Shown: positions 1 through 64,000 of the stretch, in pieces
Numbering within the stretch: the stretch's first letter is position 1
Layout: the number at the start of each line of letters is the position of its first letter
NCBI GenBank assembly: GCA_017502975.1
Contig: JAFVTV010000037.1
Coordinates: 16,576-80,575, forward strand
Direction of reading: 5' to 3'
DNA length: 64,000 nucleotides
DNA from: Clostridia bacterium
GTDB taxonomy: Bacteria; Bacillota; Clostridia; Oscillospirales; CAG-272
Made by a program: the position numbers and the translations under genes
The notes under the pieces: model-generated
Databases searched by the model: none
What the model was told of the DNA's origin: nothing
Seen by the model: the letters and a program-made list of their open reading frames with translations, nothing else

Positions 1-567
1 GTCATCGGCGATCTCAAACGCATTACCGAGAGTGATGCGTGTGTCGGATACCTGCTTGAGCTTTTCATTGGGAATTACAACCAAAGAATCTACATATTGA
101 CGCAGCTCCTTGATGCCCTGCTCTGCCTGCTCCATACGGCGCTTGCCCTCAAAGCTGAAGGGCTTGGTTACGATACCGATGGTGAGAATGCCCATTTCGT
201 GTGCAAGACGTGCAACGATGGGTGCGGCGCCCGTACCCGTGCCACCGCCCATGCCTGCTGTGACAAACACCATGTCGGCACCTGCAAGCATTTTCTTGAT
301 CTCGTCAATAGATTCCTCAGCAGCGCGCGCACCCACCTCGGGGTTAGCGCCTGCACCAAAGCCCTTGGTGATCTTTTCGCCAATCACCATTTGCACGGGC
401 GCCTCGGACTTGCGCAATGCCTGACGGTCGGTATTTACCGTAACGAATTCCACACCGCGGATATTCGCCGCGATCATGCGGTTTACGGCATTGTTGCCGC
501 CGCCACCGACACCGATCACTCGGATCACAACACCGCTTTCGCAGTTGTTATCGCGTTCAAACGTCAT
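1..567 (-). CDS. ftsZ: Cell division protein FtsZ (5' part; runs off window start)
   Basis: Not in the ORF track. Manual translation gives MTFERDNN...[15 protein letters not shown]...[14 protein letters not shown]...[18 protein letters not shown] at 567 with GGAGGA RBS. Confidence 0.97.
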
Positions 568-637
568 ATATGTATCCTCCATTATCTTGACCGCGTGTAT
601 TGCCACGCATTTTTTACGTCATGGTTATTTACTTTAT

Positions 638-666
638 ATTTTAATATACTTTCACTGTTTTTGCAA
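638..666 (-). promoter_or_regulatory. Putative sigmaA promoter of ftsZ
   Basis: TTGCAA-17bp-TAAAAT on the minus strand. Confidence 0.55.
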
Positions 667-739
667 GATGTTTTTTTAATTATTTTTAAAAAACAAAAGA
701 CAAGCATAGACAAATAGCGGAGAAATTTACATTTCCCCG

Positions 740-1831
740 CTATTTTCTTGCTGTAAGCCGCATGATATCCTCAAGGATAGATCGATTGGCATCGGGGTGA
801 GCAAATGCCTTAACTCGCCCTTCTATTTCCACGCGTCTGTCCTTGCTTTCAAGCAGATCAATTACTGTTTTTGTCAATCGATCTGCAATTTCATGCTCCT
901 CTATGAGCACTGCCGCACCCTGACGGTCAAGTGCCTTGGCGTTTTTTAACTGATGATCGCCCGTTACATTTGGCGAGGGCACAAGCACCGCGGCACGCCC
1001 CGCCATCGCAATTTCACTGATGCTCATCGCCCCTGCGCGACAAATCACCACCGTTGCCTCGCGCATACGTTTCGGCATATCGGATATAAACGGCATGATC
1101 TCAAGTCGCTTATCCCCGGCAAGCCCGCGTGCCGCAAGCTCTCGCGAAAAGGGCTCCCATTCGCGCTTGCCCGTGGCATGCACGTGATACACGTTCTCCA
1201 TATGGCTCGTTTGCTCCATCAGCTGCAGCACCGCCTCATTGATCGCAGGTGCGCCAAGACTTCCCCCAAAGGAAAGCACGATCCTTTTATGCGCCTGCTC
1301 TCGCTTCTCCTGCCTTTCCGCGCAAAAGCCGCGCGGCAGCGGATTGCCAACGGTAAGGCAGGAAGTTTTTTTAGGCAAATGCTCCCTTGCCGCATCAAAC
1401 CCAAGCCACACGCGCGAAAGTTTTGGCGCAAGCATGCGCACGGCAAGCCCCGGCAGGGCGTTGGATTCGTGCACGGCAGTAGGAATGCCGCGCGAGATAG
1501 CGGCGGAAAGCGCAGGATAACAGGCGTAACTGCCCGTACCGATAACAATATCGGGGGTAAACGCATCTATGATCGCCTTAGCCCCCTTTACCGCTTTCCT
1601 TAACAAATGCACCGTACGAAAAGCAGCCATTGGATTTTTGCGCGAGAGTCCCACCACCGAAAGCGTGCGTATGGGATATCCTGCGTCCTTGACCAGTGTA
1701 TTTTCCATACCGCCCTCGGTACCCACAAACAGGATCTCACACCCACTCACATTGCTTTTAAGCAGATCTGCAATGGCGATTGCAGGTGTGATATGTCCAC
1801 CCGTGCCGCCGCAAGTGATCATAACTTTCAT
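740..1831 (-). CDS. murG: Undecaprenyl-PP-MurNAc-pentapeptide GlcNAc transferase
   Basis: GGTGGH, HESN, GGSLGA, DHQLKNA motifs; dcw context. Confidence 0.96.
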   Translation of the reverse strand: MKVMITCGGTGGHITPAIAIADLLKSNVSGCEILFVGTEGGMENTLVKDAGYPIRTLSVVGLSRKNPMAAFRTVHLLRKAVKGAKAIIDAFTPDIVIGTGSYACYPALSAAISRGIPTAVHESNALPGLAVRMLAPKLSRVWLGFDAAREHLPKKTSCLTVGNPLPRGFCAERQEKREQAHKRIVLSFGGSLGAPAINEAVLQLMEQTSHMENVYHVHATGKREWEPFSRELAARGLAGDKRLEIMPFISDMPKRMREATVVICRAGAMSISEIAMAGRAAVLVPSPNVTGDHQLKNAKALDRQGAAVLIEEHEIADRLTKTVIDLLESKDRRVEIEGRVKAFAHPDANRSILEDIMRLTARK

Positions 1832-3018
1832 TTCTTTCTCCCCGTGCTATATCTTGATATCGAAAGCACGATCCCCATTTCAAAAATTTGTATAGCAAGA
1901 AAGGTACCGCCCGAGCTGAAAAAAGGCAAGGAAACGCCTGTGTTTGGCATGGAATTGGTTACAACGGCTATGTTAAGCGCCGCTTGCAGAGCAAGCTTTA
2001 ACGAAATGCCAAACACGGCAAGTGAGGAGAATTTATCGGGCGCGTGTGAGGCGATATAAAAGCCGCGCAGCACCAAAAGCAAGAACAGCACGATCACACC
2101 AAGCGCCCCAAAAAAGCCAAGCTCCTCACAAATAACAGTAAAAATAAAATCGTTTTGCGGCTGTGACACATATCCGTGCTTTTGCAGTCCCTCACCAAAT
2201 CCCTTACCGAATAGCCCACCCGATCCAATGGCATACAGCCCCTGCAAAGTCTGCCATGCGGCGCCAAGCGGATCGACCTCCTCTATATGTAGCCATGTAT
2301 CTACACGTACCTGTGCATATGAGGAAACCAGCACCAAAAGCACGCCTGCCGCCCCCACCGCCGCCGCCATGATACCAAGATATTTCAGGCGTGTGCCGCC
2401 AAGAAACATAACGGTAACGCCGATCATACCGATGATCAAAAGCCCCGAAATATGCTTTTCAGCAGCCACCAGCAAGCAAACAGCACCCATCAGTGCCCCC
2501 GGCAAAAGCACGCCGTAAAGGAAGCTGCCGCCACGCGGCTTGGTGGATGTGATCTTATCCTCGTATTTCGTCATCACAAGCGCAAGCATCAAAATAAGAG
2601 CGAGCTTGGCAACCTCCGAGGGCTGGATGGTAAGCGGACCGATCACGAGCCAGCGCTGTGCGCCACCCCCTACCGTACCGATAAGGAGCACAAGTATCAA
2701 AAGCGATAGCGCCCCCGCATACAGCGCAACACCAAAGCCGCGCCAAAAATCAGGCGTTGTGCAAAGCACAAAGGGTGCTGTTACCGCAACTGAGAGGATT
2801 GCAAACAATATATAACGCTTAAGAAAGTACAGGCTGTCACCGTAAAATTGCGCACCGTATATCGCGCTTGCACTGTAAGACATGGCAGTACCAAAGGCAA
2901 GCATCAGTAACACAAGTCCAAGAAAGTAAAAATCAATACTACCCCTTTGCTGGCGGTCAGCGGGCGGCGCCTGCTCCACTCCCCCGAAGCGCACAAGGAA
3001 TTCCTTCACTTTCTTCAT
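1828..3018 (-). CDS. ftsW: SEDS protein FtsW/SpoVE
   Basis: GAQRW, IQPSE, GSGG, NDFIF, GVSLPFFSSGG motifs; multi-TM. Confidence 0.92.
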   Translation of the reverse strand: MKKVKEFLVRFGGVEQAPPADRQQRGSIDFYFLGLVLLMLAFGTAMSYSASAIYGAQFYGDSLYFLKRYILFAILSVAVTAPFVLCTTPDFWRGFGVALYAGALSLLILVLLIGTVGGGAQRWLVIGPLTIQPSEVAKLALILMLALVMTKYEDKITSTKPRGGSFLYGVLLPGALMGAVCLLVAAEKHISGLLIIGMIGVTVMFLGGTRLKYLGIMAAAVGAAGVLLVLVSSYAQVRVDTWLHIEEVDPLGAAWQTLQGLYAIGSGGLFGKGFGEGLQKHGYVSQPQNDFIFTVICEELGFFGALGVIVLFLLLVLRGFYIASHAPDKFSSLAVFGISLKLALQAALNIAVVTNSMPNTGVSLPFFSSGGTFLAIQIFEMGIVLSISRYSTGRKK

Positions 3019-3021
3019 GCG

Positions 3022-4017
3022 CTATCCTCCCCAAAGCATAAGTGCACAGCACAGTGCCGTAACGGCGGCGAATATGCAGACGATAGCATTTTCCGAAAGC
3101 CCGCGCTTTTCAAAATGGTGATGCAAGGGCGCCATTAAAAAAAGACGCTTGCCGTGCGTAGCCTTAAAATACAGCACCTGCAGCACTACGCTTGCCGCTT
3201 CTATCACATAAATACCGCCCATGCCAAGCACCGTTAAGGGGCGCGCCGTCATAAGCCCCACGCCGGCAACGAGCCCACCGAAAAAAAGTGATCCCGTATC
3301 CCCCATAAAAACCTTTGCCGGGTGATGATTAAACACCAAAAAGCCGATTGACATGCCAAGGAGCAGTACACCAAAAAGAGAAAATACGCCCTCCCCCACG
3401 GCACTGCCGTAAAGCAGAAAAAATGCGGCGAGCACTGCCACGGTTCCGCTAAGCAAGCCGTCAAGTCCGTCTGTAAGGTTTAGTGCGTTCACGACACCCG
3501 TTAAAAACAGGAGCGATAGCGGATAGTAAAAAAAGCCAAGCTCAAGCGACTTCTCCGTGAACGGAATATCAATTGCAGTATCAACAAATCCAAGATAGCG
3601 TGCCACAAATAAAAAGCAGGCGGCAACCGCAAGCTGTAAAAAATACTTTTGCGGAGCTGAAAGCCCTTGATTTTCCTTTTTTACCAGCTTTTTATAATCA
3701 TCTATAAATCCAATTGCACCACAAAGCGTTGCAAATAATATAATAAGCACAATTGAAGTAAGCCGTTCCTGCTCACCATGCCGAAGCAGCAGTAAGGCAT
3801 AAAGCAAAAACACGGTGAGCAGCGCCATAATAAAGCTAAGTCCGCCCATGGTTGGTGTGCCCTCTTTTGCCATGTGCCACACGGGCCCAATCTTCAGGAT
3901 CGGCTGCCCCGCACGGTAGCGACGCAGCACGGGGATCAGAACACTTGCATAGATCATTGTAAAGAGCAGCACCGCCATAAAAAGTGCTGTATATGTGAGA
4001 ATATCCTCGGTTTTCAT
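3022..4017 (-). CDS. mraY: Phospho-MurNAc-pentapeptide transferase
   Basis: KEGTPTMGG, NLTDGLDGL, FMGDTGS, MAPLHHHFE. Confidence 0.97.
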   Translation of the reverse strand: MKTEDILTYTALFMAVLLFTMIYASVLIPVLRRYRAGQPILKIGPVWHMAKEGTPTMGGLSFIMALLTVFLLYALLLLRHGEQERLTSIVLIILFATLCGAIGFIDDYKKLVKKENQGLSAPQKYFLQLAVAACFLFVARYLGFVDTAIDIPFTEKSLELGFFYYPLSLLFLTGVVNALNLTDGLDGLLSGTVAVLAAFFLLYGSAVGEGVFSLFGVLLLGMSIGFLVFNHHPAKVFMGDTGSLFFGGLVAGVGLMTARPLTVLGMGGIYVIEAASVVLQVLYFKATHGKRLFLMAPLHHHFEKRGLSENAIVCIFAAVTALCCALMLWGG

Positions 4018-5411
4018 AGTTCCCTCCCAAGCACCTCGATCACACGCTCCAAAGCTGTTTTTCGACTTGCCTTAAACAAGACTGTAGCCCCACGCGGCAC
4101 CACCCTCAGCAGCTCTGCCACAAGCTCCTGCTCGCCGCCAAAAGGAAAGGCATGCACACGCTGCGGTGGCATACCGCCCCGCAAAGCCCCCTTTGCCATG
4201 ACCTCGCTGTAATTGCCGTAAGTAAATAGCTCTGAAATGCCGCTGTGTGCGGCACACTCTCCCACTGCATCGTGCAGTGTGTCGGCAAGCATGCCAAGCT
4301 CCCCCATATCCCCGAGAACTGCAGCACACGCTCCTTTGCTAAGATAAGCAAGCGTTTCGAGTGCCGTAACCATTGCCTCGGGAGAAGCATTATAGGTGTC
4401 ATCGATCACGTGCATGCCTGCAATTTGTAGCATTTTCATGCGCGGTGTGTGCTGTGCAGCCTGTAAAAGCCCTGACCTGACCGCCTCATCGGATAACCCG
4501 AAAAGGATGCCCACAGCGCCACCGATTGCAAGACATGACATGCCAATACTACCGGGAATATGCCATTTTAGCCCCGTTATACTGCGCTCACCGTGCCAAA
4601 GATCGGCACACACACCTTTTTTGCCGTTGATAATATTTTTCAGTTGAAAATCCGCACCCTCGCCAGCCCCAACACGCATCATGCGTGAGTGTACCCCCAA
4701 GCACGCATCATGGGGGATGCTGTCGGCAAGCAAAAAAATATCTTCGCCGCGTTGCCCTACGGCAAGCTTTAGCTTCTCTTGAAGCAGCTCTTTTGCATCA
4801 GCAAAATGACCGATATGCGCTGAGCCCACATTGGTAAGAACGGCAAGTTCGGGGGCAAGCATCTTTGCAAGAGGCTCCATTTCCCCCGCGTGATTGATGC
4901 CCACCTCCAAAACAAAATAGTCGGCATCCTCCATTTGAAGCAAAGAAAGCGGCATGCCTACGGTACTGTTAAAATTCCCTTCGCTTTTTCTCACCGTTCC
5001 CGCTTTTAAAAGCAACGATGCTATGATCTCCTTAACAGTCGTTTTTCCCGTGCTGCCGCTTACCGCCACCACCCTTGCTTTAGTAAGCCGTCGACGCATC
5101 CCTGCCGCCATAAGCAGTGCCCTTTCTATATTTTGCACGCGCAATACCCAATGGTTGCCCCCTAGAGGCGGCAGCTCCTGCTCGGTCAGCACGGCGGCGG
5201 CACCTCGTGACAGCGCCTCGGCAACAAAATCATTACCGCTATATCGCGCACCGCTAAGGGCTACAAACAGATCTCCCGCCTGCAATTCCTTGGTGTGCGT
5301 TGCAATACCGCTAATTTTCACGGGCGGCGTGCCCATGGCAACGGGTATTGAGCCAAGCGCCGCCGAAAGCGCACCAACCTCCTGCATAAGGGTAGCCAAC
5401 GAGATCCTCAT
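4014..5411 (-). CDS. murF: UDP-MurNAc-tripeptide:D-Ala-D-Ala ligase
   Basis: SGSTGKTT, GNFNS, DDTYNASP, LGDMGELG, KASR. Start placed at ATG 5411, which overlaps the murE stop (ATGA). Confidence 0.95.
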   Translation of the reverse strand: MRISLATLMQEVGALSAALGSIPVAMGTPPVKISGIATHTKELQAGDLFVALSGARYSGNDFVAEALSRGAAAVLTEQELPPLGGNHWVLRVQNIERALLMAAGMRRRLTKARVVAVSGSTGKTTVKEIIASLLLKAGTVRKSEGNFNSTVGMPLSLLQMEDADYFVLEVGINHAGEMEPLAKMLAPELAVLTNVGSAHIGHFADAKELLQEKLKLAVGQRGEDIFLLADSIPHDACLGVHSRMMRVGAGEGADFQLKNIINGKKGVCADLWHGERSITGLKWHIPGSIGMSCLAIGGAVGILFGLSDEAVRSGLLQAAQHTPRMKMLQIAGMHVIDDTYNASPEAMVTALETLAYLSKGACAAVLGDMGELGMLADTLHDAVGECAAHSGISELFTYGNYSEVMAKGALRGGMPPQRVHAFPFGGEQELVAELLRVVPRGATVLFKASRKTALERVIEVLGREL

Positions 5412-6877
5412 AGTGATCGCTCCTCTACCTTTTTTGCCATGCACGCGGCAACGATCTCTCTTTCAGAAAACGGCAGGCGATAGCGCCCCTTTATTTCATA
5501 TTCCTCGTGCCCCTTGCCCGCAAGCAGCAAAATATCGCCCCGTACCGCAGTATCCACAGCAAATGCGATCGCTTCTCGCCGATCTGCAATTATTTTATAC
5601 GGTTTTTCCTTATCTATACCCTTTAAAATATCTGCAATGATCGCGTTTGGATCCTCACCGCGGGCATTATCCGACGTAACGATCGTAAGATCGGCAAGCC
5701 GCGAGGCTATTCTGCCCATTTTACGGCGCTTGGTACGGTCGCGATTGCCGCCACAGCCAAACAGTAAAATAATGCGCTGATCGGCACGTCGAAACCTCCG
5801 CACGGTAAGCAGCAGCTTTTCGAGTGCATCAGGCGTGTGCGCATAATCAAGAAAAACGCTGATACCAAGCGTGTTTTCCCCTACACGCTCCATACGCCCC
5901 CGCACGCCGCCAAACGCGGCAAGGGCGCTTTTTACCGTTTCACCGTCAATGCCAAGAGAAAGCGCTGTCATAGCGGCAAGTGCCGCATTTTCTACACTGA
6001 AATCCCCCGGCACAGGCAAAAAAATATCAAGCGTGCCGTGCGCCCCCTCAAGTGAAAAGGAAACACCGCTGTCACCGTTTGCCACAACAGAGCGCACGTT
6101 GCTTCTGCCAACTGTAAAAAAGGGCACCTCAAGGCTATCGGCAAGCCGCTGTCCATAGGGTCCAAACAAGGAGATCACACCCATGTCACATTGCGCAAAG
6201 AGTTTTCTTTTTTCAAGATAATACGTCATCATATCGCCATGCAGATCAAGATGATCTGGCGTTAGATTGGTAAAAACGGCGCGCGCAAACCGAAGCGGCG
6301 CGGTTTTTTCAAAAAAGAGCGCGTGTGAGGTCACCTCCATTACAACAAACGAAGCACCCATACGCCGCATTTCGGCAAGCAGGCGGTAAAGCTCCGCGGG
6401 ATCGGGCGTGGTAAGATTAGCAAGCTTATCTGCATTTTTTGCCACCAACACTTCCCCACAGCAAGTGGCATTTACAGTACCGATCATACCGCACTTGTGC
6501 CCTGCCGCCTCAAGCACAGACACAAGCATGGCGGCCGTTGAGGTTTTTCCATTTGTGCCCGTGATACCAATAAGCGTAAGATCACGGGCAGGATGACCGT
6601 ACCACGCATCAAACAGCCGTGCCAAAGCTTGGCGAGCATTTTCAACCACAAGCATGGAAACACCCATTGCGCGCCGTTCCCCAACCACAAAGGCAGCCCC
6701 CCTTGACAGCGCCTCTCCGATATGTAAAAAGCCGTCTTGTGAAAGCCCTTTGATTGCAACGAACAGATCACCGCGCTTAACGCGCCTGGAATCTGACGTA
6801 ATACCACAGATTTCAATACCATTATCCTTTTCCTCGGCACAATACCCTGCCGAAGAAAGCAAATCCTTTAGTAGCAT
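5408..6877 (-). CDS. murE: UDP-MurNAc-dipeptide:meso-DAP ligase
   Basis: TGTNGKT, DHLDLH, DYAHTPD, DNAR (DNPR-like DAP motif), AGKGHE. Confidence 0.96.
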   Translation of the reverse strand: MLLKDLLSSAGYCAEEKDNGIEICGITSDSRRVKRGDLFVAIKGLSQDGFLHIGEALSRGAAFVVGERRAMGVSMLVVENARQALARLFDAWYGHPARDLTLIGITGTNGKTSTAAMLVSVLEAAGHKCGMIGTVNATCCGEVLVAKNADKLANLTTPDPAELYRLLAEMRRMGASFVVMEVTSHALFFEKTAPLRFARAVFTNLTPDHLDLHGDMMTYYLEKRKLFAQCDMGVISLFGPYGQRLADSLEVPFFTVGRSNVRSVVANGDSGVSFSLEGAHGTLDIFLPVPGDFSVENAALAAMTALSLGIDGETVKSALAAFGGVRGRMERVGENTLGISVFLDYAHTPDALEKLLLTVRRFRRADQRIILLFGCGGNRDRTKRRKMGRIASRLADLTIVTSDNARGEDPNAIIADILKGIDKEKPYKIIADRREAIAFAVDTAVRGDILLLAGKGHEEYEIKGRYRLPFSEREIVAACMAKKVEERSL

Positions 6878-6886
6878 GCCTGCCTC

Positions 6887-9124
6887 CTATTCTTTCTTTT
6901 GATCATACGGGAAATAAACTGTAATGGCAGTGCCAAGTGGCAATACCGTACCCGCTGCCGGATACTGCGCGGAAACGGTCTTATCCACCTTAAAATAATC
7001 CTTTGCGCCTTCTATCGTGATATTAAAGCCACTGTTGAGCAAAAGCTGATTTGCCGCACTCGCGGTAAGACCCACTACGTTTGGTACTGCTGCCTCAAGG
7101 CTTTGTTTTGACTCACCCAGCGTGAGCACCAACGAGGCGCCCTCCTGCAGAACCTTACTGCCTGCGGCGGGAAGCTGTGCTGTGACGGTATCTCCCTCAC
7201 CTACAAACTGATAGGAAAAGCCAAGTTCCGAAAGTGTTTTTTCCGCCTTGGAAACACTGTAACCCGTACAGTCGGGCACGGTAACGGTAAGATTTTCACG
7301 CTCCTGTTCGGTGTAAACAGGCTCAACGCCAAGGTAAGGCAAGACCGCTTCAAATACGTTGCCCACATAAGGCGCTGCCACCGCGCTACCGTATTTCACG
7401 GCACAGGTCGGCTCATCAACAACAATGATCACCGCAATTTCGGGATCATCAGCCGGCGCAAAGCCCACGCAAGAGCCGATACGGGCGCTCTTGTCATCGC
7501 CTATCTTTTCCGAGGTGCCTGTTTTTGCCGCCACGCGGTAGCCTGCCACATAGGCATTTTTAGCGCCACCCTCGCCCGAAACGCCGCCCTCCAGGATCTC
7601 GGCGATCGTATTTGCCGTTTCTTCACTGATGACACGTCTTTTTACTTTAGTTTCATGGCGGTAGACCTCATTTCCGTCAGCATCGGTAATGCTTTCCACC
7701 ACATAAGGTGTTAGCAGCTCACCACCGTTGGCAATGGCAGAGATCGCCGTGATCATTTGCAGGATCGACACCTTAAAGTTCTGTCCAAACGACGCTGTTG
7801 CAAGATCAAGCTCGGTAAAATTTGATTCGGCATGAAAAATAGAATTCCCCTCACCCGGCAGATCAATGCCTGTTTTTTCAAGCATGCCAAAAGAGCTGAC
7901 GTACTGATAAAAGCAGGTAGTGCCAATGCGCGCCGAGATAGTCATCATGACGGGATTACAGGAATTTTGCAGTCCCTCAGTAAAGGTAAGACTACCGTGC
8001 CCGCCCACCTTATGACAGTGGATCAAGCGATCTGCCACGGCAAGCGCCCCACTGCAAAAAAAGCGCTCCTCAAGATCGGTAACCGCACCCTCTTCAAGCA
8101 CCATCGAGCAGGTAAGCGCCTTAAAGGTAGAGCCCGGCATATAGATTTCGGTTACCGCCTTATTTGACCAACTCTCAAGCAGCAGTGCGTTTTTGCTTTT
8201 GGTATATTCCTCGGTACCTTCCCTTAGCCCCAAAGCCTTTAGCTCCGCCTCGGCATACTCGTTTAAAGTAAAGGGATCATTCAGATCAAATGTGGGAGCC
8301 GTTGCCATGGCAAGGATCGCGCCCGTGTTGACGTTCATTACTATACCGCACACACGGTTGGCTGCACCGCTTTCGATCATTGTTTTTTCAAGTTGGTTCT
8401 CAAGTACCGACTGCACATAAGCATCAATGGTGGTATGAAGTGTGCCGCCGTCGGTTGCGGGCACATATGCCTCATAGTTATTGGGAAGTTGGTTACCCGT
8501 GGAATCTCTTGCCGTAATATACGAGCCCGCTACCCCCGCCAAAACCGTATTATATTGCAGTTCAAGCCCGTAAAGCCCCTGCCCATCACTGCCTGTAAAG
8601 CCAAGCACCTGTGCGGCAAGGCTTTCGTATGGATAATAACGGTCACTGACGGCTTCCACGGCGATCATGTCATGAAAGCCATGCTCGCCAATAAATTGCA
8701 GCACCGCATTGGCAGTTGCGGTATCGGCTTCCTTGACCACGGTGCGGATGAGTTCCCCTTTGTGAGAAATGTGCTCGTGCACCTTTTCCTCGCTTACCCC
8801 CTCCAATAAGGAGGAAAGCCCTGCCGCAATGGTATTGGCAACGCCCTCCTGCGCCTTTGCTATGACGCTGGGATAAATTGAGATACGGTAAACCGTACGG
8901 TTGGTTGCCAGCACGCGTCCTGCGGCATCCAGAATCTCTCCCCGTGCCGCACGCACGGGTGATTCGGTGGTTAATTGATCGACCACCTTTTTTTGATAGC
9001 GCTCAAAATCCAAAAACTGAATCAAAAAAATGCGCACCGCCAAAAACAAAAACACCGCAAGCAAAAATGCTGCCACCACTGAGGAGCGCTTTAGCGTTTT
9101 GATGGAAAGCCCCGTTTTTTTCAT
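6887..9124 (-). CDS. Class B penicillin-binding protein with two PASTA domains (SpoVD/FtsI-like)
   Basis: RGEILD, PGSTFK (SxxK), SCN (SxN), KTGT; two C-terminal VPD/VPN PASTA repeats. Confidence 0.92.
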   Translation of the reverse strand: MKKTGLSIKTLKRSSVVAAFLLAVFLFLAVRIFLIQFLDFERYQKKVVDQLTTESPVRAARGEILDAAGRVLATNRTVYRISIYPSVIAKAQEGVANTIAAGLSSLLEGVSEEKVHEHISHKGELIRTVVKEADTATANAVLQFIGEHGFHDMIAVEAVSDRYYPYESLAAQVLGFTGSDGQGLYGLELQYNTVLAGVAGSYITARDSTGNQLPNNYEAYVPATDGGTLHTTIDAYVQSVLENQLEKTMIESGAANRVCGIVMNVNTGAILAMATAPTFDLNDPFTLNEYAEAELKALGLREGTEEYTKSKNALLLESWSNKAVTEIYMPGSTFKALTCSMVLEEGAVTDLEERFFCSGALAVADRLIHCHKVGGHGSLTFTEGLQNSCNPVMMTISARIGTTCFYQYVSSFGMLEKTGIDLPGEGNSIFHAESNFTELDLATASFGQNFKVSILQMITAISAIANGGELLTPYVVESITDADGNEVYRHETKVKRRVISEETANTIAEILEGGVSGEGGAKNAYVAGYRVAAKTGTSEKIGDDKSARIGSCVGFAPADDPEIAVIIVVDEPTCAVKYGSAVAAPYVGNVFEAVLPYLGVEPVYTEQERENLTVTVPDCTGYSVSKAEKTLSELGFSYQFVGEGDTVTAQLPAAGSKVLQEGASLVLTLGESKQSLEAAVPNVVGLTASAANQLLLNSGFNITIEGAKDYFKVDKTVSAQYPAAGTVLPLGTAITVYFPYDQKKE

Positions 9125-9143
9125 TTTTATCCCCTTTAAATAA

Positions 9144-9256
9144 AAAAATCCACATCAAGAAAGAATGGGCGCCAAGATCCGCTACAAACGGATCTCAGCG
9201 CCCAAGATGGCGACCGTTGCCGCGCATCTTTATTCTATTCTTGATATGGAATTTTT
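9144..9256 (-). other. Three-way-junction structured intergenic element
   Basis: Outer imperfect inverted repeat (9145-9166 / 9232-9255) encloses two hairpins (9167-9203, 9204-9230). Most mismatches are G-U pairs on the minus strand. Confidence 0.7.
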
Positions 9257-9263
9257 AGACCTT

Positions 9264-9944
9264 TTACCAAAGATATGCAAGTGCACGCAAAAATGCCTCA
9301 ATACCATTGTGCTCTTGCTCAACCTGATAGACCTCTGTTACATTCTCGTTGGCACAGGCAAGATAAGCCGCTGAAGTGCCTTTTGCTTCCCCCCCATCAT
9401 CCAGCAAGGAAACAGTTTGCATCTGCTCGCTTTGTGCGAGCTGAAGTTCAGTTGCCGCAACATCTGCCTCGCTGCGCTCAAGCATAACACCTGAAGCACC
9501 AAGCAGCGCAACAGACAAAACCAACATAAAAGCAAACATCATGTTTACCAGCACCATATGTGCCCTTGAAAAGCGCACACGGCAATTGAGTGCCATACCG
9601 CCCTCGCGTGCCTTTTCGCTTCTTTGCTTTTTGGCAATCTCACCGCTCTTTTCTGCCTTTTTTGCGGCATTGGAAAGCGCCTGGCGCATCGCACCGATAC
9701 GGTCACTGCCGCCATAGCGGCTATTGAAATAATCTACAAGATCACCCGCGGTAAGACTAACGCCACCATCGGGCTCATTGTTTAAATAATAAAACTCTGC
9801 AATATTTGAAGTGGGAGTATGATCAACGGCTCTTCCCCGAAGCGCCTTTTGCGTGCGATCATGGTAACGGCTGCGCAGTGCTTCGAATTGTTGCTTATAA
9901 TCATCTTGGAAATATACCTTATCGTACACCTGTGCTTGGTTCAT
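9264..9944 (-). CDS. Hypothetical membrane protein at the ftsL position (possible divergent FtsL)
   Basis: Lies between rsmH and the PBP; single TM (~aa 130-155) followed by a short coiled-coil-like segment; GGAGG RBS. Confidence 0.6.
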   Translation of the reverse strand: MNQAQVYDKVYFQDDYKQQFEALRSRYHDRTQKALRGRAVDHTPTSNIAEFYYLNNEPDGGVSLTAGDLVDYFNSRYGGSDRIGAMRQALSNAAKKAEKSGEIAKKQRSEKAREGGMALNCRVRFSRAHMVLVNMMFAFMLVLSVALLGASGVMLERSEADVAATELQLAQSEQMQTVSLLDDGGEAKGTSAAYLACANENVTEVYQVEQEHNGIEAFLRALAYLW

Positions 9945-9985
9945 GATGCAGCCTCCTTTTCTTTGATTTCTTTCCTTTACACAGT

Positions 9986-10924
9986 TTAAAGTTTTTCGGC
10001 TATGCGGAGTTTGGCGCTACGTGAGCGCGGATTTTCCGCAAGCTCGGCTTCACTCGGCAAAATTGGTTTTTTGGTGATCACCTTTACCGTCGGTTGATTG
10101 CCGCAAACGCAGATCGGCAAGCTCTTGGGGCATTTGCAGCCCTCAGCAAGCTCAGCAAAGGTTTGCTTTACAATGCGATCTTCAAGCGAATGGAAGGTGA
10201 TAACTGCCAACCGTCCACCCTTATTCATGCGTGAAATTGCACTTTTCAGCGCGGGGACAATGGCATCGAGTTCTCCGTTTACCTCAATGCGTATTGCCTG
10301 GAAGGAACGCTTAGCGGGGTGATGCCCGCCCTCACGTGCTGCCGCCGGCATTGCACTCTTAATGAGCTCGGATAACTCACGCGTGGTTGCAATCGGCGCT
10401 TGGGCTCTTTGCTCCACGATCTTTTTGGCGATACGGGCAGAAAACTTTTCCTCACCGTAGGTGAAAAGAATACGCTTTAGCTCCTCTTCCGAATAGGTGT
10501 TTACCACCGTATATGCAGTTTTTTCCGAGCGGCGATCCATTCGCATATCAAGCGGTGCATCCGCTTGGTAGGAAAAGCCGCGCTCAGCGGTGTCAAGCTG
10601 ATGAGAGGAAACGCCAAGATCAAGGAGCATACCGTCGATCTTATCAATTCCAAGTGCATCAAGCACGCTTGCCACCTCGGAAAAATTACTGCGATATACG
10701 GTTGCGCGCTCTGAAAAGGGGGAAAGTCGCGCTGTGGCGGCGGCGATTGCCGCCGCATCACGGTCAATGGCAATTAATTTTCCGTTTTTTAAGTGCTTTG
10801 CAATATGGAAGGAATGTCCACCACCGCCTGCGGTGCCGTCAACATAAATGCCGTTCTCGCGAATGGCAAGCCCTTCGATACATTCATCAAGTAATACTGA
10901 ACGGTGAGAAAACTCCTGTGACAT
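9986..10924 (-). CDS. rsmH: 16S rRNA m4C1402 methyltransferase
   Basis: [45 protein letters not shown]; start at ATG 10924. Confidence 0.97.
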
Positions 10925-10925
10925 A

Positions 10926-11372
10926 TCAAAGCCCGCTTTCCTCAAGCGCGCGACGGATAGCATCTACATCTATGCTCGATACGCGTGCGTCGTAATTTTG
11001 CTCTGACCAGATCTCACCGAAATCACCGCATCCAACGATCACAAGGCTGCGATTGCTTCCCTCCTCTGCCTTAGGCGTAATGCCTGCAAATTCAAGAAGG
11101 CCGTTGGGGATCAGTACGCGCCCAAGAGAATCGGGCGTTACCTGTGCCGCATCACGGTAAAGAAACCAAAAGGTATCCTCCGCAACCTTACGCGGTAGCT
11201 TTTTCAGCGGCTCAATATATTCCTTCCACGCAGTGGCGGAATAAAAGCGAAGGCAGTTGCCGCGCACGCTGCGCACGATCATAAAATCCTCACCAAGCTC
11301 ATCGCGCAGCTTTGCGGGAACGGAAACGCGATTTTTTGCATCAAGTGAATGACGATATTCGCCGGATAACAT
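10926..11372 (-). CDS. mraZ: Division/cell wall transcriptional regulator MraZ
   Basis: [25 protein letters not shown]; ATG 11372 with GGAGG RBS. Confidence 0.93.
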
Positions 11373-11410
11373 ATTTGCGTTCCTCCTTCCCTTTTTGCGG
11401 TTTGGGCTTA

Positions 11411-11482
11411 ACATTTTATAACATTTTGCCCCATTTCTTGCCACTTGACTATATTATAAGATGTTTTTCACCCTTTTGTCAA
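11411..11482 (-). promoter_or_regulatory. dcw promoter with four MraZ-box-like repeats
   Basis: TTGACA(11482-11477)-18bp-TATAAT(11458-11453), then AAGTGG/AAATGG/AAATGT/AAATGT at exact 10-bp period (11446-11411). Confidence 0.8.
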
Positions 11483-11678
11483 CCCCTAAAAATAAATTTT
11501 TTTGCGTTTTTTTCATTTTTTTGCAAAAATATTGAAATTTTTATGAAAAATGTGTAAGCGGGTCTGTATCCTGCAGAAATTTCTACAAAAAACCGCCCCT
11601 TCCACTGTTTTACCAGCAGAAAAGGCGGTTTTCTTTTATTACATATTTTAAACACTGAAAGCAAGATTGCACTTGGTT

Positions 11679-12650
11679 TTATCCCCTGCAGCATTTCCCC
11701 TGCCATGTGTTTTCGGCAAAAAGCTTTTTATCAATGTCATTCAAAACGGTAAGTTTTTCCGTGCTCCAAAGAGGTGCCAAAAGTGTGGAAAGAGGTGCAT
11801 CGCCCGTCAGACGTCCTATCACGATATCGGGTGGGATCAGCTCAAGGCAGCGCACGACAAGTTCAACATATTCCTCTCGCGCAAGAGGGGTGTACTCGCC
11901 CGCAAGATATTGCTTTGCAAGCGGCGCATCTGATACTACATAAAGAAGATGCAGCTTGATCTCATCGGGATGCAGCGCCGCCACGCGGCGCACGGTATCG
12001 AGCATCATTTCATGCGTTTCGTTTGGCAACCCCAAGATCAGATGCACGCCGATACGTATGCGCGGCGCACGCGCACGTATCCTCTTGTAGGCTATAAGAA
12101 ATTTCTCAAAGGTATGCCCACGATTGATCAGCGCGGCTGTTCTGTCGTGCACGGTCTGAAGCCCGAGTTCAAGGGTAAGGACGGTGCGCTCCGACAACTC
12201 CTTAAGATAAGCAAGCACTTCCTCCGGCAAGCAATCGGCGCGCGTGGCAATATTAAGCCCCACGGCATCGGGAAGCGTCAGCGCCTCCTCAAAGAGTGCC
12301 CGTAATTTTTCAAGGGGTGCGTAGGTGTTGGTATGTGCTTGAAAATACGGAATGTAGCCTGTAATATCCCATTTGCGCTGCATCACCTCGCGTTGCGCGC
12401 GATATTGCTCCGTGACGGAAAGCGTTGCGGGCGCTGTAAAATGGCCGCTTCCGTTCCCCCCGCAATAAATGCACCCACCCATACCGCACGTGCCGTCAAT
12501 GTTTGGGCAGGTAAAGCCGCCGTCAAGCGTTAGTTTGGCAACCTTGCCGCCAAACGCGTGGCGCAAATAGTAGTCGTAGGTATGGTATCTTTTATTGCTG
12601 TCGGAATACAGAAACGGATTTGTCTTGGCTTGCGTTTGTTTATTTGTCAT
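11679..12650 (-). CDS. TIGR01212 family radical SAM protein (YhcC/YtqA-like)
   Basis: GFTCPNIDG..GCIYC, YFQAHTNTY, ELGLQT, INRGH, RLTGD. Confidence 0.9.
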   Translation of the reverse strand: MTNKQTQAKTNPFLYSDSNKRYHTYDYYLRHAFGGKVAKLTLDGGFTCPNIDGTCGMGGCIYCGGNGSGHFTAPATLSVTEQYRAQREVMQRKWDITGYIPYFQAHTNTYAPLEKLRALFEEALTLPDAVGLNIATRADCLPEEVLAYLKELSERTVLTLELGLQTVHDRTAALINRGHTFEKFLIAYKRIRARAPRIRIGVHLILGLPNETHEMMLDTVRRVAALHPDEIKLHLLYVVSDAPLAKQYLAGEYTPLAREEYVELVVRCLELIPPDIVIGRLTGDAPLSTLLAPLWSTEKLTVLNDIDKKLFAENTWQGKCCRG

Positions 12651-12678
12651 TGCTCTTTTTCCTATGTTATGGGATAAG

Positions 12679-12714
12679 ACTGAAAACCGTTCAAGTGATT
12701 GAACGGTTTTCAGT
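12679..12714. terminator. Perfect 16-bp stem hairpin after the GH2 gene
   Basis: actgaaaaccgttcaa-gtga-ttgaacggttttcagt. Confidence 0.65.
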
Positions 12715-12720
12715 GTGTTT

Positions 12721-14997
12721 TTATTTCTTGTTCTTGGGCTTCTTGATCTTATTGAGCTTACGGTTCATCTTGAGCAGCTCCTCTTTGGTAAAGGAGATGT
12801 TTGCCATTGCCACCATAGTAGTCAAGCGCAGCACGGTGAAGCCGCCCATCATTTCCATGATACCACCCGACTTAAAGTCGATGTCAAAGCCACCCGACTT
12901 TTTGCCGTCCTTTTCATCCTTCTTGCTTTGGTTCATCTTCTTATAAAGCTTAAGCCCAAGACCGTAGAACCAAAGCTTACCGCGCTTCGATTTCATGATG
13001 TCAGCAAGCTTGTCGTTAAGAGAAAAGCGGCCCTCGGGCGCCTCCACGTCAAACCAGTTGAGCACGGCGCCCTTTTCAACAAGAACGTAATCCATGTTCA
13101 TCTCGTCAACCTTGCGGATCACACCCTCGTCGGTGTATTCCCCTGCTTTAGCCACGATCTTGGTTTCGCCCTCGTTTTTAACGTCAAAATAGAAGAAGTG
13201 ATCGGGTGCTTCCTTCACGCCAATGCTCTCGCCGTTAACAAAAAGTTCAACGGCAGGCAGATTGGAGTAAACGGTAACCTTAGTGACATCCTCAACGCGG
13301 TCAATATATCTCTTGCCGCAAAGGTGTACGAAGGGCGCCTCCTCGGGAGAACGAAGCCATGCCTTGTAAGCATAGAAGGAATCCTTCTTATACTTACGAT
13401 CCATTGTGATAAGACCCTTGTGGTTCTGACCGTTCTCACCGCCCTCGGCTCTTGCGTCTGCACCGAAGTCAAACATATTCCATACATGGGTTGCCCACAT
13501 GTATTTTCTTGTAAAGAGCTGCTTAATGAGCTCCTCATGGTAGTAGGCCTGATATTCCTCGGTATAGTCACCCTGACGGGGATCGGAGGTGTGCCAATTC
13601 AGTGCCTCACAGCCATACTCCGAGCAACCGATCGGAATGGTGGGGTGCATTGCGTGGAACTTATCAAACCAAGGGCCATTCATCGTCGTGTCGCCACCGT
13701 ACCAACCGAAATAGTGATTGTAGGATACAACGTCAGGGATCTGAAGATACGGGTCGTCCATCTTACACATGGAAACTGCCGCGATGGTAGTCTTACGTGT
13801 CTTGTCCATCTCGTGAACAAGGTCGTTAAGAATACGGTGATTTTCAAGGAGATCCTCATCAGAGCCCGCAATCGAGATCTCGTTAGAAAGACCCCAAACA
13901 ACGATCGAGGGATGGTTGTAGTTCTGAACAATCAGTTCCTTCATCTGGGAGATCGTGTTCTCACGGCCGCCCGGCATATGTCTTGAAATATAAGGGATCT
14001 CAGCCCAAATGACAAGACCTCTTTCATCACACAGATCGTAAAAATACTGATCGTGCTGGTAATGTGCCAAACGAATGGTGGTTGCACCCATCTCACAGAT
14101 CAGGTCCATATCCTCCTTGTGATGCTCGGGGAGCAACGCGTTACCAATGCCAAGGCGATCCTGGTGACGGGATACACCGCGCAAGGGGTACTCCTCCCCG
14201 TTGAGGATAAAGCCATTATCGGGATCGATCTGAAAGGTGCGGCAGCCAAAGCGCGTGTAAACACTGTCAATGACAGTGTCACCCTCCTTAAGTTCTACCT
14301 CACAGCAGTAAAGATAGGGGTCCTTGAGGCCGTGCCACAAATGAACGTCTGCAATATCAAGAGCTGTCTTGGTATCAGCGGTGGTCGCAGTGGAAACAAC
14401 GTTTTCCTCTTTGTCGTAAAGCGTATAGGTAAGGGTCTGCCCTTCCTTCATATTTGTAAGGTACACCTCAACCCCAACCTTTGCGTCCTTACCTACGATC
14501 TCGGGCGTTACCTTGATGCCGGGTCCACCGTAATAGCTGAGATCAAAGTGCGATTCCGCAACGCAAATGAGGTTGACGTCACGGTAAATACCGCCGTAAA
14601 AGGTGAAATCCGCCATTTGCGGGTAAACGGTTTCGTTGGGCGCGTTATCCACGGCAATAACAAGCAGGTTCTCCTCGGTGAGCGCGTCAGTCAGATCCAC
14701 GCGCCAAGTAGAATAGCCGCCGTCATGATGTGCAAGCGCCTTGCCGTTTACATACACATCGGCAGAGGAGTTTGCGCCGCGGATCTCAAGAAAATATTTT
14801 GCCGCCGCAGGCAGGTCAGCCTTCTTCAGTGTTTTTTTGTAAAGGCAGGTGCCGCGGAAGTAGTCATTGCCACCATCCTGACCGTCAGTGGCGTTCCAGG
14901 AATGGGGGAGATTGACAGCCTCACCGCCCTGTGCCGAAATATTGCTCTCATCTTTGATAAAGAGCCAATCCTTGTTAAGATTAAGAACATTTCTCAT
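12721..14997 (-). CDS. GH2 glycoside hydrolase, probable beta-glucuronidase
   Basis: GVSRHQD, RLAHY, WGLSNE (acid/base), SEYG (nucleophile), NHKG (GUS-type NxKG); adjacent to uxuAB. Confidence 0.85.
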   Translation of the reverse strand: MRNVLNLNKDWLFIKDESNISAQGGEAVNLPHSWNATDGQDGGNDYFRGTCLYKKTLKKADLPAAAKYFLEIRGANSSADVYVNGKALAHHDGGYSTWRVDLTDALTEENLLVIAVDNAPNETVYPQMADFTFYGGIYRDVNLICVAESHFDLSYYGGPGIKVTPEIVGKDAKVGVEVYLTNMKEGQTLTYTLYDKEENVVSTATTADTKTALDIADVHLWHGLKDPYLYCCEVELKEGDTVIDSVYTRFGCRTFQIDPDNGFILNGEEYPLRGVSRHQDRLGIGNALLPEHHKEDMDLICEMGATTIRLAHYQHDQYFYDLCDERGLVIWAEIPYISRHMPGGRENTISQMKELIVQNYNHPSIVVWGLSNEISIAGSDEDLLENHRILNDLVHEMDKTRKTTIAAVSMCKMDDPYLQIPDVVSYNHYFGWYGGDTTMNGPWFDKFHAMHPTIPIGCSEYGCEALNWHTSDPRQGDYTEEYQAYYHEELIKQLFTRKYMWATHVWNMFDFGADARAEGGENGQNHKGLITMDRKYKKDSFYAYKAWLRSPEEAPFVHLCGKRYIDRVEDVTKVTVYSNLPAVELFVNGESIGVKEAPDHFFYFDVKNEGETKIVAKAGEYTDEGVIRKVDEMNMDYVLVEKGAVLNWFDVEAPEGRFSLNDKLADIMKSKRGKLWFYGLGLKLYKKMNQSKKDEKDGKKSGGFDIDFKSGGIMEMMGGFTVLRLTTMVAMANISFTKEELLKMNRKLNKIKKPKNKK

Positions 14998-15032
14998 ATC
15001 GTTTCTCCTTTATTTGGGGTAGATTTCTCAAA

Positions 15033-15062
15033 AAGACGTCTGACCTTGAAGCCAGACGTCTT
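15033..15062. other. Intercistronic hairpin
   Basis: aagacgtctg...cagacgtctt inverted repeat. Confidence 0.5.
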
Positions 15063-15076
15063 AAAGCGTCAAGGAA

Positions 15077-16648
15077 TTATTCCTCAGCGGATTTTCTTGC
15101 AGCAAGCTCCGCATTCATTTGCGTCAGTGTCTTCTTGTCAAGATTGTAGATAACGGAAAGGCCCACAAATTGAAGCACTGCGCTAAAGAGGTAAAGACCT
15201 GCTACAAGCCAGCACATATTGTGCGCGGTTTCGGCACTCTGGCCGATGGTGCCGAGCTTGGAAACGTAACCGAGCGCGCCCATCAAAAGCAGTACCACAG
15301 AGGGGCCGATGCCCTGCGCGAGCTTACGGAAGAAGGAGTGCAGAGAGTAAACCGTTCCCTCCTCACGCGTACCAAACTTCCATTCGTTATAGTCAATCGC
15401 ATCGCCCATCATTGCCCAGGATACACAGGTGTAAACACCCATGCCAACACCGTAAACAACAAGACCGAGCAGGTAAACGACGAGTGCCAGTATTGTAGAT
15501 TTAATAAGGGGGAAGATCAGCATAATGCCGCCGCCGATGAGCGACACAACAGTACCAAACACGGAAGCCTCTTTTTTACCGTATTTTTCAACGATCTTCG
15601 TGATGAAGGGCATAAACAGGAACATCGGCAAAAATCCGATCATCTGTACAAGACCCGAAAGCGAAGCCATGTTGAAATACGTGGCGAACATAATGGTGTT
15701 CGCGGTGGTAGCGGCATTCATACCAAGGAACATACCCATAGCGGCAAGCGTTGCGCCAACGGCAGGGCGGTTTCTCATAAATTTGCCAAAGGCCGCAAAC
15801 ACGTTAAATTTCTCGCGCTTTTCAGTCGTCTTTACAGAGCTTTCATCCACACGAACGGTAATGTTTTTCAACATAAACATAAATGCGAGGAAGCCGAGCA
15901 CACCCATAATAAGAGCTGCAAAGAACACACGCTCGCCAAGCAGGATCTCCACCTGCTTGCCTGTGGTGGGGCTGAGCACCTTATCACCAATCTGATAAGG
16001 CAGACCCGTTTCGGGGTTGGTGAGGAACTGTGCCCTATCCACGCCCTCGGGGATCTCAATGCGGTCAAGGAAGGAGGAGGTGCCATCGTAGGTCACCTTT
16101 TTCCAAATCAGCATCGGCAGCAAAACACTGGGCAGAATGTTACCGATCATAGAGCCGATCGAGCGCCAGGTAGAGAGTTGTGCGCGCTGACCAATGTCAT
16201 CGGTCACGATAGAAAGCATAGAGCCGTAGGGCACGTTTGCGATCGTATAAAAGGCATCCCAAACAATGTAGCCGATAATAAAGAGCATTGCCTTTATAAT
16301 CTTGGGCGCATTCGGGAAAGGCAGGAAGACTGCCGCACCGCCGATAAGAAGCCCGCACGCACCGATAAAGATATAGGTCTTGAACTTACCGTTGCGGTAG
16401 TTTCTCTTATCGTTGTCAATCAGCGTGCCAATAAGGGGGTCGTTGATGGCGTCCCAAATCTGCACCACAAGAAGCAGTGCGGAGAGCAAGCCTGTTTCCA
16501 GCATCATGAAAACCAGCCAGAAGGTTTGCACAGTACCCTTCAGAGAAAAGCTCATGTTACAGCCGAGGTCGCCTGCGGCATATGCTACCTTGTCCCGTAT
16601 TCCAAACAAGGGCTTGCCGTTTTGATCAAGTTGTCTTTCCTTTTTCAT
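15077..16648 (-). CDS. MFS glycoside-pentoside-hexuronide (GPH; UidB/MelB-like) symporter
   Basis: YAAGDLG, WDAINDPLIG, NVPYGSM, DAIDYNEW..G.REEG. Confidence 0.9.
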   Translation of the reverse strand: MKKERQLDQNGKPLFGIRDKVAYAAGDLGCNMSFSLKGTVQTFWLVFMMLETGLLSALLLVVQIWDAINDPLIGTLIDNDKRNYRNGKFKTYIFIGACGLLIGGAAVFLPFPNAPKIIKAMLFIIGYIVWDAFYTIANVPYGSMLSIVTDDIGQRAQLSTWRSIGSMIGNILPSVLLPMLIWKKVTYDGTSSFLDRIEIPEGVDRAQFLTNPETGLPYQIGDKVLSPTTGKQVEILLGERVFFAALIMGVLGFLAFMFMLKNITVRVDESSVKTTEKREKFNVFAAFGKFMRNRPAVGATLAAMGMFLGMNAATTANTIMFATYFNMASLSGLVQMIGFLPMFLFMPFITKIVEKYGKKEASVFGTVVSLIGGGIMLIFPLIKSTILALVVYLLGLVVYGVGMGVYTCVSWAMMGDAIDYNEWKFGTREEGTVYSLHSFFRKLAQGIGPSVVLLLMGALGYVSKLGTIGQSAETAHNMCWLVAGLYLFSAVLQFVGLSVIYNLDKKTLTQMNAELAARKSAEE

Positions 16649-16967
16649 ACGTTTTCCTCTTTCTTTATATTTAATTTTTAAAATATTATTAAAAAATATA
16701 AAAAATATAAATTAGATATTGAAATTTTCAAAAAATGTGCTAAAATATATTAAGGCAACAAAGGAACACGGCCTCTATTTCTACTATAAAGTATTTCGCA
16801 AAACTTCGTGAGTATTATTTTAATTTATTTTTGTATTTTTTTCATCTATTTGTACTTTTTCCTGTTGTAATTATACAAAAACTGTGTTATAGTAGTATTG
16901 GCGGTTAGGGAAATTGCAACATTTTCCAAATTTGCTCTTCCCTGCCGAAATGTTTTTTTGATGAGGT

Positions 16968-18206
16968 GTGCATATGTTTTATGAAAACGAACTGCAATTC
17001 CTTTGCGACACCTTTCAGAAGTGCCACGTAAAAACAGCGATTTTACCCTCTGAGGAATTGCGGAGTTCGCTCACGCACACCGACCTTGGCACGCTTTTTG
17101 GCAAGGCTACGCCCGATCGCGTCTTTATATCGAGCGCCGTCGAAAACATTTCCCCCCGCACGATGTATAAGTTAACCGATTACTTTCAACTTTGCTATAT
17201 TTATTTTCTGTTGCCCGATTTTCCAAGATCGACCGTTTTGCTGATCGGCCCTTATCTCCCGTCAACCCCCTCTCCCGGTGCGGTGCTTGAGATCGGAGAG
17301 CAAAACGGTGTATCCCCGAAAAGTCAACGCTATCTTGATGAGTATTTTGCAGGATTGCCCATTCTTAAGCAAAACAGTCACCTGTTTCTTATGCTAAACA
17401 CTTTTTGCGAGCGGATATGGAAGAATCCTTCCTTTTCTATAGTAGACGTAAACAACGAGCATCAATCGCCTGCCTCACCCATAAGCGAATCTTCCCACAG
17501 CGATAATTTTGATGATGTTTTGGTAAGCATGAAGGCTATGGAAAACCGTTACAGCTTTGAAAACGAGTTGATGCGAGCAGTCACCCTCGGGCAAATCCAC
17601 AAGGAGAGCATGCTACAGGCCACCTTTTCCGATCATTTTTTTGAAAAGCGCACACCCGACCCGTTGCGCAATGCAAAAAATTACAGCATTATTATGAACA
17701 CGCTGCTGCGCAAGGCGGCAGAAGCCGGGGGCGTGCACCCCATGTATCTGAACAATGTTTCCTCAGATTTTGCGTTAAGGATCGAGCAGCTTTATTCTCA
17801 ATCGCAAACTGCGGGGCTGATGCGGGAAATGTTTCGCTCCTATTGCAGATTGGTGCGCAAGCATTCGACCAACAAATATTCCCGTGTGGTACAAAAAACC
17901 ATTTTACTTGTTGATTCCGATCTTTCAGCCAATCTCTCGCTTGCATCCCTTGCGGCCGTTCAGAGCATCAGCCCCGGATACCTTTCTACCGTTTTTAAAA
18001 AAGAAACCGGCAAAACCGTTTCTCAATATATTCGCGAAAAGCGCATCAACCACGCAGCACACCTGCTTAGCACCACACACCTGCAAATACAAACGGTTGC
18101 GCTTCATTGCGGCATTATGGACGTGCAGTATTTCTCAAAGATTTTCAAAATGCAAACAGGAAAAACACCAAAGGAATACCGCGAAGCCATAAAGCACACA
18201 CAATAA
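16968..18206 (+). CDS. AraC-family transcriptional regulator
   Basis: C-terminal double HTH (YLSTVFKKETG...YFSKIFK..TGKTPKEYR). Confidence 0.9.
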   Translation: MHMFYENELQFLCDTFQKCHVKTAILPSEELRSSLTHTDLGTLFGKATPDRVFISSAVENISPRTMYKLTDYFQLCYIYFLLPDFPRSTVLLIGPYLPSTPSPGAVLEIGEQNGVSPKSQRYLDEYFAGLPILKQNSHLFLMLNTFCERIWKNPSFSIVDVNNEHQSPASPISESSHSDNFDDVLVSMKAMENRYSFENELMRAVTLGQIHKESMLQATFSDHFFEKRTPDPLRNAKNYSIIMNTLLRKAAEAGGVHPMYLNNVSSDFALRIEQLYSQSQTAGLMREMFRSYCRLVRKHSTNKYSRVVQKTILLVDSDLSANLSLASLAAVQSISPGYLSTVFKKETGKTVSQYIREKRINHAAHLLSTTHLQIQTVALHCGIMDVQYFSKIFKMQTGKTPKEYREAIKHTQ

Positions 18207-18241
18207 TAATGTAAAATCAAAATCCCGGAGGATAATAACAT

Positions 18242-19294
18242 ATGAACATGAAGCTTTCTTTCCGCTGGTACGGCAAGGATGACCCGATCTCCCTGCAGTA
18301 CATTTCTCAGATTCCCGGCATGCGCTCGATCGTATCCGCGGTTTACGACGTAAAGCCCGGCGAGGTTTGGCCTGAGGAGAGCCTGCAGAAAATGAAAGAG
18401 GAATGTGAGGCAAACGGTCTTGTATTTGACGTTGTCGAGTCCATTCCCGTACATGAGGACATCAAGCTTGGCCGCGGTGACGTGGATCACCTGCTTGACG
18501 TGTACTGCGAAAACGTACGCAGATGCGCCAAATACGGTGTAAAGTGTGTAACCTACAACTTTATGCCCGTGTTTGACTGGACGCGTACACAGCTTGACAA
18601 GCCTGCCGCTGACGGCTCTACCAGCCTTGTTATGTACTGGGATCAGATGCGCGGCCTTGACCCCTTGAAGGATGACATTCACCTGCCCGGCTGGGATGCA
18701 AGCTACACCCAAGACGAGGTACGCGAGCTGATCACCGCCTATGGCGAGCTTGGCGAAGAGGGCCTTTGGAAGAACATTGAGAAATTCCTCAAAAAGGTCA
18801 TTCCCGTTGCCGAGGAGTGCGGCGTGAAAATGGCGATTCACCCCGATGACCCGCCATACCCGATCTTTGGTCTTCCCCGCATTATCACAAATGAAGAAAA
18901 TCTTGACCGCTTCCTTTCCCTTGTGGACAGCCCCTCGAACTGCCTGTGCCTGTGCACCGGTAGCCTTGGTTGTGCCGCAAGCAACGATATCCCCGCTATG
19001 GTCGAGAAATATGTCAAGATGGACCGCATCGCCTTTATGCACATCCGTAACGTAAAGATCATGGATGACGGCTCGTTTGAGGAAAGAGCGCACCTGTCTT
19101 CCTGCGGATCGCTTGACGTTTACGACATTGTAAAGAAGCTTGCTGAGAACGGCTTTGACGGCTATGTTCGTCCCGACCACGGCAGAATGATCTGGGGCGA
19201 AACGGGTAAGCCCGGCTACGGCTTGTTTGACAGAGCTCTTGGTGCTACCTACATCAACGGCTTGTTTGAAGCTTGCGAAAAATCGCTGAAATAA
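18242..19294 (+). CDS. uxuA: Mannonate dehydratase
   Basis: FRWYG, ESIPVHEDIK, YNFMPVFDWTRT, HPDDP, RPDHGR. Confidence 0.97.
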   Translation: MNMKLSFRWYGKDDPISLQYISQIPGMRSIVSAVYDVKPGEVWPEESLQKMKEECEANGLVFDVVESIPVHEDIKLGRGDVDHLLDVYCENVRRCAKYGVKCVTYNFMPVFDWTRTQLDKPAADGSTSLVMYWDQMRGLDPLKDDIHLPGWDASYTQDEVRELITAYGELGEEGLWKNIEKFLKKVIPVAEECGVKMAIHPDDPPYPIFGLPRIITNEENLDRFLSLVDSPSNCLCLCTGSLGCAASNDIPAMVEKYVKMDRIAFMHIRNVKIMDDGSFEERAHLSSCGSLDVYDIVKKLAENGFDGYVRPDHGRMIWGETGKPGYGLFDRALGATYINGLFEACEKSLK

Positions 19295-19322
19295 AATTTA
19301 ATATTATATAAGGAGAACTGCA

Positions 19323-20174
19323 ATGAACAAAAATGTTTTAAGCACGGATCTTTCCGGTAAGGTAGCGGTCGTTACCGGTGCCGGCGGTGTGCTTTGCAGC
19401 AACTTTGCAAAGGTGTTGGCAAGAGCGGGCGCGCGCGTAGCGTTGCTTGATCTTAATGCGGAAGCGGCTGACGCATATGCAAAGGAGATCGTAGCTGAGG
19501 GTGGCATTGCCAAGGCTTATGCCTGCAACGTACTCAAAAAGGACGTTTGCATGGAGGTAGCTGCACAGGTTATGGCAGATCTTGGTCCCTGCGACATTCT
19601 TGTAAACGGTGCGGGCGGCAACAATCCGCGCGCTACCACCGACAAGGAGTATTTTGAGATCGGTGACATTGATGCCGACACCAAGAGCTTCTTTGATCTC
19701 GATGCTGACGGCGTTGGATTTGTGTTTAACCTCAACTTCCTCGGCACGCTCATCCCCACGCAGGCATTTGCCGCACAGATGGTTGGCAGAGAGGGCTGCT
19801 CCATTCTCAACATTTCCTCGATGAATGCGTACACCCCCTTAACCAAGATCCCCGCATACTCGGGCGCTAAGGCTGCTATTTCCAACTTCACGCAATGGCT
19901 TGCCGTACACTTTTCAAAGGTAGGCATCCGCGTAAACGCCATTGCCCCCGGCTTCTTCTCCACGCAGCAAAACGCAAAGCTCCTCTTTAATGAGGACGGC
20001 ACCCCCACAGCACGCACAGGCAAGATCCTTGCCGCAACCCCCATGGGCCGCTTCGGTGAAACCGAGGAGCTTGAGGGCGGACTTCTCTTCCTGCTTGACA
20101 ACAAGGCAGCAGGCTTTATCACGGGCGTTGTTCTGCCCGTAGACGGCGGTTTTTCCGCTTATTCAGGAGTGTAA
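19323..20174 (+). CDS. uxuB: D-mannonate oxidoreductase (SDR type)
   Basis: TGAGGVL, NGAGGN, PLTKIPAYSGAKAA; follows uxuA. Confidence 0.85.
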   Translation: MNKNVLSTDLSGKVAVVTGAGGVLCSNFAKVLARAGARVALLDLNAEAADAYAKEIVAEGGIAKAYACNVLKKDVCMEVAAQVMADLGPCDILVNGAGGNNPRATTDKEYFEIGDIDADTKSFFDLDADGVGFVFNLNFLGTLIPTQAFAAQMVGREGCSILNISSMNAYTPLTKIPAYSGAKAAISNFTQWLAVHFSKVGIRVNAIAPGFFSTQQNAKLLFNEDGTPTARTGKILAATPMGRFGETEELEGGLLFLLDNKAAGFITGVVLPVDGGFSAYSGV

Positions 20175-20178
20175 TATT

Positions 20179-20733
20179 ATGGAAAAGTTTATCCCAGTTG
20201 TAGTAATCAAAGAGATCGGTGAAACCGACAAGATCTTGAAGGCGCTCAAAAACAACGGCATCAACTGTGCCGAGATCACCTTCCGTACCGCTTGTGCGGC
20301 AGAAGCAATTGCCTATGCGGCAAAGAACTACCCCGATATGGAGATCGGTGCAGGCACCGTTATCAACGCGGCGCAGTGTGAGCAGGCACTTGCCGCAGGT
20401 GCTACCTTTATCGTATCTCCCGGTCTTTCTCCCGATGTTGCAAAAATCTGCAACGCGAGAAATATTCCCTACTACCCCGGATGCGTTACCCCCACCGAGA
20501 TCATGGCAGCTCTTGAGCTTGGCATTACCACCGTTAAATTCTTCCCTGCAAACGTTTACGGCGGCCTCAAGGCTCTTAAAGCGCTCTCCGCTCCCTTCCC
20601 GCAGGTAAAGTTTATCCCCACGGGCGGCGTTGACAGAAGTAATATTGATGAGTTCCTCGCTTTCGATAAGATCGCGGCGATCGGCGGCAGCTTCTTTGTA
20701 AAAGAGTCCCTTGACAAAATGGAAAACGCTTAG
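20179..20733 (+). CDS. eda: KDPG/KHG aldolase
   Basis: EITFRT, GAGTV, FIVSPG, KFFPA, PTGGV. Confidence 0.93.
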   Translation: MEKFIPVVVIKEIGETDKILKALKNNGINCAEITFRTACAAEAIAYAAKNYPDMEIGAGTVINAAQCEQALAAGATFIVSPGLSPDVAKICNARNIPYYPGCVTPTEIMAALELGITTVKFFPANVYGGLKALKALSAPFPQVKFIPTGGVDRSNIDEFLAFDKIAAIGGSFFVKESLDKMENA

Positions 20734-21009
20734 GCAAGAGGGAATAATCCGAACCCGCCCTAAAGCCTTTCTTTTTCGCGCTTTCGGTACTTATCACTCT
20801 TGCCAAGTTTGTACTTGGCGCCGACCGCCAAGCACCAAAATCATCAAAAAATCAATGCTTGAGGGTCCTTTGGAGTTTTGAGAAAGCAAATATTTGTAGA
20901 TGCGAGGGAAATTTTCGCGGTAATATGGGGATATTACAAGGAAATTTCCTGATGCAGATGCAGATATTTGCTTCTCAAAACCGAGTTTGGATTATTTCCT
21001 CTTGCCTAA
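20730..21009. mobile_element. MITE-like / highly structured ~280-bp intercistronic element
   Basis: ~27-bp terminal inverted repeats (taggcaagagggaataatccgaacccg / cgagtttggattatttcctcttgccta) starting at the eda stop codon; internal long hairpin 20875-20981; no ORF. Confidence 0.6.
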
Positions 21010-21033
21010 AAAATACTTAACGGAGAAAATAAC

Positions 21034-22062
21034 ATGAAAAAAATTGTAACCTTTGGCGAGCTTATGCTCCGCCTTCAGCCCTATAACTACGAGAGATTCG
21101 TACAGTGCGACCATGTAGAGTTCACCTTTGGCGGTGGCGAGGCAAACGTTGCCGTTTCCCTTGCAAACTACGGTATGGATGCTGTATATGTAACCAAGCT
21201 CCCCACCCATGCGATCGGTCAGTCGGCTGTAAACAGCCTGCGCCGCTATGGCGTTGACACGACCAAGATCGTTCGTGGTGGCGACCGCGTAGGTATCTAC
21301 TTCAATGAAAAGGGTGCTTCTCAGCGTGGCTCTGTTTGCATTTACGACCGCGCAAATTCCGCAATCGCAAAGGCAACCACTGCCGATTTCGATTGGGATG
21401 CAATCTTTGAGGGTGTGGATTGGTTCCACTTCACCGGTATTACCCCCGCTCTTGGCCCGAACGTGGTTGAGATCTGCCGTGAGGCTTGCAAGGCTGCAAA
21501 GGCAAAGGGTATCACCATTTCCTGCGACCTCAATTACCGCGGTAAGCTCTGGACCCGCGATGAGGCAAGAGCTGCTATGACCGACCTTTGCCAATACGTT
21601 GACGTTTGCATCTCCAACGAGGAGGACGCCAAGGACGTATTCGGCATTGAGGCTGAGGCTACCGACATTTACGGCGGTAAGCTGAACCACGAGGGCTATA
21701 AGTCCGTGGCAAAGCAGTTGGCTGACAAGTTTGGCTTTACCTACGTTGCGATCACGCTTCGCGAAAGCCGTTCTGCATTTGACAACGGCTGGTCCGCTAT
21801 GCTTTACGACGTTAAGGGCGACGAGTACTGCTTCTCCAAGAAGTACGATCTTCACATCATTGACCGCGTAGGCGGCGGCGACTCCTTTGGCGGCGGTCTT
21901 ATTTACTCCCTGGTAAACGGCAAGTCCGCACAGGCTGCTGTTGAGTTTGCAGTTGCTGCTTCCGCACTCAAGCACTCTATCGAGGGTGACTACAATATGG
22001 TTACCGTTGCAGAGGTTGAAAAGCTTGCAGGTGGCGACGGCTCCGGACGTATTCAGAGATAA
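21034..22062 (+). CDS. kdgK: 2-keto-3-deoxygluconate kinase (PfkB family)
   Basis: FGELMLRL, GGGEANVA, DLNYRGKLW, DRVGGGDSF. Confidence 0.92.
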   Translation: MKKIVTFGELMLRLQPYNYERFVQCDHVEFTFGGGEANVAVSLANYGMDAVYVTKLPTHAIGQSAVNSLRRYGVDTTKIVRGGDRVGIYFNEKGASQRGSVCIYDRANSAIAKATTADFDWDAIFEGVDWFHFTGITPALGPNVVEICREACKAAKAKGITISCDLNYRGKLWTRDEARAAMTDLCQYVDVCISNEEDAKDVFGIEAEATDIYGGKLNHEGYKSVAKQLADKFGFTYVAITLRESRSAFDNGWSAMLYDVKGDEYCFSKKYDLHIIDRVGGGDSFGGGLIYSLVNGKSAQAAVEFAVAASALKHSIEGDYNMVTVAEVEKLAGGDGSGRIQR

Positions 22063-22073
22063 TCTGATATAAT

Positions 22074-22169
22074 AAAAAGCGAGCGAGGGTTTCCCCTCGC
22101 TCGCTTTTTTAATATCTAAAGGTGCTAATATAAAACACGGCACATCCCTTTGGGGATATGCCGTGTTTT
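22074..22169. terminator. Two rho-independent terminators between convergent genes
   Basis: aaaaagcgagcgaggg-tttc-ccctcgctcgcttttt and aaaacacggcacatccc-tttg-gggatatgccgtgtttt. Confidence 0.8.
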
Positions 22170-22177
22170 TAAAAATA

Positions 22178-22822
22178 TCATTTGATTGCAGCCAGCACCT
22201 GCTCACTGATCTGCTTCATACCAAGCTCCGTGGGGTGCCCGTGGCTCTTATCGATATCCGCGAGCGCAACATAGCAAAAGCCGTGCTTTTCGCAAGCAGC
22301 TTTCAGGGCATCGGTCACCTCATCCTTGATGCCGCAGTTGCCGATAAATATCACCTTAGTATCAGGTAATTCCTGTGCCAAGCGATTTGCAAAATGACTG
22401 ATTGCGGGAAGAACAAAGAAAAGGTCACTCTCCTCGATATTGCCGTCCTTCCATTCGCCAAGCGGTGCTTGCGACCAACTGTCGTTTGTTCCGCCAAACA
22501 CAAAGAGCGTATCGATCTTATTATGCGCAAAAAAGCCTTCCTTCAGTAAGGTTTCAAAGCGATAGATAAACGACGAGCTGTGCGAGCAGTCCTTGCCGTG
22601 CCAGCCCGTATATCCGATCGTCGAGCCCGACCAGCTGTTATTTTGCACGAGCGTAGCGTCCGTTACCTCGATTACTCTGCCCCACCAGGTATTCTTTACA
22701 TCAAAAACATCGGGCTCCTTTTCTCGGTGTCCCGAATAATAAACGGCAAACCCCTCGGGAATATACCCCTCATACGTTGAATAACTGTCACCAAATATCA
22801 TAATGTTGCCAAGCATCATCAT
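22178..22822 (-). CDS. SGNH/GDSL hydrolase family protein
   Basis: FGDSYS, SWSGS, GGTND, GHP motifs. Confidence 0.85.
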   Translation of the reverse strand: MMMLGNIMIFGDSYSTYEGYIPEGFAVYYSGHREKEPDVFDVKNTWWGRVIEVTDATLVQNNSWSGSTIGYTGWHGKDCSHSSSFIYRFETLLKEGFFAHNKIDTLFVFGGTNDSWSQAPLGEWKDGNIEESDLFFVLPAISHFANRLAQELPDTKVIFIGNCGIKDEVTDALKAACEKHGFCYVALADIDKSHGHPTELGMKQISEQVLAAIK

Positions 22823-22852
22823 TTTCTTCCTTTCACATTACACCTTGAAGCC

Positions 22853-22882
22853 AATGGGGAGAGAACACGTTCTCTCCCCATT
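22853..22882 (-). terminator. Hairpin after the aminotransferase
   Basis: aatggggagagaac-ac-gttctctccccatt. Confidence 0.6.
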
Positions 22883-22892
22883 TCGTTTAGCT

Positions 22893-24172
22893 TTAAGCAA
22901 GCAGTTTTTCTACTGCTGCGAGTTTAACGCAGAGCGTCAAAACATGCATGGCTGCCTCAAGGTCAGCATCAGACGGGAACGTGGGCGCGATACGGATATT
23001 GCTATCATCGGGGTCGTTACCGTAAGGATAGGTAGCGCCAACGGTGGTAAGCGTGACACCCGCAGCCTTGCAGAGCGCGTATGCGCGCTTTGCGCAGCCC
23101 TTCATCGTATAAAGGCTGATGAAATAGCCACCACGCGGGCTGGTCCAGCTTGCAGTGCCCGTACCGCCAAGATCCTCGGTAAGGATACGGCCAACCGTTT
23201 CAAACTTGGGGCGAATAATGTCAGCAAGCGCCTTCATTTGGTTGATGATGCCCTCAGCGTTCTTGAAATAACGCACATGTCGCATCTGGTTAAGCTTATC
23301 AAAGCCGATGGTCTGCGAAGCCATGACCGACTTGATCTGCTTGATATTTGCCTCGGATGCGGCAACGATCGCAACGCCTGCACCGGGGAAGGAGATCTTG
23401 GAGGTGGAAGCGAAGTAGAATACGCGATCCTCAGTGCCTACCTCGCGGCATGCGGCAAAAATATCATAAAGGGTATCGTTGCCCTCTGCCTTATAAAGAT
23501 CATGCACAGCATAAGCGTTATCCCAGAAGATGCGGAAATCGGGTGCGGCGGTCTTCATGGCAGCAGGCGCTTAACGGTTTCGTCGGAGTAGGTAATGCCG
23601 TCGGGGTTAGAATACTTGGGGTTACACCAAATACCCTTCACTGCGGGATCCTTTACAAGCTCCTCAACCACATCCATATCAGGACCGGTGGGGGTCATTG
23701 CCACGTTGATCATCTCAATGCCGAGCGATTGGCAAACACCAAAGTGGCGGTCGTAGCCGGGCACGGGGCAAATAAACTTCACCTTTTCCTCGCGCACCCA
23801 AGGACGCTCGCTACCCACTACGCCGTAAAGCATAGCGCGTGCCATAGCATCATACATAAGGTTAAGAGAAGAGTTACCGCCAACAATGATACGGTCAGCG
23901 GGAATATCAAAAAGCTCAGCAAAAAGCTTCTTTGCCTCGGGAATACCGTCAAGCACGCCGTAGTTACGGTTGTCAAAGCCGTTTTCGGATCTGCAATCCT
24001 CGGTTGTCTTCAGGCATGTGAGCATATCGTTTACAAGGTCGATCTGCTTGCTGCCGGGCTTACCGCGCGAAAGGTCAAGTGCAAGTCCCTTTTTGCAATA
24101 TGCGTCATACTCCGCTTGCAGTGCCGCTTGCTCTTTTTTCAGTTCCTCAGCGTTCATTTGAGTGTAATTCAT
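22893..24172 (-). pseudogene. PLP-dependent aminotransferase (class I/II, AspAT-like) split by a 1-nt frameshift near 23565
   Basis: ORF 23555-24172 ([24 protein letters not shown]) continues in ORF 22893-23558 (WDNAY, STSK PLP lysine, IRIAP). Adding one base restores [16 protein letters not shown]. Confidence 0.85.
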
Positions 24173-24301
24173 CTCAGTTTTCTCCTTTAAGAAAAATACG
24201 GTTTTCGCATTTGAAAATCAAAGAAATTGCAAAAAAGCCGTCACTGTTAATCAGTATAGCATAATTCTGCAAGAATTGCAAGCATAAATTGCATTTTTCT
24301 G

Positions 24302-26749
24302 CTATAAATTGTTGTTTTTTTTCTCGTTTTCCTGCCAAAAAAGCTTCATGCGATATGAAAGCGACTTGGCATCCCCCGCCGCCGTGATATTTTGCCAATG
24401 CGCAGGGTAAAGATGCAGGTAAGGCTCCTCGGCGTAGCGGCTGTCGATCAAAACGACAATGCCCTTATCCTCCTCGCGGCGAATCACGCGCCCTGCCGCT
24501 TGCAGTACGCGATTCATGCCCGGGTAGGTATAGGCATAATCGTATCCTCGCTCGCATTTATTTTCATAGTAGTCACGCAGAATATTGCGCTCGTTTGAAA
24601 GCCCGGGGATACCAACACCGACAATTACACTGCCAATGAGACGACTGCCCGGCAGATCCACACCCTCCGAAAAGCTGCCGCCAAGCACGCAAAAGCCGAC
24701 GCGCAAATGCCCCTCATCCGCCTTAAATGCCGCCAAAAAGTCATCGCGCTCACGGGCACTCATACCGGGGCGCTGTACAACACATTCAACCTGCCCATAC
24801 CGTGCGGCAAATTTTTCATATACGCGGTCAAGGTACTCATATGACGGAAAATATACCATATAATTTCCCGCCTTGGCACTCACAGCGGCGGCAATATAGG
24901 TCGCGATGCGTTTATACGATTTTTCCCGATCCTCCATACGTGTGCTGACCGTGGGCACAACGGTAAGACATAGGTTTTCGGGCGCATAGGGTGAAGGCAG
25001 CGCAAGGGTAAGCGCGCCCTTCCCGCCCCCCAAAACATCAGAAAAATAATCAAGAGGTGTGAGCGTTGCCGAGAAAAAGACCGCCGCCTTTGCTCTTGCG
25101 GTAGCGGTGTCAAGAACACCGGATGGATCAAGGCAATAGAGTTGAATGGAAAATTTACCGTGCACAAGCTCGGCAAAGGTGAGAAAGCGCGTATCATAAT
25201 ACGCCGCAATACCAACAAAACGGCGCAAAGCCGAAGCAAGGTCCATCAGCTCCCCCGAAAGTGGGTGCATCGGGTCAGCCTTTACAAAAGCATCCAGCGC
25301 ACGGCGGCATTGCTCCGCTTGCTCGGTAAACCGTTCCAAGGGCGCACGGTTGACATAGTATCCGCTTTCAGTTCCGTCCTCGTGCTTCTGGCGGTTTTCC
25401 ACACAAAGCCTTGCCATGCGGCGCATGGTCATCAAAAAGCCGCCAAGGGCACCCTCCAGCTTTTCATCCGCCGGATCCACGCGGGCATAGACTGCCTCAA
25501 AGGGCTCACTTGACAGGCGCGCCGAATACATATCGCGTGCGCGGTCGGGAAGGTTGTGCGCCTCATCGATCAAAAACACATATTCTCCACGCTCCCCTTC
25601 CGATGCATCAAAATAACGACGCAAATATACAGAAGGGTCAAACACATAATTATAGTCACAAATAATGATCTCACAAAACCGCGAAAGATCAAGGGATAAC
25701 TCATATGGGCAGATGCTATGCTTTCTCGCCATTTTTTCAAGAAGCACGCGAGGAAAGCCGTTGTTTCCTTCAAGAAGCTCGGTAAGCGCAGCATCCACAC
25801 GATCGTAATATCCGCGCGCGTAAGGGCACTCCTCAGGATTGCAGCGCGATGCCGCGCCGTTTTTGCAGCCCCCCTCGTTAAGGCAAAGCTGCTCCTTGGC
25901 ATAAAGCACAACGGTGCGAAGCTTGGCACCCGACAAAAAGATCTTTGCGGCAGCGGCATATGCCTCGCGGCGTGTGCTTGCCTTTGCGGTGAGATAAAAT
26001 ATGCGGTCACACAGCGAATTACCGAGAGCCTTGACTGCAGGATAAAGCACAGACATGGTCTTGCCAATGCCCGTAGGTGCCTGTGCAAACAGTCTTTTCC
26101 CCTTGCGAACGGTACGAAAGACCGTTTCGGCAAGCTCAGTCTGCCCCTCGCGGGGATTTTCGTAAGGAAAGCCGATATCGGTAACCGAGGGGATATACTC
26201 GGTTTTGCGAAGCATTTCAAAGCGCGCAAAAAACGCAATGCGGGCCAAAAGCGAATGGTAAAAGGCGCGCAGCTCCTCGCGCGTTGCCTCACTGTAGCTA
26301 TCACGCACCGTGTCCCTTTCAGGATCATATACACGCATGCGCATGCGAATACGGGGTAAATGATAGTTTTCACAAAGGAAATACGCATAGCAGCGAAGCT
26401 GTGAATAGGCATCCTCTCGCGGTGCTAACGCATAGCGGCGACCCTGCACGGTCTTGATCTCCTCTACCGTGACGGTGTTTCCCTCCTCAATAACTCCGTC
26501 GGCACGCCCCTCAACGGTATAACACATACCGTTATAAAGCGTTGTATTGCGCAAAAATACCTCCGCCTTGTAGGAGGCACCTTCCTTTGCCTGCAATTTT
26601 CGGTGTGCTTCACTGCCCTTTTGCAGTTCTCTTTTGCTTTTTGGGGGATGACGCGCATCAATGCTGCCGCTTTTGTGCGCCATGGCACACAGCTCGGTAA
26701 CCGATAATTCTATTGCTGCTGTTTCCACGCGGTACTGCAATACGCACAC
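24302..26749 (-). CDS. DinG/XPD-family Fe-S helicase with N-terminal PD-(D/E)XK nuclease domain
   Basis: GRADG..EEIKT..QLRCYA nuclease motifs; APTGIGKT, Cys cluster, DEAH, SATL, QAAGRVIR. Start may be TTG 26740. Confidence 0.9.
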   Translation of the reverse strand: MCVLQYRVETAAIELSVTELCAMAHKSGSIDARHPPKSKRELQKGSEAHRKLQAKEGASYKAEVFLRNTTLYNGMCYTVEGRADGVIEEGNTVTVEEIKTVQGRRYALAPREDAYSQLRCYAYFLCENYHLPRIRMRMRVYDPERDTVRDSYSEATREELRAFYHSLLARIAFFARFEMLRKTEYIPSVTDIGFPYENPREGQTELAETVFRTVRKGKRLFAQAPTGIGKTMSVLYPAVKALGNSLCDRIFYLTAKASTRREAYAAAAKIFLSGAKLRTVVLYAKEQLCLNEGGCKNGAASRCNPEECPYARGYYDRVDAALTELLEGNNGFPRVLLEKMARKHSICPYELSLDLSRFCEIIICDYNYVFDPSVYLRRYFDASEGERGEYVFLIDEAHNLPDRARDMYSARLSSEPFEAVYARVDPADEKLEGALGGFLMTMRRMARLCVENRQKHEDGTESGYYVNRAPLERFTEQAEQCRRALDAFVKADPMHPLSGELMDLASALRRFVGIAAYYDTRFLTFAELVHGKFSIQLYCLDPSGVLDTATARAKAAVFFSATLTPLDYFSDVLGGGKGALTLALPSPYAPENLCLTVVPTVSTRMEDREKSYKRIATYIAAAVSAKAGNYMVYFPSYEYLDRVYEKFAARYGQVECVVQRPGMSARERDDFLAAFKADEGHLRVGFCVLGGSFSEGVDLPGSRLIGSVIVGVGIPGLSNERNILRDYYENKCERGYDYAYTYPGMNRVLQAAGRVIRREEDKGIVVLIDSRYAEEPYLHLYPAHWQNITAAGDAKSLSYRMKLFWQENEKKNNNL

Positions 26750-26775
26750 CTCCCCTACATATATTTATTAATGAT

Positions 26776-26804
26776 ATTTTATCACAGTAAGCACGGAAAG
26801 TCAA
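26776..26804 (-). promoter_or_regulatory. Putative sigmaA promoter of the helicase gene
   Basis: TTGACT-17bp-TAAAAT with TG extension. Confidence 0.6.
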
Positions 26805-26931
26805 CGGGCGTTCGGAGGCAAAGTTGCCTTTAAAATTACCATTATTTTAGGGGTAGCCAGAACGGCACTTTTGGCTTATAATGATACTACTGTGAAGAAC
26901 ACCAAAAAATCATGTGAAAGGCGGTGATAGA

Positions 26932-27537
26932 ATGGAATGGATCAGGATCAGCAGTAACAAATTAAAGATCATGCTGACTGCCGAGGATGCGGCGCGCTAC
27001 GCACTTTGCCCCGACACCGCCGATTATGCCGATACCGTTACAAGGCGCGCTTTCAAAGCGATTTTAACCGACATGCGACATGAAACGGGCTTTGACGCGG
27101 CAGATGATAAGGTGTATATACAAATGTATCCTTCCCACGAGGGTGGGTGCGAGCTGTTTGTAACCAAAATGGGCATTGAGGTTGCCCCAAAACGAGGGAA
27201 TGCCGCGAATACATATAAATCTCAGAGAAGCGAACGTCAGCCGCGCCAGTGGCGCAGCCTTGCCTTTTGCTTTGCACACGTGTCAGACCTGATCGCCGTT
27301 TGCAAAAGACTCAGCGCCTTGCATTACAAAGGAGAAAGCCGCGCTTGGCTTGACGATGCGGGACGCTACTGGCTGTTTCTTTTGGAGGAAGGAAACCCCC
27401 TGACAGCCCGTGAGGATTATCTGTTTGTCATGGAATACGGTGAAATTGAAAGCAAGGAAAATGCAGAGTTGATGCTATCCGAGCACGGCAAGTTGCTTTG
27501 TGATAGCCATGCCGTGGAAACATTGGGCGATCTATAG
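26932..27537 (+). CDS. mecA: Adaptor protein MecA family
   Basis: MEWIRIS.NKLKIML N-terminus, GCELFVTK, MEYG, EHGK..AVETL. Confidence 0.75.
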   Translation: MEWIRISSNKLKIMLTAEDAARYALCPDTADYADTVTRRAFKAILTDMRHETGFDAADDKVYIQMYPSHEGGCELFVTKMGIEVAPKRGNAANTYKSQRSERQPRQWRSLAFCFAHVSDLIAVCKRLSALHYKGESRAWLDDAGRYWLFLLEEGNPLTAREDYLFVMEYGEIESKENAELMLSEHGKLLCDSHAVETLGDL

Positions 27538-27539
27538 TA

Positions 27540-27570
27540 AAAAAGGCAGAGGATGTCCTCTGCCTTTTTT
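27540..27570. terminator. Bidirectional terminator
   Basis: aaaaaggcagagga-tg-tcctctgcctttttt. Confidence 0.8.
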
Positions 27571-27576
27571 ATGCTT

Positions 27577-28674
27577 TTAATTTTTTAGTGCTTCTTTTAA
27601 CACGCCGCCAATCACCTGTGCAATGCGGAAGAAGCCGAGGTCATTGGGATGTGCACCGTCAACCGTACAGGTATCCCACATCTCACCTTCAAAGAGGATC
27701 TCACCATCCACGAAATACACGTTCTTATCTCCTTCGGCAAGAGCTCTTTCATAGTTTGAACGAATGATCTCGCGGCGCGTGAAAAGGAACCCACGGCCTA
27801 CATAATTGACGTTGCCGAGCAATTTAACGTTTGAGCCCGTCATGAAAATGATCGGGATATCGGGATGCGTTTCGCGCACCTTTTTATAAAAGGGCCAGTG
27901 CGTGTCAATCAGGTTTTGCTCGCTGGGAGTATTGTGGTCATAGTCAAAGACAAACGCAGTCATGTCGAGTGTGGCAATATGCTCTGCCATACCAAACTCA
28001 CCCTTTGCTTTGCCCGAGAAGCCGAGGTTGATAATATCTGCATCAAGCATACGGCTGATCATAGCGGGATAGGAGTTGCCGGGGCGCGAAGCAACAGCGC
28101 CCTGCGTTGCGGAATGACCGTAAAACACAATGGGCTTTTCAAAGGCATAGGGCGTGGGGGCACTGAGATGAGAGCCCTTTTTAAGACCGATATACAGCGC
28201 CTTTACCTTATCGTAAAGCGGGAAGTTAATGGTATAATCGCAATATTTTCCGTCAGTGGACTTGCCCGAGGAATATCCCTCGGTAATGCCCTGAGGCGGA
28301 ATAAAGGACTTATAGTACATTTCTCTGCCGCCCTCATAGCCCTCGACCTTGCGATAAAGGTCAAAGCCCGTCTGCCCTGTTTTGGGCATATGGGACATGG
28401 GCGTGATATTTTTCATCACGGCCTTAATGGCAATATAGGTGGAATCGGTGCGAAAGCGCACGCGACCGCCCGTGGTGAGTTTGCGAACGCTGGTAACACC
28501 GGGAGAAACGCGCTCAGCCGCCTCCTTTGGCATACGGGTATAAAGTCCCTCACACTCCTCAAATTTCACACCGTGGATCACGAAAGGTGCATCCTCGATA
28601 TTAAACCACACGAGATCGGGCTCGGTAACGTCGGTTTCAACCACTAGATTCTTATCGATTGCATCAATTCTCAT
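27577..28674 (-). CDS. SGNH/GDSL hydrolase with N-terminal beta domain (paralog A)
   Basis: FYGHSATQG, NLGFSG, DYDHN, DGAHPND. Confidence 0.85.
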   Translation of the reverse strand: MRIDAIDKNLVVETDVTEPDLVWFNIEDAPFVIHGVKFEECEGLYTRMPKEAAERVSPGVTSVRKLTTGGRVRFRTDSTYIAIKAVMKNITPMSHMPKTGQTGFDLYRKVEGYEGGREMYYKSFIPPQGITEGYSSGKSTDGKYCDYTINFPLYDKVKALYIGLKKGSHLSAPTPYAFEKPIVFYGHSATQGAVASRPGNSYPAMISRMLDADIINLGFSGKAKGEFGMAEHIATLDMTAFVFDYDHNTPSEQNLIDTHWPFYKKVRETHPDIPIIFMTGSNVKLLGNVNYVGRGFLFTRREIIRSNYERALAEGDKNVYFVDGEILFEGEMWDTCTVDGAHPNDLGFFRIAQVIGGVLKEALKN

Positions 28675-28678
28675 GGCA

Positions 28679-29770
28679 TTATTTCTCCTCGTTCAGTGCT
28701 TTTTTCAGCACTTTGCCGATTACCTGTGACATGCGGTAAAAGCCAAGGTCGTTGGGGTGTGTACCGTCAACCGTGCAGGAATCCCAATGCTTGCCGCCAA
28801 AGAGCGTGTAGCCGTCAATAAAATAGACATTTTTATCGCCTGCGGCAATGGCATTTTCATAAGTCTTGCGAATGATCTCACGGCGATTGTAAAGGAAGCC
28901 GCGCCCCGCATAGTTCACGTTGCCCTGAAGCTTAGTGTTAGGCGCTGTTACCATAATGATCGGGATATCGGGATGTGCCGCACGTACCTTTTTATAGAAG
29001 GGCTCGTGCGTATCAATGAGATTTTGCTCGCTGGGCGTATTATGGTCGTAGTCAAGCACAAATGCACACATCGGAAGCGAAGCCACGTAATCCGCCATAC
29101 CGGGCTCACCCTTTGCCTTGCCCGAGAAGCCGAGATTGGTAAAGTTGATATTAAGCTCACGGCTGATCATAGCGGGGTAGGTGTTGCCGGGGCGCAAGGC
29201 GCAGCCACCGTGCGTGATAGAGGACCCGTAAAATACCACGGGCACCTCCTCTTTGTAGGGTGTGGGCGCACTTAGGCGAGAGCCCTTTTTGAGTGCCACG
29301 TAAAGTTCAAGCACACCATCATAAATCGGGAAATTGATGGTGTAATCATTATATTTCCCATCGGTTTTCTTACCCGAGGAGTAGCCCTCGGTGATCCCAA
29401 TGGGCGGCATAAAGGAAAAATAATACACGTCCTTGCCACGTTTTTTGTGGTAAAGGTCAAAGCCCGAGTGCCCCAGCCACGTCATATGAGAGGTGGGGGC
29501 AACGTTTTTTTGTACCGCCTTGATGGCGATGTAAGAGGAATCGGTCTTAAAGCGAACGCGCCCGCCCGAGGTCAGCTTACGTGCGCTAACGATACCGGGA
29601 GAAGCAAGCTCTGCCGCAGCCCTCGGCATGCGGGTATAGCGACCCTCAGCCTCCTCAAATTCCACGCCGTAGATCTGAAAAGGCGCCTCCTTGATATTAA
29701 ACCACACGAGGTCGGGCTCGGTAATATCGGTTTCAACGATAAAATTTCTATCGATATCTTCTATTCTCAT
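28679..29770 (-). CDS. SGNH/GDSL hydrolase with N-terminal beta domain (paralog B)
   Basis: FYGSSITHG, NLGFSG, DYDHN, DGTHPND; colinear with paralog A. Confidence 0.85.
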   Translation of the reverse strand: MRIEDIDRNFIVETDITEPDLVWFNIKEAPFQIYGVEFEEAEGRYTRMPRAAAELASPGIVSARKLTSGGRVRFKTDSSYIAIKAVQKNVAPTSHMTWLGHSGFDLYHKKRGKDVYYFSFMPPIGITEGYSSGKKTDGKYNDYTINFPIYDGVLELYVALKKGSRLSAPTPYKEEVPVVFYGSSITHGGCALRPGNTYPAMISRELNINFTNLGFSGKAKGEPGMADYVASLPMCAFVLDYDHNTPSEQNLIDTHEPFYKKVRAAHPDIPIIMVTAPNTKLQGNVNYAGRGFLYNRREIIRKTYENAIAAGDKNVYFIDGYTLFGGKHWDSCTVDGTHPNDLGFYRMSQVIGKVLKKALNEEK

Positions 29771-29817
29771 TGAATTTACCTCTTTTCTGCGAGCAATAGC
29801 TGCTTTTTAACACTTGA

Positions 29818-29903
29818 ATTTTATCATACAGTACACAGAAAGTCAATGATTTTAAAAATTTTTTCGCACCATTATTGCAACTTGTCATAAACTTTGTTAT
29901 AAT
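29818..29903. promoter_or_regulatory. Divergent sigmaA promoters
   Basis: Minus: TTGACT(29846-41)-17-TAAAAT(29823-18). Plus: TTGCAA(29875-80)-17-TATAAT(29898-903). Confidence 0.6.
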
Positions 29904-29934
29904 ATTTAAAGTTCTTGAAAACGGAGAGTATAGC

Positions 29935-30486
29935 ATGGATTGGGAAGCACTTGAAAACGAATGCAAAAGCTGTCATAAATGTGACCTTGGCGATACGCGC
30001 ACAAACTGCGTATTCGGCACAGGAAGCCGCACGGCAGAGCTGATGTTTGTGGGCGAAGCCCCCGGTGAGCAGGAGGATCTTTCGGGCACGCCGTTCGTCG
30101 GGCGCGCAGGAAAGCTGTTAGATCAGTTTTTAGATGCCGTGGACATTCCGCGTGAAAAAGTGTATATTTCAAACATACTAAAATGCCGTCCGCCGCAAAA
30201 CCGCGATCCTTCCCCTGCGGAGGAGGAGGCGTGCATTGGGTATCTATACGAGCAGATGCGCCTCATTCGCCCAAAGGTGATCGTTTGCCTTGGCAGAATT
30301 GCCGCCATGAAGCTTATCAAGCCCGATTTCCGTATTACAAAAGAGCACGGAGAATGGTTTTTGAAGGGCGATCATTTGATGACTGCCGTCTACCACCCCG
30401 CCTACCTATTGCGTGACCCACGCAAAAAAGATGATATGCTGCTTGACATGCAGCGACTAAAGTCCAAGCTTGATGAATTAACCTGA
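29935..30486 (+). CDS. Family 4 (Fe-S) uracil-DNA glycosylase
   Basis: CHKC, VGEAPG, PFVGRAG, LKCRPP, YHPAYLLR. Confidence 0.93.
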   Translation: MDWEALENECKSCHKCDLGDTRTNCVFGTGSRTAELMFVGEAPGEQEDLSGTPFVGRAGKLLDQFLDAVDIPREKVYISNILKCRPPQNRDPSPAEEEACIGYLYEQMRLIRPKVIVCLGRIAAMKLIKPDFRITKEHGEWFLKGDHLMTAVYHPAYLLRDPRKKDDMLLDMQRLKSKLDELT

Positions 30487-30494
30487 GGTATACA

Positions 30495-31460
30495 ATGGAT
30501 CTTACTACTTTTTTTAATCTTTTAACTATAATCGGCGTTCTTTTCCTTGTGATGATAGTAGGTTTTTTCTGTCGCAAGCGAGGCATTATCAACGACGTTT
30601 CCTCAAACCGCATGTCAAAGCTTATTATCGAGGTGGGGCAACCCGCACTGATCATTGGGTCACTCGCAGGTAAGCAGTTTAACTGGGAGCTTTTGCGCGA
30701 GGGCCTGCTCTATCTTGCAATCGGCTTTGTGCTTCATCCCTTAATGAGCGGGATCGGACTCCTGTTTGGGCGTGCCTTCCCCGATTTTGATGAGAGAAAG
30801 CTTTCGGTATTTGCGCTTACCTTTACAAACGCCGCCTTTATCGGCTTTCCCATTCTTGCAGCTGTCTTCCCAGAAAACGGCGTTTTCTACGGCTCGTTTT
30901 TCATCATCGGCTTCCACGTATATATGTGGACTTTCGGCATCTGGCTTCTCTCAAGAGGGCGTGATGACATCAAGCTGACTCCCAAAAAAGCTATCATTAA
31001 TTTTGGCACAATTCCCTGCATGATAGGTCTTGGGCTTTATCTTTTGAAGGCGGTTTTGCCAATGCCCGCGCTCTTGCTTGATTGCTGCACTTACCTTGGC
31101 AACCTTTGCATGCCCATTTCGGTGCTGATTACGGGCGCACTCATTGCAACACAGGATCTGCGTGCCATTTTAAAAAGCCCACGCCTATATATTTTTAATG
31201 CGGTTAAGCTGATCGGCTTACCGATTATCGTTTGCCTGATTGCAAAGCTTGTTACACTCGGCTTTTCAAACAGCTACGAGCTTGTCATGTTTTGCACCGT
31301 CATCTCGGCACTGCCAAGCGCCTCTACCGTGGCAATGCTGGCAGAGCTTTACAGCATCAAGCCCGGATACGCCGCGCAAACGGTTGGTACCACGTCACTG
31401 TTTTCCGTTGCTACCCTACCGTTACTGTATTTCATTGGTGATTTTGTAGCAAAGCTGTAA
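30495..31460 (+). CDS. AEC (auxin efflux carrier) family transporter
   Basis: PALII, FTNAAFIGFP, LPSAS; about 10 TM. Confidence 0.88.
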   Translation: MDLTTFFNLLTIIGVLFLVMIVGFFCRKRGIINDVSSNRMSKLIIEVGQPALIIGSLAGKQFNWELLREGLLYLAIGFVLHPLMSGIGLLFGRAFPDFDERKLSVFALTFTNAAFIGFPILAAVFPENGVFYGSFFIIGFHVYMWTFGIWLLSRGRDDIKLTPKKAIINFGTIPCMIGLGLYLLKAVLPMPALLLDCCTYLGNLCMPISVLITGALIATQDLRAILKSPRLYIFNAVKLIGLPIIVCLIAKLVTLGFSNSYELVMFCTVISALPSASTVAMLAELYSIKPGYAAQTVGTTSLFSVATLPLLYFIGDFVAKL

Positions 31461-31467
31461 TAAAAAA

Positions 31468-31506
31468 GCAAAAAGGAACCGCCCATTTAAGCGGTTCCTT
31501 TTTTGC
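31468..31506. terminator. Bidirectional terminator
   Basis: gcaaaaaggaaccgc...gcggttccttttttgc. Confidence 0.8.
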
Positions 31507-31700
31507 GTAGCCAAGGTGCGCGACGTAATCCTCGCAGCACGCGAGCGTGATACAAGGGTTGCAGTGCGCCGCTACGGCGCACCGCTTATAGATAAATGCT
31601 ATTATTCGATAAATCTTAAGGGGAATACAATTTCCGATAGTAGGATCTCATCTCCAAAGGTATCACGCTTGTATTCTCGATTTACTTTCTCAAGCTCGCG

Positions 31701-34700
31701 TTACCCCGCCAGAGTAATCTCCGGCAACAAGATCTCATCGCCAAAAATATCGATGGCGAGATCCTCACCCAAATACGGAGACTCCTCAATCTCAGGCTCT
31801 TCAGGCAGAGTGGTGTCGGAGAAGTAGTTGCCACGCCACAAGAGATACCCCGAACCTGTGTATTTGGTAGCAGATTGGTTGGTGGAGAAATCGTACCCAA
31901 CAAAATAACCTGTTCCATAGGAAATGGCAGAGGTTTTAGCCACGTTGGTAAGTCCTGCCAAAAACGCATTTGCCTCGCTTAACACCTCAGCGGCAGTGTT
32001 TGCCTCACCAAGACCGGCAATGCCGTCCTCGGTAAAGGTCATCGTGGGGTTATACCCTTCGCCGCTTGCCAAGGAAAGCGCGCGGCTTGTTAAAATGTAG
32101 CGCCAACGGGTATTTTTAATCATCTCAAGATTTTCAAGCGTGATTCTATCCGTAGAACTGTTCTTGGTCTTGCTTTGCACAGCGGCGGACGTGTTTTGCC
32201 ACAAAATGATCTGCGGATTGATAAGCTGATAAAGCTCTCCCTCACCACCTGTACCGTGATGTGCATTCATCATAATATCGGATTCAAGGTAAGCTCCGTA
32301 GGTAGCGCGCAAAGCTCTTGCGGTACGTGCATAAATATCACCCAGTGACATTGCGCTGATCTTTGAGGCTGCCACGGTATTTGCACTCACGGTATTACCG
32401 TTTTCCACATCGTGTGCATGTACGGTCAAGCGTATCACCGCGCAAGCGTTATTAAAGGCTTGCATTGACCAAGGATGCATATCCTCAGGGGTAAACATGA
32501 CCTCAAATTCAAGATTGCCCACAAAGAATTTTTGACCGGTATGCACATTATAAAAGGGTACGGGATCGTTTGCACCGTTTGAAGTACCTTTAAACCAATT
32601 TTCCGTTCCAAGTCTATTCTGGATATTCAGATTGATAGAATGTGCATTGTAGGCCTCCTCACTCGACGGGAAATTGCCAATGATAGCATCCACAACAAGA
32701 GTAGAGCCAAAATAACTCTTTTTGGAAACAGCATTGAGCAGACCCACGTGATCAGCGTGTCCGTGCGTGAGATACCATGCGGAAATACGGATAGGAGCTG
32801 CTTCTGTGGGGTTCTTGCCGTATATTCCTTTATAAAGCGCCTTTAATACATTGGCGAAATTTGTAACCTCAGCCGATGTACCGTTGCCGCCGTCAACCAC
32901 AACAAAGGAACCATCCTCAAGTGTATAAACATAGCATCCGGCTGAGCCAAGCTGCACCACGGTAAGCTTGGAATCAGTCACCTTTTGGTAAGACTGCTTG
33001 GTAAGGAAGTTTTGAGGCAGAATATGGTTTATATAAGAAACACTATCGGTTATTCTCGAGGAAATGACGCGCAGCGTCGGTCTGAACATTTCACCGAGTT
33101 TAGTGTCTTCACTCAGTTCCTGATTATATGCATGCTTATAAGCATGATACATAACATGGAGCATGATGCCCTCTCCATTGTTTGCCGTGCGATTCACATA
33201 CGTCACAAAGCAACTACCCTCAACAAAGCGCTCCTCCATATATACGGTATATCCGTTTTGTTGTAGCTTTTTGCAGTAAAAATAGTAATCGGCAAATACT
33301 GCATCAAGATAGTACAACTGGAGTTCACCGTTAGATACATTTACTGCACCCGAGAGCGCAAGATCATCAGGACGAGGATACGCGGTAATAAACTGCCCGA
33401 CATCTTCGGCAACATTACTCGCTCCTGTAGCACCCTCTACGCTATCAAAAGCACCCGTAAATCCGTTGCTGTTGCCTCTTTCAAACTCGTATTCGGCAGG
33501 AATGGCATATACATCTATCGCTGCATCGCCATTGAGATCCAAAGCATAATCGCCAAGATCGGCTAGGAAAAGGCTCTTCGCGAGGCGCAGCGTGGTATCA
33601 TCATACGAGGTAATCACAACGTTACCGTCCTTTATGAAATAGCCGTAATATCCTACGTCCTTTTCGCCCGCAAGCAAAAGCTCACGCGCAAGATCGGTAA
33701 GGCCAACGTGAATCGCGCCCCCATTCATGGCAAAGCTATCCGGAACATAGGCGAAATTAAACCCTGCGTTAAAGCCACCGCCCATAAGTGCCGCGCCAAT
33801 CTCCATTGCCGCATACAAGGGATAATCAAGACCAATATTGTCATTGTTTGCATCATTGTTATACAAATGATTGCCGCTGCTGTTGAAGCCTTGCCCTTCG
33901 TAATGCTCCCCGGTGATGCTATAAAGGCTTAAGAAAATATTGTAAGCGCGCATATCACGTGTGTGGGGGTAAACAATGGGCGTTTCTAAGTTGAGAATCG
34001 TCATTTCCACGTTGGAAGCAACGATCTCTGTAAGATCGAACGCGGCGCCGTTTGCCACTTTGCAGATCTCCTCAAATACGTTAAGCGCGCACATGGCAAG
34101 CGCCTCATTACTGCCTGCGATCACAATATTCTCACCAACCACACCAATGTAATAGCCGCAGCCCTCTACTTCAGCAAGTGCCTGCTTTACAGTGTTACCC
34201 GTACTGCCAACCAAAATGGGCATGCCTGTGCTGCCATACCCATAATTTTCAAGTGCTTGCACGAGAGATGTTGCCTTGTTTTGCAGATTGGTGCCAACCG
34301 TACCGTCAAAGGAAACAGCAGTGGCAGGAATCACACCTGTAGTAGTGGAAAGCGTGTGCGTATAGCTGCTGCATTGACGCAAAAGCTCCTGCTCTTGCGT
34401 GGTATATGCGCTATATGCGCCCGCCTTATAAAGCGATGGATATCCCGACTCGACCGTGCTTGTATATGCCTTTTTGGCAACACTTGCCATAGTATGTGCA
34501 TTTTTCGCCACATCATAAGTGCTATAATAATACGTACCGTCTACAAGCACGTAAGAAACCGCAGCATAAGCGCGCTCACAACTGCTAAGCTGTATCAATC
34601 CCCCGTTAAAGCTAATGCTTCCGCTTTCCGGGTCTTGTACAATACTTTCGCTTGCCGAAATATCCACATAAGGAATTTCAATATTGGCAGAAGCATTCCA

Positions 34701-36521
34701 GCCATTCAAAGCGGCGTGGGTAAAACCACCTGCTGCCGCAACATATTCTGCAGGTGCAATCAGCGTGCCAAAGGTATAGTCTTCACCATAGACGTATCCC
34801 ATTTGAGTCAAGGCATCCACAACTGAGCCCGGAATGGTAGATTTGAAAAGGATGCCCGGCTGGGAATCTACAATTGTGACAAATGCACCGTCAACCATAA
34901 CGGGAGAATACGTGGTGTCGGCATTCTCTTCATAGGCTTGATAACAATAATAGTTCAAACCGTTGTATTGAACCGTTACGGTGTTTTGAACAAACGGAAC
35001 ATCCTCACCAATGGCATCGTTCCTATCTATTACATAGGTTTTGATGTAGCGAGAAAGCAGCACTGCATCAGTAATCACGACCTCGGAATTACCAACACTT
35101 ACATCAACAAGCGGAGAAACACCGACACTCTCATTTATGAATACACCGCCACTAAGTAAAATATCCACGTCACAAAGAAAGTACATTTTAGTGGGATCTT
35201 CATAATTATCAGCATTCAGCTCATCAACATCAACGCCAACCGAAGTGCGCAGCAGCACGCCACCGCTTATTCCAGTGCTTTCCTCAATTTTAAATGTGCC
35301 GCCCGTAATTTCAAAGTAATCTCCCTTGTCCTTTCTCAGCGCAACATCAAACAAAGCATTGCCCTGCGTGGTAAAGGTACCGCCACTCACACAAATATTA
35401 CCTGCACAAGCGTAAAATAGCGCATTGGAAGCATTAGCTGCCCCTGTAAAAATACCGTTGGTAATGGACACGGGAATTGCACATTTGACAGTTAACACGC
35501 GCCCTGCGTTGGCAACGTGAAACGTGCCACCCTCAACTGTTAGACTTGCCCCGCTATCGGCAAACAACGCTACACCCTTATTTTGAATGTCAAAGATACC
35601 GCCTTCAACAGTTAAGGTATCGTCAACTCCATTCAAATAGACCGCAGCACCACCATCAGAGAGGACCGTAAAGCTACCCCCTTCGATTACAATATCAGTA
35701 GCAGTAACCAATTTTTGGTTCACAATATCCGCCGAGCCGATAAAGCTACCGCCTGTAACGGTAAGCGTGCCGGATCGCATATCTATTATCGTGTCTACGT
35801 GACAGGAGAACGTACCGCCCGTGATCTTAACCGAAGCACTACCGCTGTTCCCGTAAACCACAGCAAAGCTCTTGCTGGAATCATCCCTATTATCTAAAAT
35901 AAAATTACCGCCGTTTATTTCAAGATAGGTCGATCCTCGATTTACGTAAAACAAATATTCTTCTGCCGCAGCGGTATTTCTGTTAAAAGTACCGTTGTTG
36001 ATATAAATGTTTGAGCCTGCTAAATAAGAACTGCCTGCTGCTCCGATAGCACCGTAAAAGGTGCCGCCATTGACGTTAAGCGTTGCAAACCCCTGCACAC
36101 CGATGGCAAGCCCACTTCTTGAAGCGCTGCCACTTGAACTGATCATTGTGCCACTCTCAACCGTTAGCTCTGTGTTTTGGTATTTTACCATAACAGCGGT
36201 TGTTTGAAGAGCGGTTATAGAAATATCGCGAAGTGTGACCTCGCCCGCCTCAATAACCAGTCCGCCCGCTGTAAACGTAACAGTGACACCGGAGCTGCCG
36301 CAAAGCGTATAGGCTTTATCCGCATTAAGGATAAGATCCTCAGAAAGTTCTATGCTTGCAGTCACCATAACGGTGTCGCCGTCGACAACACTGCCGATGG
36401 CGTTTTGGAGTTCTGCCTGTGTGCCTACCTCATGCACCGTGGCGGACGCTGCAACAGCAGTTATCACAAGCATCAGAACCACCAAAAACAAAAACAAGAT
36501 CAAGCGTGTTTGTTTTTTCAT
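31701..36521 (-). CDS. Large secreted modular protein, paralog 1: beta-helix-like repeats + MBL-fold (ComEC/Pce-like) hydrolase
   Basis: Signal peptide MKKQ...AVAASA; many I.GG.F repeats; VDGG, WYLTHGHADH, NN, LGD, AHHG MBL motifs; PE-rich linker and FGDEILLPEI tail; ATG 36521 with AAGGAG RBS. Confidence 0.8.
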   Translation of the reverse strand: MKKQTRLILFLFLVVLMLVITAVAASATVHEVGTQAELQNAIGSVVDGDTVMVTASIELSEDLILNADKAYTLCGSSGVTVTFTAGGLVIEAGEVTLRDISITALQTTAVMVKYQNTELTVESGTMISSSGSASRSGLAIGVQGFATLNVNGGTFYGAIGAAGSSYLAGSNIYINNGTFNRNTAAAEEYLFYVNRGSTYLEINGGNFILDNRDDSSKSFAVVYGNSGSASVKITGGTFSCHVDTIIDMRSGTLTVTGGSFIGSADIVNQKLVTATDIVIEGGSFTVLSDGGAAVYLNGVDDTLTVEGGIFDIQNKGVALFADSGASLTVEGGTFHVANAGRVLTVKCAIPVSITNGIFTGAANASNALFYACAGNICVSGGTFTTQGNALFDVALRKDKGDYFEITGGTFKIEESTGISGGVLLRTSVGVDVDELNADNYEDPTKMYFLCDVDILLSGGVFINESVGVSPLVDVSVGNSEVVITDAVLLSRYIKTYVIDRNDAIGEDVPFVQNTVTVQYNGLNYYCYQAYEENADTTYSPVMVDGAFVTIVDSQPGILFKSTIPGSVVDALTQMGYVYGEDYTFGTLIAPAEYVAAAGGFTHAALNGWNASANIEIPYVDISASESIVQDPESGSISFNGGLIQLSSCERAYAAVSYVLVDGTYYYSTYDVAKNAHTMASVAKKAYTSTVESGYPSLYKAGAYSAYTTQEQELLRQCSSYTHTLSTTTGVIPATAVSFDGTVGTNLQNKATSLVQALENYGYGSTGMPILVGSTGNTVKQALAEVEGCGYYIGVVGENIVIAGSNEALAMCALNVFEEICKVANGAAFDLTEIVASNVEMTILNLETPIVYPHTRDMRAYNIFLSLYSITGEHYEGQGFNSSGNHLYNNDANNDNIGLDYPLYAAMEIGAALMGGGFNAGFNFAYVPDSFAMNGGAIHVGLTDLARELLLAGEKDVGYYGYFIKDGNVVITSYDDTTLRLAKSLFLADLGDYALDLNGDAAIDVYAIPAEYEFERGNSNGFTGAFDSVEGATGASNVAEDVGQFITAYPRPDDLALSGAVNVSNGELQLYYLDAVFADYYFYCKKLQQNGYTVYMEERFVEGSCFVTYVNRTANNGEGIMLHVMYHAYKHAYNQELSEDTKLGEMFRPTLRVISSRITDSVSYINHILPQNFLTKQSYQKVTDSKLTVVQLGSAGCYVYTLEDGSFVVVDGGNGTSAEVTNFANVLKALYKGIYGKNPTEAAPIRISAWYLTHGHADHVGLLNAVSKKSYFGSTLVVDAIIGNFPSSEEAYNAHSINLNIQNRLGTENWFKGTSNGANDPVPFYNVHTGQKFFVGNLEFEVMFTPEDMHPWSMQAFNNACAVIRLTVHAHDVENGNTVSANTVAASKISAMSLGDIYARTARALRATYGAYLESDIMMNAHHGTGGEGELYQLINPQIILWQNTSAAVQSKTKNSSTDRITLENLEMIKNTRWRYILTSRALSLASGEGYNPTMTFTEDGIAGLGEANTAAEVLSEANAFLAGLTNVAKTSAISYGTGYFVGYDFSTNQSATKYTGSGYLLWRGNYFSDTTLPEEPEIEESPYLGEDLAIDIFGDEILLPEITLAG

Positions 36522-36580
36522 ACCTCTGTTCTCCTTTTCCATAATTTTAAACTTTAGCACTCTAATGGTGCCATATGGAA

Positions 36581-36640
36581 ATTATACCATTATTTTCCAT
36601 TCGTGTCAATTCGTATGTGAATTTTCTCTGTTTTAACCAA
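36581..36640 (-). promoter_or_regulatory. SigmaA promoter plus conserved upstream box of paralog 1
   Basis: TTGACA(36609-04)-17-TATAAT(36586-81); box TTGGTTAAAACAGAGAAAATT at 36640-36620. Confidence 0.75.
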
Positions 36641-36745
36641 TTTTTACCATTTAATTGGGCTTGTTTTCCGATGCACTTTGATTTTTCTCTTGTTACCCTT
36701 CATCTATTTATATACTGATGTTTTTATCAAGTTGTCATTTTAAAC

Positions 36746-36790
36746 AAAAAAACACCCGCCGATATCTGTCTTAGACAAATATCGGCGGGT
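36746..36790 (-). terminator. Rho-independent terminator
   Basis: acccgccgatat...atatcggcgggt followed by a U7 tract on the minus strand. Confidence 0.8.
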
Positions 36791-36795
36791 TGAAA

Positions 36796-37302
36796 TTATT
36801 TGGCGAGCAATATTTCTCGCATGCAAGTATAAAACACATCGTATGCGGTAAGGTCTTTAGGTTCAAAGTAAAAGGCAGTACCGTCGGCATAAAAGTAGAT
36901 CGCGCTTTCAGTAAAATACAGCGACTCGTACTCCCCTGCCACGGTTCTTATTTGCCACTTGGTATCCCATGCACCCTCAAGCATGGCAATATTATCCTTA
37001 TTGGTAAATCCTGCCTCATCTACGACTGAAAGCTTTTCTCGAAGTAAGCTTACCTCCTCGCCCGTGAGCATGACCTGCACACCGCGATCGGCAATCGTAC
37101 CTTGTGACTCCATAAGGGGATCGGAAAGGAGCATACGCTCATATTCAGCCGTTAAAAAAAGCTCTACACGCTCTTGAAAAATTTTTTTCTCACGCAGCTG
37201 CGGCATAAATATAGTAAAAAATATAATGATCAGGGCAAGCGTGAGTATTATAATACCCACTACTGTAACACCAACATTTTTACTTTTAAGCTTTATTGAC
37301 AT
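36796..37302 (-). CDS. Hypothetical protein with N-terminal membrane anchor
   Basis: 168 aa ORF; GGGGTG RBS; own TTGACT-17-TATACT promoter at 37360-37332. Confidence 0.65.
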   Translation of the reverse strand: MSIKLKSKNVGVTVVGIIILTLALIIIFFTIFMPQLREKKIFQERVELFLTAEYERMLLSDPLMESQGTIADRGVQVMLTGEEVSLLREKLSVVDEAGFTNKDNIAMLEGAWDTKWQIRTVAGEYESLYFTESAIYFYADGTAFYFEPKDLTAYDVFYTCMREILLAK

Positions 37303-37356
37303 ACCGTCACCCCATTTTTAATGCTTCATATAGTATAGCACGGCATGATGGCAAAG

Positions 37357-38760
37357 TCAAGATTGCTTTTTTCGCCTCACAAAAAGCGAGAGGAGCGCCT
37401 TGGGGGAAAATGGGATGAGTGGGTAAAGATAACTGTGTTCGCCGTTTACGGTCTTATTGGATACAATTAAGACAATGATCAAAAAGACACCTATCACAAA
37501 TCCCCATATATTGAAAAACGCCGTAAGCGTAAGCAGCAGAATACGCATAAATTTAAGTGCATAACCGAGTTCAAAGCTTGTCTGAGTGAAGTTGGCGATC
37601 GCAACAAATGCCATATACAAAATTACCTCGGGAATAAGCCACCCTACGTCAACCGCAAAATCCCCCAGAATCAAGCCGCCTACCACCGACAAGGAATTTG
37701 CAAGCATATCGGGAGTATTCATTGAAGCCATGCGCAACCCGTCAATGACAAATTCCGCAAGCAGCAGCTGCAAATAGATCGGTAGCTTTCCCCTGTTTTC
37801 GGGCAATGCAAAGGAGAGCCATTCAGGCACATATTGCGGATTGAGCACACCAAGAAACCAAATGGGCGTCATAAACAGTGTAAGCCAAAACACAGCATGT
37901 CGCACGGCGCGCAGATACGTACCGGTTAAAGGTGGCAAATAAAAGTCGCTGCTTTCCTGTAAAAAATCAAAAATTGCGGTGGGCAGGATCATGGCGGCAG
38001 GCGAATTATCGATCAGCACAATGACACTTCCCTCCAAAAGGTGCGCCGAGGCAACGTCGGGGCGCTCGGTATAACGAATTTTGGGAAAGGGGTTGTACCA
38101 CCGCGATCTGATCAGTGTTTCGGCAAGCGATTCGTGCCCCATGGTCAGCGCGTCTGTCTGAATGGTTGAAATTTTATCCTTGATATATTTTACAAGCTTT
38201 GGATCGGCACGATCCTGCATGTAGCAGATCACAATATCGCTTTTTGACGCTTTGCCCATGCTTGTATAGTGCATAGTGAGTGCTACGTCGCGAATGCGGC
38301 GACGGATCAGCGCCGTGTTAAATACCAGCGTTTCCACAAAGCCGTCGCGCGGACCGCGCATAACACGGTCATTTTCAGGCTCTGCCGTTTCGCGCGCGGG
38401 ATACGTGCGCGCATCAATCACAAGCCCCTCTGAGCCAAACGTGCTGCCAAACAGCACGGTGGCACCCGAAAGGATCATTTGAAACATCAATTCCGCGCTG
38501 CTTGTTACGTCACACTCGACATACGGCATATTACTTTCCAAAAATGCTGTAGCATCACGGGGTAATTCCTTTAAAGATAACAGATAGATGAAAAGTTTTT
38601 GCATAGCACCGTCCTTAATAAGACCGTCTACATAAAACAGGGTTATCTCGTCCTGCCCTATCTTTAGCACCTTTTTGATAATGTCAAAATTTTCTTTAAC
38701 GCGGAGCGTTTTTTCAAATAGCTTTACGTTTTCTTGATAATTTTCTTTTAGCCTTTGCAT
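37357..38760 (-). CDS. GerA-family spore germination protein (SpoVAF-like)
   Basis: RGPRDGFVETL..NTALIRRRIRD, YTERPD, GGLILGDFAV. Confidence 0.88.
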   Translation of the reverse strand: MQRLKENYQENVKLFEKTLRVKENFDIIKKVLKIGQDEITLFYVDGLIKDGAMQKLFIYLLSLKELPRDATAFLESNMPYVECDVTSSAELMFQMILSGATVLFGSTFGSEGLVIDARTYPARETAEPENDRVMRGPRDGFVETLVFNTALIRRRIRDVALTMHYTSMGKASKSDIVICYMQDRADPKLVKYIKDKISTIQTDALTMGHESLAETLIRSRWYNPFPKIRYTERPDVASAHLLEGSVIVLIDNSPAAMILPTAIFDFLQESSDFYLPPLTGTYLRAVRHAVFWLTLFMTPIWFLGVLNPQYVPEWLSFALPENRGKLPIYLQLLLAEFVIDGLRMASMNTPDMLANSLSVVGGLILGDFAVDVGWLIPEVILYMAFVAIANFTQTSFELGYALKFMRILLLTLTAFFNIWGFVIGVFLIIVLIVSNKTVNGEHSYLYPLIPFSPKALLSLFVRRKKQS

Positions 38761-38785
38761 TGTTTCCCCTCCCTCTTGTTCAAGA

Positions 38786-38815
38786 TAGTATGTACAAATT
38801 CAACTCATGTATGTA
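38786..38815 (-). promoter_or_regulatory. Putative forespore sigmaG-type promoter
   Basis: TACATA-17bp-CATACTA upstream of the spoVAF-like gene. Confidence 0.5.
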
Positions 38816-38846
38816 AAAAAGCACCCTTGCGGGTGCTTTTTTACAT
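38811..38846 (-). terminator. Terminator of paralog 2
   Basis: atgtaaaaaagcaccc-ttgc-gggtgcttttttacat. Confidence 0.85.
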
Positions 38847-38898
38847 TGGTTAAATTTTTAGATGATGTGGAATTTCTCTATTGTAAGATTCCACGAGA

Positions 38899-41800
38899 TC
38901 AATTAATTTCCGGCAACAAGATCTCATCGCCAAAAACATCGATAGTGTAATCCAAACCGTCAATCACCGGCAGTTCGGGCTGCTCGGGTTCGGGTTCCGG
39001 TTCGGGTTCGGGCTGCTCGGGCAGGGTGGTATCGGAGAAGAAATTGCCGCGCCACAAGAGATATCCTTCGCCACTGTATACTTTACTTGTTTGCTGTCCG
39101 GTAGAGAAGTCCAACCCAAACGGCGTTTTCGAGGTTTGCCCAATAAAATAACCTGTTCCGTAGGAGAAGGCGTCTGTGCTACCCGGATTTGTAAGGCCGT
39201 TCAGAAATTCAGTTGCCTCTCTTAACACCTCTTCAGGAGTGCTTGCCTTACCAAGACCCGCAACACCGCTTGCAGCAAAGGTGATTGTGGGATTATACGT
39301 TCCACTGCTTAGTCTGTAGCCTGATATGATGTAGCGCCAACTGATGTTTTTGATTGCATCATAGTTTTCATGCTTATATTTTTTCGAACTTGTGTTTGAG
39401 ATTTGACCTGCAACCTCAGCAGCATTATTTTGCCACAGAATAATTTGGGGATTGATAAGCTCATAAAGCTCTCCCTCGCCACCAGATCCGTGATGCCCAT
39501 TTGTCATGATATCGGATTCAAGATAGCTGCCGTAGGCGGCGCGCATCATTCTTGCTGTGCGTGCGTAAATATCACCAAGCGACATCAAGCTCACCTTGGA
39601 GGATGCAACGGCATTGGCGCTGACTGTACCACCAACTTGCATGTTGTGTGCATGCGTTGTTAAGCGAATGACCGTGCAGGCATTGTTAAAGGCAATCGTT
39701 GACCAAGGGTGCATATCCTCGGGCGTGAACATAACCTCAAATTCAAGGTTTGCCACAAAGAATTTTTGACCGGTGTGCACGTTATAATAGGGTACGGGAT
39801 CGCTAGCCCCCTTTGAGGTGCCCTTAAACCAGTTGGAGGTGCCAATATAGTTTCGTAGAGTATTGCTAACAGAGGGCGCATTGTAGATCTCATCGTTTGA
39901 GGGGAAATTTGTAATAATGGCATCCAGCACAACGGTATTACCAAAATAAGAGGAAAATCCTGACAACAGGCCCCAATGGTCACCGTGTCCGTGCGTGAGA
40001 TACCATGCCGCAATACGGATGGGACTGCTGGATGTGGGATTGCTGCCATATACTTCCTTATAAAGCGCTTTTAGTACATTGTAGAATTCCGAAACATTTG
40101 CGTTACTTGCACCGTCTATGATAACAAAGGAGCCATCCTCCAGCGTGTAGACGTAGCAGCCCTTTCCATCGTATGGACGCTCTACCACGGTAAGCTTGGA
40201 ATCTGTAACCTTTGTATAAGACTGCTTGGTAAGGAATTTTTCGGGGAGAATATGATTTACATAAGAAACACTGTCGGTTATCGTAGAGGAGATTACGCGC
40301 AGAGTAGGTGTAAACATATCAGCCAGCGTTGTAGTACTACCTTCGCTAAGAAACTGCGTAGAAGCGTGCTTGTACGCGTTATACATGATGTGAAGCATAA
40401 TACCGTTGCCATTGTTGGCGGTGCGGTTCACAAGCGTTATAAAATAGCTGTCCTCAACCGCGCGCTCTTCCATATATACGGTATATCCGCTGTCCTTCAG
40501 TTTATTTACATAGCGCGTGTAATCTTCAACCGTTGCGTCAAGATAGTAAAGTTGAAGCTCTCCATTGGATACGTTTACAGCACCCGAGAGTGCAAGCTCA
40601 TCGGGTCTGGGATAATTGGTAATAAGCTGCTTTACATCACTTGCCACATTGCCCGTGCCTGTAGCGTCTGAAACGCTGTCAAATGCATCTGTAAAGCCGT
40701 TGTTATAGCCATTTTCAAACTCGAAATCAGCAGGGATAGCATAAACGTCTGCCGTACCGTCACCGTTTACGTCCAGGGCGTAATCATCAAGGCTTTCAAG
40801 GAACAGGCTCTTTGCCAAGCGCAACGTAGCATCATCATAAGAGGTAATCACAACGTTGCCGTCCTTTATGAAGTAGCCGTAATATCCTACGTCCTTACCA
40901 CTCGCCAGCAAAAGCTCGCGTGCAAGATCGGTAAGACCAATATGAATCGCACTGCCGCTCACAACAAAGCTATCCGGCACATAAATGCAGTTATAGCCGG
41001 AGGTCGCTAACTGATCACCGATCTGCTTTGCCACAAACAAGGGGGCATCCACAAGGATATATTCATTTGCCTCGAGATTGTACAAATGCGTGCCCGAATA
41101 TCTGAATTTGATCGATGAAAAGGCATCTTCATGCTTAAGCGATCCGTCATTAAACTGAGGCAACAGGTTATAGGCATTGGCATCACGCGTGTGAGAATAT
41201 ACAAAGGGAGTTTCCCAGTTAAGCGTAACCATTTGCACGTTGGAGGCAACGATCTCGGTGAGATCAAACGCGGCGCCATTTGCCGCCTTGCAAATTCCCT
41301 CAAACACAGAAAGTGCCTGCATGGTAAGTGCATCGTTACTGCCTGCGATTACAATCTGCTCGCCGATTACACCGATATAGTAGCCGTAGCCCTCTACCTT
41401 TGCAAGGGCTTGCTTTACGGCGGCATTCGTAGCGCCCTTGCCACCGATCAAAATTTGATGTGTGCCGGAACCGGAGCCATAGGTTGCAAAGAAATCAATC
41501 GCCTTGCTTTGCAGATTAGTACCCGCTGTACCGCTAAAATTAACGGTTTTAACAGGAATAACACCTTCAGCAACGGTTAAAGGCTGACAATTGCCATACT
41601 CACGCAAAAGCGCTTGATCTTGTGTATTGTACGGGCTGAATGCGCCGGGCATATACTCTGATCTGTGCGGATAATCCTCACTTAACACAGACGAGCAATC
41701 CTTATACGCCATTTGAGAAACGAGTGCCATGGTACGCGCGTTTTGCGTCACATCGTAGGCGCTGTAATAATACGTACCGTCTACACACACGTAAGCTACT

Positions 41801-42900
41801 GCGGCATACGCACGCTCACAGCTATTTAAATATATCAATCCGCCGTTAAAATCAATGCTGCCATCCTGCTGATATATAATGCTATTTTGAGCGGGAATAT
41901 CAACATAACACGGTGAAGCTCCCGCCCCTTCTCCCCATGTTTTAAGGTTAGCGTGTGTAAAGCTACCTGCAGCCGCAACGTAATCGGCAGGCGCGATCAG
42001 CGTACCAAAGGTATAGCTCTTTTGCGCCAGAGCAGTTACGACCGAGCTCGGAATGGTAGAGTAAAACAAAAGACCCGGCTGGTTATCGACAAGGGCAACC
42101 GAGGCGCCCTCATCCATAACGGGCGCATACGCAGTGTTGCCATTTCCCCCATAGACTTTATAGCAATAATAATTGCTGCCATTATATTGAACGACAACAG
42201 TGTTGTTGGCAAACGGAATATCCTCACCGACAGCATTGTTGACATCCACGATATAGTTTTTAACATTGCGAGAAAGAAAAACTACATTGCCAATCACCAC
42301 CTTGGAATTACTTGCAGAAGCATCAATCAGCTGAGAGGTGGTTGCGCGATGATCGATAAACATGCCGCCCGAAAGCTTAATATCTACGTCATTAAGGTAA
42401 AGAACCTTGGTGGGATCGGCATAATTCCCTTCATTTATCTCATCAGTCACACCAACACGCGTGCGTAAAATCGCGCCGCCGTTGTCGCCGCTAGCCACTG
42501 CCTCCATGATATACGCACCGCCCGTGATCGTAAAGCCATCACCATTAGCCTTACTCAGCGCAATATCAAACAAAACATTGCTCTTGGCAATAAAGGTGCC
42601 ACCGCTGAAGGTTACGTTGCCCGCATTGATCAAAAAACTGCCGGACGTGAGTGTAACGGTTACATCCGAAGAACTGCCGCGCAAGGTATAGGTTGCGTTT
42701 TGGCTAAACGTGATATCACCAGAAACAGACATGCTTGCGGTTACAACAATTTCATCACCGTTTTTAACCTTGCTCAGTGCGCTTTCAAGTTCTGCCTTCG
42801 TATCTACCTGATACGTTGTAGCAGATGCCGCAACGGCGGTTACCGTAAGCAGCAAAGCTACCAAAAAAGCAAACAAAATAAAACGTATTTGTTTTTTCAT
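38899..42900 (-). CDS. Large secreted modular MBL-fold protein, paralog 2 (short beta-helix region)
   Basis: Same architecture as paralog 1; WYLTHGHGDH, NGHHG; ends DYTIDVFGDEILLPEIN; ATG 42900. Confidence 0.8.
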   Translation of the reverse strand: MKKQIRFILFAFLVALLLTVTAVAASATTYQVDTKAELESALSKVKNGDEIVVTASMSVSGDITFSQNATYTLRGSSSDVTVTLTSGSFLINAGNVTFSGGTFIAKSNVLFDIALSKANGDGFTITGGAYIMEAVASGDNGGAILRTRVGVTDEINEGNYADPTKVLYLNDVDIKLSGGMFIDHRATTSQLIDASASNSKVVIGNVVFLSRNVKNYIVDVNNAVGEDIPFANNTVVVQYNGSNYYCYKVYGGNGNTAYAPVMDEGASVALVDNQPGLLFYSTIPSSVVTALAQKSYTFGTLIAPADYVAAAGSFTHANLKTWGEGAGASPCYVDIPAQNSIIYQQDGSIDFNGGLIYLNSCERAYAAVAYVCVDGTYYYSAYDVTQNARTMALVSQMAYKDCSSVLSEDYPHRSEYMPGAFSPYNTQDQALLREYGNCQPLTVAEGVIPVKTVNFSGTAGTNLQSKAIDFFATYGSGSGTHQILIGGKGATNAAVKQALAKVEGYGYYIGVIGEQIVIAGSNDALTMQALSVFEGICKAANGAAFDLTEIVASNVQMVTLNWETPFVYSHTRDANAYNLLPQFNDGSLKHEDAFSSIKFRYSGTHLYNLEANEYILVDAPLFVAKQIGDQLATSGYNCIYVPDSFVVSGSAIHIGLTDLARELLLASGKDVGYYGYFIKDGNVVITSYDDATLRLAKSLFLESLDDYALDVNGDGTADVYAIPADFEFENGYNNGFTDAFDSVSDATGTGNVASDVKQLITNYPRPDELALSGAVNVSNGELQLYYLDATVEDYTRYVNKLKDSGYTVYMEERAVEDSYFITLVNRTANNGNGIMLHIMYNAYKHASTQFLSEGSTTTLADMFTPTLRVISSTITDSVSYVNHILPEKFLTKQSYTKVTDSKLTVVERPYDGKGCYVYTLEDGSFVIIDGASNANVSEFYNVLKALYKEVYGSNPTSSSPIRIAAWYLTHGHGDHWGLLSGFSSYFGNTVVLDAIITNFPSNDEIYNAPSVSNTLRNYIGTSNWFKGTSKGASDPVPYYNVHTGQKFFVANLEFEVMFTPEDMHPWSTIAFNNACTVIRLTTHAHNMQVGGTVSANAVASSKVSLMSLGDIYARTARMMRAAYGSYLESDIMTNGHHGSGGEGELYELINPQIILWQNNAAEVAGQISNTSSKKYKHENYDAIKNISWRYIISGYRLSSGTYNPTITFAASGVAGLGKASTPEEVLREATEFLNGLTNPGSTDAFSYGTGYFIGQTSKTPFGLDFSTGQQTSKVYSGEGYLLWRGNFFSDTTLPEQPEPEPEPEPEQPELPVIDGLDYTIDVFGDEILLPEIN

Positions 42901-42951
42901 ATTCACTCTCTCCTTTATAAAAAGATTGGGAGTAACACTTTCCATGATACC

Positions 42952-43012
42952 ATTATATCAATCTTTGTAATCTGTGTCAACCTTTTGAAAATAATTTCTA
43001 CTTTTCAACCAA
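42952..43012 (-). promoter_or_regulatory. SigmaA promoter plus conserved upstream box of paralog 2
   Basis: TTGACA(42980-75)-17-TATAAT(42957-52); box TTGGTTGAAAAGTAGAAATT at 43012-42993. Confidence 0.75.
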
Positions 43013-43089
43013 AGCTAAAGCAAAGAAAAAACGGAGGCGTTCCCTTCCTTTCGCTTGTTCAAAATAGCGTACTGCTACTGTGTATATGT

Positions 43090-43121
43090 GTAAAAAAGCA
43101 CCCCTGCGGGTGCTTTTTTAC
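43090..43121 (-). terminator. Terminator of paralog 3 (near-identical to 38811-38846)
   Basis: gtaaaaaagcaccc-ctgc-gggtgcttttttac. Confidence 0.85.
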
Positions 43122-43177
43122 TTTGGTTAAATTTTTAGATAACGTAGAAATATCCTCTGTTTTCAGTTTCCACAAAA

Positions 43178-46100
43178 TCATTTGATTTCCGGCAACAAGA
43201 TCTCATCGCCAAAAACATCGATAGTGTAATCCAAACCGTCAATCACCGGCAGTTCGGGCTGCTCGGGCTGTTCGGGCTGCTCGGGTTCGGGCTGCTCCGG
43301 CTCGGGTTGCTCCGGCAGTGTGGTATCAGAAAAGTAGTTGCCACGCCACAAAAGATATCCTTCACCACTGTATGCGGTTGCGCTCTTGTTGGTGAAGAAG
43401 TCATACGAAACATAGTAACCGGTTCCATAAGAGATCGTGGAGCTGCTGTTTATATTTTGAAGTCCTTCCACAAACGCCTGTGCCTGCTTGCGCACCTCTT
43501 CATCGGTGGTTGCCTTGCCAAGACCGGCAACACCGTTTGCGCCAAATGTAATCGTAGGATTATACGTTCCACTACTTAACCTGTAGCCGGATATAATATA
43601 GCGCCAACGGGTGTTTTTGATCATCTCGAGATTCTCGCTGGTATTTCTATCCGTGGCACTGCTCGAAGTCTTGCTCTTCACACCGGAAGCCTTATTTTGC
43701 CACAAAATGATTTGGGGATTAATGAGCTGATAAAGCTCACCCTCGCCGCCCGTACCGTGATGCCCATTCGTCATGATATCGGATTCAAGATAACTGCCAT
43801 AAGCTGCACGCATCATTCTTGCCGAGCGTGCGTAAATATCACCAAGCGACATTAGGCTTACCTTAGAGGATGCAACGGCATTGGCGCTAACAGTACCACC
43901 CACTTGCACGTTATGTGCATGCGTCGTTAAGCGAATGACCGTGCAGGCATTGTTAAATGCTGCTGTTGACCAGGGGTGCATATCCTCAGGTGTAAACATA
44001 ACCTCAAATTCAAGGTTGCCAATATAGAATTTTTGACCCGTGTGCACGTTATAGAAGGGCACGGGATCACTAGTCCCATTTGAAGTGCCCTTGTACCAGC
44101 TGGATGTGCCGATCCAGTTGCGTATGGTATTGTTAACGGAGGGCGCATTGTAGATCTCATCGTTTGAGGGGAAATTCGAGATAATGGCATCCAATACAAC
44201 CGGATAAGAACTGCTACTCAAATATGAGGAAAAACCGTTTAACAACCCAGAATGGTCACCGTGGGTGTGTGTGAGATACCACGCTGCTATGCGAATGGGC
44301 TTGCTTGACGTGGGATTGCTGCCATATATTCCTTTATAAAGCACCTTTAGTACATTGTAAAATTCCGAAACATTTTTGTTGCTTGCGCCGTCTATGATAA
44401 CAAAGGAGCCGTCCTCAAGCGTATAAATGTAACAACCCTTTCCATCATATGGACGCTCTACCACGGTAAGCTTGGAATCTGTAACCTTTGTATAAGACTG
44501 CTTGGTAAGGAACTTTTGAGGCAAGATATGATTTACATAGGAAACACTGTCTGTTATTTTTGAGGAAATGACGCGCAATGTGGGAGTAAACATATCAGAC
44601 AGCATAGTAGTACTATCATCGCCAAAGACCTGTGTGGAAGCGTGCTTGTAAGCGTTATACATGATGTGAAGCATAATACCGTTTCCATTGTTGGCATTGC
44701 GGTTTACAAGCGTCACAAAGTAACTGCCCTCTACCTCACGCTCTGCCATATATACGGTATACCCACTTTGCTTCAGCTTGCTGAAGTAGCGCGTGTAATC
44801 ATCAAGCGTTGCATCAAGATAGTAAAGCTCAATCTCGCCGTTGGATACGTTTACCGCACCCGAAAGTGCAAGGTCATCAGGGCGAGGATAGTTGGTAATA
44901 AGCTGCTTGACTTCATCGGCAACATTACCTGTTCCGGTTGCACCGGAAACACTATCAAAGGCACCTGTAAAGCCATTATTATAGCCTTTCTCAAACTCAT
45001 AATCCGAAGGGATGGCATATACGTCAGCCGTTCCGTCGCCATTTACATCCAAAGCATAGTCAGCAAGGTCGTCAAGGAATACCTTCTTTGCAAGGCGCAG
45101 AGTCGCGTCGTCATACGAGGTAATAACCACATTGCCATCCTTTACAAAATAGCCGTAATAGCCTACATCTTTCCCTCCCGCAAGCAGAAGCTCGCGTGCA
45201 AGAGAGGTAAGACCGATATGAATGGCGCTGTCACTTATAGCAAAGCTATCCGGCACATAGACACCGTTATATTCGGACCCTGTAAGCGTTTTAGAGATCT
45301 CCATTGCCAAAAACAGCGGGGCATCGACAAGGGTCCATTCGTTTGCCTCAAGATTGTACAAATGTTTACCGGAGGAAGCGAATTTAATCGATGAAAACGC
45401 ATCGTCATGCTTAGCAGTTGAGGTAATATACTGAGGCAACAAGTTATAAGCTCCTGCATAACGCGTGTGCGAATATACAAACGGAGTTTCCACATTCAGC
45501 GTGGTCATCTGCACGTTAGAAACAATAATCTCGGTAAGATCAAACGCAGCGCCGTTTGCCGCTTTGCAAATTGCCTCAAATGCGTCAAGTGCCTGCATAA
45601 TGAGCGCATCGTTACTGCCGGCAATCACGATCTTATTATCCATCACGCCGATATAGTAACCAAAGCCCTCTACCTCGGCAAGCGCCTTCTTTACGGTAGA
45701 GCCCTTACTACCCACCAAAACAGAGGTGCCGGAGGAGCCATAGCCATAGCTTGCAAGCGTTTGCGCAAGGGCTGTTGCCTTGTTTTGCAGATTTGCTCCC
45801 GCCGTACCGTCAAAGGAAACTGCGGCAGCAGGCTTAACACCTTGCGCAGTGGTCAGCGTGTGCGTATAGCTACTGTATTGGCGCAAAAGCTCCTGCTCTG
45901 CCACGCTGTATTCGCTATACGCACCGGAAATATACGTTGATGCATACAGATAATCTTCGGTTTGTATCAGTGAAAAATCCCTATAGGCATCCTTGGAGAT
46001 CTGCGCCATGGTACGCGCATTCTCCGTTACAGTATAGCTGCTGTAATAATACGTGCCATCAACGCACACGTAGGACACTGCGGCATATGAACGCTCACAG

Positions 46101-47872
46101 CTGTTTAAGTATATCAAGCCGCCGTTAAAGTAAATACTGCCGTCCGGTTGACGTATAATACTGTTTTGTGCAGGAATATCTGCATAATATGTTGCAACAC
46201 CTGCCTTTTCGCCCCAAGTCTTGAGCTTGGCGTGCGTAAAGCCACCGGCTGCCGCAACGTAATCGGCAGGCGCAATAAGCGTACCAAAGGTATAGCTCTT
46301 CTGTGCCAAAGCAGTCACAACAGTGCTCGGAACAGTAGAGAAAAACAAAAGTCCCGGCTTATCATCCACAAGAGCAACGGAGGCACCCTCAAGCATAATG
46401 GGAGAATAGGTCGTATCGCCTTCTTGATAGAATTTGCAGCAATAATAATTAGCGCCGTTATATTTAACAATTACGGTGTTGTTTGCAAATGGGATGTCCT
46501 CACCTGACGCACTGTTTTCATTATTGATATCCACCATATAATTCTTGGCATAACGGGAAAGCAGCGCCGCATTGCCAAGCACCACCTTCGATTTGCTGGC
46601 TGAAGCATCAATAAGCGGCGAAGTGGTGGCGCGTTGGTCAATAAGGAAACCGCCCGAAAGCTTGATATCCACGTCAGTCAGATAATACATCTTTGCGGGA
46701 TCGGCATAGCTTGCCTGCTCGTTCACCTCAAAGGTTACGCCAACACGCGTGCGCAGGATCACGCCGCCCCTATAACCGCTCATAAGCTCCTCAAGTATAT
46801 AAGTACCGCCGGTGATCTCAAAGCTATCCCCTGCCTGCTTACTGAGCGCGATATCAAACATAACTCTACCCTTGGTTGTAAAGGTGCCGCCGCTAAAGGT
46901 AAATTTGCCTGCCGTGGCATAGACCAAAGGGGTGGGGGCGCCCACAACAGTCCCCTTAAACGTACCGCCCGAAACGATTACCGCACCGCTTGGAGAAGCT
47001 TCTCTGGTTTTATAATAATAGATCAGCGCGCAGTTGCCCGCTTCACTTGCGGTAGAGGTAAAGGTGCCACCGGAAATATTCAGTTGATTGCAGCGATCGA
47101 TACGAACGCCTGTGGTTAAATTATTAAAGGTACCACCGGTGATCGTGACAACAGAATTTGTGCTGCTTGAATCTAAAAAGAGCACCGCACACTCGTAGGG
47201 TGCATCATTGTCGCGGGTAAAAGTACCACCGTTTATGGTAATTTTACCGCCGTTACTGTTTGAGCACAAAAGGTGCGCTTTTTGATCCATAGCAGACACT
47301 AAGGTCGTATTTTGATAAAAAGCTCCTCCGTCGATCGTAAGATCGCATAGATTTGCGGCACGATTTGAACCATAAAAGGTGCCGCTTTTAATGGTGAGCT
47401 TGCCCTTCTCAAGCAAGAAAGCACAACCGGTTGAAGTGTTAGAAGTACCGTTCGCAGAGCCCTTTGACTCAATGTACGTGCTTGCATTGTTGCCACCCGC
47501 TTCACCAATGGTAACAGTTGCCGCAGAATTCTTAATTACGATAGCGCTATTCGTGCTTGATATCACACGAATGTTTTTTATCGTAACATTGCCGGTGGTG
47601 ATCTTAAGGCTACCAGACGTCAAAGTAACGGTAACACTTGATGAACTGCCACGCAACGTGTAGGTTACGTTTCTGCTAAACGCAACGTCACCGGAAACCG
47701 ACATGCTTGCGGTCACCACAATTTCATCACCGCTGTTAACAGCAGACAAAGCGCTTTCAAGCTCCGCCTCGGTATCCACCTCACGGACCGTAGCTGATGC
47801 CGCAACGGCGGTTACCGTAAGCAGCAAGGCTACCAAAAAAGCAAACAAAATAAAACGTATTTGTTTTTTCAT
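43178..47872 (-). CDS. Large secreted modular MBL-fold protein, paralog 3
   Basis: Same architecture; WYLTHTHGDH, NGHHG; ends DYTIDVFGDEILLPEIK; ATG 47872 (or 47878). Confidence 0.8.
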   Translation of the reverse strand: MKKQIRFILFAFLVALLLTVTAVAASATVREVDTEAELESALSAVNSGDEIVVTASMSVSGDVAFSRNVTYTLRGSSSSVTVTLTSGSLKITTGNVTIKNIRVISSTNSAIVIKNSAATVTIGEAGGNNASTYIESKGSANGTSNTSTGCAFLLEKGKLTIKSGTFYGSNRAANLCDLTIDGGAFYQNTTLVSAMDQKAHLLCSNSNGGKITINGGTFTRDNDAPYECAVLFLDSSSTNSVVTITGGTFNNLTTGVRIDRCNQLNISGGTFTSTASEAGNCALIYYYKTREASPSGAVIVSGGTFKGTVVGAPTPLVYATAGKFTFSGGTFTTKGRVMFDIALSKQAGDSFEITGGTYILEELMSGYRGGVILRTRVGVTFEVNEQASYADPAKMYYLTDVDIKLSGGFLIDQRATTSPLIDASASKSKVVLGNAALLSRYAKNYMVDINNENSASGEDIPFANNTVIVKYNGANYYCCKFYQEGDTTYSPIMLEGASVALVDDKPGLLFFSTVPSTVVTALAQKSYTFGTLIAPADYVAAAGGFTHAKLKTWGEKAGVATYYADIPAQNSIIRQPDGSIYFNGGLIYLNSCERSYAAVSYVCVDGTYYYSSYTVTENARTMAQISKDAYRDFSLIQTEDYLYASTYISGAYSEYSVAEQELLRQYSSYTHTLTTAQGVKPAAAVSFDGTAGANLQNKATALAQTLASYGYGSSGTSVLVGSKGSTVKKALAEVEGFGYYIGVMDNKIVIAGSNDALIMQALDAFEAICKAANGAAFDLTEIIVSNVQMTTLNVETPFVYSHTRYAGAYNLLPQYITSTAKHDDAFSSIKFASSGKHLYNLEANEWTLVDAPLFLAMEISKTLTGSEYNGVYVPDSFAISDSAIHIGLTSLARELLLAGGKDVGYYGYFVKDGNVVITSYDDATLRLAKKVFLDDLADYALDVNGDGTADVYAIPSDYEFEKGYNNGFTGAFDSVSGATGTGNVADEVKQLITNYPRPDDLALSGAVNVSNGEIELYYLDATLDDYTRYFSKLKQSGYTVYMAEREVEGSYFVTLVNRNANNGNGIMLHIMYNAYKHASTQVFGDDSTTMLSDMFTPTLRVISSKITDSVSYVNHILPQKFLTKQSYTKVTDSKLTVVERPYDGKGCYIYTLEDGSFVIIDGASNKNVSEFYNVLKVLYKGIYGSNPTSSKPIRIAAWYLTHTHGDHSGLLNGFSSYLSSSSYPVVLDAIISNFPSNDEIYNAPSVNNTIRNWIGTSSWYKGTSNGTSDPVPFYNVHTGQKFYIGNLEFEVMFTPEDMHPWSTAAFNNACTVIRLTTHAHNVQVGGTVSANAVASSKVSLMSLGDIYARSARMMRAAYGSYLESDIMTNGHHGTGGEGELYQLINPQIILWQNKASGVKSKTSSSATDRNTSENLEMIKNTRWRYIISGYRLSSGTYNPTITFGANGVAGLGKATTDEEVRKQAQAFVEGLQNINSSSTISYGTGYYVSYDFFTNKSATAYSGEGYLLWRGNYFSDTTLPEQPEPEQPEPEQPEQPEQPELPVIDGLDYTIDVFGDEILLPEIK
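43249..43318 (-). repeat. Coding tandem repeat (PEQ/PE linker); shorter counterpart at about 38970-39024
   Basis: Repeated tcgggctgc/tcgggt units encoding PEQPEPEQPEPEQPEQPEQPE versus PEQPEPEPEPEQPE. Confidence 0.75.
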
Positions 47873-47921
47873 ATTCATTCTCCTTTATGCAGGATTAAAA
47901 AGCAGACACCTATATTACTTT

Positions 47922-47982
47922 AGTATAACATTCTTCACAATTTCTGTCAACAAGCTACATTTAATTTCTCTGTTTTCACCAA
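47922..47982 (-). promoter_or_regulatory. SigmaA promoter plus conserved upstream box of paralog 3
   Basis: TTGACA(47950-45)-17-TATACT(47927-22); box TTGGTGAAAACAGAGAAATT at 47982-47963. Confidence 0.75.
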
Positions 47983-47993
47983 ATAACAAACAT

Positions 47994-48023
47994 AAAAAAG
48001 ACGGGATTGACCCCGTCCTTTTT
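47994..48023 (-). terminator. Terminator after pfk
   Basis: aaaaaagacggg...cccgtccttttt. Confidence 0.65.
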
Positions 48024-48068
48024 GGTTTATCCTTGTAAAAAATGACTCTAAATCAATATGTTTTTAGA

Positions 48069-49310
48069 TCAATCGATCACAAAAAACTGTGGCAAGCCCT
48101 TTTCATAAGCAGGTGTTGCCTCGCCTGCAATAAGCGGCAACAAGTAGTCGGCACATGCGCGCGTAATATGATTGGAGCGCTTATTAATAAAATGATCGGG
48201 GACTCTTTTTACCTGATTGGCGATTTTGGATACATCGCTATGATCAATGTGATAAACATAAGGAGAGGTGTTATCACGAATGATAGTCATCATTTCACGT
48301 GTAACGCCATTAGCCGCCGCACGCACCGCTTCCCTACCAACGTTAACGGATTCCGCAATATCGGTAGCAGAAGCAATATGCGCCGCGCAGCGCTGAGAAA
48401 TGTTAAATTCAATTGAGCGCACCTTGCAGCCAAGCTCTGCTCTTACCGCAAGCTCAAGTGCTTTACCGGTGCCCGAAAGCTGCTTGTGTCCAAACACATC
48501 AGTAGTTCCAACACCAACGCTCTCACAAACATATGTACCGTCAGCAAAGCGAATGCCCTCAGATACGGCAATGACAACATTAGGGTGCTTGGAAAGTGCC
48601 TTGCGCACATCCTCAAAAAATTCTTCTTTATTGAAGGCACGCTCGGGCAGATAAATAAGATCGGGTACGATGCCATTGGTGGCAAGCCCCATACCTGCGG
48701 CGGCAGTAAGCCACCCTGCATCACGCCCCATAATTTCAACAATGGTAACAGCAGGTGTGCTATACACCGCACAGTCGCGAATGACCTCCTGCATAGAAAC
48801 GGCAATATATTTGGCAGCAGAGCCAAAGCCGGGTGTGTGGTCAGTTACAACAAGATCGTTATCAATGGTTTTCGGCACGCCAACAATACGCATCTCATAA
48901 TCCTGCGCCTTGGTATAAGCAGAGAGCTTTGCCACGGTATCCATAGAATCATTGCCGCCGATGTAAAAGAAATAACGAATATTATATTTTTTGAAAATGG
49001 AAAGCAGCTTTTCGTAAACCGCATCATCCTCACCAATTTTGGGCAGCTTTTTGCGGCAGGAGCCAAGCGCCGCGGCGGGCGTGTGCTCAAGCATATCGAT
49101 ATTGCGAGGATCTGCAAACAACTCATTTAAATTCACAAGTCGCTCTTCAAGCAATCCCTCAACACCGTTACGCATACCGTAAAGCGTTTGAACAGCACCG
49201 TCACCTACATTCTCAAGCACACCGCGAATAACGCCAGCAAGTGTGGCATTGATGGCTGCGGTAGGACCGCCCGATTGACCTACTACTGCATTTCCGATCA
49301 GCTTTTCCAT
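48069..49310 (-). CDS. pfp: 6-phosphofructokinase, probably PPi-dependent
   Basis: QSGGPT, IGGNDS (Asp typical of the PPi type), PKTIDND, EIMGR, SEG. Confidence 0.85.
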   Translation of the reverse strand: MEKLIGNAVVGQSGGPTAAINATLAGVIRGVLENVGDGAVQTLYGMRNGVEGLLEERLVNLNELFADPRNIDMLEHTPAAALGSCRKKLPKIGEDDAVYEKLLSIFKKYNIRYFFYIGGNDSMDTVAKLSAYTKAQDYEMRIVGVPKTIDNDLVVTDHTPGFGSAAKYIAVSMQEVIRDCAVYSTPAVTIVEIMGRDAGWLTAAAGMGLATNGIVPDLIYLPERAFNKEEFFEDVRKALSKHPNVVIAVSEGIRFADGTYVCESVGVGTTDVFGHKQLSGTGKALELAVRAELGCKVRSIEFNISQRCAAHIASATDIAESVNVGREAVRAAANGVTREMMTIIRDNTSPYVYHIDHSDVSKIANQVKRVPDHFINKRSNHITRACADYLLPLIAGEATPAYEKGLPQFFVID

Positions 49311-49572
49311 TTAAAATAGACCTCCTAATATTTGGAAATATTCTTTGATATAACCTATGAAATATTATATCAGAAATATAACACAAAATCAAGCAACCTT
49401 ACACGGAACGATATGCAACTCTTAGTTGCAGTACCACATGAGCATCCGTATAGAAATATGCCTTCTTCCAAACAAATTTTAGCAAATATAAGACTTGATG
49501 TCAAGCCCAAAAGCATATCCTTGCGTTATTTTGGACAGGCGGCACCTCATAGAATTTGTTGGAGGTGATTTT

Positions 49573-50250
49573 TTGTTTTCAGCTTTGATCTCACTTATCT
49601 TGGGAGCCGTGCATTTACTGCTTGGAATTGGCACGCCCCAAAAGTTTCCGCCACCGTTAAGTGCCGCCGAGGAGCGTGCCGCTTTTGTGGCAAAATCACA
49701 GGGTGATATGGAGGCTCGTGAAAAACTGATTTTGCACAACCTGCGTTTGGTTGCACACATTGTAAGAAAATATTACGGAACGGCAAAAAACAGCGAGGAT
49801 CTTGTATCGATCGGCACCATAGGGTTGGTAAAAGCCGTAGACACCTTTAATCCCACAAACGGCACACGCTTTGCCACTTATGCCGCAAAGTGTATTCAAA
49901 ACGAGATCCTGATGCACTTTCGTGCGCAAAAAAAGCTTTCTTGCGAGGTTTCGATCAACGAAACGATCGATGTGGACCGCGACGGCAATCCCCTGACCTA
50001 CATCGATGTGATCGCCACGGAGGATAACATTGAAGAGGAGGTTGACAAGCACATCAAATCAACGCGCGTGCGGCGCTTGGTTGAAACCGTGCTTGATACG
50101 CGCGAGCGTGAGATCATATATTTGCGCTATGGGCTATCCGGCGATCAGCCACTCACACAGCGTGAGGTGGCTGAGCTACTCGGCATCTCACGCTCATATG
50201 TGAGCCGTATTGAAAAAAGCGCGCTCGACACCCTGAGGGAATACTGTTAA
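49573..50250 (+). CDS. sigK: Sporulation sigma factor pro-sigmaK, uninterrupted
   Basis: TTG start after GGAGGTG RBS; hydrophobic pro-sequence then FPPPLS; HNLRLVAHIV.KY, NEILMHFR, DRDGN, TQREVA..GISRSYVSRIEK; CATAGAAT -10-like box at 49548-55. Confidence 0.88.
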   Translation: MFSALISLILGAVHLLLGIGTPQKFPPPLSAAEERAAFVAKSQGDMEAREKLILHNLRLVAHIVRKYYGTAKNSEDLVSIGTIGLVKAVDTFNPTNGTRFATYAAKCIQNEILMHFRAQKKLSCEVSINETIDVDRDGNPLTYIDVIATEDNIEEEVDKHIKSTRVRRLVETVLDTREREIIYLRYGLSGDQPLTQREVAELLGISRSYVSRIEKSALDTLREYC

Positions 50251-50253
50251 CGT

Positions 50254-50286
50254 AAAAAGAGGCTGCCAACCGGCAGCCCCTTTTTT
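50254..50286. terminator. Bidirectional terminator
   Basis: aaaaagaggctgcc-aacc-ggcagcccctttttt. Confidence 0.75.
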
Positions 50287-50287
50287 G

Positions 50288-51955
50288 TTATTCTTTTTCA
50301 AGCTCGATCTTGATTTCAATTTCTTTATTGCCAATGGCAGCAAATCCGCGGTAATGACCGTTGCGGTTGTAGCCAACCTCCTCAAGATCTATGATCTTAC
50401 CGCTTGTGGTATAACGGCAAACAAAGCCCTGATAGCGAATTTCAAGCTGCTGCTCACTCGCCTTGATATTGGTATATACCTCACCGTCAAACGCGAAGGC
50501 AGGCAGCATATGCGCCAACTTATCGCTGCTTGTTGCCTTAATGGTTACACCGCTTTGATCAACGACATAATCAGTTCTAACCTCCTTGCCGTTAAAGAAG
50601 CGGCAAAGTAGCGAGGCGCTTGCGCTATTCTCCCCTGCTTCCATGCCAAGCACCTCGTAACGGCCGATATAAGCATCCGTGGCAAACTGCCAATAGTTAT
50701 CCGAGAAAATACCGGGTGAGAGCGACATAGCCACGGGGTGCTCGCCGACCACGAACTTGGGCATTGCGGGGCAAGGCAAGGACATACAAAGTGCCGAGGG
50801 CACATCTGCCTTATGCACGCGCCCAAGACCCGATGCATCGTAGTGCGGGTCTGCATCGGTATCAAACTCAAGTGAATAGCCTCCTGCACGCAAAAAGACC
50901 TTGTTGAAATATTCGGAGGTTTGATATACCATAGGGGAAAGGTCTATCTCGCCCGGAACAACATCGTCATTGCAAAGAATGTAGGCGTTATACAAATTAG
51001 ATGCCAGTGTGATCATATACTTATCAAAATACGCATAGACCTCACAGCCAAACCGGCTTTCAAGCGGGAAGCGGTTCTTGACATGGTGAACGGGAGTGCG
51101 GTCAAGCCACCGCTCAATGCAATCAAGCGCTCGCTCTGCTGCGGCTTTAAATTTTCCTGCCAGCTTAAAATTACCCTCTCTTTGATAACGGTCAGCAGCA
51201 TATTCAAGCACGATCAGCTGCATTGCCTCGTTGTGCAAAAACTGATTGCTGCGACCGCCAAAGGGCACCTCACCCGTTACCGATTGCATCTTAAGCGTCA
51301 AAAGCTCGGTTTTGCGAAGCATTTCGTCGATCTCGGCTCGGTAAGGTCCGTCGTAACCGAAATGAAGCAACAAGGAAAACAGACCTCTCGGAACCAGATC
51401 GTAAATGATGGGTGGGTGATAAAGAGCGTCGCGGTACATACCGTTTTCATCAAGCCACTGAAGCTGTGTGGGGATCTGAACATCCACAAAATCATCGGCA
51501 TTACAAAGCCCGTAATGGTGTCGCGCGTACTCACTGACCGTTGTAAAGAGTGCCCAATTAAAGACCTTGTCTGTTTTTGACTTGGCATATTTATCGTAAC
51601 AGGTGTAGGGATCGATGGAGGCGATCGAACGCTTCCAGCCTTCAAGTCGCTTTTGGGGCACTACCCCCGCCGCCTCGATCTCCATGAGTGCACAAACGAT
51701 CTCTCGCACCGAAAAATCGTTTGCTGCTTTAACACGCGGGATCTCCAGACAGCAAAAATCCATCATCTTAAGAAAAAGCGGCATAAGGTCGGTACGTCGG
51801 CCGTGGGAAATGAGAATGCCGATGTTCGCCGCCATACGCGGGAAGCCGTGCTCGGTAAGCCCATCCCTTTTCACACGCTCAAAATATGCCACGATTTGTT
51901 CGTCAGCATAAGCGGCAAGGGTACGCTCCATTAAATCGATATAGCGTTCTTTCAT
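50288..51955 (-). CDS. Hypothetical cytoplasmic protein in the kduI-kduD operon
   Basis: 555 aa ORF starting 6 bp after the kduD stop; helical N-terminal part, beta-rich C-terminal part; no family confidently recognised. Confidence 0.7.
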   Translation of the reverse strand: MKERYIDLMERTLAAYADEQIVAYFERVKRDGLTEHGFPRMAANIGILISHGRRTDLMPLFLKMMDFCCLEIPRVKAANDFSVREIVCALMEIEAAGVVPQKRLEGWKRSIASIDPYTCYDKYAKSKTDKVFNWALFTTVSEYARHHYGLCNADDFVDVQIPTQLQWLDENGMYRDALYHPPIIYDLVPRGLFSLLLHFGYDGPYRAEIDEMLRKTELLTLKMQSVTGEVPFGGRSNQFLHNEAMQLIVLEYAADRYQREGNFKLAGKFKAAAERALDCIERWLDRTPVHHVKNRFPLESRFGCEVYAYFDKYMITLASNLYNAYILCNDDVVPGEIDLSPMVYQTSEYFNKVFLRAGGYSLEFDTDADPHYDASGLGRVHKADVPSALCMSLPCPAMPKFVVGEHPVAMSLSPGIFSDNYWQFATDAYIGRYEVLGMEAGENSASASLLCRFFNGKEVRTDYVVDQSGVTIKATSSDKLAHMLPAFAFDGEVYTNIKASEQQLEIRYQGFVCRYTTSGKIIDLEEVGYNRNGHYRGFAAIGNKEIEIKIELEKE

Positions 51956-51961
51956 AAGCGT

Positions 51962-52759
51962 TTACTTGGGCTGTTTACCGATATAAGCAAGAATACCGCC
52001 GTCAACATACAGTACGTGGCCGTTTACAAAATTAGAAGCATCGGATGCAAGGAACACCGCGGGACCCACAAGATCCTCTGTTTCACCCCAGCGTGCTGCG
52101 GGCGTTTTTGCAATGATAAAGGAATCGAACGGGTGACGGCTACCGTCGGGCTGCAGCTCGCGCAAGGGTGCGGTCTGAGGCGTAGCGATATAGCCGGGGC
52201 CAATGCCGTTACACTGAATATTAAATTCGCCGTATTCCGATGCAATATTGCGAGTGAGCATCTTAAGACCGCCCTTGGCAGCCGCATACGCAGAAACGGT
52301 TTCGCGGCCAAGCTCGCTCATCATCGAGCAGATATTGATGATTTTGCCGTGACCCTTCTTGATCATGGCAGGGATCACCGCCTTCGATACGATAAAGGGG
52401 GCGTTGAGGTCAACGTCAATGACCTTTCTGAAGTCGGCTGCGGACATCTCGCACATGGGAATTCTCTTAATGATACCTGCGTTGTTGACAAGGATATCGA
52501 TTACACCGACCTCTTTTTCAACAGTGGCAACGAGAGCGTTTACAGCATCCTCATCGGTAACATCGCACACATAGCCGTGAGCATCAATACCCTCTGCCTT
52601 ATAAGCCGCGATTCCCTTTTCAACAAGTTCTGCATTGATATCGTTAAATACAACGGTTGCGCCTGCGTTTGCAAGGCCCTTTGCAATCGCAAAGCCGATG
52701 CCGTAAGAGGCGCCCGTGACAAGCGCGACCTTGCCTGTAAGATCAAACATATTTGCCAT
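51962..52759 (-). CDS. kduD: 2-deoxy-D-gluconate 3-dehydrogenase / gluconate 5-dehydrogenase (SDR)
   Basis: TGASYGIG, NNAG, YAAAKGG; adjacent to kduI. Confidence 0.85.
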   Translation of the reverse strand: MANMFDLTGKVALVTGASYGIGFAIAKGLANAGATVVFNDINAELVEKGIAAYKAEGIDAHGYVCDVTDEDAVNALVATVEKEVGVIDILVNNAGIIKRIPMCEMSAADFRKVIDVDLNAPFIVSKAVIPAMIKKGHGKIINICSMMSELGRETVSAYAAAKGGLKMLTRNIASEYGEFNIQCNGIGPGYIATPQTAPLRELQPDGSRHPFDSFIIAKTPAARWGETEDLVGPAVFLASDASNFVNGHVLYVDGGILAYIGKQPK

Positions 52760-52777
52760 TTTTCTATTCTCCTTTTA

Positions 52778-53608
52778 TTAGAGCAGATCCTTGGTTGCGA
52801 TATGATCCATATCGGTGAACTCCTGGTTCTCGCCGCACATCGACCAGATAAAGGAGTAAGCGCGCGTGCCGACACCCGAGTGGATCGACCACGAGGGAGA
52901 GATTACCGCTTCCTCATTGTGCATGATGATGTGTCTTGTTTCGGTGGGCTCACCCATCATATGGAATACCACATCATTCTCGCCCATATCGAGGTAGAAG
53001 TAGACCTCCATACGACTGTCGTGTGTGTGGCAGGGCATGGTGTTCCAGTTGGAGCCGGGCTCAAGCTGTGTAAGACCCATAGTAAGCTGACAGCTCTTGA
53101 TCACCTCAGGGTGAATGTACTGATTGATGACACGCTTGTTGCACTCCTCAGCCGAGCCGCAGGGCACCTTTTTCGCCTTGCTGATATCGATCTTTACGAT
53201 CGGATAGGATGCGTGTGCGGGGCAAGAACTAACATAGAACTTTGCGGGATCGGCAGGATCAGCGCTCTCAAACGTGATCTCCTTATTTCCCATACCGATA
53301 TACATACCGTCACGGGGGTTCATTTCATAAGCAACACCGTCAACGGTAACGGTGCCCTTGCCACCCACGTTGATGCAGCCCATTTCGCGGCGCTGCAGGA
53401 AATATTCGGCTGCAAGCTCCTTGCCTGCCTCAAGTGCCAATGCCTTAGTTACAGGCATTACTCCTGCTGTGATGATTCTGTCGATGTGGCTGTACACCAT
53501 TTTAACGTTGTCGTTGGTAAAAAGACCACAGATGTGGAACTCCTCACGAAGTCTTTCGGTTGTATAATGCTTTGCGTCCTTTGCGTTTGCGGGTTGACGT
53601 ACTTCCAT
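52778..53608 (-). CDS. kduI: 5-dehydro-4-deoxy-D-glucuronate isomerase
   Basis: YSHIDR, RREMG, WNTMPCHTH..RMEVYFY, SPSWSIHSG, GENQ. Confidence 0.96.
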   Translation of the reverse strand: MEVRQPANAKDAKHYTTERLREEFHICGLFTNDNVKMVYSHIDRIITAGVMPVTKALALEAGKELAAEYFLQRREMGCINVGGKGTVTVDGVAYEMNPRDGMYIGMGNKEITFESADPADPAKFYVSSCPAHASYPIVKIDISKAKKVPCGSAEECNKRVINQYIHPEVIKSCQLTMGLTQLEPGSNWNTMPCHTHDSRMEVYFYLDMGENDVVFHMMGEPTETRHIIMHNEEAVISPSWSIHSGVGTRAYSFIWSMCGENQEFTDMDHIATKDLL

Positions 53609-53744
53609 GGTAAAAACCTCCTAAATTATATGATTACAATTTCATTATATCAAATGATTTTTGCAAATTCATTGCTTGTTTTTACATTTTTGTTGCAATT
53701 TCAATCATTTTATGCTACAATATCCACAAGAGAGGTGATCGTAC

Positions 53745-54590
53745 ATGAAATGTTTTTTTGAGACCTGCCACGAAGCGGTTGCCGCCGCCACACAAACCAA
53801 AAGCTTTGGTATCTTTTTCTCAGAGGAAAGCAACCCTACCCAACACGTGCACGTGCACGACTGCTGTGAAATATTTCTCGCGCTTGAGGGTGGAAGCACC
53901 TTTCTTGTAGACGACAAGGTCTATGACATCCAAAACGGAGATCTGTTTGTCATCAACCAATTTGAGGCACACAAGGTAGTGGCAAGCAAAAACGGCAAAT
54001 TTACGCGCTACATCCTTCACGTGCATCCTGCATTTATTTACGCCAACTCACAGGGCGACATAAGCCTTGCCCCCTGCTTTTATTCAACCAACAAAATTAC
54101 AAAACTATCCCCAAGCGCAAGCGACTTGGCACGGCTGGTTGCTTTGTTTGAGGATATGCGCTGTGAGCGCGCATACGGCGATGAAATTTACAAAAGATTG
54201 CGCGCGACCGAGATCTTGCTTGAGATCAACCGTCTGTTTGCCACCCATGGTACCGCTAAATCCGATGCCTTTCGGCACAAAACCGTTCAGCTTGCTATCG
54301 ACTATATCAACGGCAACTATGCAAACGTGCTCTCGCTTGAGGATGTGGCAAAAAATGCTTTTGTTTCCCCCGCACAGCTCTCGCGCCTGTTCAACCGCTA
54401 CTGCGGCACAACGGTAACCAAGTATATCGCGGGCAAGCGCATTACCGAAGCCAAAAAAATGCTGGCTGAGGGCAGAAGCGTTACCGACACTGCCCTTTCC
54501 TGCGGCTTTAACGACTACGCCAATTTCATTCGCACCTTCAAGCGGGCAGTTGGCGTACCGCCCGGGAAATACAGAACGCAGATCCTATAG
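53745..54590 (+). CDS. AraC-family regulator with cupin sensor domain, divergent from kduI
   Basis: HVHDCCEI...EAH cupin; GFNDYANFIRTFKRAVGVPPGKYR. Confidence 0.9.
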   Translation: MKCFFETCHEAVAAATQTKSFGIFFSEESNPTQHVHVHDCCEIFLALEGGSTFLVDDKVYDIQNGDLFVINQFEAHKVVASKNGKFTRYILHVHPAFIYANSQGDISLAPCFYSTNKITKLSPSASDLARLVALFEDMRCERAYGDEIYKRLRATEILLEINRLFATHGTAKSDAFRHKTVQLAIDYINGNYANVLSLEDVAKNAFVSPAQLSRLFNRYCGTTVTKYIAGKRITEAKKMLAEGRSVTDTALSCGFNDYANFIRTFKRAVGVPPGKYRTQIL

Positions 54591-54605
54591 CCAAGTGTTA
54601 TATCT

Positions 54606-54652
54606 AAAAAACCGCTTTTTTTGCCACTCGCAGCAGAAAAAGCGGTTCTTTT
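54606..54652. terminator. Bidirectional terminator
   Basis: aaccgcttttt...aaaaagcggtt. Confidence 0.65.
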
Positions 54653-56087
54653 ATTTTGTGCTTTTATTGGGCAGCATCTTTTTTATAAGCAACCGCGCCT
54701 CGGGAAGCATCAACAATACCAAAACGACTGCTGCCAACAAAACCCCGATGTTCCATGCAGGTGAGAGGTAGTGATATGCCAAAGCGACCGCCGCAATAAG
54801 CGGAACTGCGACAAGATGTTTGGGACACAGGCAAAGGCCCAAAATGCGCCGCAAAAGCAATAAACGCAGCAAAACCGTTGCAAATGCGGCAACACAGAAG
54901 GCACAGTGTGCGCCAAGCGCACCGCCGCCGCACTCAATAAACAACAGGGTGAGCGCCACGTTCAAAATGGCACCAAGCGCGACAGAAAGCAAAAGCATTC
55001 CCGTCCTTTTCGCCGCACCGAACATCGGCTCAAGAAAATCGCAAAGAACAGTGAGCGCCGCACCCGCAAGAGCCGCCGGGATAAGCAGTTTTGCTTCTCC
55101 GTAAGAATCGGCGATAAACTGTGGGAACAGCCAAAGTCCCACACGGGCGGCAGGTATGCAGAGCAAACAAACGGCAAGCGTAACACGTATGAAAAGGTCG
55201 GTCTTTTCGCTGTAATACTTCCCTTTCTCACTCATTACGGCATCCCGATGATCCCCCTTTGCAAAGGCGATCTCCTGCCACGCCAACCGAAAGCAAAGTG
55301 AGGCAAAGACAATGATCTGCGCAAATTTCAGCGATACGGCAAACACGCCACCCGCCGTTTCGCCAACAAGCAAGGTAACAAGTACCCTTCCAAGGGATGT
55401 TAGCATCCAATAGGCGCAAGATCCCACACCCAAGGGCAAGCAAAAGCGCAGCAAGCGCCGCAGCACGACAGGATCAAGCGAGCCAAGATGCAGTAGCTCG
55501 TTTATCCGACAGCGCGCAAGCAATAGGATCACCCCAACACCTGCCCCAACTGCATAGGAAATATAAAGCGCTTCAAATCCACGCGCAAAACACAGGATCA
55601 GCACCAAATTACAAGCGATCTGCAGGAGTGTGGAAATCACACCCGTTGCGGCATACCAAGCGGTGTACCCTTGGGCGCGAACGATCATGCCGCACGCAAG
55701 AAAAAGAGCGTTAAGCAAGCCGTAAAGCACCACAAGCGGTGCATAGGCGGGCGCAAAAGCAATGCAAAGAATACTGCCCAAAAGCAAATAAAGTGCCGAA
55801 AGAACCGCAAGCAGAAAAAGCCCGCAGCGCAGCACCGCAAGCCGCTCTTCACTGCTCCCGCGCTCCAAATAAAAGCGCATGATGCCAACGCCAACATCAA
55901 GAAAAACAAATGAGGACACCAGCACCGCTATGGCAGTTGTGGCATCATACACACCCATATCCCCCACGGGGATGCGTGCGGTATAGAGCGGGAGCATGAA
56001 AAACAGCGCCAGTTTAGACAAAAAATTGCCAAGAAAATAAACAAGGGAGGTGCGCCAAAAATGTTGCGGTGCAGCAACGCTTTGCAT
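54651..56087 (-). CDS. Polysaccharide flippase (Wzx/MOP family)
   Basis: YFLGNFLSK..FFMLPLYT...GVYD; about 12-14 TM. Confidence 0.82.
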   Translation of the reverse strand: MQSVAAPQHFWRTSLVYFLGNFLSKLALFFMLPLYTARIPVGDMGVYDATTAIAVLVSSFVFLDVGVGIMRFYLERGSSEERLAVLRCGLFLLAVLSALYLLLGSILCIAFAPAYAPLVVLYGLLNALFLACGMIVRAQGYTAWYAATGVISTLLQIACNLVLILCFARGFEALYISYAVGAGVGVILLLARCRINELLHLGSLDPVVLRRLLRFCLPLGVGSCAYWMLTSLGRVLVTLLVGETAGGVFAVSLKFAQIIVFASLCFRLAWQEIAFAKGDHRDAVMSEKGKYYSEKTDLFIRVTLAVCLLCIPAARVGLWLFPQFIADSYGEAKLLIPAALAGAALTVLCDFLEPMFGAAKRTGMLLLSVALGAILNVALTLLFIECGGGALGAHCAFCVAAFATVLLRLLLLRRILGLCLCPKHLVAVPLIAAVALAYHYLSPAWNIGVLLAAVVLVLLMLPEARLLIKKMLPNKSTK

Positions 56088-56119
56088 ATCGGTAAACCTC
56101 CCTTTTTATAAGTATTTTT

Positions 56120-57232
56120 TTACTGCCAAAAGAAACGGTAAGGCAACGCATCGTACCACAAGGCGCTGCGCAAAAACAAAATGATCAAGAAATACGCAAG
56201 TGCGGCGAGCAGGACAGCGATCTCCTGCACGGGAAAGGCAATATGTCGCTTTTCCTCATGAAAATACGCAGCGGGAACCGCGGCAGGCAGCCACAGCAGA
56301 TACAGCACCTCAAAATAATTAAATATGCGCTGTAGCTGACCAAAGCCCGTCATCATGGCGGCAACCACAACACCTGCAAGCATCATCAACGTTAAAAACG
56401 CGTGCTCATCAAACTCTCCTTTAACAACTGCTACGGCACCCACATCTTTGGCAAAATAAAACCGATAAATGCCGTACGCCGTTACGATAAGAAATACCGC
56501 AAAGAAGCAATAAAGCGCACCAAAACTCGTTGCCTCATAATCGGCATAACGAGGGATCAGTTGGGTAACAAACTTGAGAACGGGGCGCACAAAAGCCATG
56601 CCCAGTGCGGCAAGCACACCCGCAGCAGGCAAAAGCACCTTTAAACTTTTTTTGTGGACAGGAATAAAGGTAAGTATTGGGCAAAGCAAAAACAAAAGCG
56701 CGCTGACATGAAAGCATGCCGCAAATAAAACAACCAATATATACCGCCAATAGCAGCGCCTTTTTAGAAAATCCCATGCAAAAAGCAGTATGGCAATGGC
56801 AAGAGCCTGGCGCATGATGTTGAGATAAAAGGGATACAGCATCATGGCAAGGTACAAATAAAACGCGAGGTATATATTTTTGGCATGTCGGTAAATGAAC
56901 AAAGATACCGAGCCATTGATCAAAAGCGCGGTTATGGCGATCAGCCACTGACCGTTTGCGGTAAAGCGCGAGATCACAAAGCAAAGCACGCGAAAGCCCG
57001 GCTCGACCCAAGAGGAGAATGTCAAGATATCAAGAAATCCGCGCCCGTGCAGTTTTTGAAACACATCAAGAAAAAGCGTGGTATCGCGCCCTACCTCAGG
57101 TGCGCGGCATGCTGCAATAAAGGTCAGCAGAAGGAAAGAAACGCAAGTAAAAATGCGGCGGGAACGCAAGGTATCCCGTGGCAAAAGCAGGCGCATCAGC
57201 GCCATTGCGATTAAAACAGTTACGTATATCAT
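56120..57232 (-). CDS. EpsG-family polymerase (Wzy-like)
   Basis: R..VGRDT, EPGF, MRQALA, FHVSA. Confidence 0.85.
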   Translation of the reverse strand: MIYVTVLIAMALMRLLLPRDTLRSRRIFTCVSFLLLTFIAACRAPEVGRDTTLFLDVFQKLHGRGFLDILTFSSWVEPGFRVLCFVISRFTANGQWLIAITALLINGSVSLFIYRHAKNIYLAFYLYLAMMLYPFYLNIMRQALAIAILLFAWDFLKRRCYWRYILVVLFAACFHVSALLFLLCPILTFIPVHKKSLKVLLPAAGVLAALGMAFVRPVLKFVTQLIPRYADYEATSFGALYCFFAVFLIVTAYGIYRFYFAKDVGAVAVVKGEFDEHAFLTLMMLAGVVVAAMMTGFGQLQRIFNYFEVLYLLWLPAAVPAAYFHEEKRHIAFPVQEIAVLLAALAYFLIILFLRSALWYDALPYRFFWQ

Positions 57233-57254
57233 CGTGCGCCTTCTCCCCTCCCCT

Positions 57255-58343
57255 TTATGCTTTTGAGCGGTAGAATCGATAGAGATCTTCTACAATCGTA
57301 TCAAGGGAGTAGCCCGCCGCCGCAACCCTCGCGGCATATGCACCACGCGCCCCTATTATCGGTGCTGCAAGCGCATCTACCCAATCTGCTGTTTTGGCGG
57401 TGTTCAAAAAAGCGGTAATGCCGCAAATGTCGCTCTCGCGGGTAACGGTATCTGCAACCACGGCAGAAAGTCCGCTTGCCTGCGCCTCAATGAGCGTGAT
57501 GGGCAAGCCCTCAAAGCGCGAGGGTAAAATAAAGCGATCCATGGTGCTGTACAGTGCCTGCATATCGGTACGCACGCCAAGAAAACGCACCGCATGCAGC
57601 GGTAAAATTTTTTGGGCAAGTGTTTCGATGGAAGCGCGCAGATGCCCGTCGCCCACCAACAAAAGAACAGAGTTCGGATGCTTTTCAAAAAACGCCTTAA
57701 AAATAGCAAGCGCTGTGATATGATTTTTTTGGGGGCTAAAGCGCGCCACCATACCGATAACCGTTTGATCCTCACCAATGCCAAGCTCCGCGCGTGTGTG
57801 GCGACGCATTGCCTCACTGTAAGCAAAGCCTGCAATGTCAATTCCGTTTTTTATAATTTTGACCTGCCCTGCGGCAACAGCCCTATTACCAAAGGCTGTC
57901 TGTGCCGCAGCCGTGCCGCAAGCAAAATAATCGGTAGCAGCACACCTTGCCCACGCAAACGACAAGCTGTGTGCAAGACGCAAAAACAGATTTTTTTCCT
58001 TTCGCGCGGCATGCGAATGCTGAATACAGCAGGGTACGCCTGCTTTTTTGGCAACCGCAAGCGGAATGGCACCCCACTCTGTGGTGTGTACATGCACCAC
58101 GTCGGGGCGATAAGTCAAAAAGAGTGAACGCAATGCCTTGCAATGCTTTAGGAGATGCTTGCGCGACGGAATAAGATGAAGCGTGACGCCGCGCGCACGA
58201 AAGCGCTCAGCACATGCGGAAACAACGATCTCCTGCGCTACAATATGAAACTCGATATCCTCTGGCATATGAGAGATCCAACGGTAGATCAATGTTTCCA
58301 CGCCACCGTTCTCAAAGCCCGATATTACATGAAACACACGCAC
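57255..58343 (-). CDS. GT4 glycosyltransferase (EpsF-like)
   Basis: GGVE, HSH, NGID, RFSPQKNH, PSRFEGLP..EAQASG; GTG start near 58343; TTGCAT-17-TATAAT promoter at 58397-58369. Confidence 0.88.
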   Translation of the reverse strand: MRVFHVISGFENGGVETLIYRWISHMPEDIEFHIVAQEIVVSACAERFRARGVTLHLIPSRKHLLKHCKALRSLFLTYRPDVVHVHTTEWGAIPLAVAKKAGVPCCIQHSHAARKEKNLFLRLAHSLSFAWARCAATDYFACGTAAAQTAFGNRAVAAGQVKIIKNGIDIAGFAYSEAMRRHTRAELGIGEDQTVIGMVARFSPQKNHITALAIFKAFFEKHPNSVLLLVGDGHLRASIETLAQKILPLHAVRFLGVRTDMQALYSTMDRFILPSRFEGLPITLIEAQASGLSAVVADTVTRESDICGITAFLNTAKTADWVDALAAPIIGARGAYAARVAAAGYSLDTIVEDLYRFYRSKA

Positions 58344-58430
58344 ACATCTCACCCCTTTCTCTATGAACATTATACTACAAATTGTCAATAAATGCAATAG
58401 AAAAGAAATTGATTCCTTTCACACAAAGAA

Positions 58431-58472
58431 AGATCCGCTTTTTCATTGCTCAAGCAGCAAAAAAGCGGATCT
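58431..58472 (-). terminator. Hairpin after the DUF1385 gene
   Basis: agatccgcttttt...aaaaagcggatct. Confidence 0.55.
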
Positions 58473-58489
58473 AAACTAAAGCATCAGCA

Positions 58490-59581
58490 TTATTTTTGTT
58501 CTTCCACATCAGAAACAAGGTAAAACTCTTTATCTTCCTCGGGCATAACGGCAACAAATGCCATGATGGCACATTCTATCATATCCTCATCCGGCTCGCG
58601 CACCGTAATGCGCTGCAGCCACATACCGGGAGCGGAAATGATACGGGTAAAGAGATTATCATAGCGCCCCGCAAGCTTTAACAGCTCATAGCCAATGCCC
58701 ATCATCACCGGGATCAGCAGGATCTTAACGGCGGCACGCACCACAGTATTCAGCACGCCCGTAAGGCTGCCGAATTGAGCAGGTATGAACAACCCGATTA
58801 CGATACTGACAAGCAGCATCAAAATCAAGAAAGAAGTGCCGCAACGGGGGTGAAAACGCCGCTGTTTTTTTACATTTTCAACAGTAAGCGGCAAGCCGTT
58901 CTCGTAGCAAAAGATGGTTTTATGCTCTGCACCGTGATACATAAACGTGCGTCGGATATCCTTCATGAGCGACACCAGCGCCATATAAAGCACCAAAATA
59001 AAGATCTTAAAAAGACCCTCAAATACCGAGCGCGTCAGACGGCTTGCGGCAAGGCTTTCAGGCAGCACGTAATCGGCAAGCAGTTGATATACGAAGGTAG
59101 GCAGCCAAAAGAAAAGCCCCAGCGCCATTGCCACTCCAAGCACGGTGGCTATGACCATGATAGCGGTCATGGTGGCTTTGCCAAATGCGCTTTTGGGCTC
59201 CTCGGCCTCCTGCGTGGTTGCCGTCACTGCCACATTCTGCTCGGTTTCCTGCACAGCTGCTTCCTGTTCAGATTCGGCATCGCATTGAACTTGCGTACCG
59301 TCCTCCTCACAAAAGATTTCAGCAGAACGCATCAAATATTTATATCCAATACGCATGGAATCCACAAACCCAAACACACCGCGAATAAAGGGAAAGCGGC
59401 AAATGCGCGGGCGCGATTTTTTTTCATTCTTCTCTTCCTCAAAAAAGATCTTACCGTTAGGGCGACGCACTGCCATAGCGCTCTTTTCAACACCCCGCAT
59501 CATAATGCCCTCCATCAGCGCTTGACCGCCGATAGAGGTCTTACGGCAAGTATCCTTTTTACAGGTTGCTTTTTCCTTCAT
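58490..59581 (-). CDS. DUF1385 (YqhQ-like) membrane protein
   Basis: IGGQALMEGIMM, YHGAEHK, HPRCGTSF, PGMWLQ.ITVREP; ATG 59581. Confidence 0.9.
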   Translation of the reverse strand: MKEKATCKKDTCRKTSIGGQALMEGIMMRGVEKSAMAVRRPNGKIFFEEEKNEKKSRPRICRFPFIRGVFGFVDSMRIGYKYLMRSAEIFCEEDGTQVQCDAESEQEAAVQETEQNVAVTATTQEAEEPKSAFGKATMTAIMVIATVLGVAMALGLFFWLPTFVYQLLADYVLPESLAASRLTRSVFEGLFKIFILVLYMALVSLMKDIRRTFMYHGAEHKTIFCYENGLPLTVENVKKQRRFHPRCGTSFLILMLLVSIVIGLFIPAQFGSLTGVLNTVVRAAVKILLIPVMMGIGYELLKLAGRYDNLFTRIISAPGMWLQRITVREPDEDMIECAIMAFVAVMPEEDKEFYLVSDVEEQK

Positions 59582-59636
59582 ATTACTACCTTTCAAAAGC
59601 ACGCGCCGTCGATACGACGGCGCATGACCACCAGAT

Positions 59637-60788
59637 TTATTTTTTCTTGCTAAAATCAATCTGCATCTGACCGCCCTGTGCTTTTTTATGCTTCTCAACC
59701 AACTTATGTATGCGCTTAGCGGGATCGAGCAGGTTGCTGATGGTATCGTCATGATTGAGGGTATCAATAATATAGGCAACATACTTGCACATATTTACCT
59801 CAACGTACCATTCCTTAGACAAAAGCTCGGGTGTGCGGTACACAAGGTTGGTGGTAAAGATGCGGTCGATAAGACCGTCCTTGTATGCCTGATCAAACTT
59901 ATCAAACGCATCGGTAAACAAGCCAAACGTCGCAAAGTTAAAGATGCGCTTTGCACCCTTTGCCTTGAGCTGCTTGGCAACATCAAGCAGGGACTCGCCC
60001 GAGGAGATCATATCGTCAACGATGATCACATCCTTGCCCGTGAGATCCTTACCGAGATACTCATGCGCTTCAATGGGATTTCTGCCGTTTACGATACGGG
60101 AGTAATCACGGCGCTTGTAGAACATACCGATATCAAGCCCCAATACCGAGGAGAAGTACATGCAACGACCCATTGCGCCCTCATCGGGAGAAATGATCAT
60201 CAGATCTTCTTTATTAAGCGAAATATCAGGATACTGACGAACCAACGCCTTAATCATTTGGTAGGTAGGACGCACGTCGTCAAATCCGCTGAGGGGGATA
60301 GCATTTTGTACGCGAGGATCGTGTGCATCAAAGGTAATGATATTCTTAACACCCATGCCCACAAGTTCCTGCAGCATCAGTGCACAGTCAAGAGATTCGC
60401 GTGCCGAGCGCTTGTGCTGGCGCCCCTCATAAAGCATGGGCATGATAACCGATACACGGCGTGCCTTGCCCGCGATCGCAGCAATGACGCGCTTGACATC
60501 CGCATAGTGATCGTCGGGGCTCATCGGAACCTCACGACCGTACATCTTATAGGTGACACCGTAATTAAAGGGATCGCAAATGATATACACGTCGTGTCCG
60601 CGCAAAGAATCGTGCAACAACGCTTTTCCCTCACCCGTGCCAAATCGGGGGCACTCTACATTTATAACGAAGGACTCATCGCCGCCGTGCCGTCTCCATT
60701 CCTTGAGGTAATTGTCTACTTGGGTCACGAACGGCTCGCAGCCGCGCATTCCGATAACGCTTAATTCTCCGTTAAGTGCTTCCTTCAT
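59637..60788 (-). CDS. prs: Ribose-phosphate pyrophosphokinase
   Basis: RFGTGE, YEGRQH, DAH, SPDEG, IVDDMISSGES. Confidence 0.93.
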   Translation of the reverse strand: MKEALNGELSVIGMRGCEPFVTQVDNYLKEWRRHGGDESFVINVECPRFGTGEGKALLHDSLRGHDVYIICDPFNYGVTYKMYGREVPMSPDDHYADVKRVIAAIAGKARRVSVIMPMLYEGRQHKRSARESLDCALMLQELVGMGVKNIITFDAHDPRVQNAIPLSGFDDVRPTYQMIKALVRQYPDISLNKEDLMIISPDEGAMGRCMYFSSVLGLDIGMFYKRRDYSRIVNGRNPIEAHEYLGKDLTGKDVIIVDDMISSGESLLDVAKQLKAKGAKRIFNFATFGLFTDAFDKFDQAYKDGLIDRIFTTNLVYRTPELLSKEWYVEVNMCKYVAYIIDTLNHDDTISNLLDPAKRIHKLVEKHKKAQGGQMQIDFSKKK

Positions 60789-60964
60789 TGTAAATCCTCC
60801 GTGACAAAATGAAATTGTACGGCAAAAGTTTGCCTAATATAACAGTATTATAACATAAGATTTTTACTTTGAAAAGAGTTTTTGCGAAAAAAATAGATTT
60901 CGGTATTTTTTATTGTTTTTCCACATTTACCGATGCTGAAAATTCGCATCTTTCACAAAAGAAA

Positions 60965-63355
60965 TTATTTAAGTTCTACAACCGTCACGCCACCGTCGCC
61001 CTCACCGTATCTGCCGATGCGGAAGGATTTTACGCGGCGATCCTTTTTGAGGTAATTCCAAAGTGCCGCGCGCAGCGCACCCGTGCCCTTACCGTGCACC
61101 AGCCGTACGTTTTTAAAGCCCGCGATCATGGCGGTGTCAAAATATTTATCCACCATAAACCAAGCCTCATCGCCCGTGTGACCGCGCAGATCGATCTCAT
61201 CGCGAAAATCACGCGAAATACTGACCTTAAAATCACGAACGGGTGTCTTTTTTTCGCCGGGAGCACCAATGCCGGGCTCGTTTTCCAAGAGGCGCAAATT
61301 TTCCACCTTTGAGCGCGTACGAATGATGCCTGCTTGCACCTGCACGTTACCGCTTTTATCGGGATCGGAAAGCAGAACACCCTTTTTATCAATATCCACA
61401 AGGTATACCTCATCGCCCTTCTTGAGGGGGCGCGGCAGCTTGTATTCCTTATTGCTGCGCTCCTCCACAGGGTTAAAGCGTGCCTCGTTCTCTCTCAAAT
61501 GCGCACGTACTGCACGGCGCGTTTTATCAAGCTGCTCGCCAAGGTCTTCCCTCTCTCTTGCACGGCGCACCTCCTCAAGCTGTGCAAAAATATACTCACT
61601 TGAGGCACGTGCACTTTCTACCAGCCCTACTGCCTTTGCCTGTGCTGCCTCAAGGGCTGTCGCAGCGCGTTTCTGAAGAAGCTCTGCTTCACGCTTAGCG
61701 CCCTCTCTTGTTGCCTCAAGCTCGGCACGCAAGCGCGCTACCTCTTCTCTGTCGCGATCGGCGGCAAGACGCGTGCTCTCCAGCGCTTCGATCACGCGCT
61801 CAAAGCGTCTGTTTTCTTCACTGATGCGGGACTTTGCATCCGCCACCACATCGGCAGGCAGCCCCAGCTTTTCGGAAATGGCAAACGCATTGGATTTGCC
61901 GGGTGCGCCAATGATCAAGCGGTAGGTGGGGCGAAGCGTTGATACATCAAATTCGCAGGAAGCATTCTGCACGCCCTTGGTTTCAAGCGCATACGCCTTA
62001 AGCTCGGCATAGTGCGTGGTGGCAACCGTCAGTGCACCCACACGCCGCACGTGCGAAATAATAGAAACCGCCAATGCCGCGCCCTCAATGGGATCTGTAC
62101 CGGCGCCAAGCTCATCAAAGAGCACCAAGGAATTTGGAGTCACGTTTTTGACAATGGATACGATATGCACCATGTGCGAGGAGAAAGTAGAGAGTGATTG
62201 CTCAATACTCTGCTCATCGCCAAGATCGACCAATATACGGTCAAACAGGCAAAGCTCTGACCCCTCATCAGCAGGGATATGAAGCCCCGATTGCGCCATT
62301 AACGCAAAGAGTCCCATAGTTTTCAGCGTAACAGTCTTACCGCCCGTATTGGGACCGGTAATAATGAGCGTATCCCACTCCCTACCAAGCGAAACGCCAA
62401 CAGGAACTACACGATCGGGAGCAATCAGCGGATGGCGGGCGCGCAGCAATCGCACGCCTCTGGCATCGATGATGATTGGCTGGATCGCTTGCATCTTTTC
62501 GGCAAGCTTGCCACAGGCAAACACAAAAGCCAACTCGGTGATATTGCGATAATTCAAGTTGATTGCCCCCGACATAGCGGCAACCGCTGCTGAGAGTTCG
62601 GCAAGCACGCGCTCGATCTCACGCTGCTCCTTCACCTCAAGCATGCGCAGCTCGTTATTTGCATCCACAACAGCCATGGGCTCAACAAAGATCGTTGCCC
62701 CCGATGAGGATGTGTCGTGGATCAGGCCCTTGATTTCGTTTTTGCTTTCCACACGCACAGGGATCACGTACCTGCCGTTACGCATGGTTACAATGCTCTC
62801 CTGCAGGTGCTTGGCATAGGAGCCTGCGGTAATATAATGCTGTAACGTTTCCTTAATGCGGTTATTTGCAATACGGATCTTACGTCGAATGTCTCCCAGC
62901 GCAGGGCTTGCCTCGTCGGCGATCATATCCTCAGCAATAATGGCGCGGTAGATCTTCTCCTCCAGCCGTTTATCGGGCAGCAAGCGCTCAAAGATCTCAT
63001 CAAGCACCGTTTCAAAATGGCGGTTGGTGCGGCTGTAATCAAGAAGCCCGCGTGCCGTGCGCAGCACGTTGCCGATATCCAAAAGCTCGCGCGGCGAAAG
63101 CGTAGCGCCCTTTGCGGCGCGATCGAGCGCATCGGCGGTATCGATCACCATACCAAAGGACGGCATGCCCTTATCATCAAGCAAACGGCGTGCATCCTGC
63201 GTGCGCACAAGGCGGCGCAGTACAACCGTTTTATCATCATCGGGCAAAAGCGCCAGCGCCTGCTCCTTGGCACCCGCAGTGGGCGCAAGGGCGGCAAGCA
63301 TGGACAGTATTTTATCGTATTCCAGTGTTCGTAATGTTTTTTGATCGATCTGCAT
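60965..63355 (-). CDS. mutS2: Endonuclease MutS2
   Basis: TGPNTGGKT, QSLSTFSSH, DELGAGTDP, TTHY, C-terminal Smr (DLRG..HGKGTG). Confidence 0.96.
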   Translation of the reverse strand: MQIDQKTLRTLEYDKILSMLAALAPTAGAKEQALALLPDDDKTVVLRRLVRTQDARRLLDDKGMPSFGMVIDTADALDRAAKGATLSPRELLDIGNVLRTARGLLDYSRTNRHFETVLDEIFERLLPDKRLEEKIYRAIIAEDMIADEASPALGDIRRKIRIANNRIKETLQHYITAGSYAKHLQESIVTMRNGRYVIPVRVESKNEIKGLIHDTSSSGATIFVEPMAVVDANNELRMLEVKEQREIERVLAELSAAVAAMSGAINLNYRNITELAFVFACGKLAEKMQAIQPIIIDARGVRLLRARHPLIAPDRVVPVGVSLGREWDTLIITGPNTGGKTVTLKTMGLFALMAQSGLHIPADEGSELCLFDRILVDLGDEQSIEQSLSTFSSHMVHIVSIVKNVTPNSLVLFDELGAGTDPIEGAALAVSIISHVRRVGALTVATTHYAELKAYALETKGVQNASCEFDVSTLRPTYRLIIGAPGKSNAFAISEKLGLPADVVADAKSRISEENRRFERVIEALESTRLAADRDREEVARLRAELEATREGAKREAELLQKRAATALEAAQAKAVGLVESARASSEYIFAQLEEVRRAREREDLGEQLDKTRRAVRAHLRENEARFNPVEERSNKEYKLPRPLKKGDEVYLVDIDKKGVLLSDPDKSGNVQVQAGIIRTRSKVENLRLLENEPGIGAPGEKKTPVRDFKVSISRDFRDEIDLRGHTGDEAWFMVDKYFDTAMIAGFKNVRLVHGKGTGALRAALWNYLKKDRRVKSFRIGRYGEGDGGVTVVELK

Positions 63356-63361
63356 ACTTCC

Positions 63362-64000
63362 TCACGATTTTATCATTTGCTTGCGAATGGCAAGTAAGCG
63401 TTTATAGTTTTCAAGCGTGGGAAATCCACGCTCTAAATGATGTAAAAGATATCCCTCTGCCGCACGCGCAAACAACTCCTCGACACGCGTGCTTGTCAGG
63501 CGAAAGGAAAACAAGCGCTTAGGGTGCGCGGTCGCAACAAAGCGCAGTGCCGCTACCGAAGACGCACAAAGCGGCAAAAGAATGTGCCGTGCCCCCGTAT
63601 CATCGACCTCAGGCATAGGCGCAAGCGCCGTTTCGCGCGAAAGACAGGCGGGGCAAAGAAGCGCACCGTTCATCACATCAAGATACATATCCTCACCCAC
63701 ACCACAGCCACAGTGCGCGCAAGCATCAAGTGCAGGCGCAAAGCCGCCGATCACTGCCGCACGCAACTCAAAGGCTGCCTTGATGCGGGCATCGTCATTC
63801 TTTGTAACAGAAAGCATGTGCATGGCATTCAGGCAAAGCGGCAAAATATCGCCTGCGGGCGACTTTTCATCCGAAAGTTCAAATACTACATCAGCAAAAT
63901 ATGCCGCCAAAAACAGCTTTTCGCTATCATATCTCACTCCGGGAAAGGTTTGTATCGCTGTTGCGCTTTTTACCCACTTAAACCCGTTTTTTTCATAAAA
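63362..64000 (-). CDS. recO: DNA repair protein RecO (3' part; frame open to window end)
   Basis: FELR..GFAPALDACAHCG...GALLCPAC Zn finger; the frame reads FYEKNGFKWVKSA... back to 64000 without a stop. Confidence 0.85.
   Translation of the reverse strand, partial: FYEKNGFKWVKSATAIQTFPGVRYDSEKLFLAAYFADVVFELSDEKSPAGDILPLCLNAMHMLSVTKNDDARIKAAFELRAAVIGGFAPALDACAHCGCGVGEDMYLDVMNGALLCPACLSRETALAPMPEVDDTGARHILLPLCASSVAALRFVATAHPKRLFSFRLTSTRVEELFARAAEGYLLHHLERGFPTLENYKRLLAIRKQMIKS

Follow-up and report, generated by a model that had tools for sequence, protein, structure and literature searches.

Our analysis of a 64,000-nt window from a Clostridia bacterium (the whole stretch of DNA examined, numbered from its first letter) reveals a second copy of the C-terminal motif of paralog 1 hidden in frame past the stop codon of that gene. 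The arrangement probably arose through a nonsense mutation that truncated a two-motif tail and became fixed; the downstream copy would then be a relic in the 3′ UTR. Specifically, the minus-strand frame of paralog 1 ends ...DIFGDEILLPEITLAG-TAA; past the TAA, 32 further in-frame codons, encoding RELEKVNREYKRDTFGDEILLSEIVFPLRFIE, run up to TAA-TAG; and the minus strand, read across the stop, gives ...DLAIDIFGDEILLPEITLAG, stop, RELEKVNREYKRDTFGDEILLSEIVFPLRFIE, stop, stop. The hidden motif is offset from motif 1 by exactly 87 nt (29 codons), in the same frame, and differs from it at four synonymous codons (GGC/GGA, TTG/CTA twice, and GAG/GAA) and at one non-synonymous codon (CCG/TCG, P/S). The frame, the coordinates, and the codon differences confirm the second copy as described in a first-pass annotation of this DNA. 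The features of the tail region are as follows (P0002 and P0015 are orthologs from other metagenomes, L054 is a relative found in a metagenome scan, and G000 and G044 denote the window's assembly and an independent assembly of a sister species):

31716..31745, minus strand: motif 1, FGDEILLPEI, translated
31704..31715, minus strand: TLAG, the last four codons, aligned with SNPW of P0002 and P0015
31701..31703, minus strand: in-frame TAA in a TAA-C context (GGG-TAA-CGC), opposite R in P0002 and E in P0015
31700 to 31605, minus strand: extension, 32 codons
31659..31700, minus strand: putative relic linker, RELEKVNREYKRDT, 14 codons, with a K5E polymorphism at 31688
31629..31658, minus strand: hidden motif 2, FGDEILLSEI, with S (TCG) in place of the P (CCG) of close relatives
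31605..31628, minus strand: putative relic end, VFPLRFIE, aligned with AFPFRRVE(S) of P0002 and P0015, with polymorphisms P27L (31621) and R29G (31616)
31599..31604, minus strand: double stop TAA-TAG, probably ancestral, the working stop in L054
31561..31585, minus strand: GC-rich hairpin with an 11-bp stem and loop TAG, 13 nt past the probable ancestral stop
31470..31503, no strand assigned (called on the minus strand): hairpin with a T-run, resembling a terminator, in the interval that separates paralog 1 from the convergent permease gene
30495..31460, convergent to paralog 1: Mem_trans permease gene
31585..31751 (ends approximate), minus strand: tail cassette, 98% identical between G000 and G044, with flanks at 75–87%

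A six-frame translation of the 1.66-Mb assembly yields 5 matches to the motif at 7/10 or better among 3,320,408 ten-residue windows: the three paralog termini (10/10 each), the hidden copy (9/10), and one unrelated window (7/10). At 9/10 or better, the three paralog ends and the hidden copy are the only matches genome-wide among these 3.3 million windows, and the hidden copy is far beyond chance. A separate small ORF inside the extension was rejected, 0 of the 32 in-frame codons being ATG, GTG, or TTG. A quasi-palindromic origin of the TLAG-TAA segment was also rejected: the RNA hairpin is present, but the DNA arms agree at only 6 of 9 positions.

The host protein comprises a Sec-type signal peptide, a GGTF-repeat N-terminal region, an MBL-fold domain, a PE-rich linker, and an acidic-hydrophobic tail; database versions begin at residue 14 and have 1606 aa. 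The catalytic part of paralog 1 is predicted to be an MBL-fold hydrolase. In particular, the protein contains THGHADH, an HxHxDH metal-binding motif; it matches Pfam PF00753 (metallo-beta-lactamase) at 22.4 bits, just under the 22.7 cut-off, and this sub-threshold match is the only one returned by Pfam for the tails and whole proteins; and an AF2 model of its last 470 aa has a pTM of 0.86, with best Foldseek matches that are all MBL-fold, namely Pce/CbpE (PDB 2bib and 1wra) and the ComEC MBL domain (9ic4), at E-values of 1e-9 to 3.5e-10 and 13–18% identity. NCBIfam gave no match for paralog 1, P0002, or the paralog-2 tail, ESM Atlas returned unnamed clusters only for residues 1400–1619, and the literature gave no match for the three motif strings searched.

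The tail consists of the PE-rich linker and a 10–12-residue acidic-hydrophobic peptide predicted to be disordered, and the motif looks like a candidate docking peptide at the disordered C-terminus of a secreted MBL-fold hydrolase. Pce/CbpE of Streptococcus pneumoniae is likewise a secreted, modular MBL-fold enzyme with a C-terminal attachment module, but it anchors by choline-binding repeats of ~20 residues each, in contrast to the PE-rich linker and short disordered peptide here. Known C-terminal sorting signals combine a short motif with a downstream transmembrane helix and basic tail, and occur across several unrelated proteins. A sorting signal of the LPXTG or PEP-CTERM type was rejected here, because no hydrophobic helix follows the motif and the tail is limited to the three paralogs, the only proteins that have it among the 2502 open frames of the genome that reach 150 aa. 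The family is one of 1300–1850-aa secreted MBL-fold proteins of gut Clostridia, restricted to the genus, all of which terminate in such a disordered acidic-hydrophobic peptide; the close relatives have it as D-x-F-G-D-E-I-L-L-P-E-I, present in one or two copies and ~12 residues or less from the C-terminus. The three paralogs of the window are:

31701..36560, minus strand: paralog 1 CDS up to its present stop, 1619 aa counted from GTG
38899..42945, minus strand: paralog 2 CDS, ending DVFGDEILLPEIN and stop
38905..38934, minus strand: FGDEILLPEI at the end of paralog 2
43178..47878, minus strand: paralog 3 CDS, ending DVFGDEILLPEIK and stop
43184..43213, minus strand: FGDEILLPEI at the end of paralog 3

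The DNA of motif 1 equals the motif DNA of paralogs 2 and 3 except at the E codon (and, in paralog 3, at the final I codon). Paralogs 1 and 2 share 11 of 12 motif codons, compared with an identity of 0.57 for background codons, a hint of gene conversion between the two.

P0002 (1640 aa) and P0015, which are cluster mates, encode both motifs within a single open frame, the tail being ...PEF-SNPW[R/E]...[Y/C]..D-NFG[S/G]EILLPEFAFPFRRVES and stop. The window tail aligns with these tails without gaps and with the same 18-residue spacing, the TAA standing opposite R or E. P0002 and a paralog-3-like protein, P0020, have an identical longest-contig figure (40,577), suggesting that the two are on one contig and, hence, that the P0002 locus is orthologous. 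Two-motif tails in a single ORF are also present in P0011/P0021 and G043. Between P0002 and P0015, the terminal motif and end are identical at 20 of 21 positions, the internal motif at 7 of 13, and the linker at 6 of 17; the C-terminal-most motif is therefore the constrained one. The extension is identical to P0002 at 14 of 23 positions (motif and end) and the translated motif 1 region at 12 of 18; the extension is no more distant, and no faster decay is therefore visible. Both motifs of P0002 and P0015, and the motif of L054, have P where the hidden copy has S. Tail decay is also seen in another part of the family: in a G008 paralog, the tail has been lost through a frameshift. P0002 and P0015 are absent from 40 genus genomes, and a second protein search, with short fragments, returned three matches, all paralog-2/3-like or the G008 frameshifted form, and no new paralog-1 tail.

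The metagenome scan returned 168 pattern matches, among which L054 is the only confirmed relative. L054 has a single motif, then ...ATCGAA-TAA-TAG (an IE end) as its working stop, and then the same hairpin, the stem of which is kept, with a different loop, in both G044 and L054; the TAA that precedes the hidden motif in the window is not present. The locus is exactly one 87-nt unit shorter, having the upstream flank of motif 1 joined to its motif, and that motif is 3/30 nt off the hidden copy and 5/30 nt off motif 1. Aligned with the G000/G044 cassette over 79 nt, L054 differs at 15 positions, mostly within the last 24 nt.

Two of these observations are those expected of a truncated gene: in the orthologs P0002 and P0015, a sense codon stands at the site and the ORF runs on unbroken in the same frame and spacing, and the old stop (31604-31599) and hairpin (31585-31561) are common to L054, where that stop is in use. 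The ancestral tail would have had two motifs, the hidden motif being its second half, and a sense codon in the 18-residue linker would have changed to TAA in this lineage, a direction that we infer; if the E of P0015 were encoded by GAA, a single step would give TAA. Translation would now stop after motif 1 (...PEITLAG), with the old linker, motif 2, the ...FIE end, the TAA-TAG, and the hairpin in the 3′ UTR, untranslated and probably functionless. Loss of motif 2 may have been tolerated because motif 1 now lies close to the C-terminus, like the motifs of paralogs 2 and 3, and gene conversion may keep motif 1 uniform with the paralogs while the hidden copy drifts. As with genes shortened by a fixed nonsense mutation, the ordinary early stage of C-terminal truncation or pseudogenisation, paralog 1 has orthologs with a sense codon and an unbroken ORF, an in-frame, ungapped relic, an old stop and hairpin downstream, and hints of relaxed constraint. 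Unlike in ordinary cases, the lost piece repeats a motif that is still carried, so that a two-motif tail would become a one-motif tail with function left intact, and recombination has in addition spread the truncated allele. A recent nonsense mutation was one of three explanations offered by the first-pass annotation; the nonsense mutation is the best fit of the three, but "recent" is not supported, the stop being fixed in at least two species-level lineages.

Polymorphism in the extension hints at relaxed constraint. The extension has three polymorphic sites, all nonsynonymous and none at a third position (31688 K5E, 31621 P27L, and 31616 R29G), whereas third codon positions hold 8 of the 12 polymorphic sites in the adjacent 347 nt of coding sequence (one-sided Fisher ~0.08, calculated by hand and with only three sites in the extension). 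In 4 of 4 DNA versions (G000, G044, X9, and X14), the extension is open, without indels or new stops, and has the core motif intact; the core is unchanged among versions but has the derived P-to-S change. Of the suggestion that the second copy "was, or is" under protein-level selection, "was" is supported, because relatives (P0002 and P0015) translate the second copy, and the L054 motif is closer in DNA to the hidden copy than to motif 1.

The TAA is real, and its fixation extends over several strains and two or more species-level lineages. The stop and its layout are also present in G044; Logan contigs of runs X9 and X14, from two other studies, span the site with 31701-31703 unchanged; and six distinct database proteins, on 16 contigs, end in TLAG. 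The sequencing-run DNA consisted of Logan contigs (21 rows, 7 studies), from which rare variants drop out, and the contigs of X9, X14, X17, and X20 were compared, those of X17 and X20 missing the extension. Because the 98% identity of the ~170-nt tail cassette between G000 and G044 sits within flanks of 75–87%, the tail segment must have moved between lineages as a recombination cassette. The tail segment is a recombination hot spot, and the stop-bearing cassette has crossed a species boundary. Its spread could mean that the cassette is favoured, which would be compatible with either a truncated or a leaky tail.

It is very improbable that the stop is instead a used or programmed readthrough site, at which most ribosomes would stop, giving a one-motif tail, and a minority would make a two-motif isoform ending ...FIE; the product would contain a stop-spanning peptide and DTFGDEILLSEIVFPLR. 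Known examples of programmed readthrough include phage Qbeta A1 (via UGA), retroviral gag-pol (via UAG), and Drosophila and mammalian extensions, with which the window shares an open in-frame extension, a protein-like conservation pattern, and a strong terminal stop, here double; two-motif proteins are, moreover, a natural form in the family. In contrast to those systems, the stop here is UAA, the least leaky stop codon in bacteria, it is absent from the next-closest orthologs, and neither a signal of purifying selection after the stop nor a known stimulatory element is evident. TAA is the main stop of the genome, closing 324 of the 522 open frames that span 400 codons or more, and the permease next door stops at a TAA placed at the residue where its homologues end. 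Among TAA contexts, TAA-C is the least frequent in the genome (37/324) and also the weakest in E. coli, and some leakiness is possible. No suppressor was found among 38 tRNAs of the 84%-complete assembly.

Predicted RNA structure favours readthrough in that hairpins flank the stop (z = -4.1). Specifically, the RNA of the TLAG codons pairs with the LLPE codons in a small hairpin, an outer stem is predicted between CGCGAGC beside the TAA and GCUCGCG ~150 nt downstream, and a conserved hairpin lies ~115 nt downstream of the TAA. However, the outer stem cannot form in G044, where the distal arm falls in divergent sequence, and Rfam gave nothing above threshold for 31300-31900, with sub-threshold chance matches only. 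Conservation of the TAA with an open extension in G044, X9, and X14 counts for little, since these carriers and the TLAG proteins share the same 98%-identical cassette, spread by recombination, and are not independent. Beyond the closest relatives the stop is not kept, and the orthologs' sense codons, R and E, at the place of the TAA are an outcome by which the first-pass annotation itself would count readthrough as refuted. The nonsynonymous changes at 3 of 3 extension sites and the change of a conserved P to S also argue against readthrough.

We consider it very unlikely that the extension is a silent spare tail, in which an 87-nt deletion between motif copies, or exchange of the cassette between strains or paralogs, would switch the displayed tail and so vary a surface or secreted protein. 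L054 has the expected length, with a motif nearer the hidden copy and the same stop and hairpin, but, with its 15/79 differences, does not derive from the G000/G044 cassette by deletion alone. The cassette exchange between the G000 and G044 lineages, the P0002 and P0015 linkers, which differ at 11 of 17 positions in proteins that cluster at 90% identity, and the possible gene conversion between motif 1 and paralog 2 are all compatible with such switching; ordinary homologous recombination nevertheless accounts for everything. No deleted form is present among the contigs of X9, X14, X17, and X20 (contigs drop rare variants). In the silent-cassette systems Neisseria pilE/pilS and Borrelia vlsE, as here, an untranslated homologous segment adjoins an expressed surface-protein gene and the segment recombines; unlike in those systems, the window has a single 96-nt relic, which does not amount to a repertoire, with no recombinase, invertible element, repeat array, or other dedicated machinery, and with no switching event observed.

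That the TAA is an error, the tandem copies a mis-assembly of strain alleles, or the extension a 3′ stump of a deleted fourth paralog is extremely improbable: although the source is a metagenome-type assembly of 56 contigs and relatives' contigs often break at such tails (G008 C12 and C46), a sequencing error at the TAA is excluded by the recurrence of this stop in G044, in the contigs of X9 and X14, and in the six TLAG proteins, and the ungapped, in-frame spacing matches that of P0002 and P0015, which hold both motifs in one ORF, a match not expected of the stump of a different gene.

The preferred reading thus remains a two-motif tail cut short by a nonsense mutation that became fixed. There is a slim chance that the motif is a modular docking peptide with actively varied copy number or identity, for which the second copy would be a usable spare, reached through low-level readthrough or 87-nt recombination; if so, the giant secreted MBL-fold enzyme would be displayed in populations with one motif, two motifs, or an alternative ending. 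The locus provides a worked example in which a coding-looking, in-frame extension may be ordinary history, and in which close relatives that keep both the stop and an open extension can mislead where the segment was recombined. For the biology of these bacteria, the family of motif tails is more interesting than the stop itself.

Past its stop codon (TAA, 31703-31701), paralog 1 continues in the same frame as RELEKVNREYKRDTFGDEILLSEIVFPLRFIE-TAA-TAG, and this 32-codon extension (31700-31605) contains a hidden second copy of the C-terminal motif.

Features of the paralog gene ends
31701..36560, minus strand: paralog 1 open reading frame, 1619 aa from GTG (database versions begin at residue 14), ending ...GEDLAIDIFGDEILLPEITLAG-TAA
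31745-31716, minus strand: motif 1, FGDEILLPEI
31658-31629, minus strand: hidden copy, FGDEILLSEI, exactly 87 nt beyond motif 1
31585-31561: 11-bp GC hairpin, 13 nt after the old TAA-TAG, kept in the sister-species genome G044 and the metagenome locus L054
38899..42945: paralog 2, ending DVFGDEILLPEIN-stop
43178..47878: paralog 3, ending DVFGDEILLPEIK-stop

The two copies differ by four synonymous codons and one P/S codon, matching the list in the first-pass annotation. Six-frame translation of the 1.66-Mb assembly yields 3,320,408 ten-residue windows, and just 5 agree with the motif in at least 7/10 residues: the ends of the three paralogs, the hidden copy at 9/10, and an unrelated 7/10 sequence. 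A chance origin of the hidden copy is therefore excluded. At 31709-31731 (minus strand), the LLPE and TLAG codons pair as RNA into a 9-bp hairpin whose end lies 5 nt short of the TAA; the arms match at 6/9 positions at the DNA level, making a template-switch origin of TLAG-TAA speculative.

A protein search that used the frame translated through the stop, with X in place of the TAA, gave 13 proteins.

Tail forms among the proteins returned
Tail ends at TLAG: 2/13 (P0001, P0003)
One motif, other endings: 7/13
Stops before the tail: 1/13 (P0007, probably cut at a contig end)
Frameshifted form: 1/13 (P0013)
Two motifs in one open reading frame: 2/13 (P0002, P0011)

P0002 is a paralog 1 ortholog (86% identity over the last 470 aa), and its longest listed contig has the same length as that of a paralog-3-like protein, suggesting that the two share a contig. 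Its tail reads ...DIFGDEMSLPEF-SNPWRVDPQDTNTDYRRD-NFGSEILLPEFAFPFRRVES-stop, and that of its cluster mate P0015 reads ...DAFDEEILFPEF-SNPWENNSQASDADCNKD-NFGGEILLPEFAFPFRRVES-stop. No gap interrupts the alignment of the window's tail with either protein between motif 1 and the end. The TAA falls in their linker opposite a sense codon (R in P0002, E in P0015), which fits the earlier suggestion of a nonsense mutation in a two-motif tail. Further two-motif tails are present in P0011/P0021 and in the genus genome G043; the tail of G021 is possibly a degenerate two-motif form. Where the two motifs are both translated, the C-terminal motif is the constrained one: by hand count, P0002 and P0015 are identical at 20/21 positions of the terminal motif and end, 7/13 of the internal motif, and 6/17 of the linker, and their alignment shows the linkers to be hypervariable.

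We consider it probable that the tail of paralog 1 was shortened by a nonsense mutation, leaving the hidden copy in the 3′ UTR. The ancestor of the P0002 and G000 (the window's own genome) lineages would have had a two-motif tail, in which a point mutation would have created the TAA; from the E of P0015, GAA to TAA is a single step. The direction, from sense to stop, is the one that parsimony favours on the protein alignments. The old stop and the hairpin persist downstream of the TAA, and the hairpin resembles an original 3′ end structure of the gene. The truncation may have been tolerated, or even favoured, because it would bring motif 1 close to the C-terminus, the position that the motif has in paralogs 2 and 3. 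Nonsense-shortened gene ends are well known, and the present case is another instance.

G044 shows the same layout: after TLAG-TAA its extension stays open for 32 codons and carries two amino-acid changes, K5E and R29G. L054 has G044-like sequence on both flanks, and its tail, ...DIAFDIFGDEILLPEISVSFASIE-TAA-TAG, is shorter by one 87-nt unit; its motif DNA has 3/30 differences to the hidden copy and 5/30 to motif 1.

Identity by segment
Upstream 470 nt: G000 vs G044, 87.3%; G044 vs L054, 94.3%
Tail cassette (31585..31751, ends approximate): G000 vs G044, 163/166 identical; G044 vs L054, 64/79 identical plus an 87-nt gap
Downstream 232 nt: G000 vs G044, 75.0%; G044 vs L054, 94.7%

G044 thus combines an L054-type backbone with a tail cassette of G000 type. 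Lineages have exchanged the cassette, the stop-bearing form being transferred by homologous recombination, and the stop and open extension of G044, being one event seen twice, are not independent evidence. Identity between G000 and G044 is mosaic, with ~100% stretches of 140-330 nt (e.g. about 30650-31330 and 32340-32480) alternating with 85-90% regions, suggesting frequent homologous exchange beyond the tail cassette too. Motif 1 and paralog 2 have 11/12 codons in common, where the background codon identity for identical residues is 0.57 (binomial p about 0.013, by hand), suggesting gene conversion. The hidden copy and motif 1 share only 5/9 codons, ordinary paralog-level divergence, and the motif duplication is therefore old. 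It is improbable that the hidden copy serves as a recombination spare: the likeness to silent-cassette systems is limited to one spare copy and the evidence of recombination, and the other features of such systems are absent.

We infer that the tail region is generally unstable. PE repeats differ in length; the (E/Q)PEP linker before the tail has roughly 4 to 10 units among paralogs and strains (38940-39010, 43220-43300; L048, L052), as expected from slippage. A paralog in G008 (L040, G008:C46:4889-6697) ends ...GNFFSSFNLP and lost its tail by frameshift, since a degraded tail (DLIPDIPGDEIERKWFHGF-stop) continues in another frame; in two other G008 copies the contig breaks off just short of the tail.

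Three sites vary across G000, G044, and two contigs from other studies (X9, X14) in the 96-nt extension, which has acquired no stop or indel.

Variable sites in the extension
31688: AAA to GAA, K5E
31621: CCC to CTC, P27L
31616: AGA to GGA, R29G

Each is nonsynonymous and falls at a first or second codon position, versus 8/12 third-position variable sites in the adjoining 347 nt of coding sequence (codon positions derived by us; one-sided Fisher about 0.08, by hand, resting on three extension sites). At the position where P is found in L054 and in both motifs of P0002 and P0015, the hidden copy carries S (TCG), a direction that fits relaxed constraint. Against relaxation count the absence of stops and indels, the otherwise unaltered core motif, and a distance to P0002 no greater than that of translated motif 1. 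With thin data (three sites), the evolution of the extension leans towards neutrality.

Programmed or useful readthrough, which the first-pass annotation had entertained, is quite unlikely: the TAA with an open extension recurs in G044 but not in the independently diverged orthologs P0002 and P0015. UAA is the least leaky stop in bacteria, and its weakest context in E. coli is UAA-C. Here, TAA is the commonest stop (324/522 open frames of at least 400 codons) and TAA-C its rarest context (37/324). The adjoining permease gene has TAA at the residue where its homologues end, and Aragorn found no suppressor tRNA among 38 tRNAs (assembly 84% complete). Predicted folding of the region is stronger than that of shuffled sequence (z = -4.1), mainly owing to the 11-bp hairpin, which was rejected as a readthrough stimulator as too distant from the TAA; Rfam gave no above-threshold match in the region.

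An artefact or a separate gene is extremely improbable, and a separate small gene was rejected on finding no in-frame ATG, GTG, or TTG within the extension. A strict degenerate pattern finds the motif in 2/40 genus genomes, G000 and G044; positions 31701-31703 are unchanged in spanning contigs X9 (31350-32050) and X14 (31441-32050); and six distinct database proteins, on 16 contigs, end at TLAG. The recurrence of the TAA in G044, X9, X14, and the six proteins excludes sequencing or assembly error; the TAA is real and fixed.

In each of the three paralogs, which are 62-64% identical to paralog 1, a Sec-type signal peptide and a GGTF-repeat region are followed by conserved middle domains, then by an HxHxDH (THGHADH) domain and a PE-rich linker that leads into the tail; paralog 2 lacks about 290 aa of the repeat region. 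The sole Pfam match, to Lactamase_B, falls below threshold (22.4 bits; cut-off 22.7), and NCBIfam gives none. An AlphaFold2 model of the last 470 residues (pTM 0.86, 27-row alignment) has as best PDB matches MBL-fold proteins, namely a ComEC domain (9ic4) and the pneumococcal phosphorylcholine esterase Pce (2bib, 1wra). Since pLDDT is <50 over the last 28 residues (linker end and motif), the tail is disordered in the model and undocked on the domain. This is a small family: with a profile built from 12 tails, 1.84 billion representatives yield 13 clusters, of which 11 reach a motif-bearing end and two (P0027, P0028) stop before the tail. The end motif is acidic-hydrophobic, D-x-[F/W/L]-x-[D/E/G] and then hydrophobic residues, at most about 12 residues from the C-terminus. 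Within the window's genome (2502 open frames ≥150 aa), the tail is confined to the three paralogs and is therefore not a general sorting signal.

The paralogs, secreted proteins of 1350-1620 aa, lie on one strand (31701-47878, minus). Paralogs 2 and 1 are separated by a GerA-family germination gene (37357..38760) and by a membrane-anchored ORF of 168 aa without a Pfam match (36796..37302). At 27577-29770 (minus) there are two SGNH/GDSL esterase paralogs in tandem, of 365 and 363 aa, with GxDLY N-terminal domains. Proteins of ~780-830 aa with the MBL-type domain and without the acidic tail form large tandem arrays, with as many as 5-6 in succession, in G003, G005, G006, G009, G015, G021, and others, as well as at G000:C38:8347-11211, outside the window; they constitute a lineage-specific expansion in the genus.

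The host protein family of this gene end is undescribed, and the part to follow up is the conserved disordered C-terminal peptide of secreted MBL-fold proteins together with its labile copy number.

Follow-up and report, generated by a model that had tools for sequence, protein, structure and literature searches.

Results

Three co-oriented genes with one architecture

The window analysed here, a 64,000-nt stretch of contig JAFVTV010000037.1 from a Clostridia bacterium, contains three long genes designated A, B, and C (Table 1), which raise the question of what kind of protein they place outside the cell and on what substrate it would act. The source is an uncultured gut Clostridium. A preliminary description made from the sequence regarded the three as a co-oriented trio with one architecture, and this view is correct. 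All three ORFs are on the minus strand, and their products can be aligned end to end. The identities to A are 65% (B) and 62% (C), and those among the three proteins range from 45% to 100% depending on the domain. The uncorrected ORFs are slightly longer than the genes in Table 1 (31701..36560 and 1619 aa for A, 38899..42945 and 1348 aa for B, and 43178..47878 and 1566 aa for C). The ATG of a common MKKQ peptide, from which the genes in the table are counted, is the real start in each case and is preceded by an AAGGAG-type ribosome site. The motifs named in the preliminary description are all found in A, B, and C, from AVAASA through GLLF, FGTLIAP, and YAAV.YV, two GYY..IVI modules, and H.H.DH, NN, GD, and HHG to the Pro/Glu linker and FGDEILLPEI tail. 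For the GGxF run, the N-terminal part of A contains the loose pattern [GNA]G.[FYL] 14 times, that of B 3 times, and that of C 9 times. When all ORFs of at least 80 aa in the window were searched with an HMM of the core region described below, A, B, and C were matched (E = 1.2e-247, 2.1e-241, and 1.9e-237, respectively) and no others. In the tree, A groups with P0012, P0011, and P0013 in a separate clade.

The expectation that each gene has a near-consensus σA promoter of its own also holds. The promoters are of the σ70 type, lie 50–60 nt upstream of the respective ATG, and are the top three among the 43 promoter-like sites in a 16.9-kb region. Terminator-like hairpins follow A and C, while the hairpin region after B comes from a repeat comparison and was not listed by the terminator scan itself. 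Between A and B lie a GerA-family gene and a gene for a 168-aa membrane protein. In seven loci, relatives of this membrane protein are found upstream of a long-form gene (see below), where an ORF of GerA size precedes them, the GerA gene that was scanned being that of the window. We read this arrangement as a gene order that was inherited. The pair is provided with a separate terminator, and A with a separate promoter. The window also holds genes for sugar-acid and glycan utilisation (GH2, UxuA, KduI, and KDPG aldolase).

Table 1. Coordinates of A, B, and C, their transcription signals, and the domains of B in the window. Residue numbers of B follow the numbering of P0002.
Feature	Position	Strand	Remarks
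Gene A	31701..36521	-	1606 aa; longest stalk, about 14 GGxF coils
Promoter of A	36581..36609	-	TTGACA-17-TATAAT, TG before -10 hexamer; 12/12
Terminator-like hairpin after A	31470..31503	-	15 pairs then T run
Terminator of the GerA-family/168-aa pair	36790..36754		
Gene B	38899..42900	-	1333 aa; shortest stalk, 3 GGxF coils; the one modelled
Promoter of B	42952..42980	-	TTGACA-17-TATAAT, TG before -10 hexamer; 12/12
Hairpin region after B	38807..38872	.	Repeat D18, 89% identical to 43084-43149 after C
Gene C	43178..47872	-	1564 aa; stalk of about 9 GGxF coils
Promoter of C	47922..47950	-	TTGACA-17-TATACT, TG before -10 hexamer; 11/12
Terminator-like hairpin after C	43090..43121	.	14 pairs then T run
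Signal peptide, B 16-43	42817..42900	-	Sec-type, MKKQIRF...TAVAASA, read by eye
N-terminal cap and putative short β-solenoid, B 44-275	42121..42816	-	GGxF coils
β-Sandwich, B 276-455	41581..42120	-	GLLF / FGTLIAP / YAAV.YV; model 2
GYY module 1, B 456-580	41206..41580	-	GH20b/GH84-N-like, VEGYGYYIGV..IVIAGSN
GYY module 2, B 681-785	40591..40905	-	GH20b-like, DVGYYGYFIKDGNVVITSYDD, then DVNGDG loop
α/β Domain, B 786-904	40234..40590	-	Precedes the MBL domain; model 1
MBL domain, B 905-1221	39283..40233	-	D944, H985, H987, D989, H990, N1087, D1125, H1151, H1152
Small C-terminal domain, B 1222-1303	39037..39282	-	Ends GYLLWRGNFF; model 1, block pLDDT 73-97
Pro/Glu linker and acidic tail, B 1304-1348	38902..39036	-	..IDVFGDEILLPEIN

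Domain organisation and the non-catalytic parts

AlphaFold models were obtained for residues 455–1310 (model 1; pLDDT 92.2, pTM 0.92) and 44–915 (model 2; pLDDT 92.8, pTM 0.91) of B. The models consist of a putative β-solenoid, a β-sandwich, two homologous GH20b/GH84-N-like domains, an α/β domain, and a metallo-β-lactamase (MBL) domain. The layout of C comprises a signal peptide, a putative β-solenoid, a β-sandwich, a core with the MBL domain, a Pro/Glu linker, and an acidic tail. The TAVAASAT stretch is invariant in the three proteins, and the signal peptide is the sole hydrophobic stretch noticed when they are inspected by eye. The signal peptide is read as Sec-type, with a cleavage site judged by eye.

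In model 2, residues 44–263 of B form short strands only, and the block pLDDT over the solenoid region ranges from 79 to 98. The stalk gives a weak profile match to pertactin (1dab/2iou, E = 0.02, profile positions 112–390), and its look-alikes in the atlas are Beta_helix, NosD, and Chlam_PMP clusters (scores of 0.91–0.94), which are leads. The repeated GGxF coils are similar, again at lead level, to those of the pertactin and Chlam_PMP passenger domains. However, the barrel of pertactin-type autotransporters is absent from A, B, and C, and the host here is Gram-positive. No Pfam β-helix family matches the three proteins at E ≤ 1. A Foldseek search with model 2 found ChiW at a probability of 0.21, and the matches to viral structures (tail fibres, tailspikes, and Ig/FN3-like domains) are weak and do not in themselves establish a β-helix.

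The β-sandwich resembles the CBM21 domain of PTG (Foldseek probability 1.00, TM-score on target 0.53, E = 0.012) and is missing in the relatives P0019 and P0020. The α/β domain is unrelated to the GYY modules by hhalign (probability of 2% or less), and its Tyr812 and Arg883 are invariant in the family (columns Y358 and R429 of alignment A2). At the C-terminal end, a loose tail pattern is found within the last 30 residues in 20 of 33 long-form proteins. Mature B is strongly acidic, with a pI of 4.6 and a net charge of −62.

Duplicated GYY modules

The two GYY modules are homologous to each other (hhalign probability 98.2%, E = 4.5e-14, 52 columns). Their suspected likeness to domain 2 of GH20 enzymes receives weak support from three directions. 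The module profile matches residues 69–132 in the N-terminal domain of BT_4395 (GH84) with E = 8e-4 and, in a second search, 1.6e-3. GH20 and GH84 enzymes top the Foldseek list of model 2, with one match at E ≤ 0.001 (GH20 6k35, E = 8.5e-4) and many GH84 entries at probabilities of 0.82–0.99 and E of about 1e-2. Among 20 relatives, Pfam matches below the cut-off include Glyco_hydro_20b in two and NAGLU_N in one, and a precomputed PF02838 match is present on one of 120 listed relatives, while Pfam finds no PF02838 match in A, B, and C themselves. The GH20b-like assignment is therefore marginal.

An N-terminal α/β domain of this kind is present in GH84 O-GlcNAcases and GH20 hexosaminidases (BT_4395, NagJ, and the Vibrio harveyi GH20 enzyme). 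In those enzymes the domain leads to a glycoside-hydrolase barrel, whereas here it is duplicated and attached to an MBL domain; the Pfam scan of A, B, and C and the models of B contain no glycoside-hydrolase catalytic domain. To our knowledge, GH20b-like domains otherwise occur only next to glycan-active catalytic domains.

Fold and catalytic residues of the MBL domain

The region around HxHxDH is modelled as an MBL fold, an αβ/βα sandwich. In a Foldseek search of the PDB, model 1 gave 195 matches at E ≤ 0.001, and the top 50 are all MBL-fold proteins. The best match is the β-lactamase-like domain of ComEC (9ic4, E = 1.7e-9, TM-score on target 0.62), followed by Pce (2bib, E = 2.5e-9; 1wra, E = 6.4e-8; TM-scores on target of 0.57–0.58). 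The MBL-only profile also agrees with this result, as its fN.tS...lGD...HHG segment aligns with GNNAS...SGD...HHGS of Rec2/ComEC. The earlier placement of the domain in the ComEC/Pce subgroup is borne out by the confident model, these matches, and the motif alignment. Sequence-profile matches to characterised MBL enzymes are weak (E = 2.6e-4 for YjcS, 2.9e-3 for ComEC, and 0.12 for Pce). Against Lactamase_B (PF00753, cut-off 22.7 bits), full-length A and B score 22.4 and 21.5 bits and C gives no match, while the MBL domain of B alone scores 23.7 bits, above the cut-off. Of 67 MBL domains in the family, 54 match Lactamase_B at E ≤ 0.01.

The conservation of the metal-site residues should be noted. 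His985, His990, Asn1087, Asp1125, His1151, and His1152 are invariant in 107 aligned relatives, and His987, Asp989, and His1057 are conserved in at least 90% of them. In 67 MBL-only sequences, Asp944, His985, His987, Asp989, His990, Asn1087, Asp1125, His1151, and His1152 are all invariant. Residues invariant or conserved to at least 90% across the 107 and 67 divergent sequences form the pattern expected of an active enzyme. The net charges of the MBL domains in the 67 members range from −20 to 0, with a median of −9.

A large family with short and long forms

The core, about 740 residues long, defines a large unnamed family with 1066 cluster representatives at E ≤ 1e-10. The preliminary description spoke of a family of three paralogs. 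The trio itself stands, but the scope was understated: the family is very large, and A, B, and C represent its long form. Most members are lipoproteins of about 780 residues, often encoded in tandem arrays, and all are from metagenome-assembled Clostridia. A lipobox-like motif is found in 72 of 80 short representatives (with an M start and an early K/R) and in none of 33 long-form proteins; it is absent from A, B, and C, whose signal peptide ends in AASA. The signal peptides of the long form and the lipobox-like motifs of the short form suggest an extracellular location. Of 254 confirmed matches, the best 80 were used for a locus sample. It contained 102 members in 62 loci and 32 MAG handles, with up to 10 per handle among the loci fetched, and these members are mostly 27–45% identical to the query.

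The impression that no named family has this architecture proved right. Full-length A, B, and C have no Pfam or NCBIfam match at the cut-off, and the names given in the source records do not go beyond "hypothetical protein" and "MBL fold metallo-hydrolase". An atlas search with the core returned only Bacillota "hypothetical protein" clusters with Lactamase_B. A literature search gave no description of the architecture among the papers listed, and a wider search, likewise without one, was too loose to carry much weight. The 36 genes neighbouring the short-form arrays in nine loci include no functional partner: those with a Pfam match are housekeeping or unrelated genes, such as alaS and genes for a Fumble/BadF-type kinase, a HAD hydrolase, NFACT, and topoisomerase, and five have no match.

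One relative, P0099, is fused to BspA-type leucine-rich repeats. Three other related proteins combine the stalk and sandwich with a different head: one has an Exo_endo_phos domain, and two have a DUF4886 domain that scores below the threshold. The Exo_endo_phos family includes DNase I-like nucleases, and DUF4886 is presumably an SGNH-like esterase. Judging from these domain matches, the stalk-and-sandwich scaffold also bears other hydrolase heads in related proteins.

Discussion

Comparison with ComEC, Pce, and sulfatases

Two reports describe a Mn-dependent DNA nuclease activity of the ComEC domain and name Pce as its closest structural homologue (PMC8579336, PMC12455585). Motif II of ComEC consists of H598/D600/D602/H603, i.e., H.D.DH (PMC12455585), in which Asp replaces the second His, and motif III has Asn, whereas Pce has an all-histidine motif II and His at motif III (PMC8579336). 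ComEC and Pce, the closest characterised relatives, are both extracellular phosphodiesterases acting on polymers.

A, B, and C share with ComEC the alignable motifs III–V (N..S, GD, and HHG), including the Asn at motif III, and the ComEC domain, their best structural match, likewise faces the outside of the cytoplasmic membrane. In contrast, they have HxHxDH at motif II and neither a membrane channel nor an OB domain in the Pfam and NCBIfam searches; they are acidic, and family members are soluble secreted proteins or lipoproteins. Their MBL domain is also preceded by two GH20b-like domains and an α/β domain. With Pce (CbpE) of Streptococcus pneumoniae, the second-best structural match and a secreted Gram-positive MBL-fold enzyme of the phosphodiesterase type, they share the all-histidine motif II. 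They differ from it in having Asn at motif III and in wholly distinct accessory domains; choline-binding repeats, as in Pce, are not among the Pfam matches of A, B, and C at E ≤ 1. The sulfatases YjcS (4pdx) and 8gyg share the MBL fold, but the match is limited to the surroundings of HxHxDH and the other sulfatase domains go undetected.

Proposed function and its alternatives

A, B, and C have one architecture, an MBL fold with conserved metal residues, and a place in a large family, and we are confident that they are active MBL-fold hydrolases outside the cell. The reaction is a less certain matter, and on balance we regard them as phospho(di)esterases. The explanation we favour, with reservations, is that they are displayed extracellular phosphodiesterases with a binuclear metal site that act on a polymer. 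The product of each gene would be a strongly acidic enzyme of several domains that is secreted by the Sec route, and each gene would be transcribed from a strong promoter of the housekeeping type that serves it alone. Read from the N to the C terminus, the enzyme would consist of a solenoid, a β-sandwich, the catalytic core of about 740 residues, a small C-terminal domain, a Pro/Glu linker, and a short conserved acidic-hydrophobic peptide. The compact core unites the two GH20b/GH84-N-like domains, the α/β domain, and the MBL domain of the ComEC/Pce type. The right-handed β-solenoid of variable length would serve as a stalk that keeps the enzyme off the cell. One metal ion would be bound by His985 and His987, with Asn1087 at motif III, and the other by Asp989, His990, and His1151-His1152, with Asp1125 bridging the two; a metal-bound hydroxide would then attack the phosphodiester. 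If Tyr812 and Arg883 of the α/β domain line the pocket, they would bind phosphate or sulfate. The likeliest target would be an extracellular glycopolymer, in which the enzyme would cleave a phosphodiester linkage or remove a substituent attached through one, comparable with the action of Pce on teichoic acid. Candidates for this polymer are wall polymers, capsules, and glycans of dietary or host origin, with DNA disfavoured. The acidic tail, the weakest point of this proposal, may be a docking or regulatory peptide.

If the enzymes are phosphodiesterases, we consider a glycopolymer more probable as the substrate than a nucleic acid. The alternative is an extracellular nuclease, whose MBL domain would cut DNA or RNA like the C-terminal domain of ComEC, so that the cell could scavenge nucleotides or phosphate or degrade DNA outside cells in the gut. 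This alternative is unlikely but keeps a place because of the Asn at motif III. It also agrees with the top structural rank of 9ic4, the alignment with Rec2/ComEC over motifs III–V, sub-threshold matches to the NCBIfam model "ComEC family protein" in 2 of 15 relatives, and the Exo_endo_phos domain on one related stalk protein. However, motif II is HxHxDH instead of H.D.DH, and the OB fold and channel domain are absent. The acidity of the proteins (pI 4.6) and of their MBL domains (median charge −9) speaks for a substrate other than DNA, though it is only suggestive. Such a substrate is further favoured by the expanded, divergent family, since a genome with as many as 10 divergent paralogs would in our judgement be atypical for a nuclease, and by the stalk and sandwich that bear Exo_endo_phos or DUF4886 heads in other proteins. 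The GH20b-like domains, by analogy with the GH84 and GH20 enzymes that they match, likewise favour a glycan.

Other activities fit the data less well. MBL-type sulfatases acting on sulfated glycans such as mucin, glycosaminoglycans, or algal polysaccharides would suit the sugar-acid and glycan genes of the window, and YjcS, a putative alkyl/aryl-sulfatase, is the best PDB match by sequence (E = 2.2e-3 in another search), while the MBL-fold arylsulfatase 8gyg ranks 9–10 by fold. We nevertheless consider this quite improbable, because the YjcS match is confined to profile positions 76–179, in the generic N-terminal half that surrounds HxHxDH, Pfam detects none of the SCP2-like and dimerisation domains of class III sulfatases, and the C-terminal motifs N..S, GD, and HHG align with ComEC. 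The size, the acidity, the autotransporter-like stalk, the strong promoters, and the leucine-rich repeat fusion in P0099 could all belong to surface proteins or adhesins of mainly structural role, in which the MBL-like core binds without catalysis, but the near-complete conservation of metal-binding and catalytic residues described above makes this very hard to accept. That the proteins are true β-lactamases shielding the cell from β-lactam antibiotics is scarcely credible. Subclass B3 enzymes such as L1 do appear among the fold matches, but these enzymes have lower TM-scores on target (0.40–0.49) and come after the ComEC domain, Pce, YhfI, an arylsulfatase, and an ElaC homologue. In their HHG and N..S motifs, A, B, and C follow the ComEC type, and bla_class_B_core was matched by no window protein and in only 1 of 15 relatives, with 16.6 bits where the cut-off is 100.

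Returning to the glycopolymer phosphodiesterase, a broader scheme can be offered tentatively, although we think it rather doubtful as a whole. The family may form a new class of surface enzymes, in which the core strips phosphodiester-linked (or sulfate) decorations from complex glycans, and which would have diversified into dozens of substrate-specific paralogs in one uncultured lineage of gut Clostridia. The giant forms would be part of a modular system of display: the stalk and sandwich would carry swappable heads (MBL, EEP, or SGNH-like), and the conserved acidic C-terminal peptide would dock them at the cell surface.

The head of the three proteins comes from a large and so far unstudied family, whose carriers are at present known as metagenome bins only and whose proteins are annotated as hypothetical. 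The core is a clean biochemical target, being compact, confidently modelled, and invariant in its catalytic residues. The finding also points to a stalk-and-sandwich scaffold that Gram-positive bacteria may reuse for display. Should the enzymes prove to be ordinary nucleases, the finding comes down to a known activity in a new architecture. Should the core act on glycopolymers as a phosphodiesterase, or be a sulfatase, the known glycan-processing repertoire of gut Firmicutes would gain a large enzyme family that has no annotation at present.

Genes A, B and C

The three giant paralogs A, B and C share the N-terminal peptide MKKQ.R...TAVAASAT. Since an AAGGAG-type ribosome site precedes the ATG of this peptide in all three, the gene limits were placed there. 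The preliminary description regarded the three as co-oriented paralogs of one architecture, and their translations indeed align over the full length, with 65% (B) and 62% (C) identity to A. Identity varies by domain from 45% in the stalk up to 84% for the MBL domains of B and C, and the tail and signal peptide of this pair are 98–100% identical. An HMM of the core matches only A, B and C among all ORFs of at least 80 aa in the window. Judging by eye, a signal peptide is present, and the three proteins are thus predicted to be exported.

Coordinates of the three paralogs and of other features in the window
Feature	Position	Strand	Remark
Long ORFs of the three paralogs	31701..36560, 38899..42945, 43178..47878	minus	ORF scan
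Gene A	31701..36521	minus	1606 aa; start at ATG of common N-terminal peptide
Gene B	38899..42900	minus	1333 aa; start at ATG of common N-terminal peptide
Gene C	43178..47872	minus	1564 aa; start at ATG of common N-terminal peptide
mur cluster	1-10963	minus	left end of window; murG-ftsW-mraY-murF-murE and PBP gene
Aspartate aminotransferase	22893-24172	minus	two adjacent ORFs; Pfam Asp_aminotransf 1-198 covered by 23555..24172, 201-418 by 22893..23558
Tandem esterase genes	27577-29770	minus	paralogous, 365 and 363 aa; each with GxDLY and Lipase_GDSL_3
168-aa gene	36796..37302	minus	between A and B
GerA-family spore-germination gene	37357..38760	minus	between A and B; Pfam GerA E 3e-133
555-aa ORF	50288-51955	minus	immediately upstream of genes for SDR and KduI/IolB; adjoins AraC regulator gene

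Each gene was also said to have its own near-consensus promoter, and the three top-scoring of 43 promoter-like sites in a 16.9-kb region are theirs. Two carry TTGACA-17-TATAAT (12/12) and the third TTGACA-17-TATACT (11/12); all three have TG before the −10 hexamer and lie 50–60 nt upstream of the ATG. Terminator-like hairpins are found downstream of C and of A. The region after B is an 89% identical copy of the hairpin-bearing region of C (repeat D18), indicating that the 3′ flank was copied with the B/C duplication.

Domain organization of the long form

AlphaFold models of B were built from the 107-row alignment. Model 1 (B 455–1310) has a pLDDT of 92.2 and a pTM of 0.92, and model 2 (B 44–915) has values of 92.8 and 0.91. 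In model 2, residues 44–263, where the GGxF coils are located, form short strands in series with only two short helices, and this run is compatible with a solenoid. In their N-terminal parts, A, B and C have 14, 3 and 9 matches, respectively, to the loose pattern [GNA]G.[FYL]. The leads to a right-handed beta-helix are a match of the long-form profile to pertactin (E 0.02), Atlas look-alike clusters (scores 0.91–0.94) carrying Beta_helix, NosD, Pectate_lyase_5 and Chlam_PMP, and weak fold matches to ChiW and phage tail fibres.

The beta-sandwich (~276–455) bears the GLLF, FGTLIAP and YAAV.YV motifs. Among its fold matches, the starch-binding CBM21 domain of PTG ranks first, with a probability of 1.00 and a target TM-score of 0.53 but an E of 0.012. 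Since P0019 and P0020, two related proteins, have no sandwich, it is a separable module. Homology between the two GYY..IVI modules (~456–580 and ~681–785) is evident from hhalign (probability 98.2%, E 4.5e-14, 52 columns). In two profile searches, module 1 hits the GH84 O-GlcNAcase BT_4395 in its N-terminal domain (E 8e-4 and 1.6e-3). GH20 and GH84 enzymes lead the Foldseek list of model 2, in which only one match reaches E ≤ 0.001. Sub-threshold Glyco_hydro_20b and NAGLU_N matches occur in two and one, respectively, of 20 relatives scanned, and a precomputed PF02838 assignment is found on one of the 120 relatives listed. The alpha/beta domain (~786–904) is unrelated to the GYY modules; its Tyr812 and Arg883 are family-invariant (alignment columns Y358 and R429).

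The MBL domain is followed by a small C-terminal domain, the Pro/Glu linker and the tail. The tail follows the pattern D-x-F-G/D-x-x-I...E-I with a nearly invariant Phe in a 14-row alignment, and 20 of 33 long forms have a loose version of it within their last 30 residues. The C-termini of the related proteins P0154, P0164, P0165, P0111, P0128 and P0148 have a hydrophobic segment and then a Lys/Arg run, preceded in three of them by KKGCK. Such an end resembles a sorting signal or membrane anchor. The short lipoprotein forms mostly terminate in ..IKK, ..IRK or ..VKK instead.

Fold and predicted metal site of the MBL domain

The MBL domain (~905–1221) is a borderline case for Pfam. Full-length A and B score 22.4 and 21.5 bits against Lactamase_B (cut-off 22.7), with no match for C, and 54 of 67 family MBL domains match at E ≤ 0.01. 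Nothing else credible was found for the full proteins in Pfam and NCBIfam. By fold and motifs, A, B and C are members of the MBL superfamily. Model 1 has 195 PDB matches at E ≤ 0.001, and the top 50 are all MBL-fold proteins. They are led by the ComEC beta-lactamase-like domain (9ic4, E 1.7e-9, target TM-score 0.62) and the pneumococcal teichoic-acid phosphorylcholine esterase Pce (2bib, E 2.5e-9; also 1wra). YhfI, an arylsulfatase of the MBL type, ElaC/RNase Z proteins and B3 lactamases come next.

His985, His990, Asn1087, Asp1125, His1151 and His1152 are invariant in 107 aligned relatives, and His987, Asp989 and His1057 are kept in at least 90% of them. In 67 MBL-only sequences, Asp944, His985, His987, Asp989, His990, Asn1087, Asp1125, His1151 and His1152 are all invariant (67/67). 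The MBL fold thus has a complete, invariant metal-binding set in a compact, confidently modelled core.

The MBL-domain profile matches YjcS over the HxHxDH half (E 2.6e-4) and ComEC (E 2.9e-3) and Rec2 (E 3.2e-3) over motifs III–V, where fN.tS..lGD..HHG stands opposite GNNAS..SGD..HHGS of ComEC/Rec2; the match to Pce is marginal (E 0.12). In ComEC, as described in PMC8579336, Asp replaces one motif II His and Asn replaces the motif III His. Its Mn ligands are given as His598, Asp600, Asp602, His603 and Asp700, and the domain as a Mn-dependent endonuclease and 5′–3′ exonuclease (PMC12455585). The A/B/C family is a hybrid, since it combines the canonical motif II of Pce (HxHxDH) with the Asn that ComEC has at motif III.

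A wider family with short forms

Membership of a large wider family is the main addition to the earlier finding. There are 27 full-length relatives at E ≤ 0.001 (37–91% identical, 843–1831 aa). The nine with a source name come from Clostridia or Ruminococcaceae/Oscillospiraceae MAGs and are called "hypothetical protein" or "MBL fold metallo-hydrolase". With B 150–1348 as the query, an exhaustive HMMER search gave 1823 cluster representatives at E ≤ 0.001, of which 1066 reach E ≤ 1e-10 and 156 reach E ≤ 1e-30. The majority of the best 150 are ~770–830 aa long and match B from ~490 to ~1230, a span covering both GYY modules, the alpha/beta domain and the MBL domain. A lipobox-like motif is found in 72 of 80 short representatives (700–900 aa, starting with Met and an early Lys/Arg), whereas none of 33 long forms has it; the short forms are predicted lipoproteins. 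An NCBIfam scan of 15 relatives gave no model at cut-off, and a word-based search from a short form gave only generic names among the 120 relatives listed.

A scan of one genome per species gave 254 confirmed matches, the best 80 of which are spread over 62 loci. Every one of these loci belongs to a MAG record labelled Clostridia, Oscillospiraceae, Eubacteriales, Clostridiales or Lachnospiraceae, several with animal gut samples named in their titles. In these loci, the core HMM finds 102 ORFs at E ≤ 1e-10. The ORFs come from 32 bins, a single bin having as many as 10, and many are in tandem arrays of 2–5 genes. The array context is uninformative on function because the neighbours (alaS, Fumble/BadF-type kinase, HAD hydrolase, NFACT and topoisomerase genes) are housekeeping genes.

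The usual site of the short-form arrays (loci L013, L014, L017, L019, L022, L023, L026, L033, L036 and L060) is between alaS, on the opposite strand and preceded by mraY-ftsW-murG-ftsZ, and the group of Fumble-type kinase, HAD hydrolase, NFACT and topoisomerase genes. If this gene order is kept, the mur cluster at the left end of the window suggests that a short-form array may lie just beyond the window.

Gene order and evolution of the long forms

A quick maximum-likelihood tree was computed from 34 long-form proteins, using their last 900 residues. In it, A groups with P0012, P0011 and P0013 in its own clade, and B and C are in the sister clade. Therefore, the split of A from B/C predates the B–C split. 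Locus L001 of a related bin has the same arrangement as the window (PFK, giant, giant, GerA, small ORF, giant). Loci L005–L009 and L031 have a single long-form gene in the order PFK, GerA, small ORF, giant, transporter.

The product of the 168-aa gene has one N-terminal hydrophobic segment and no Pfam or NCBIfam match; its relatives (45–87% identical) lie upstream of the long-form gene in seven related loci. P0004 is 91% identical to B overall, but the ~150 residues that precede its linker, compared by eye, almost coincide with those of C and differ from B. This suggests that paralogs of a related genome underwent recombination or gene conversion.

Stalk and sandwich as a proposed shared scaffold

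With the sandwich alone (B 270–460) as the query, we reached long non-MBL proteins that have a like signal peptide, GGxF stalk and FGTLIAP sandwich and other C-terminal ends. P0179 (2123 aa) has an Exo_endo_phos domain at its C-terminus (E 5e-11). The corresponding region of P0181 and P0182 has a GDS motif and sub-threshold DUF4886 matches, and we take it to be a putative SGNH-like esterase. P0178 and P0180 end after the sandwich, where contig ends may cut both off. Because a like stalk and sandwich bear different ends in P0179, P0181 and P0182, they appear to be a common carrier on which various extracellular hydrolase heads are displayed, and P0178–P0182 suggest a modular display scaffold with exchangeable heads.

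Other genes in the window

The split aspartate aminotransferase is a frameshift, pseudogene or assembly error. The tandem esterase genes lie just past the neighbours of A, which encode a uracil-DNA glycosylase and a Mem_trans transporter. The 555-aa ORF has no Pfam or NCBIfam match and may be an unannotated sugar-acid pathway enzyme.

Probable function and relation to known families

The nearest characterised relatives, the ComEC domain and Pce, are both extracellular phosphodiesterases acting on polymers. By analogy, A, B and C would work alike: a binuclear metal centre would activate water to cleave a phosphodiester. As the substrate, a glycopolymer-linked phosphodiester is favoured over DNA, though not decisively. 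One reason is the strong acidity of the proteins: mature B has a pI of 4.6 and a net charge of −62, and the MBL domains of 67 members range from −20 to 0 (median −9). The expansion into numerous diverged paralogs within single genomes, which we regard as typical of glycan enzymes with diversified substrates, also points to a glycopolymer. So do the GH20b-like domains, which to our knowledge otherwise accompany glycan-active domains, the esterase- and phosphodiesterase-type heads of sister proteins on the same scaffold, and the glycan and sugar-acid utilisation genes of the window. Two other activities are live alternatives to glycopolymer cleavage: the core may be a nuclease, as the ComEC-like Asn at motif III would allow, or a sulfatase, as the YjcS and arylsulfatase matches would.

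Despite the presumed likeness in action, A, B and C belong to neither the ComEC nor the Pce family. They have no channel domain, OB domain or H.D.DH motif of ComEC and no choline-binding repeats of Pce, to which their sequence similarity is marginal. The proposal that no named family has this architecture held: Pfam and NCBIfam have no model of the core architecture, and a limited literature search found no published description of it. The catalytic fold is known, the architecture is an undescribed one, and the family is large and has so far been seen in uncultured Clostridia alone. The family overturns nothing known and is a good target for enzyme discovery.
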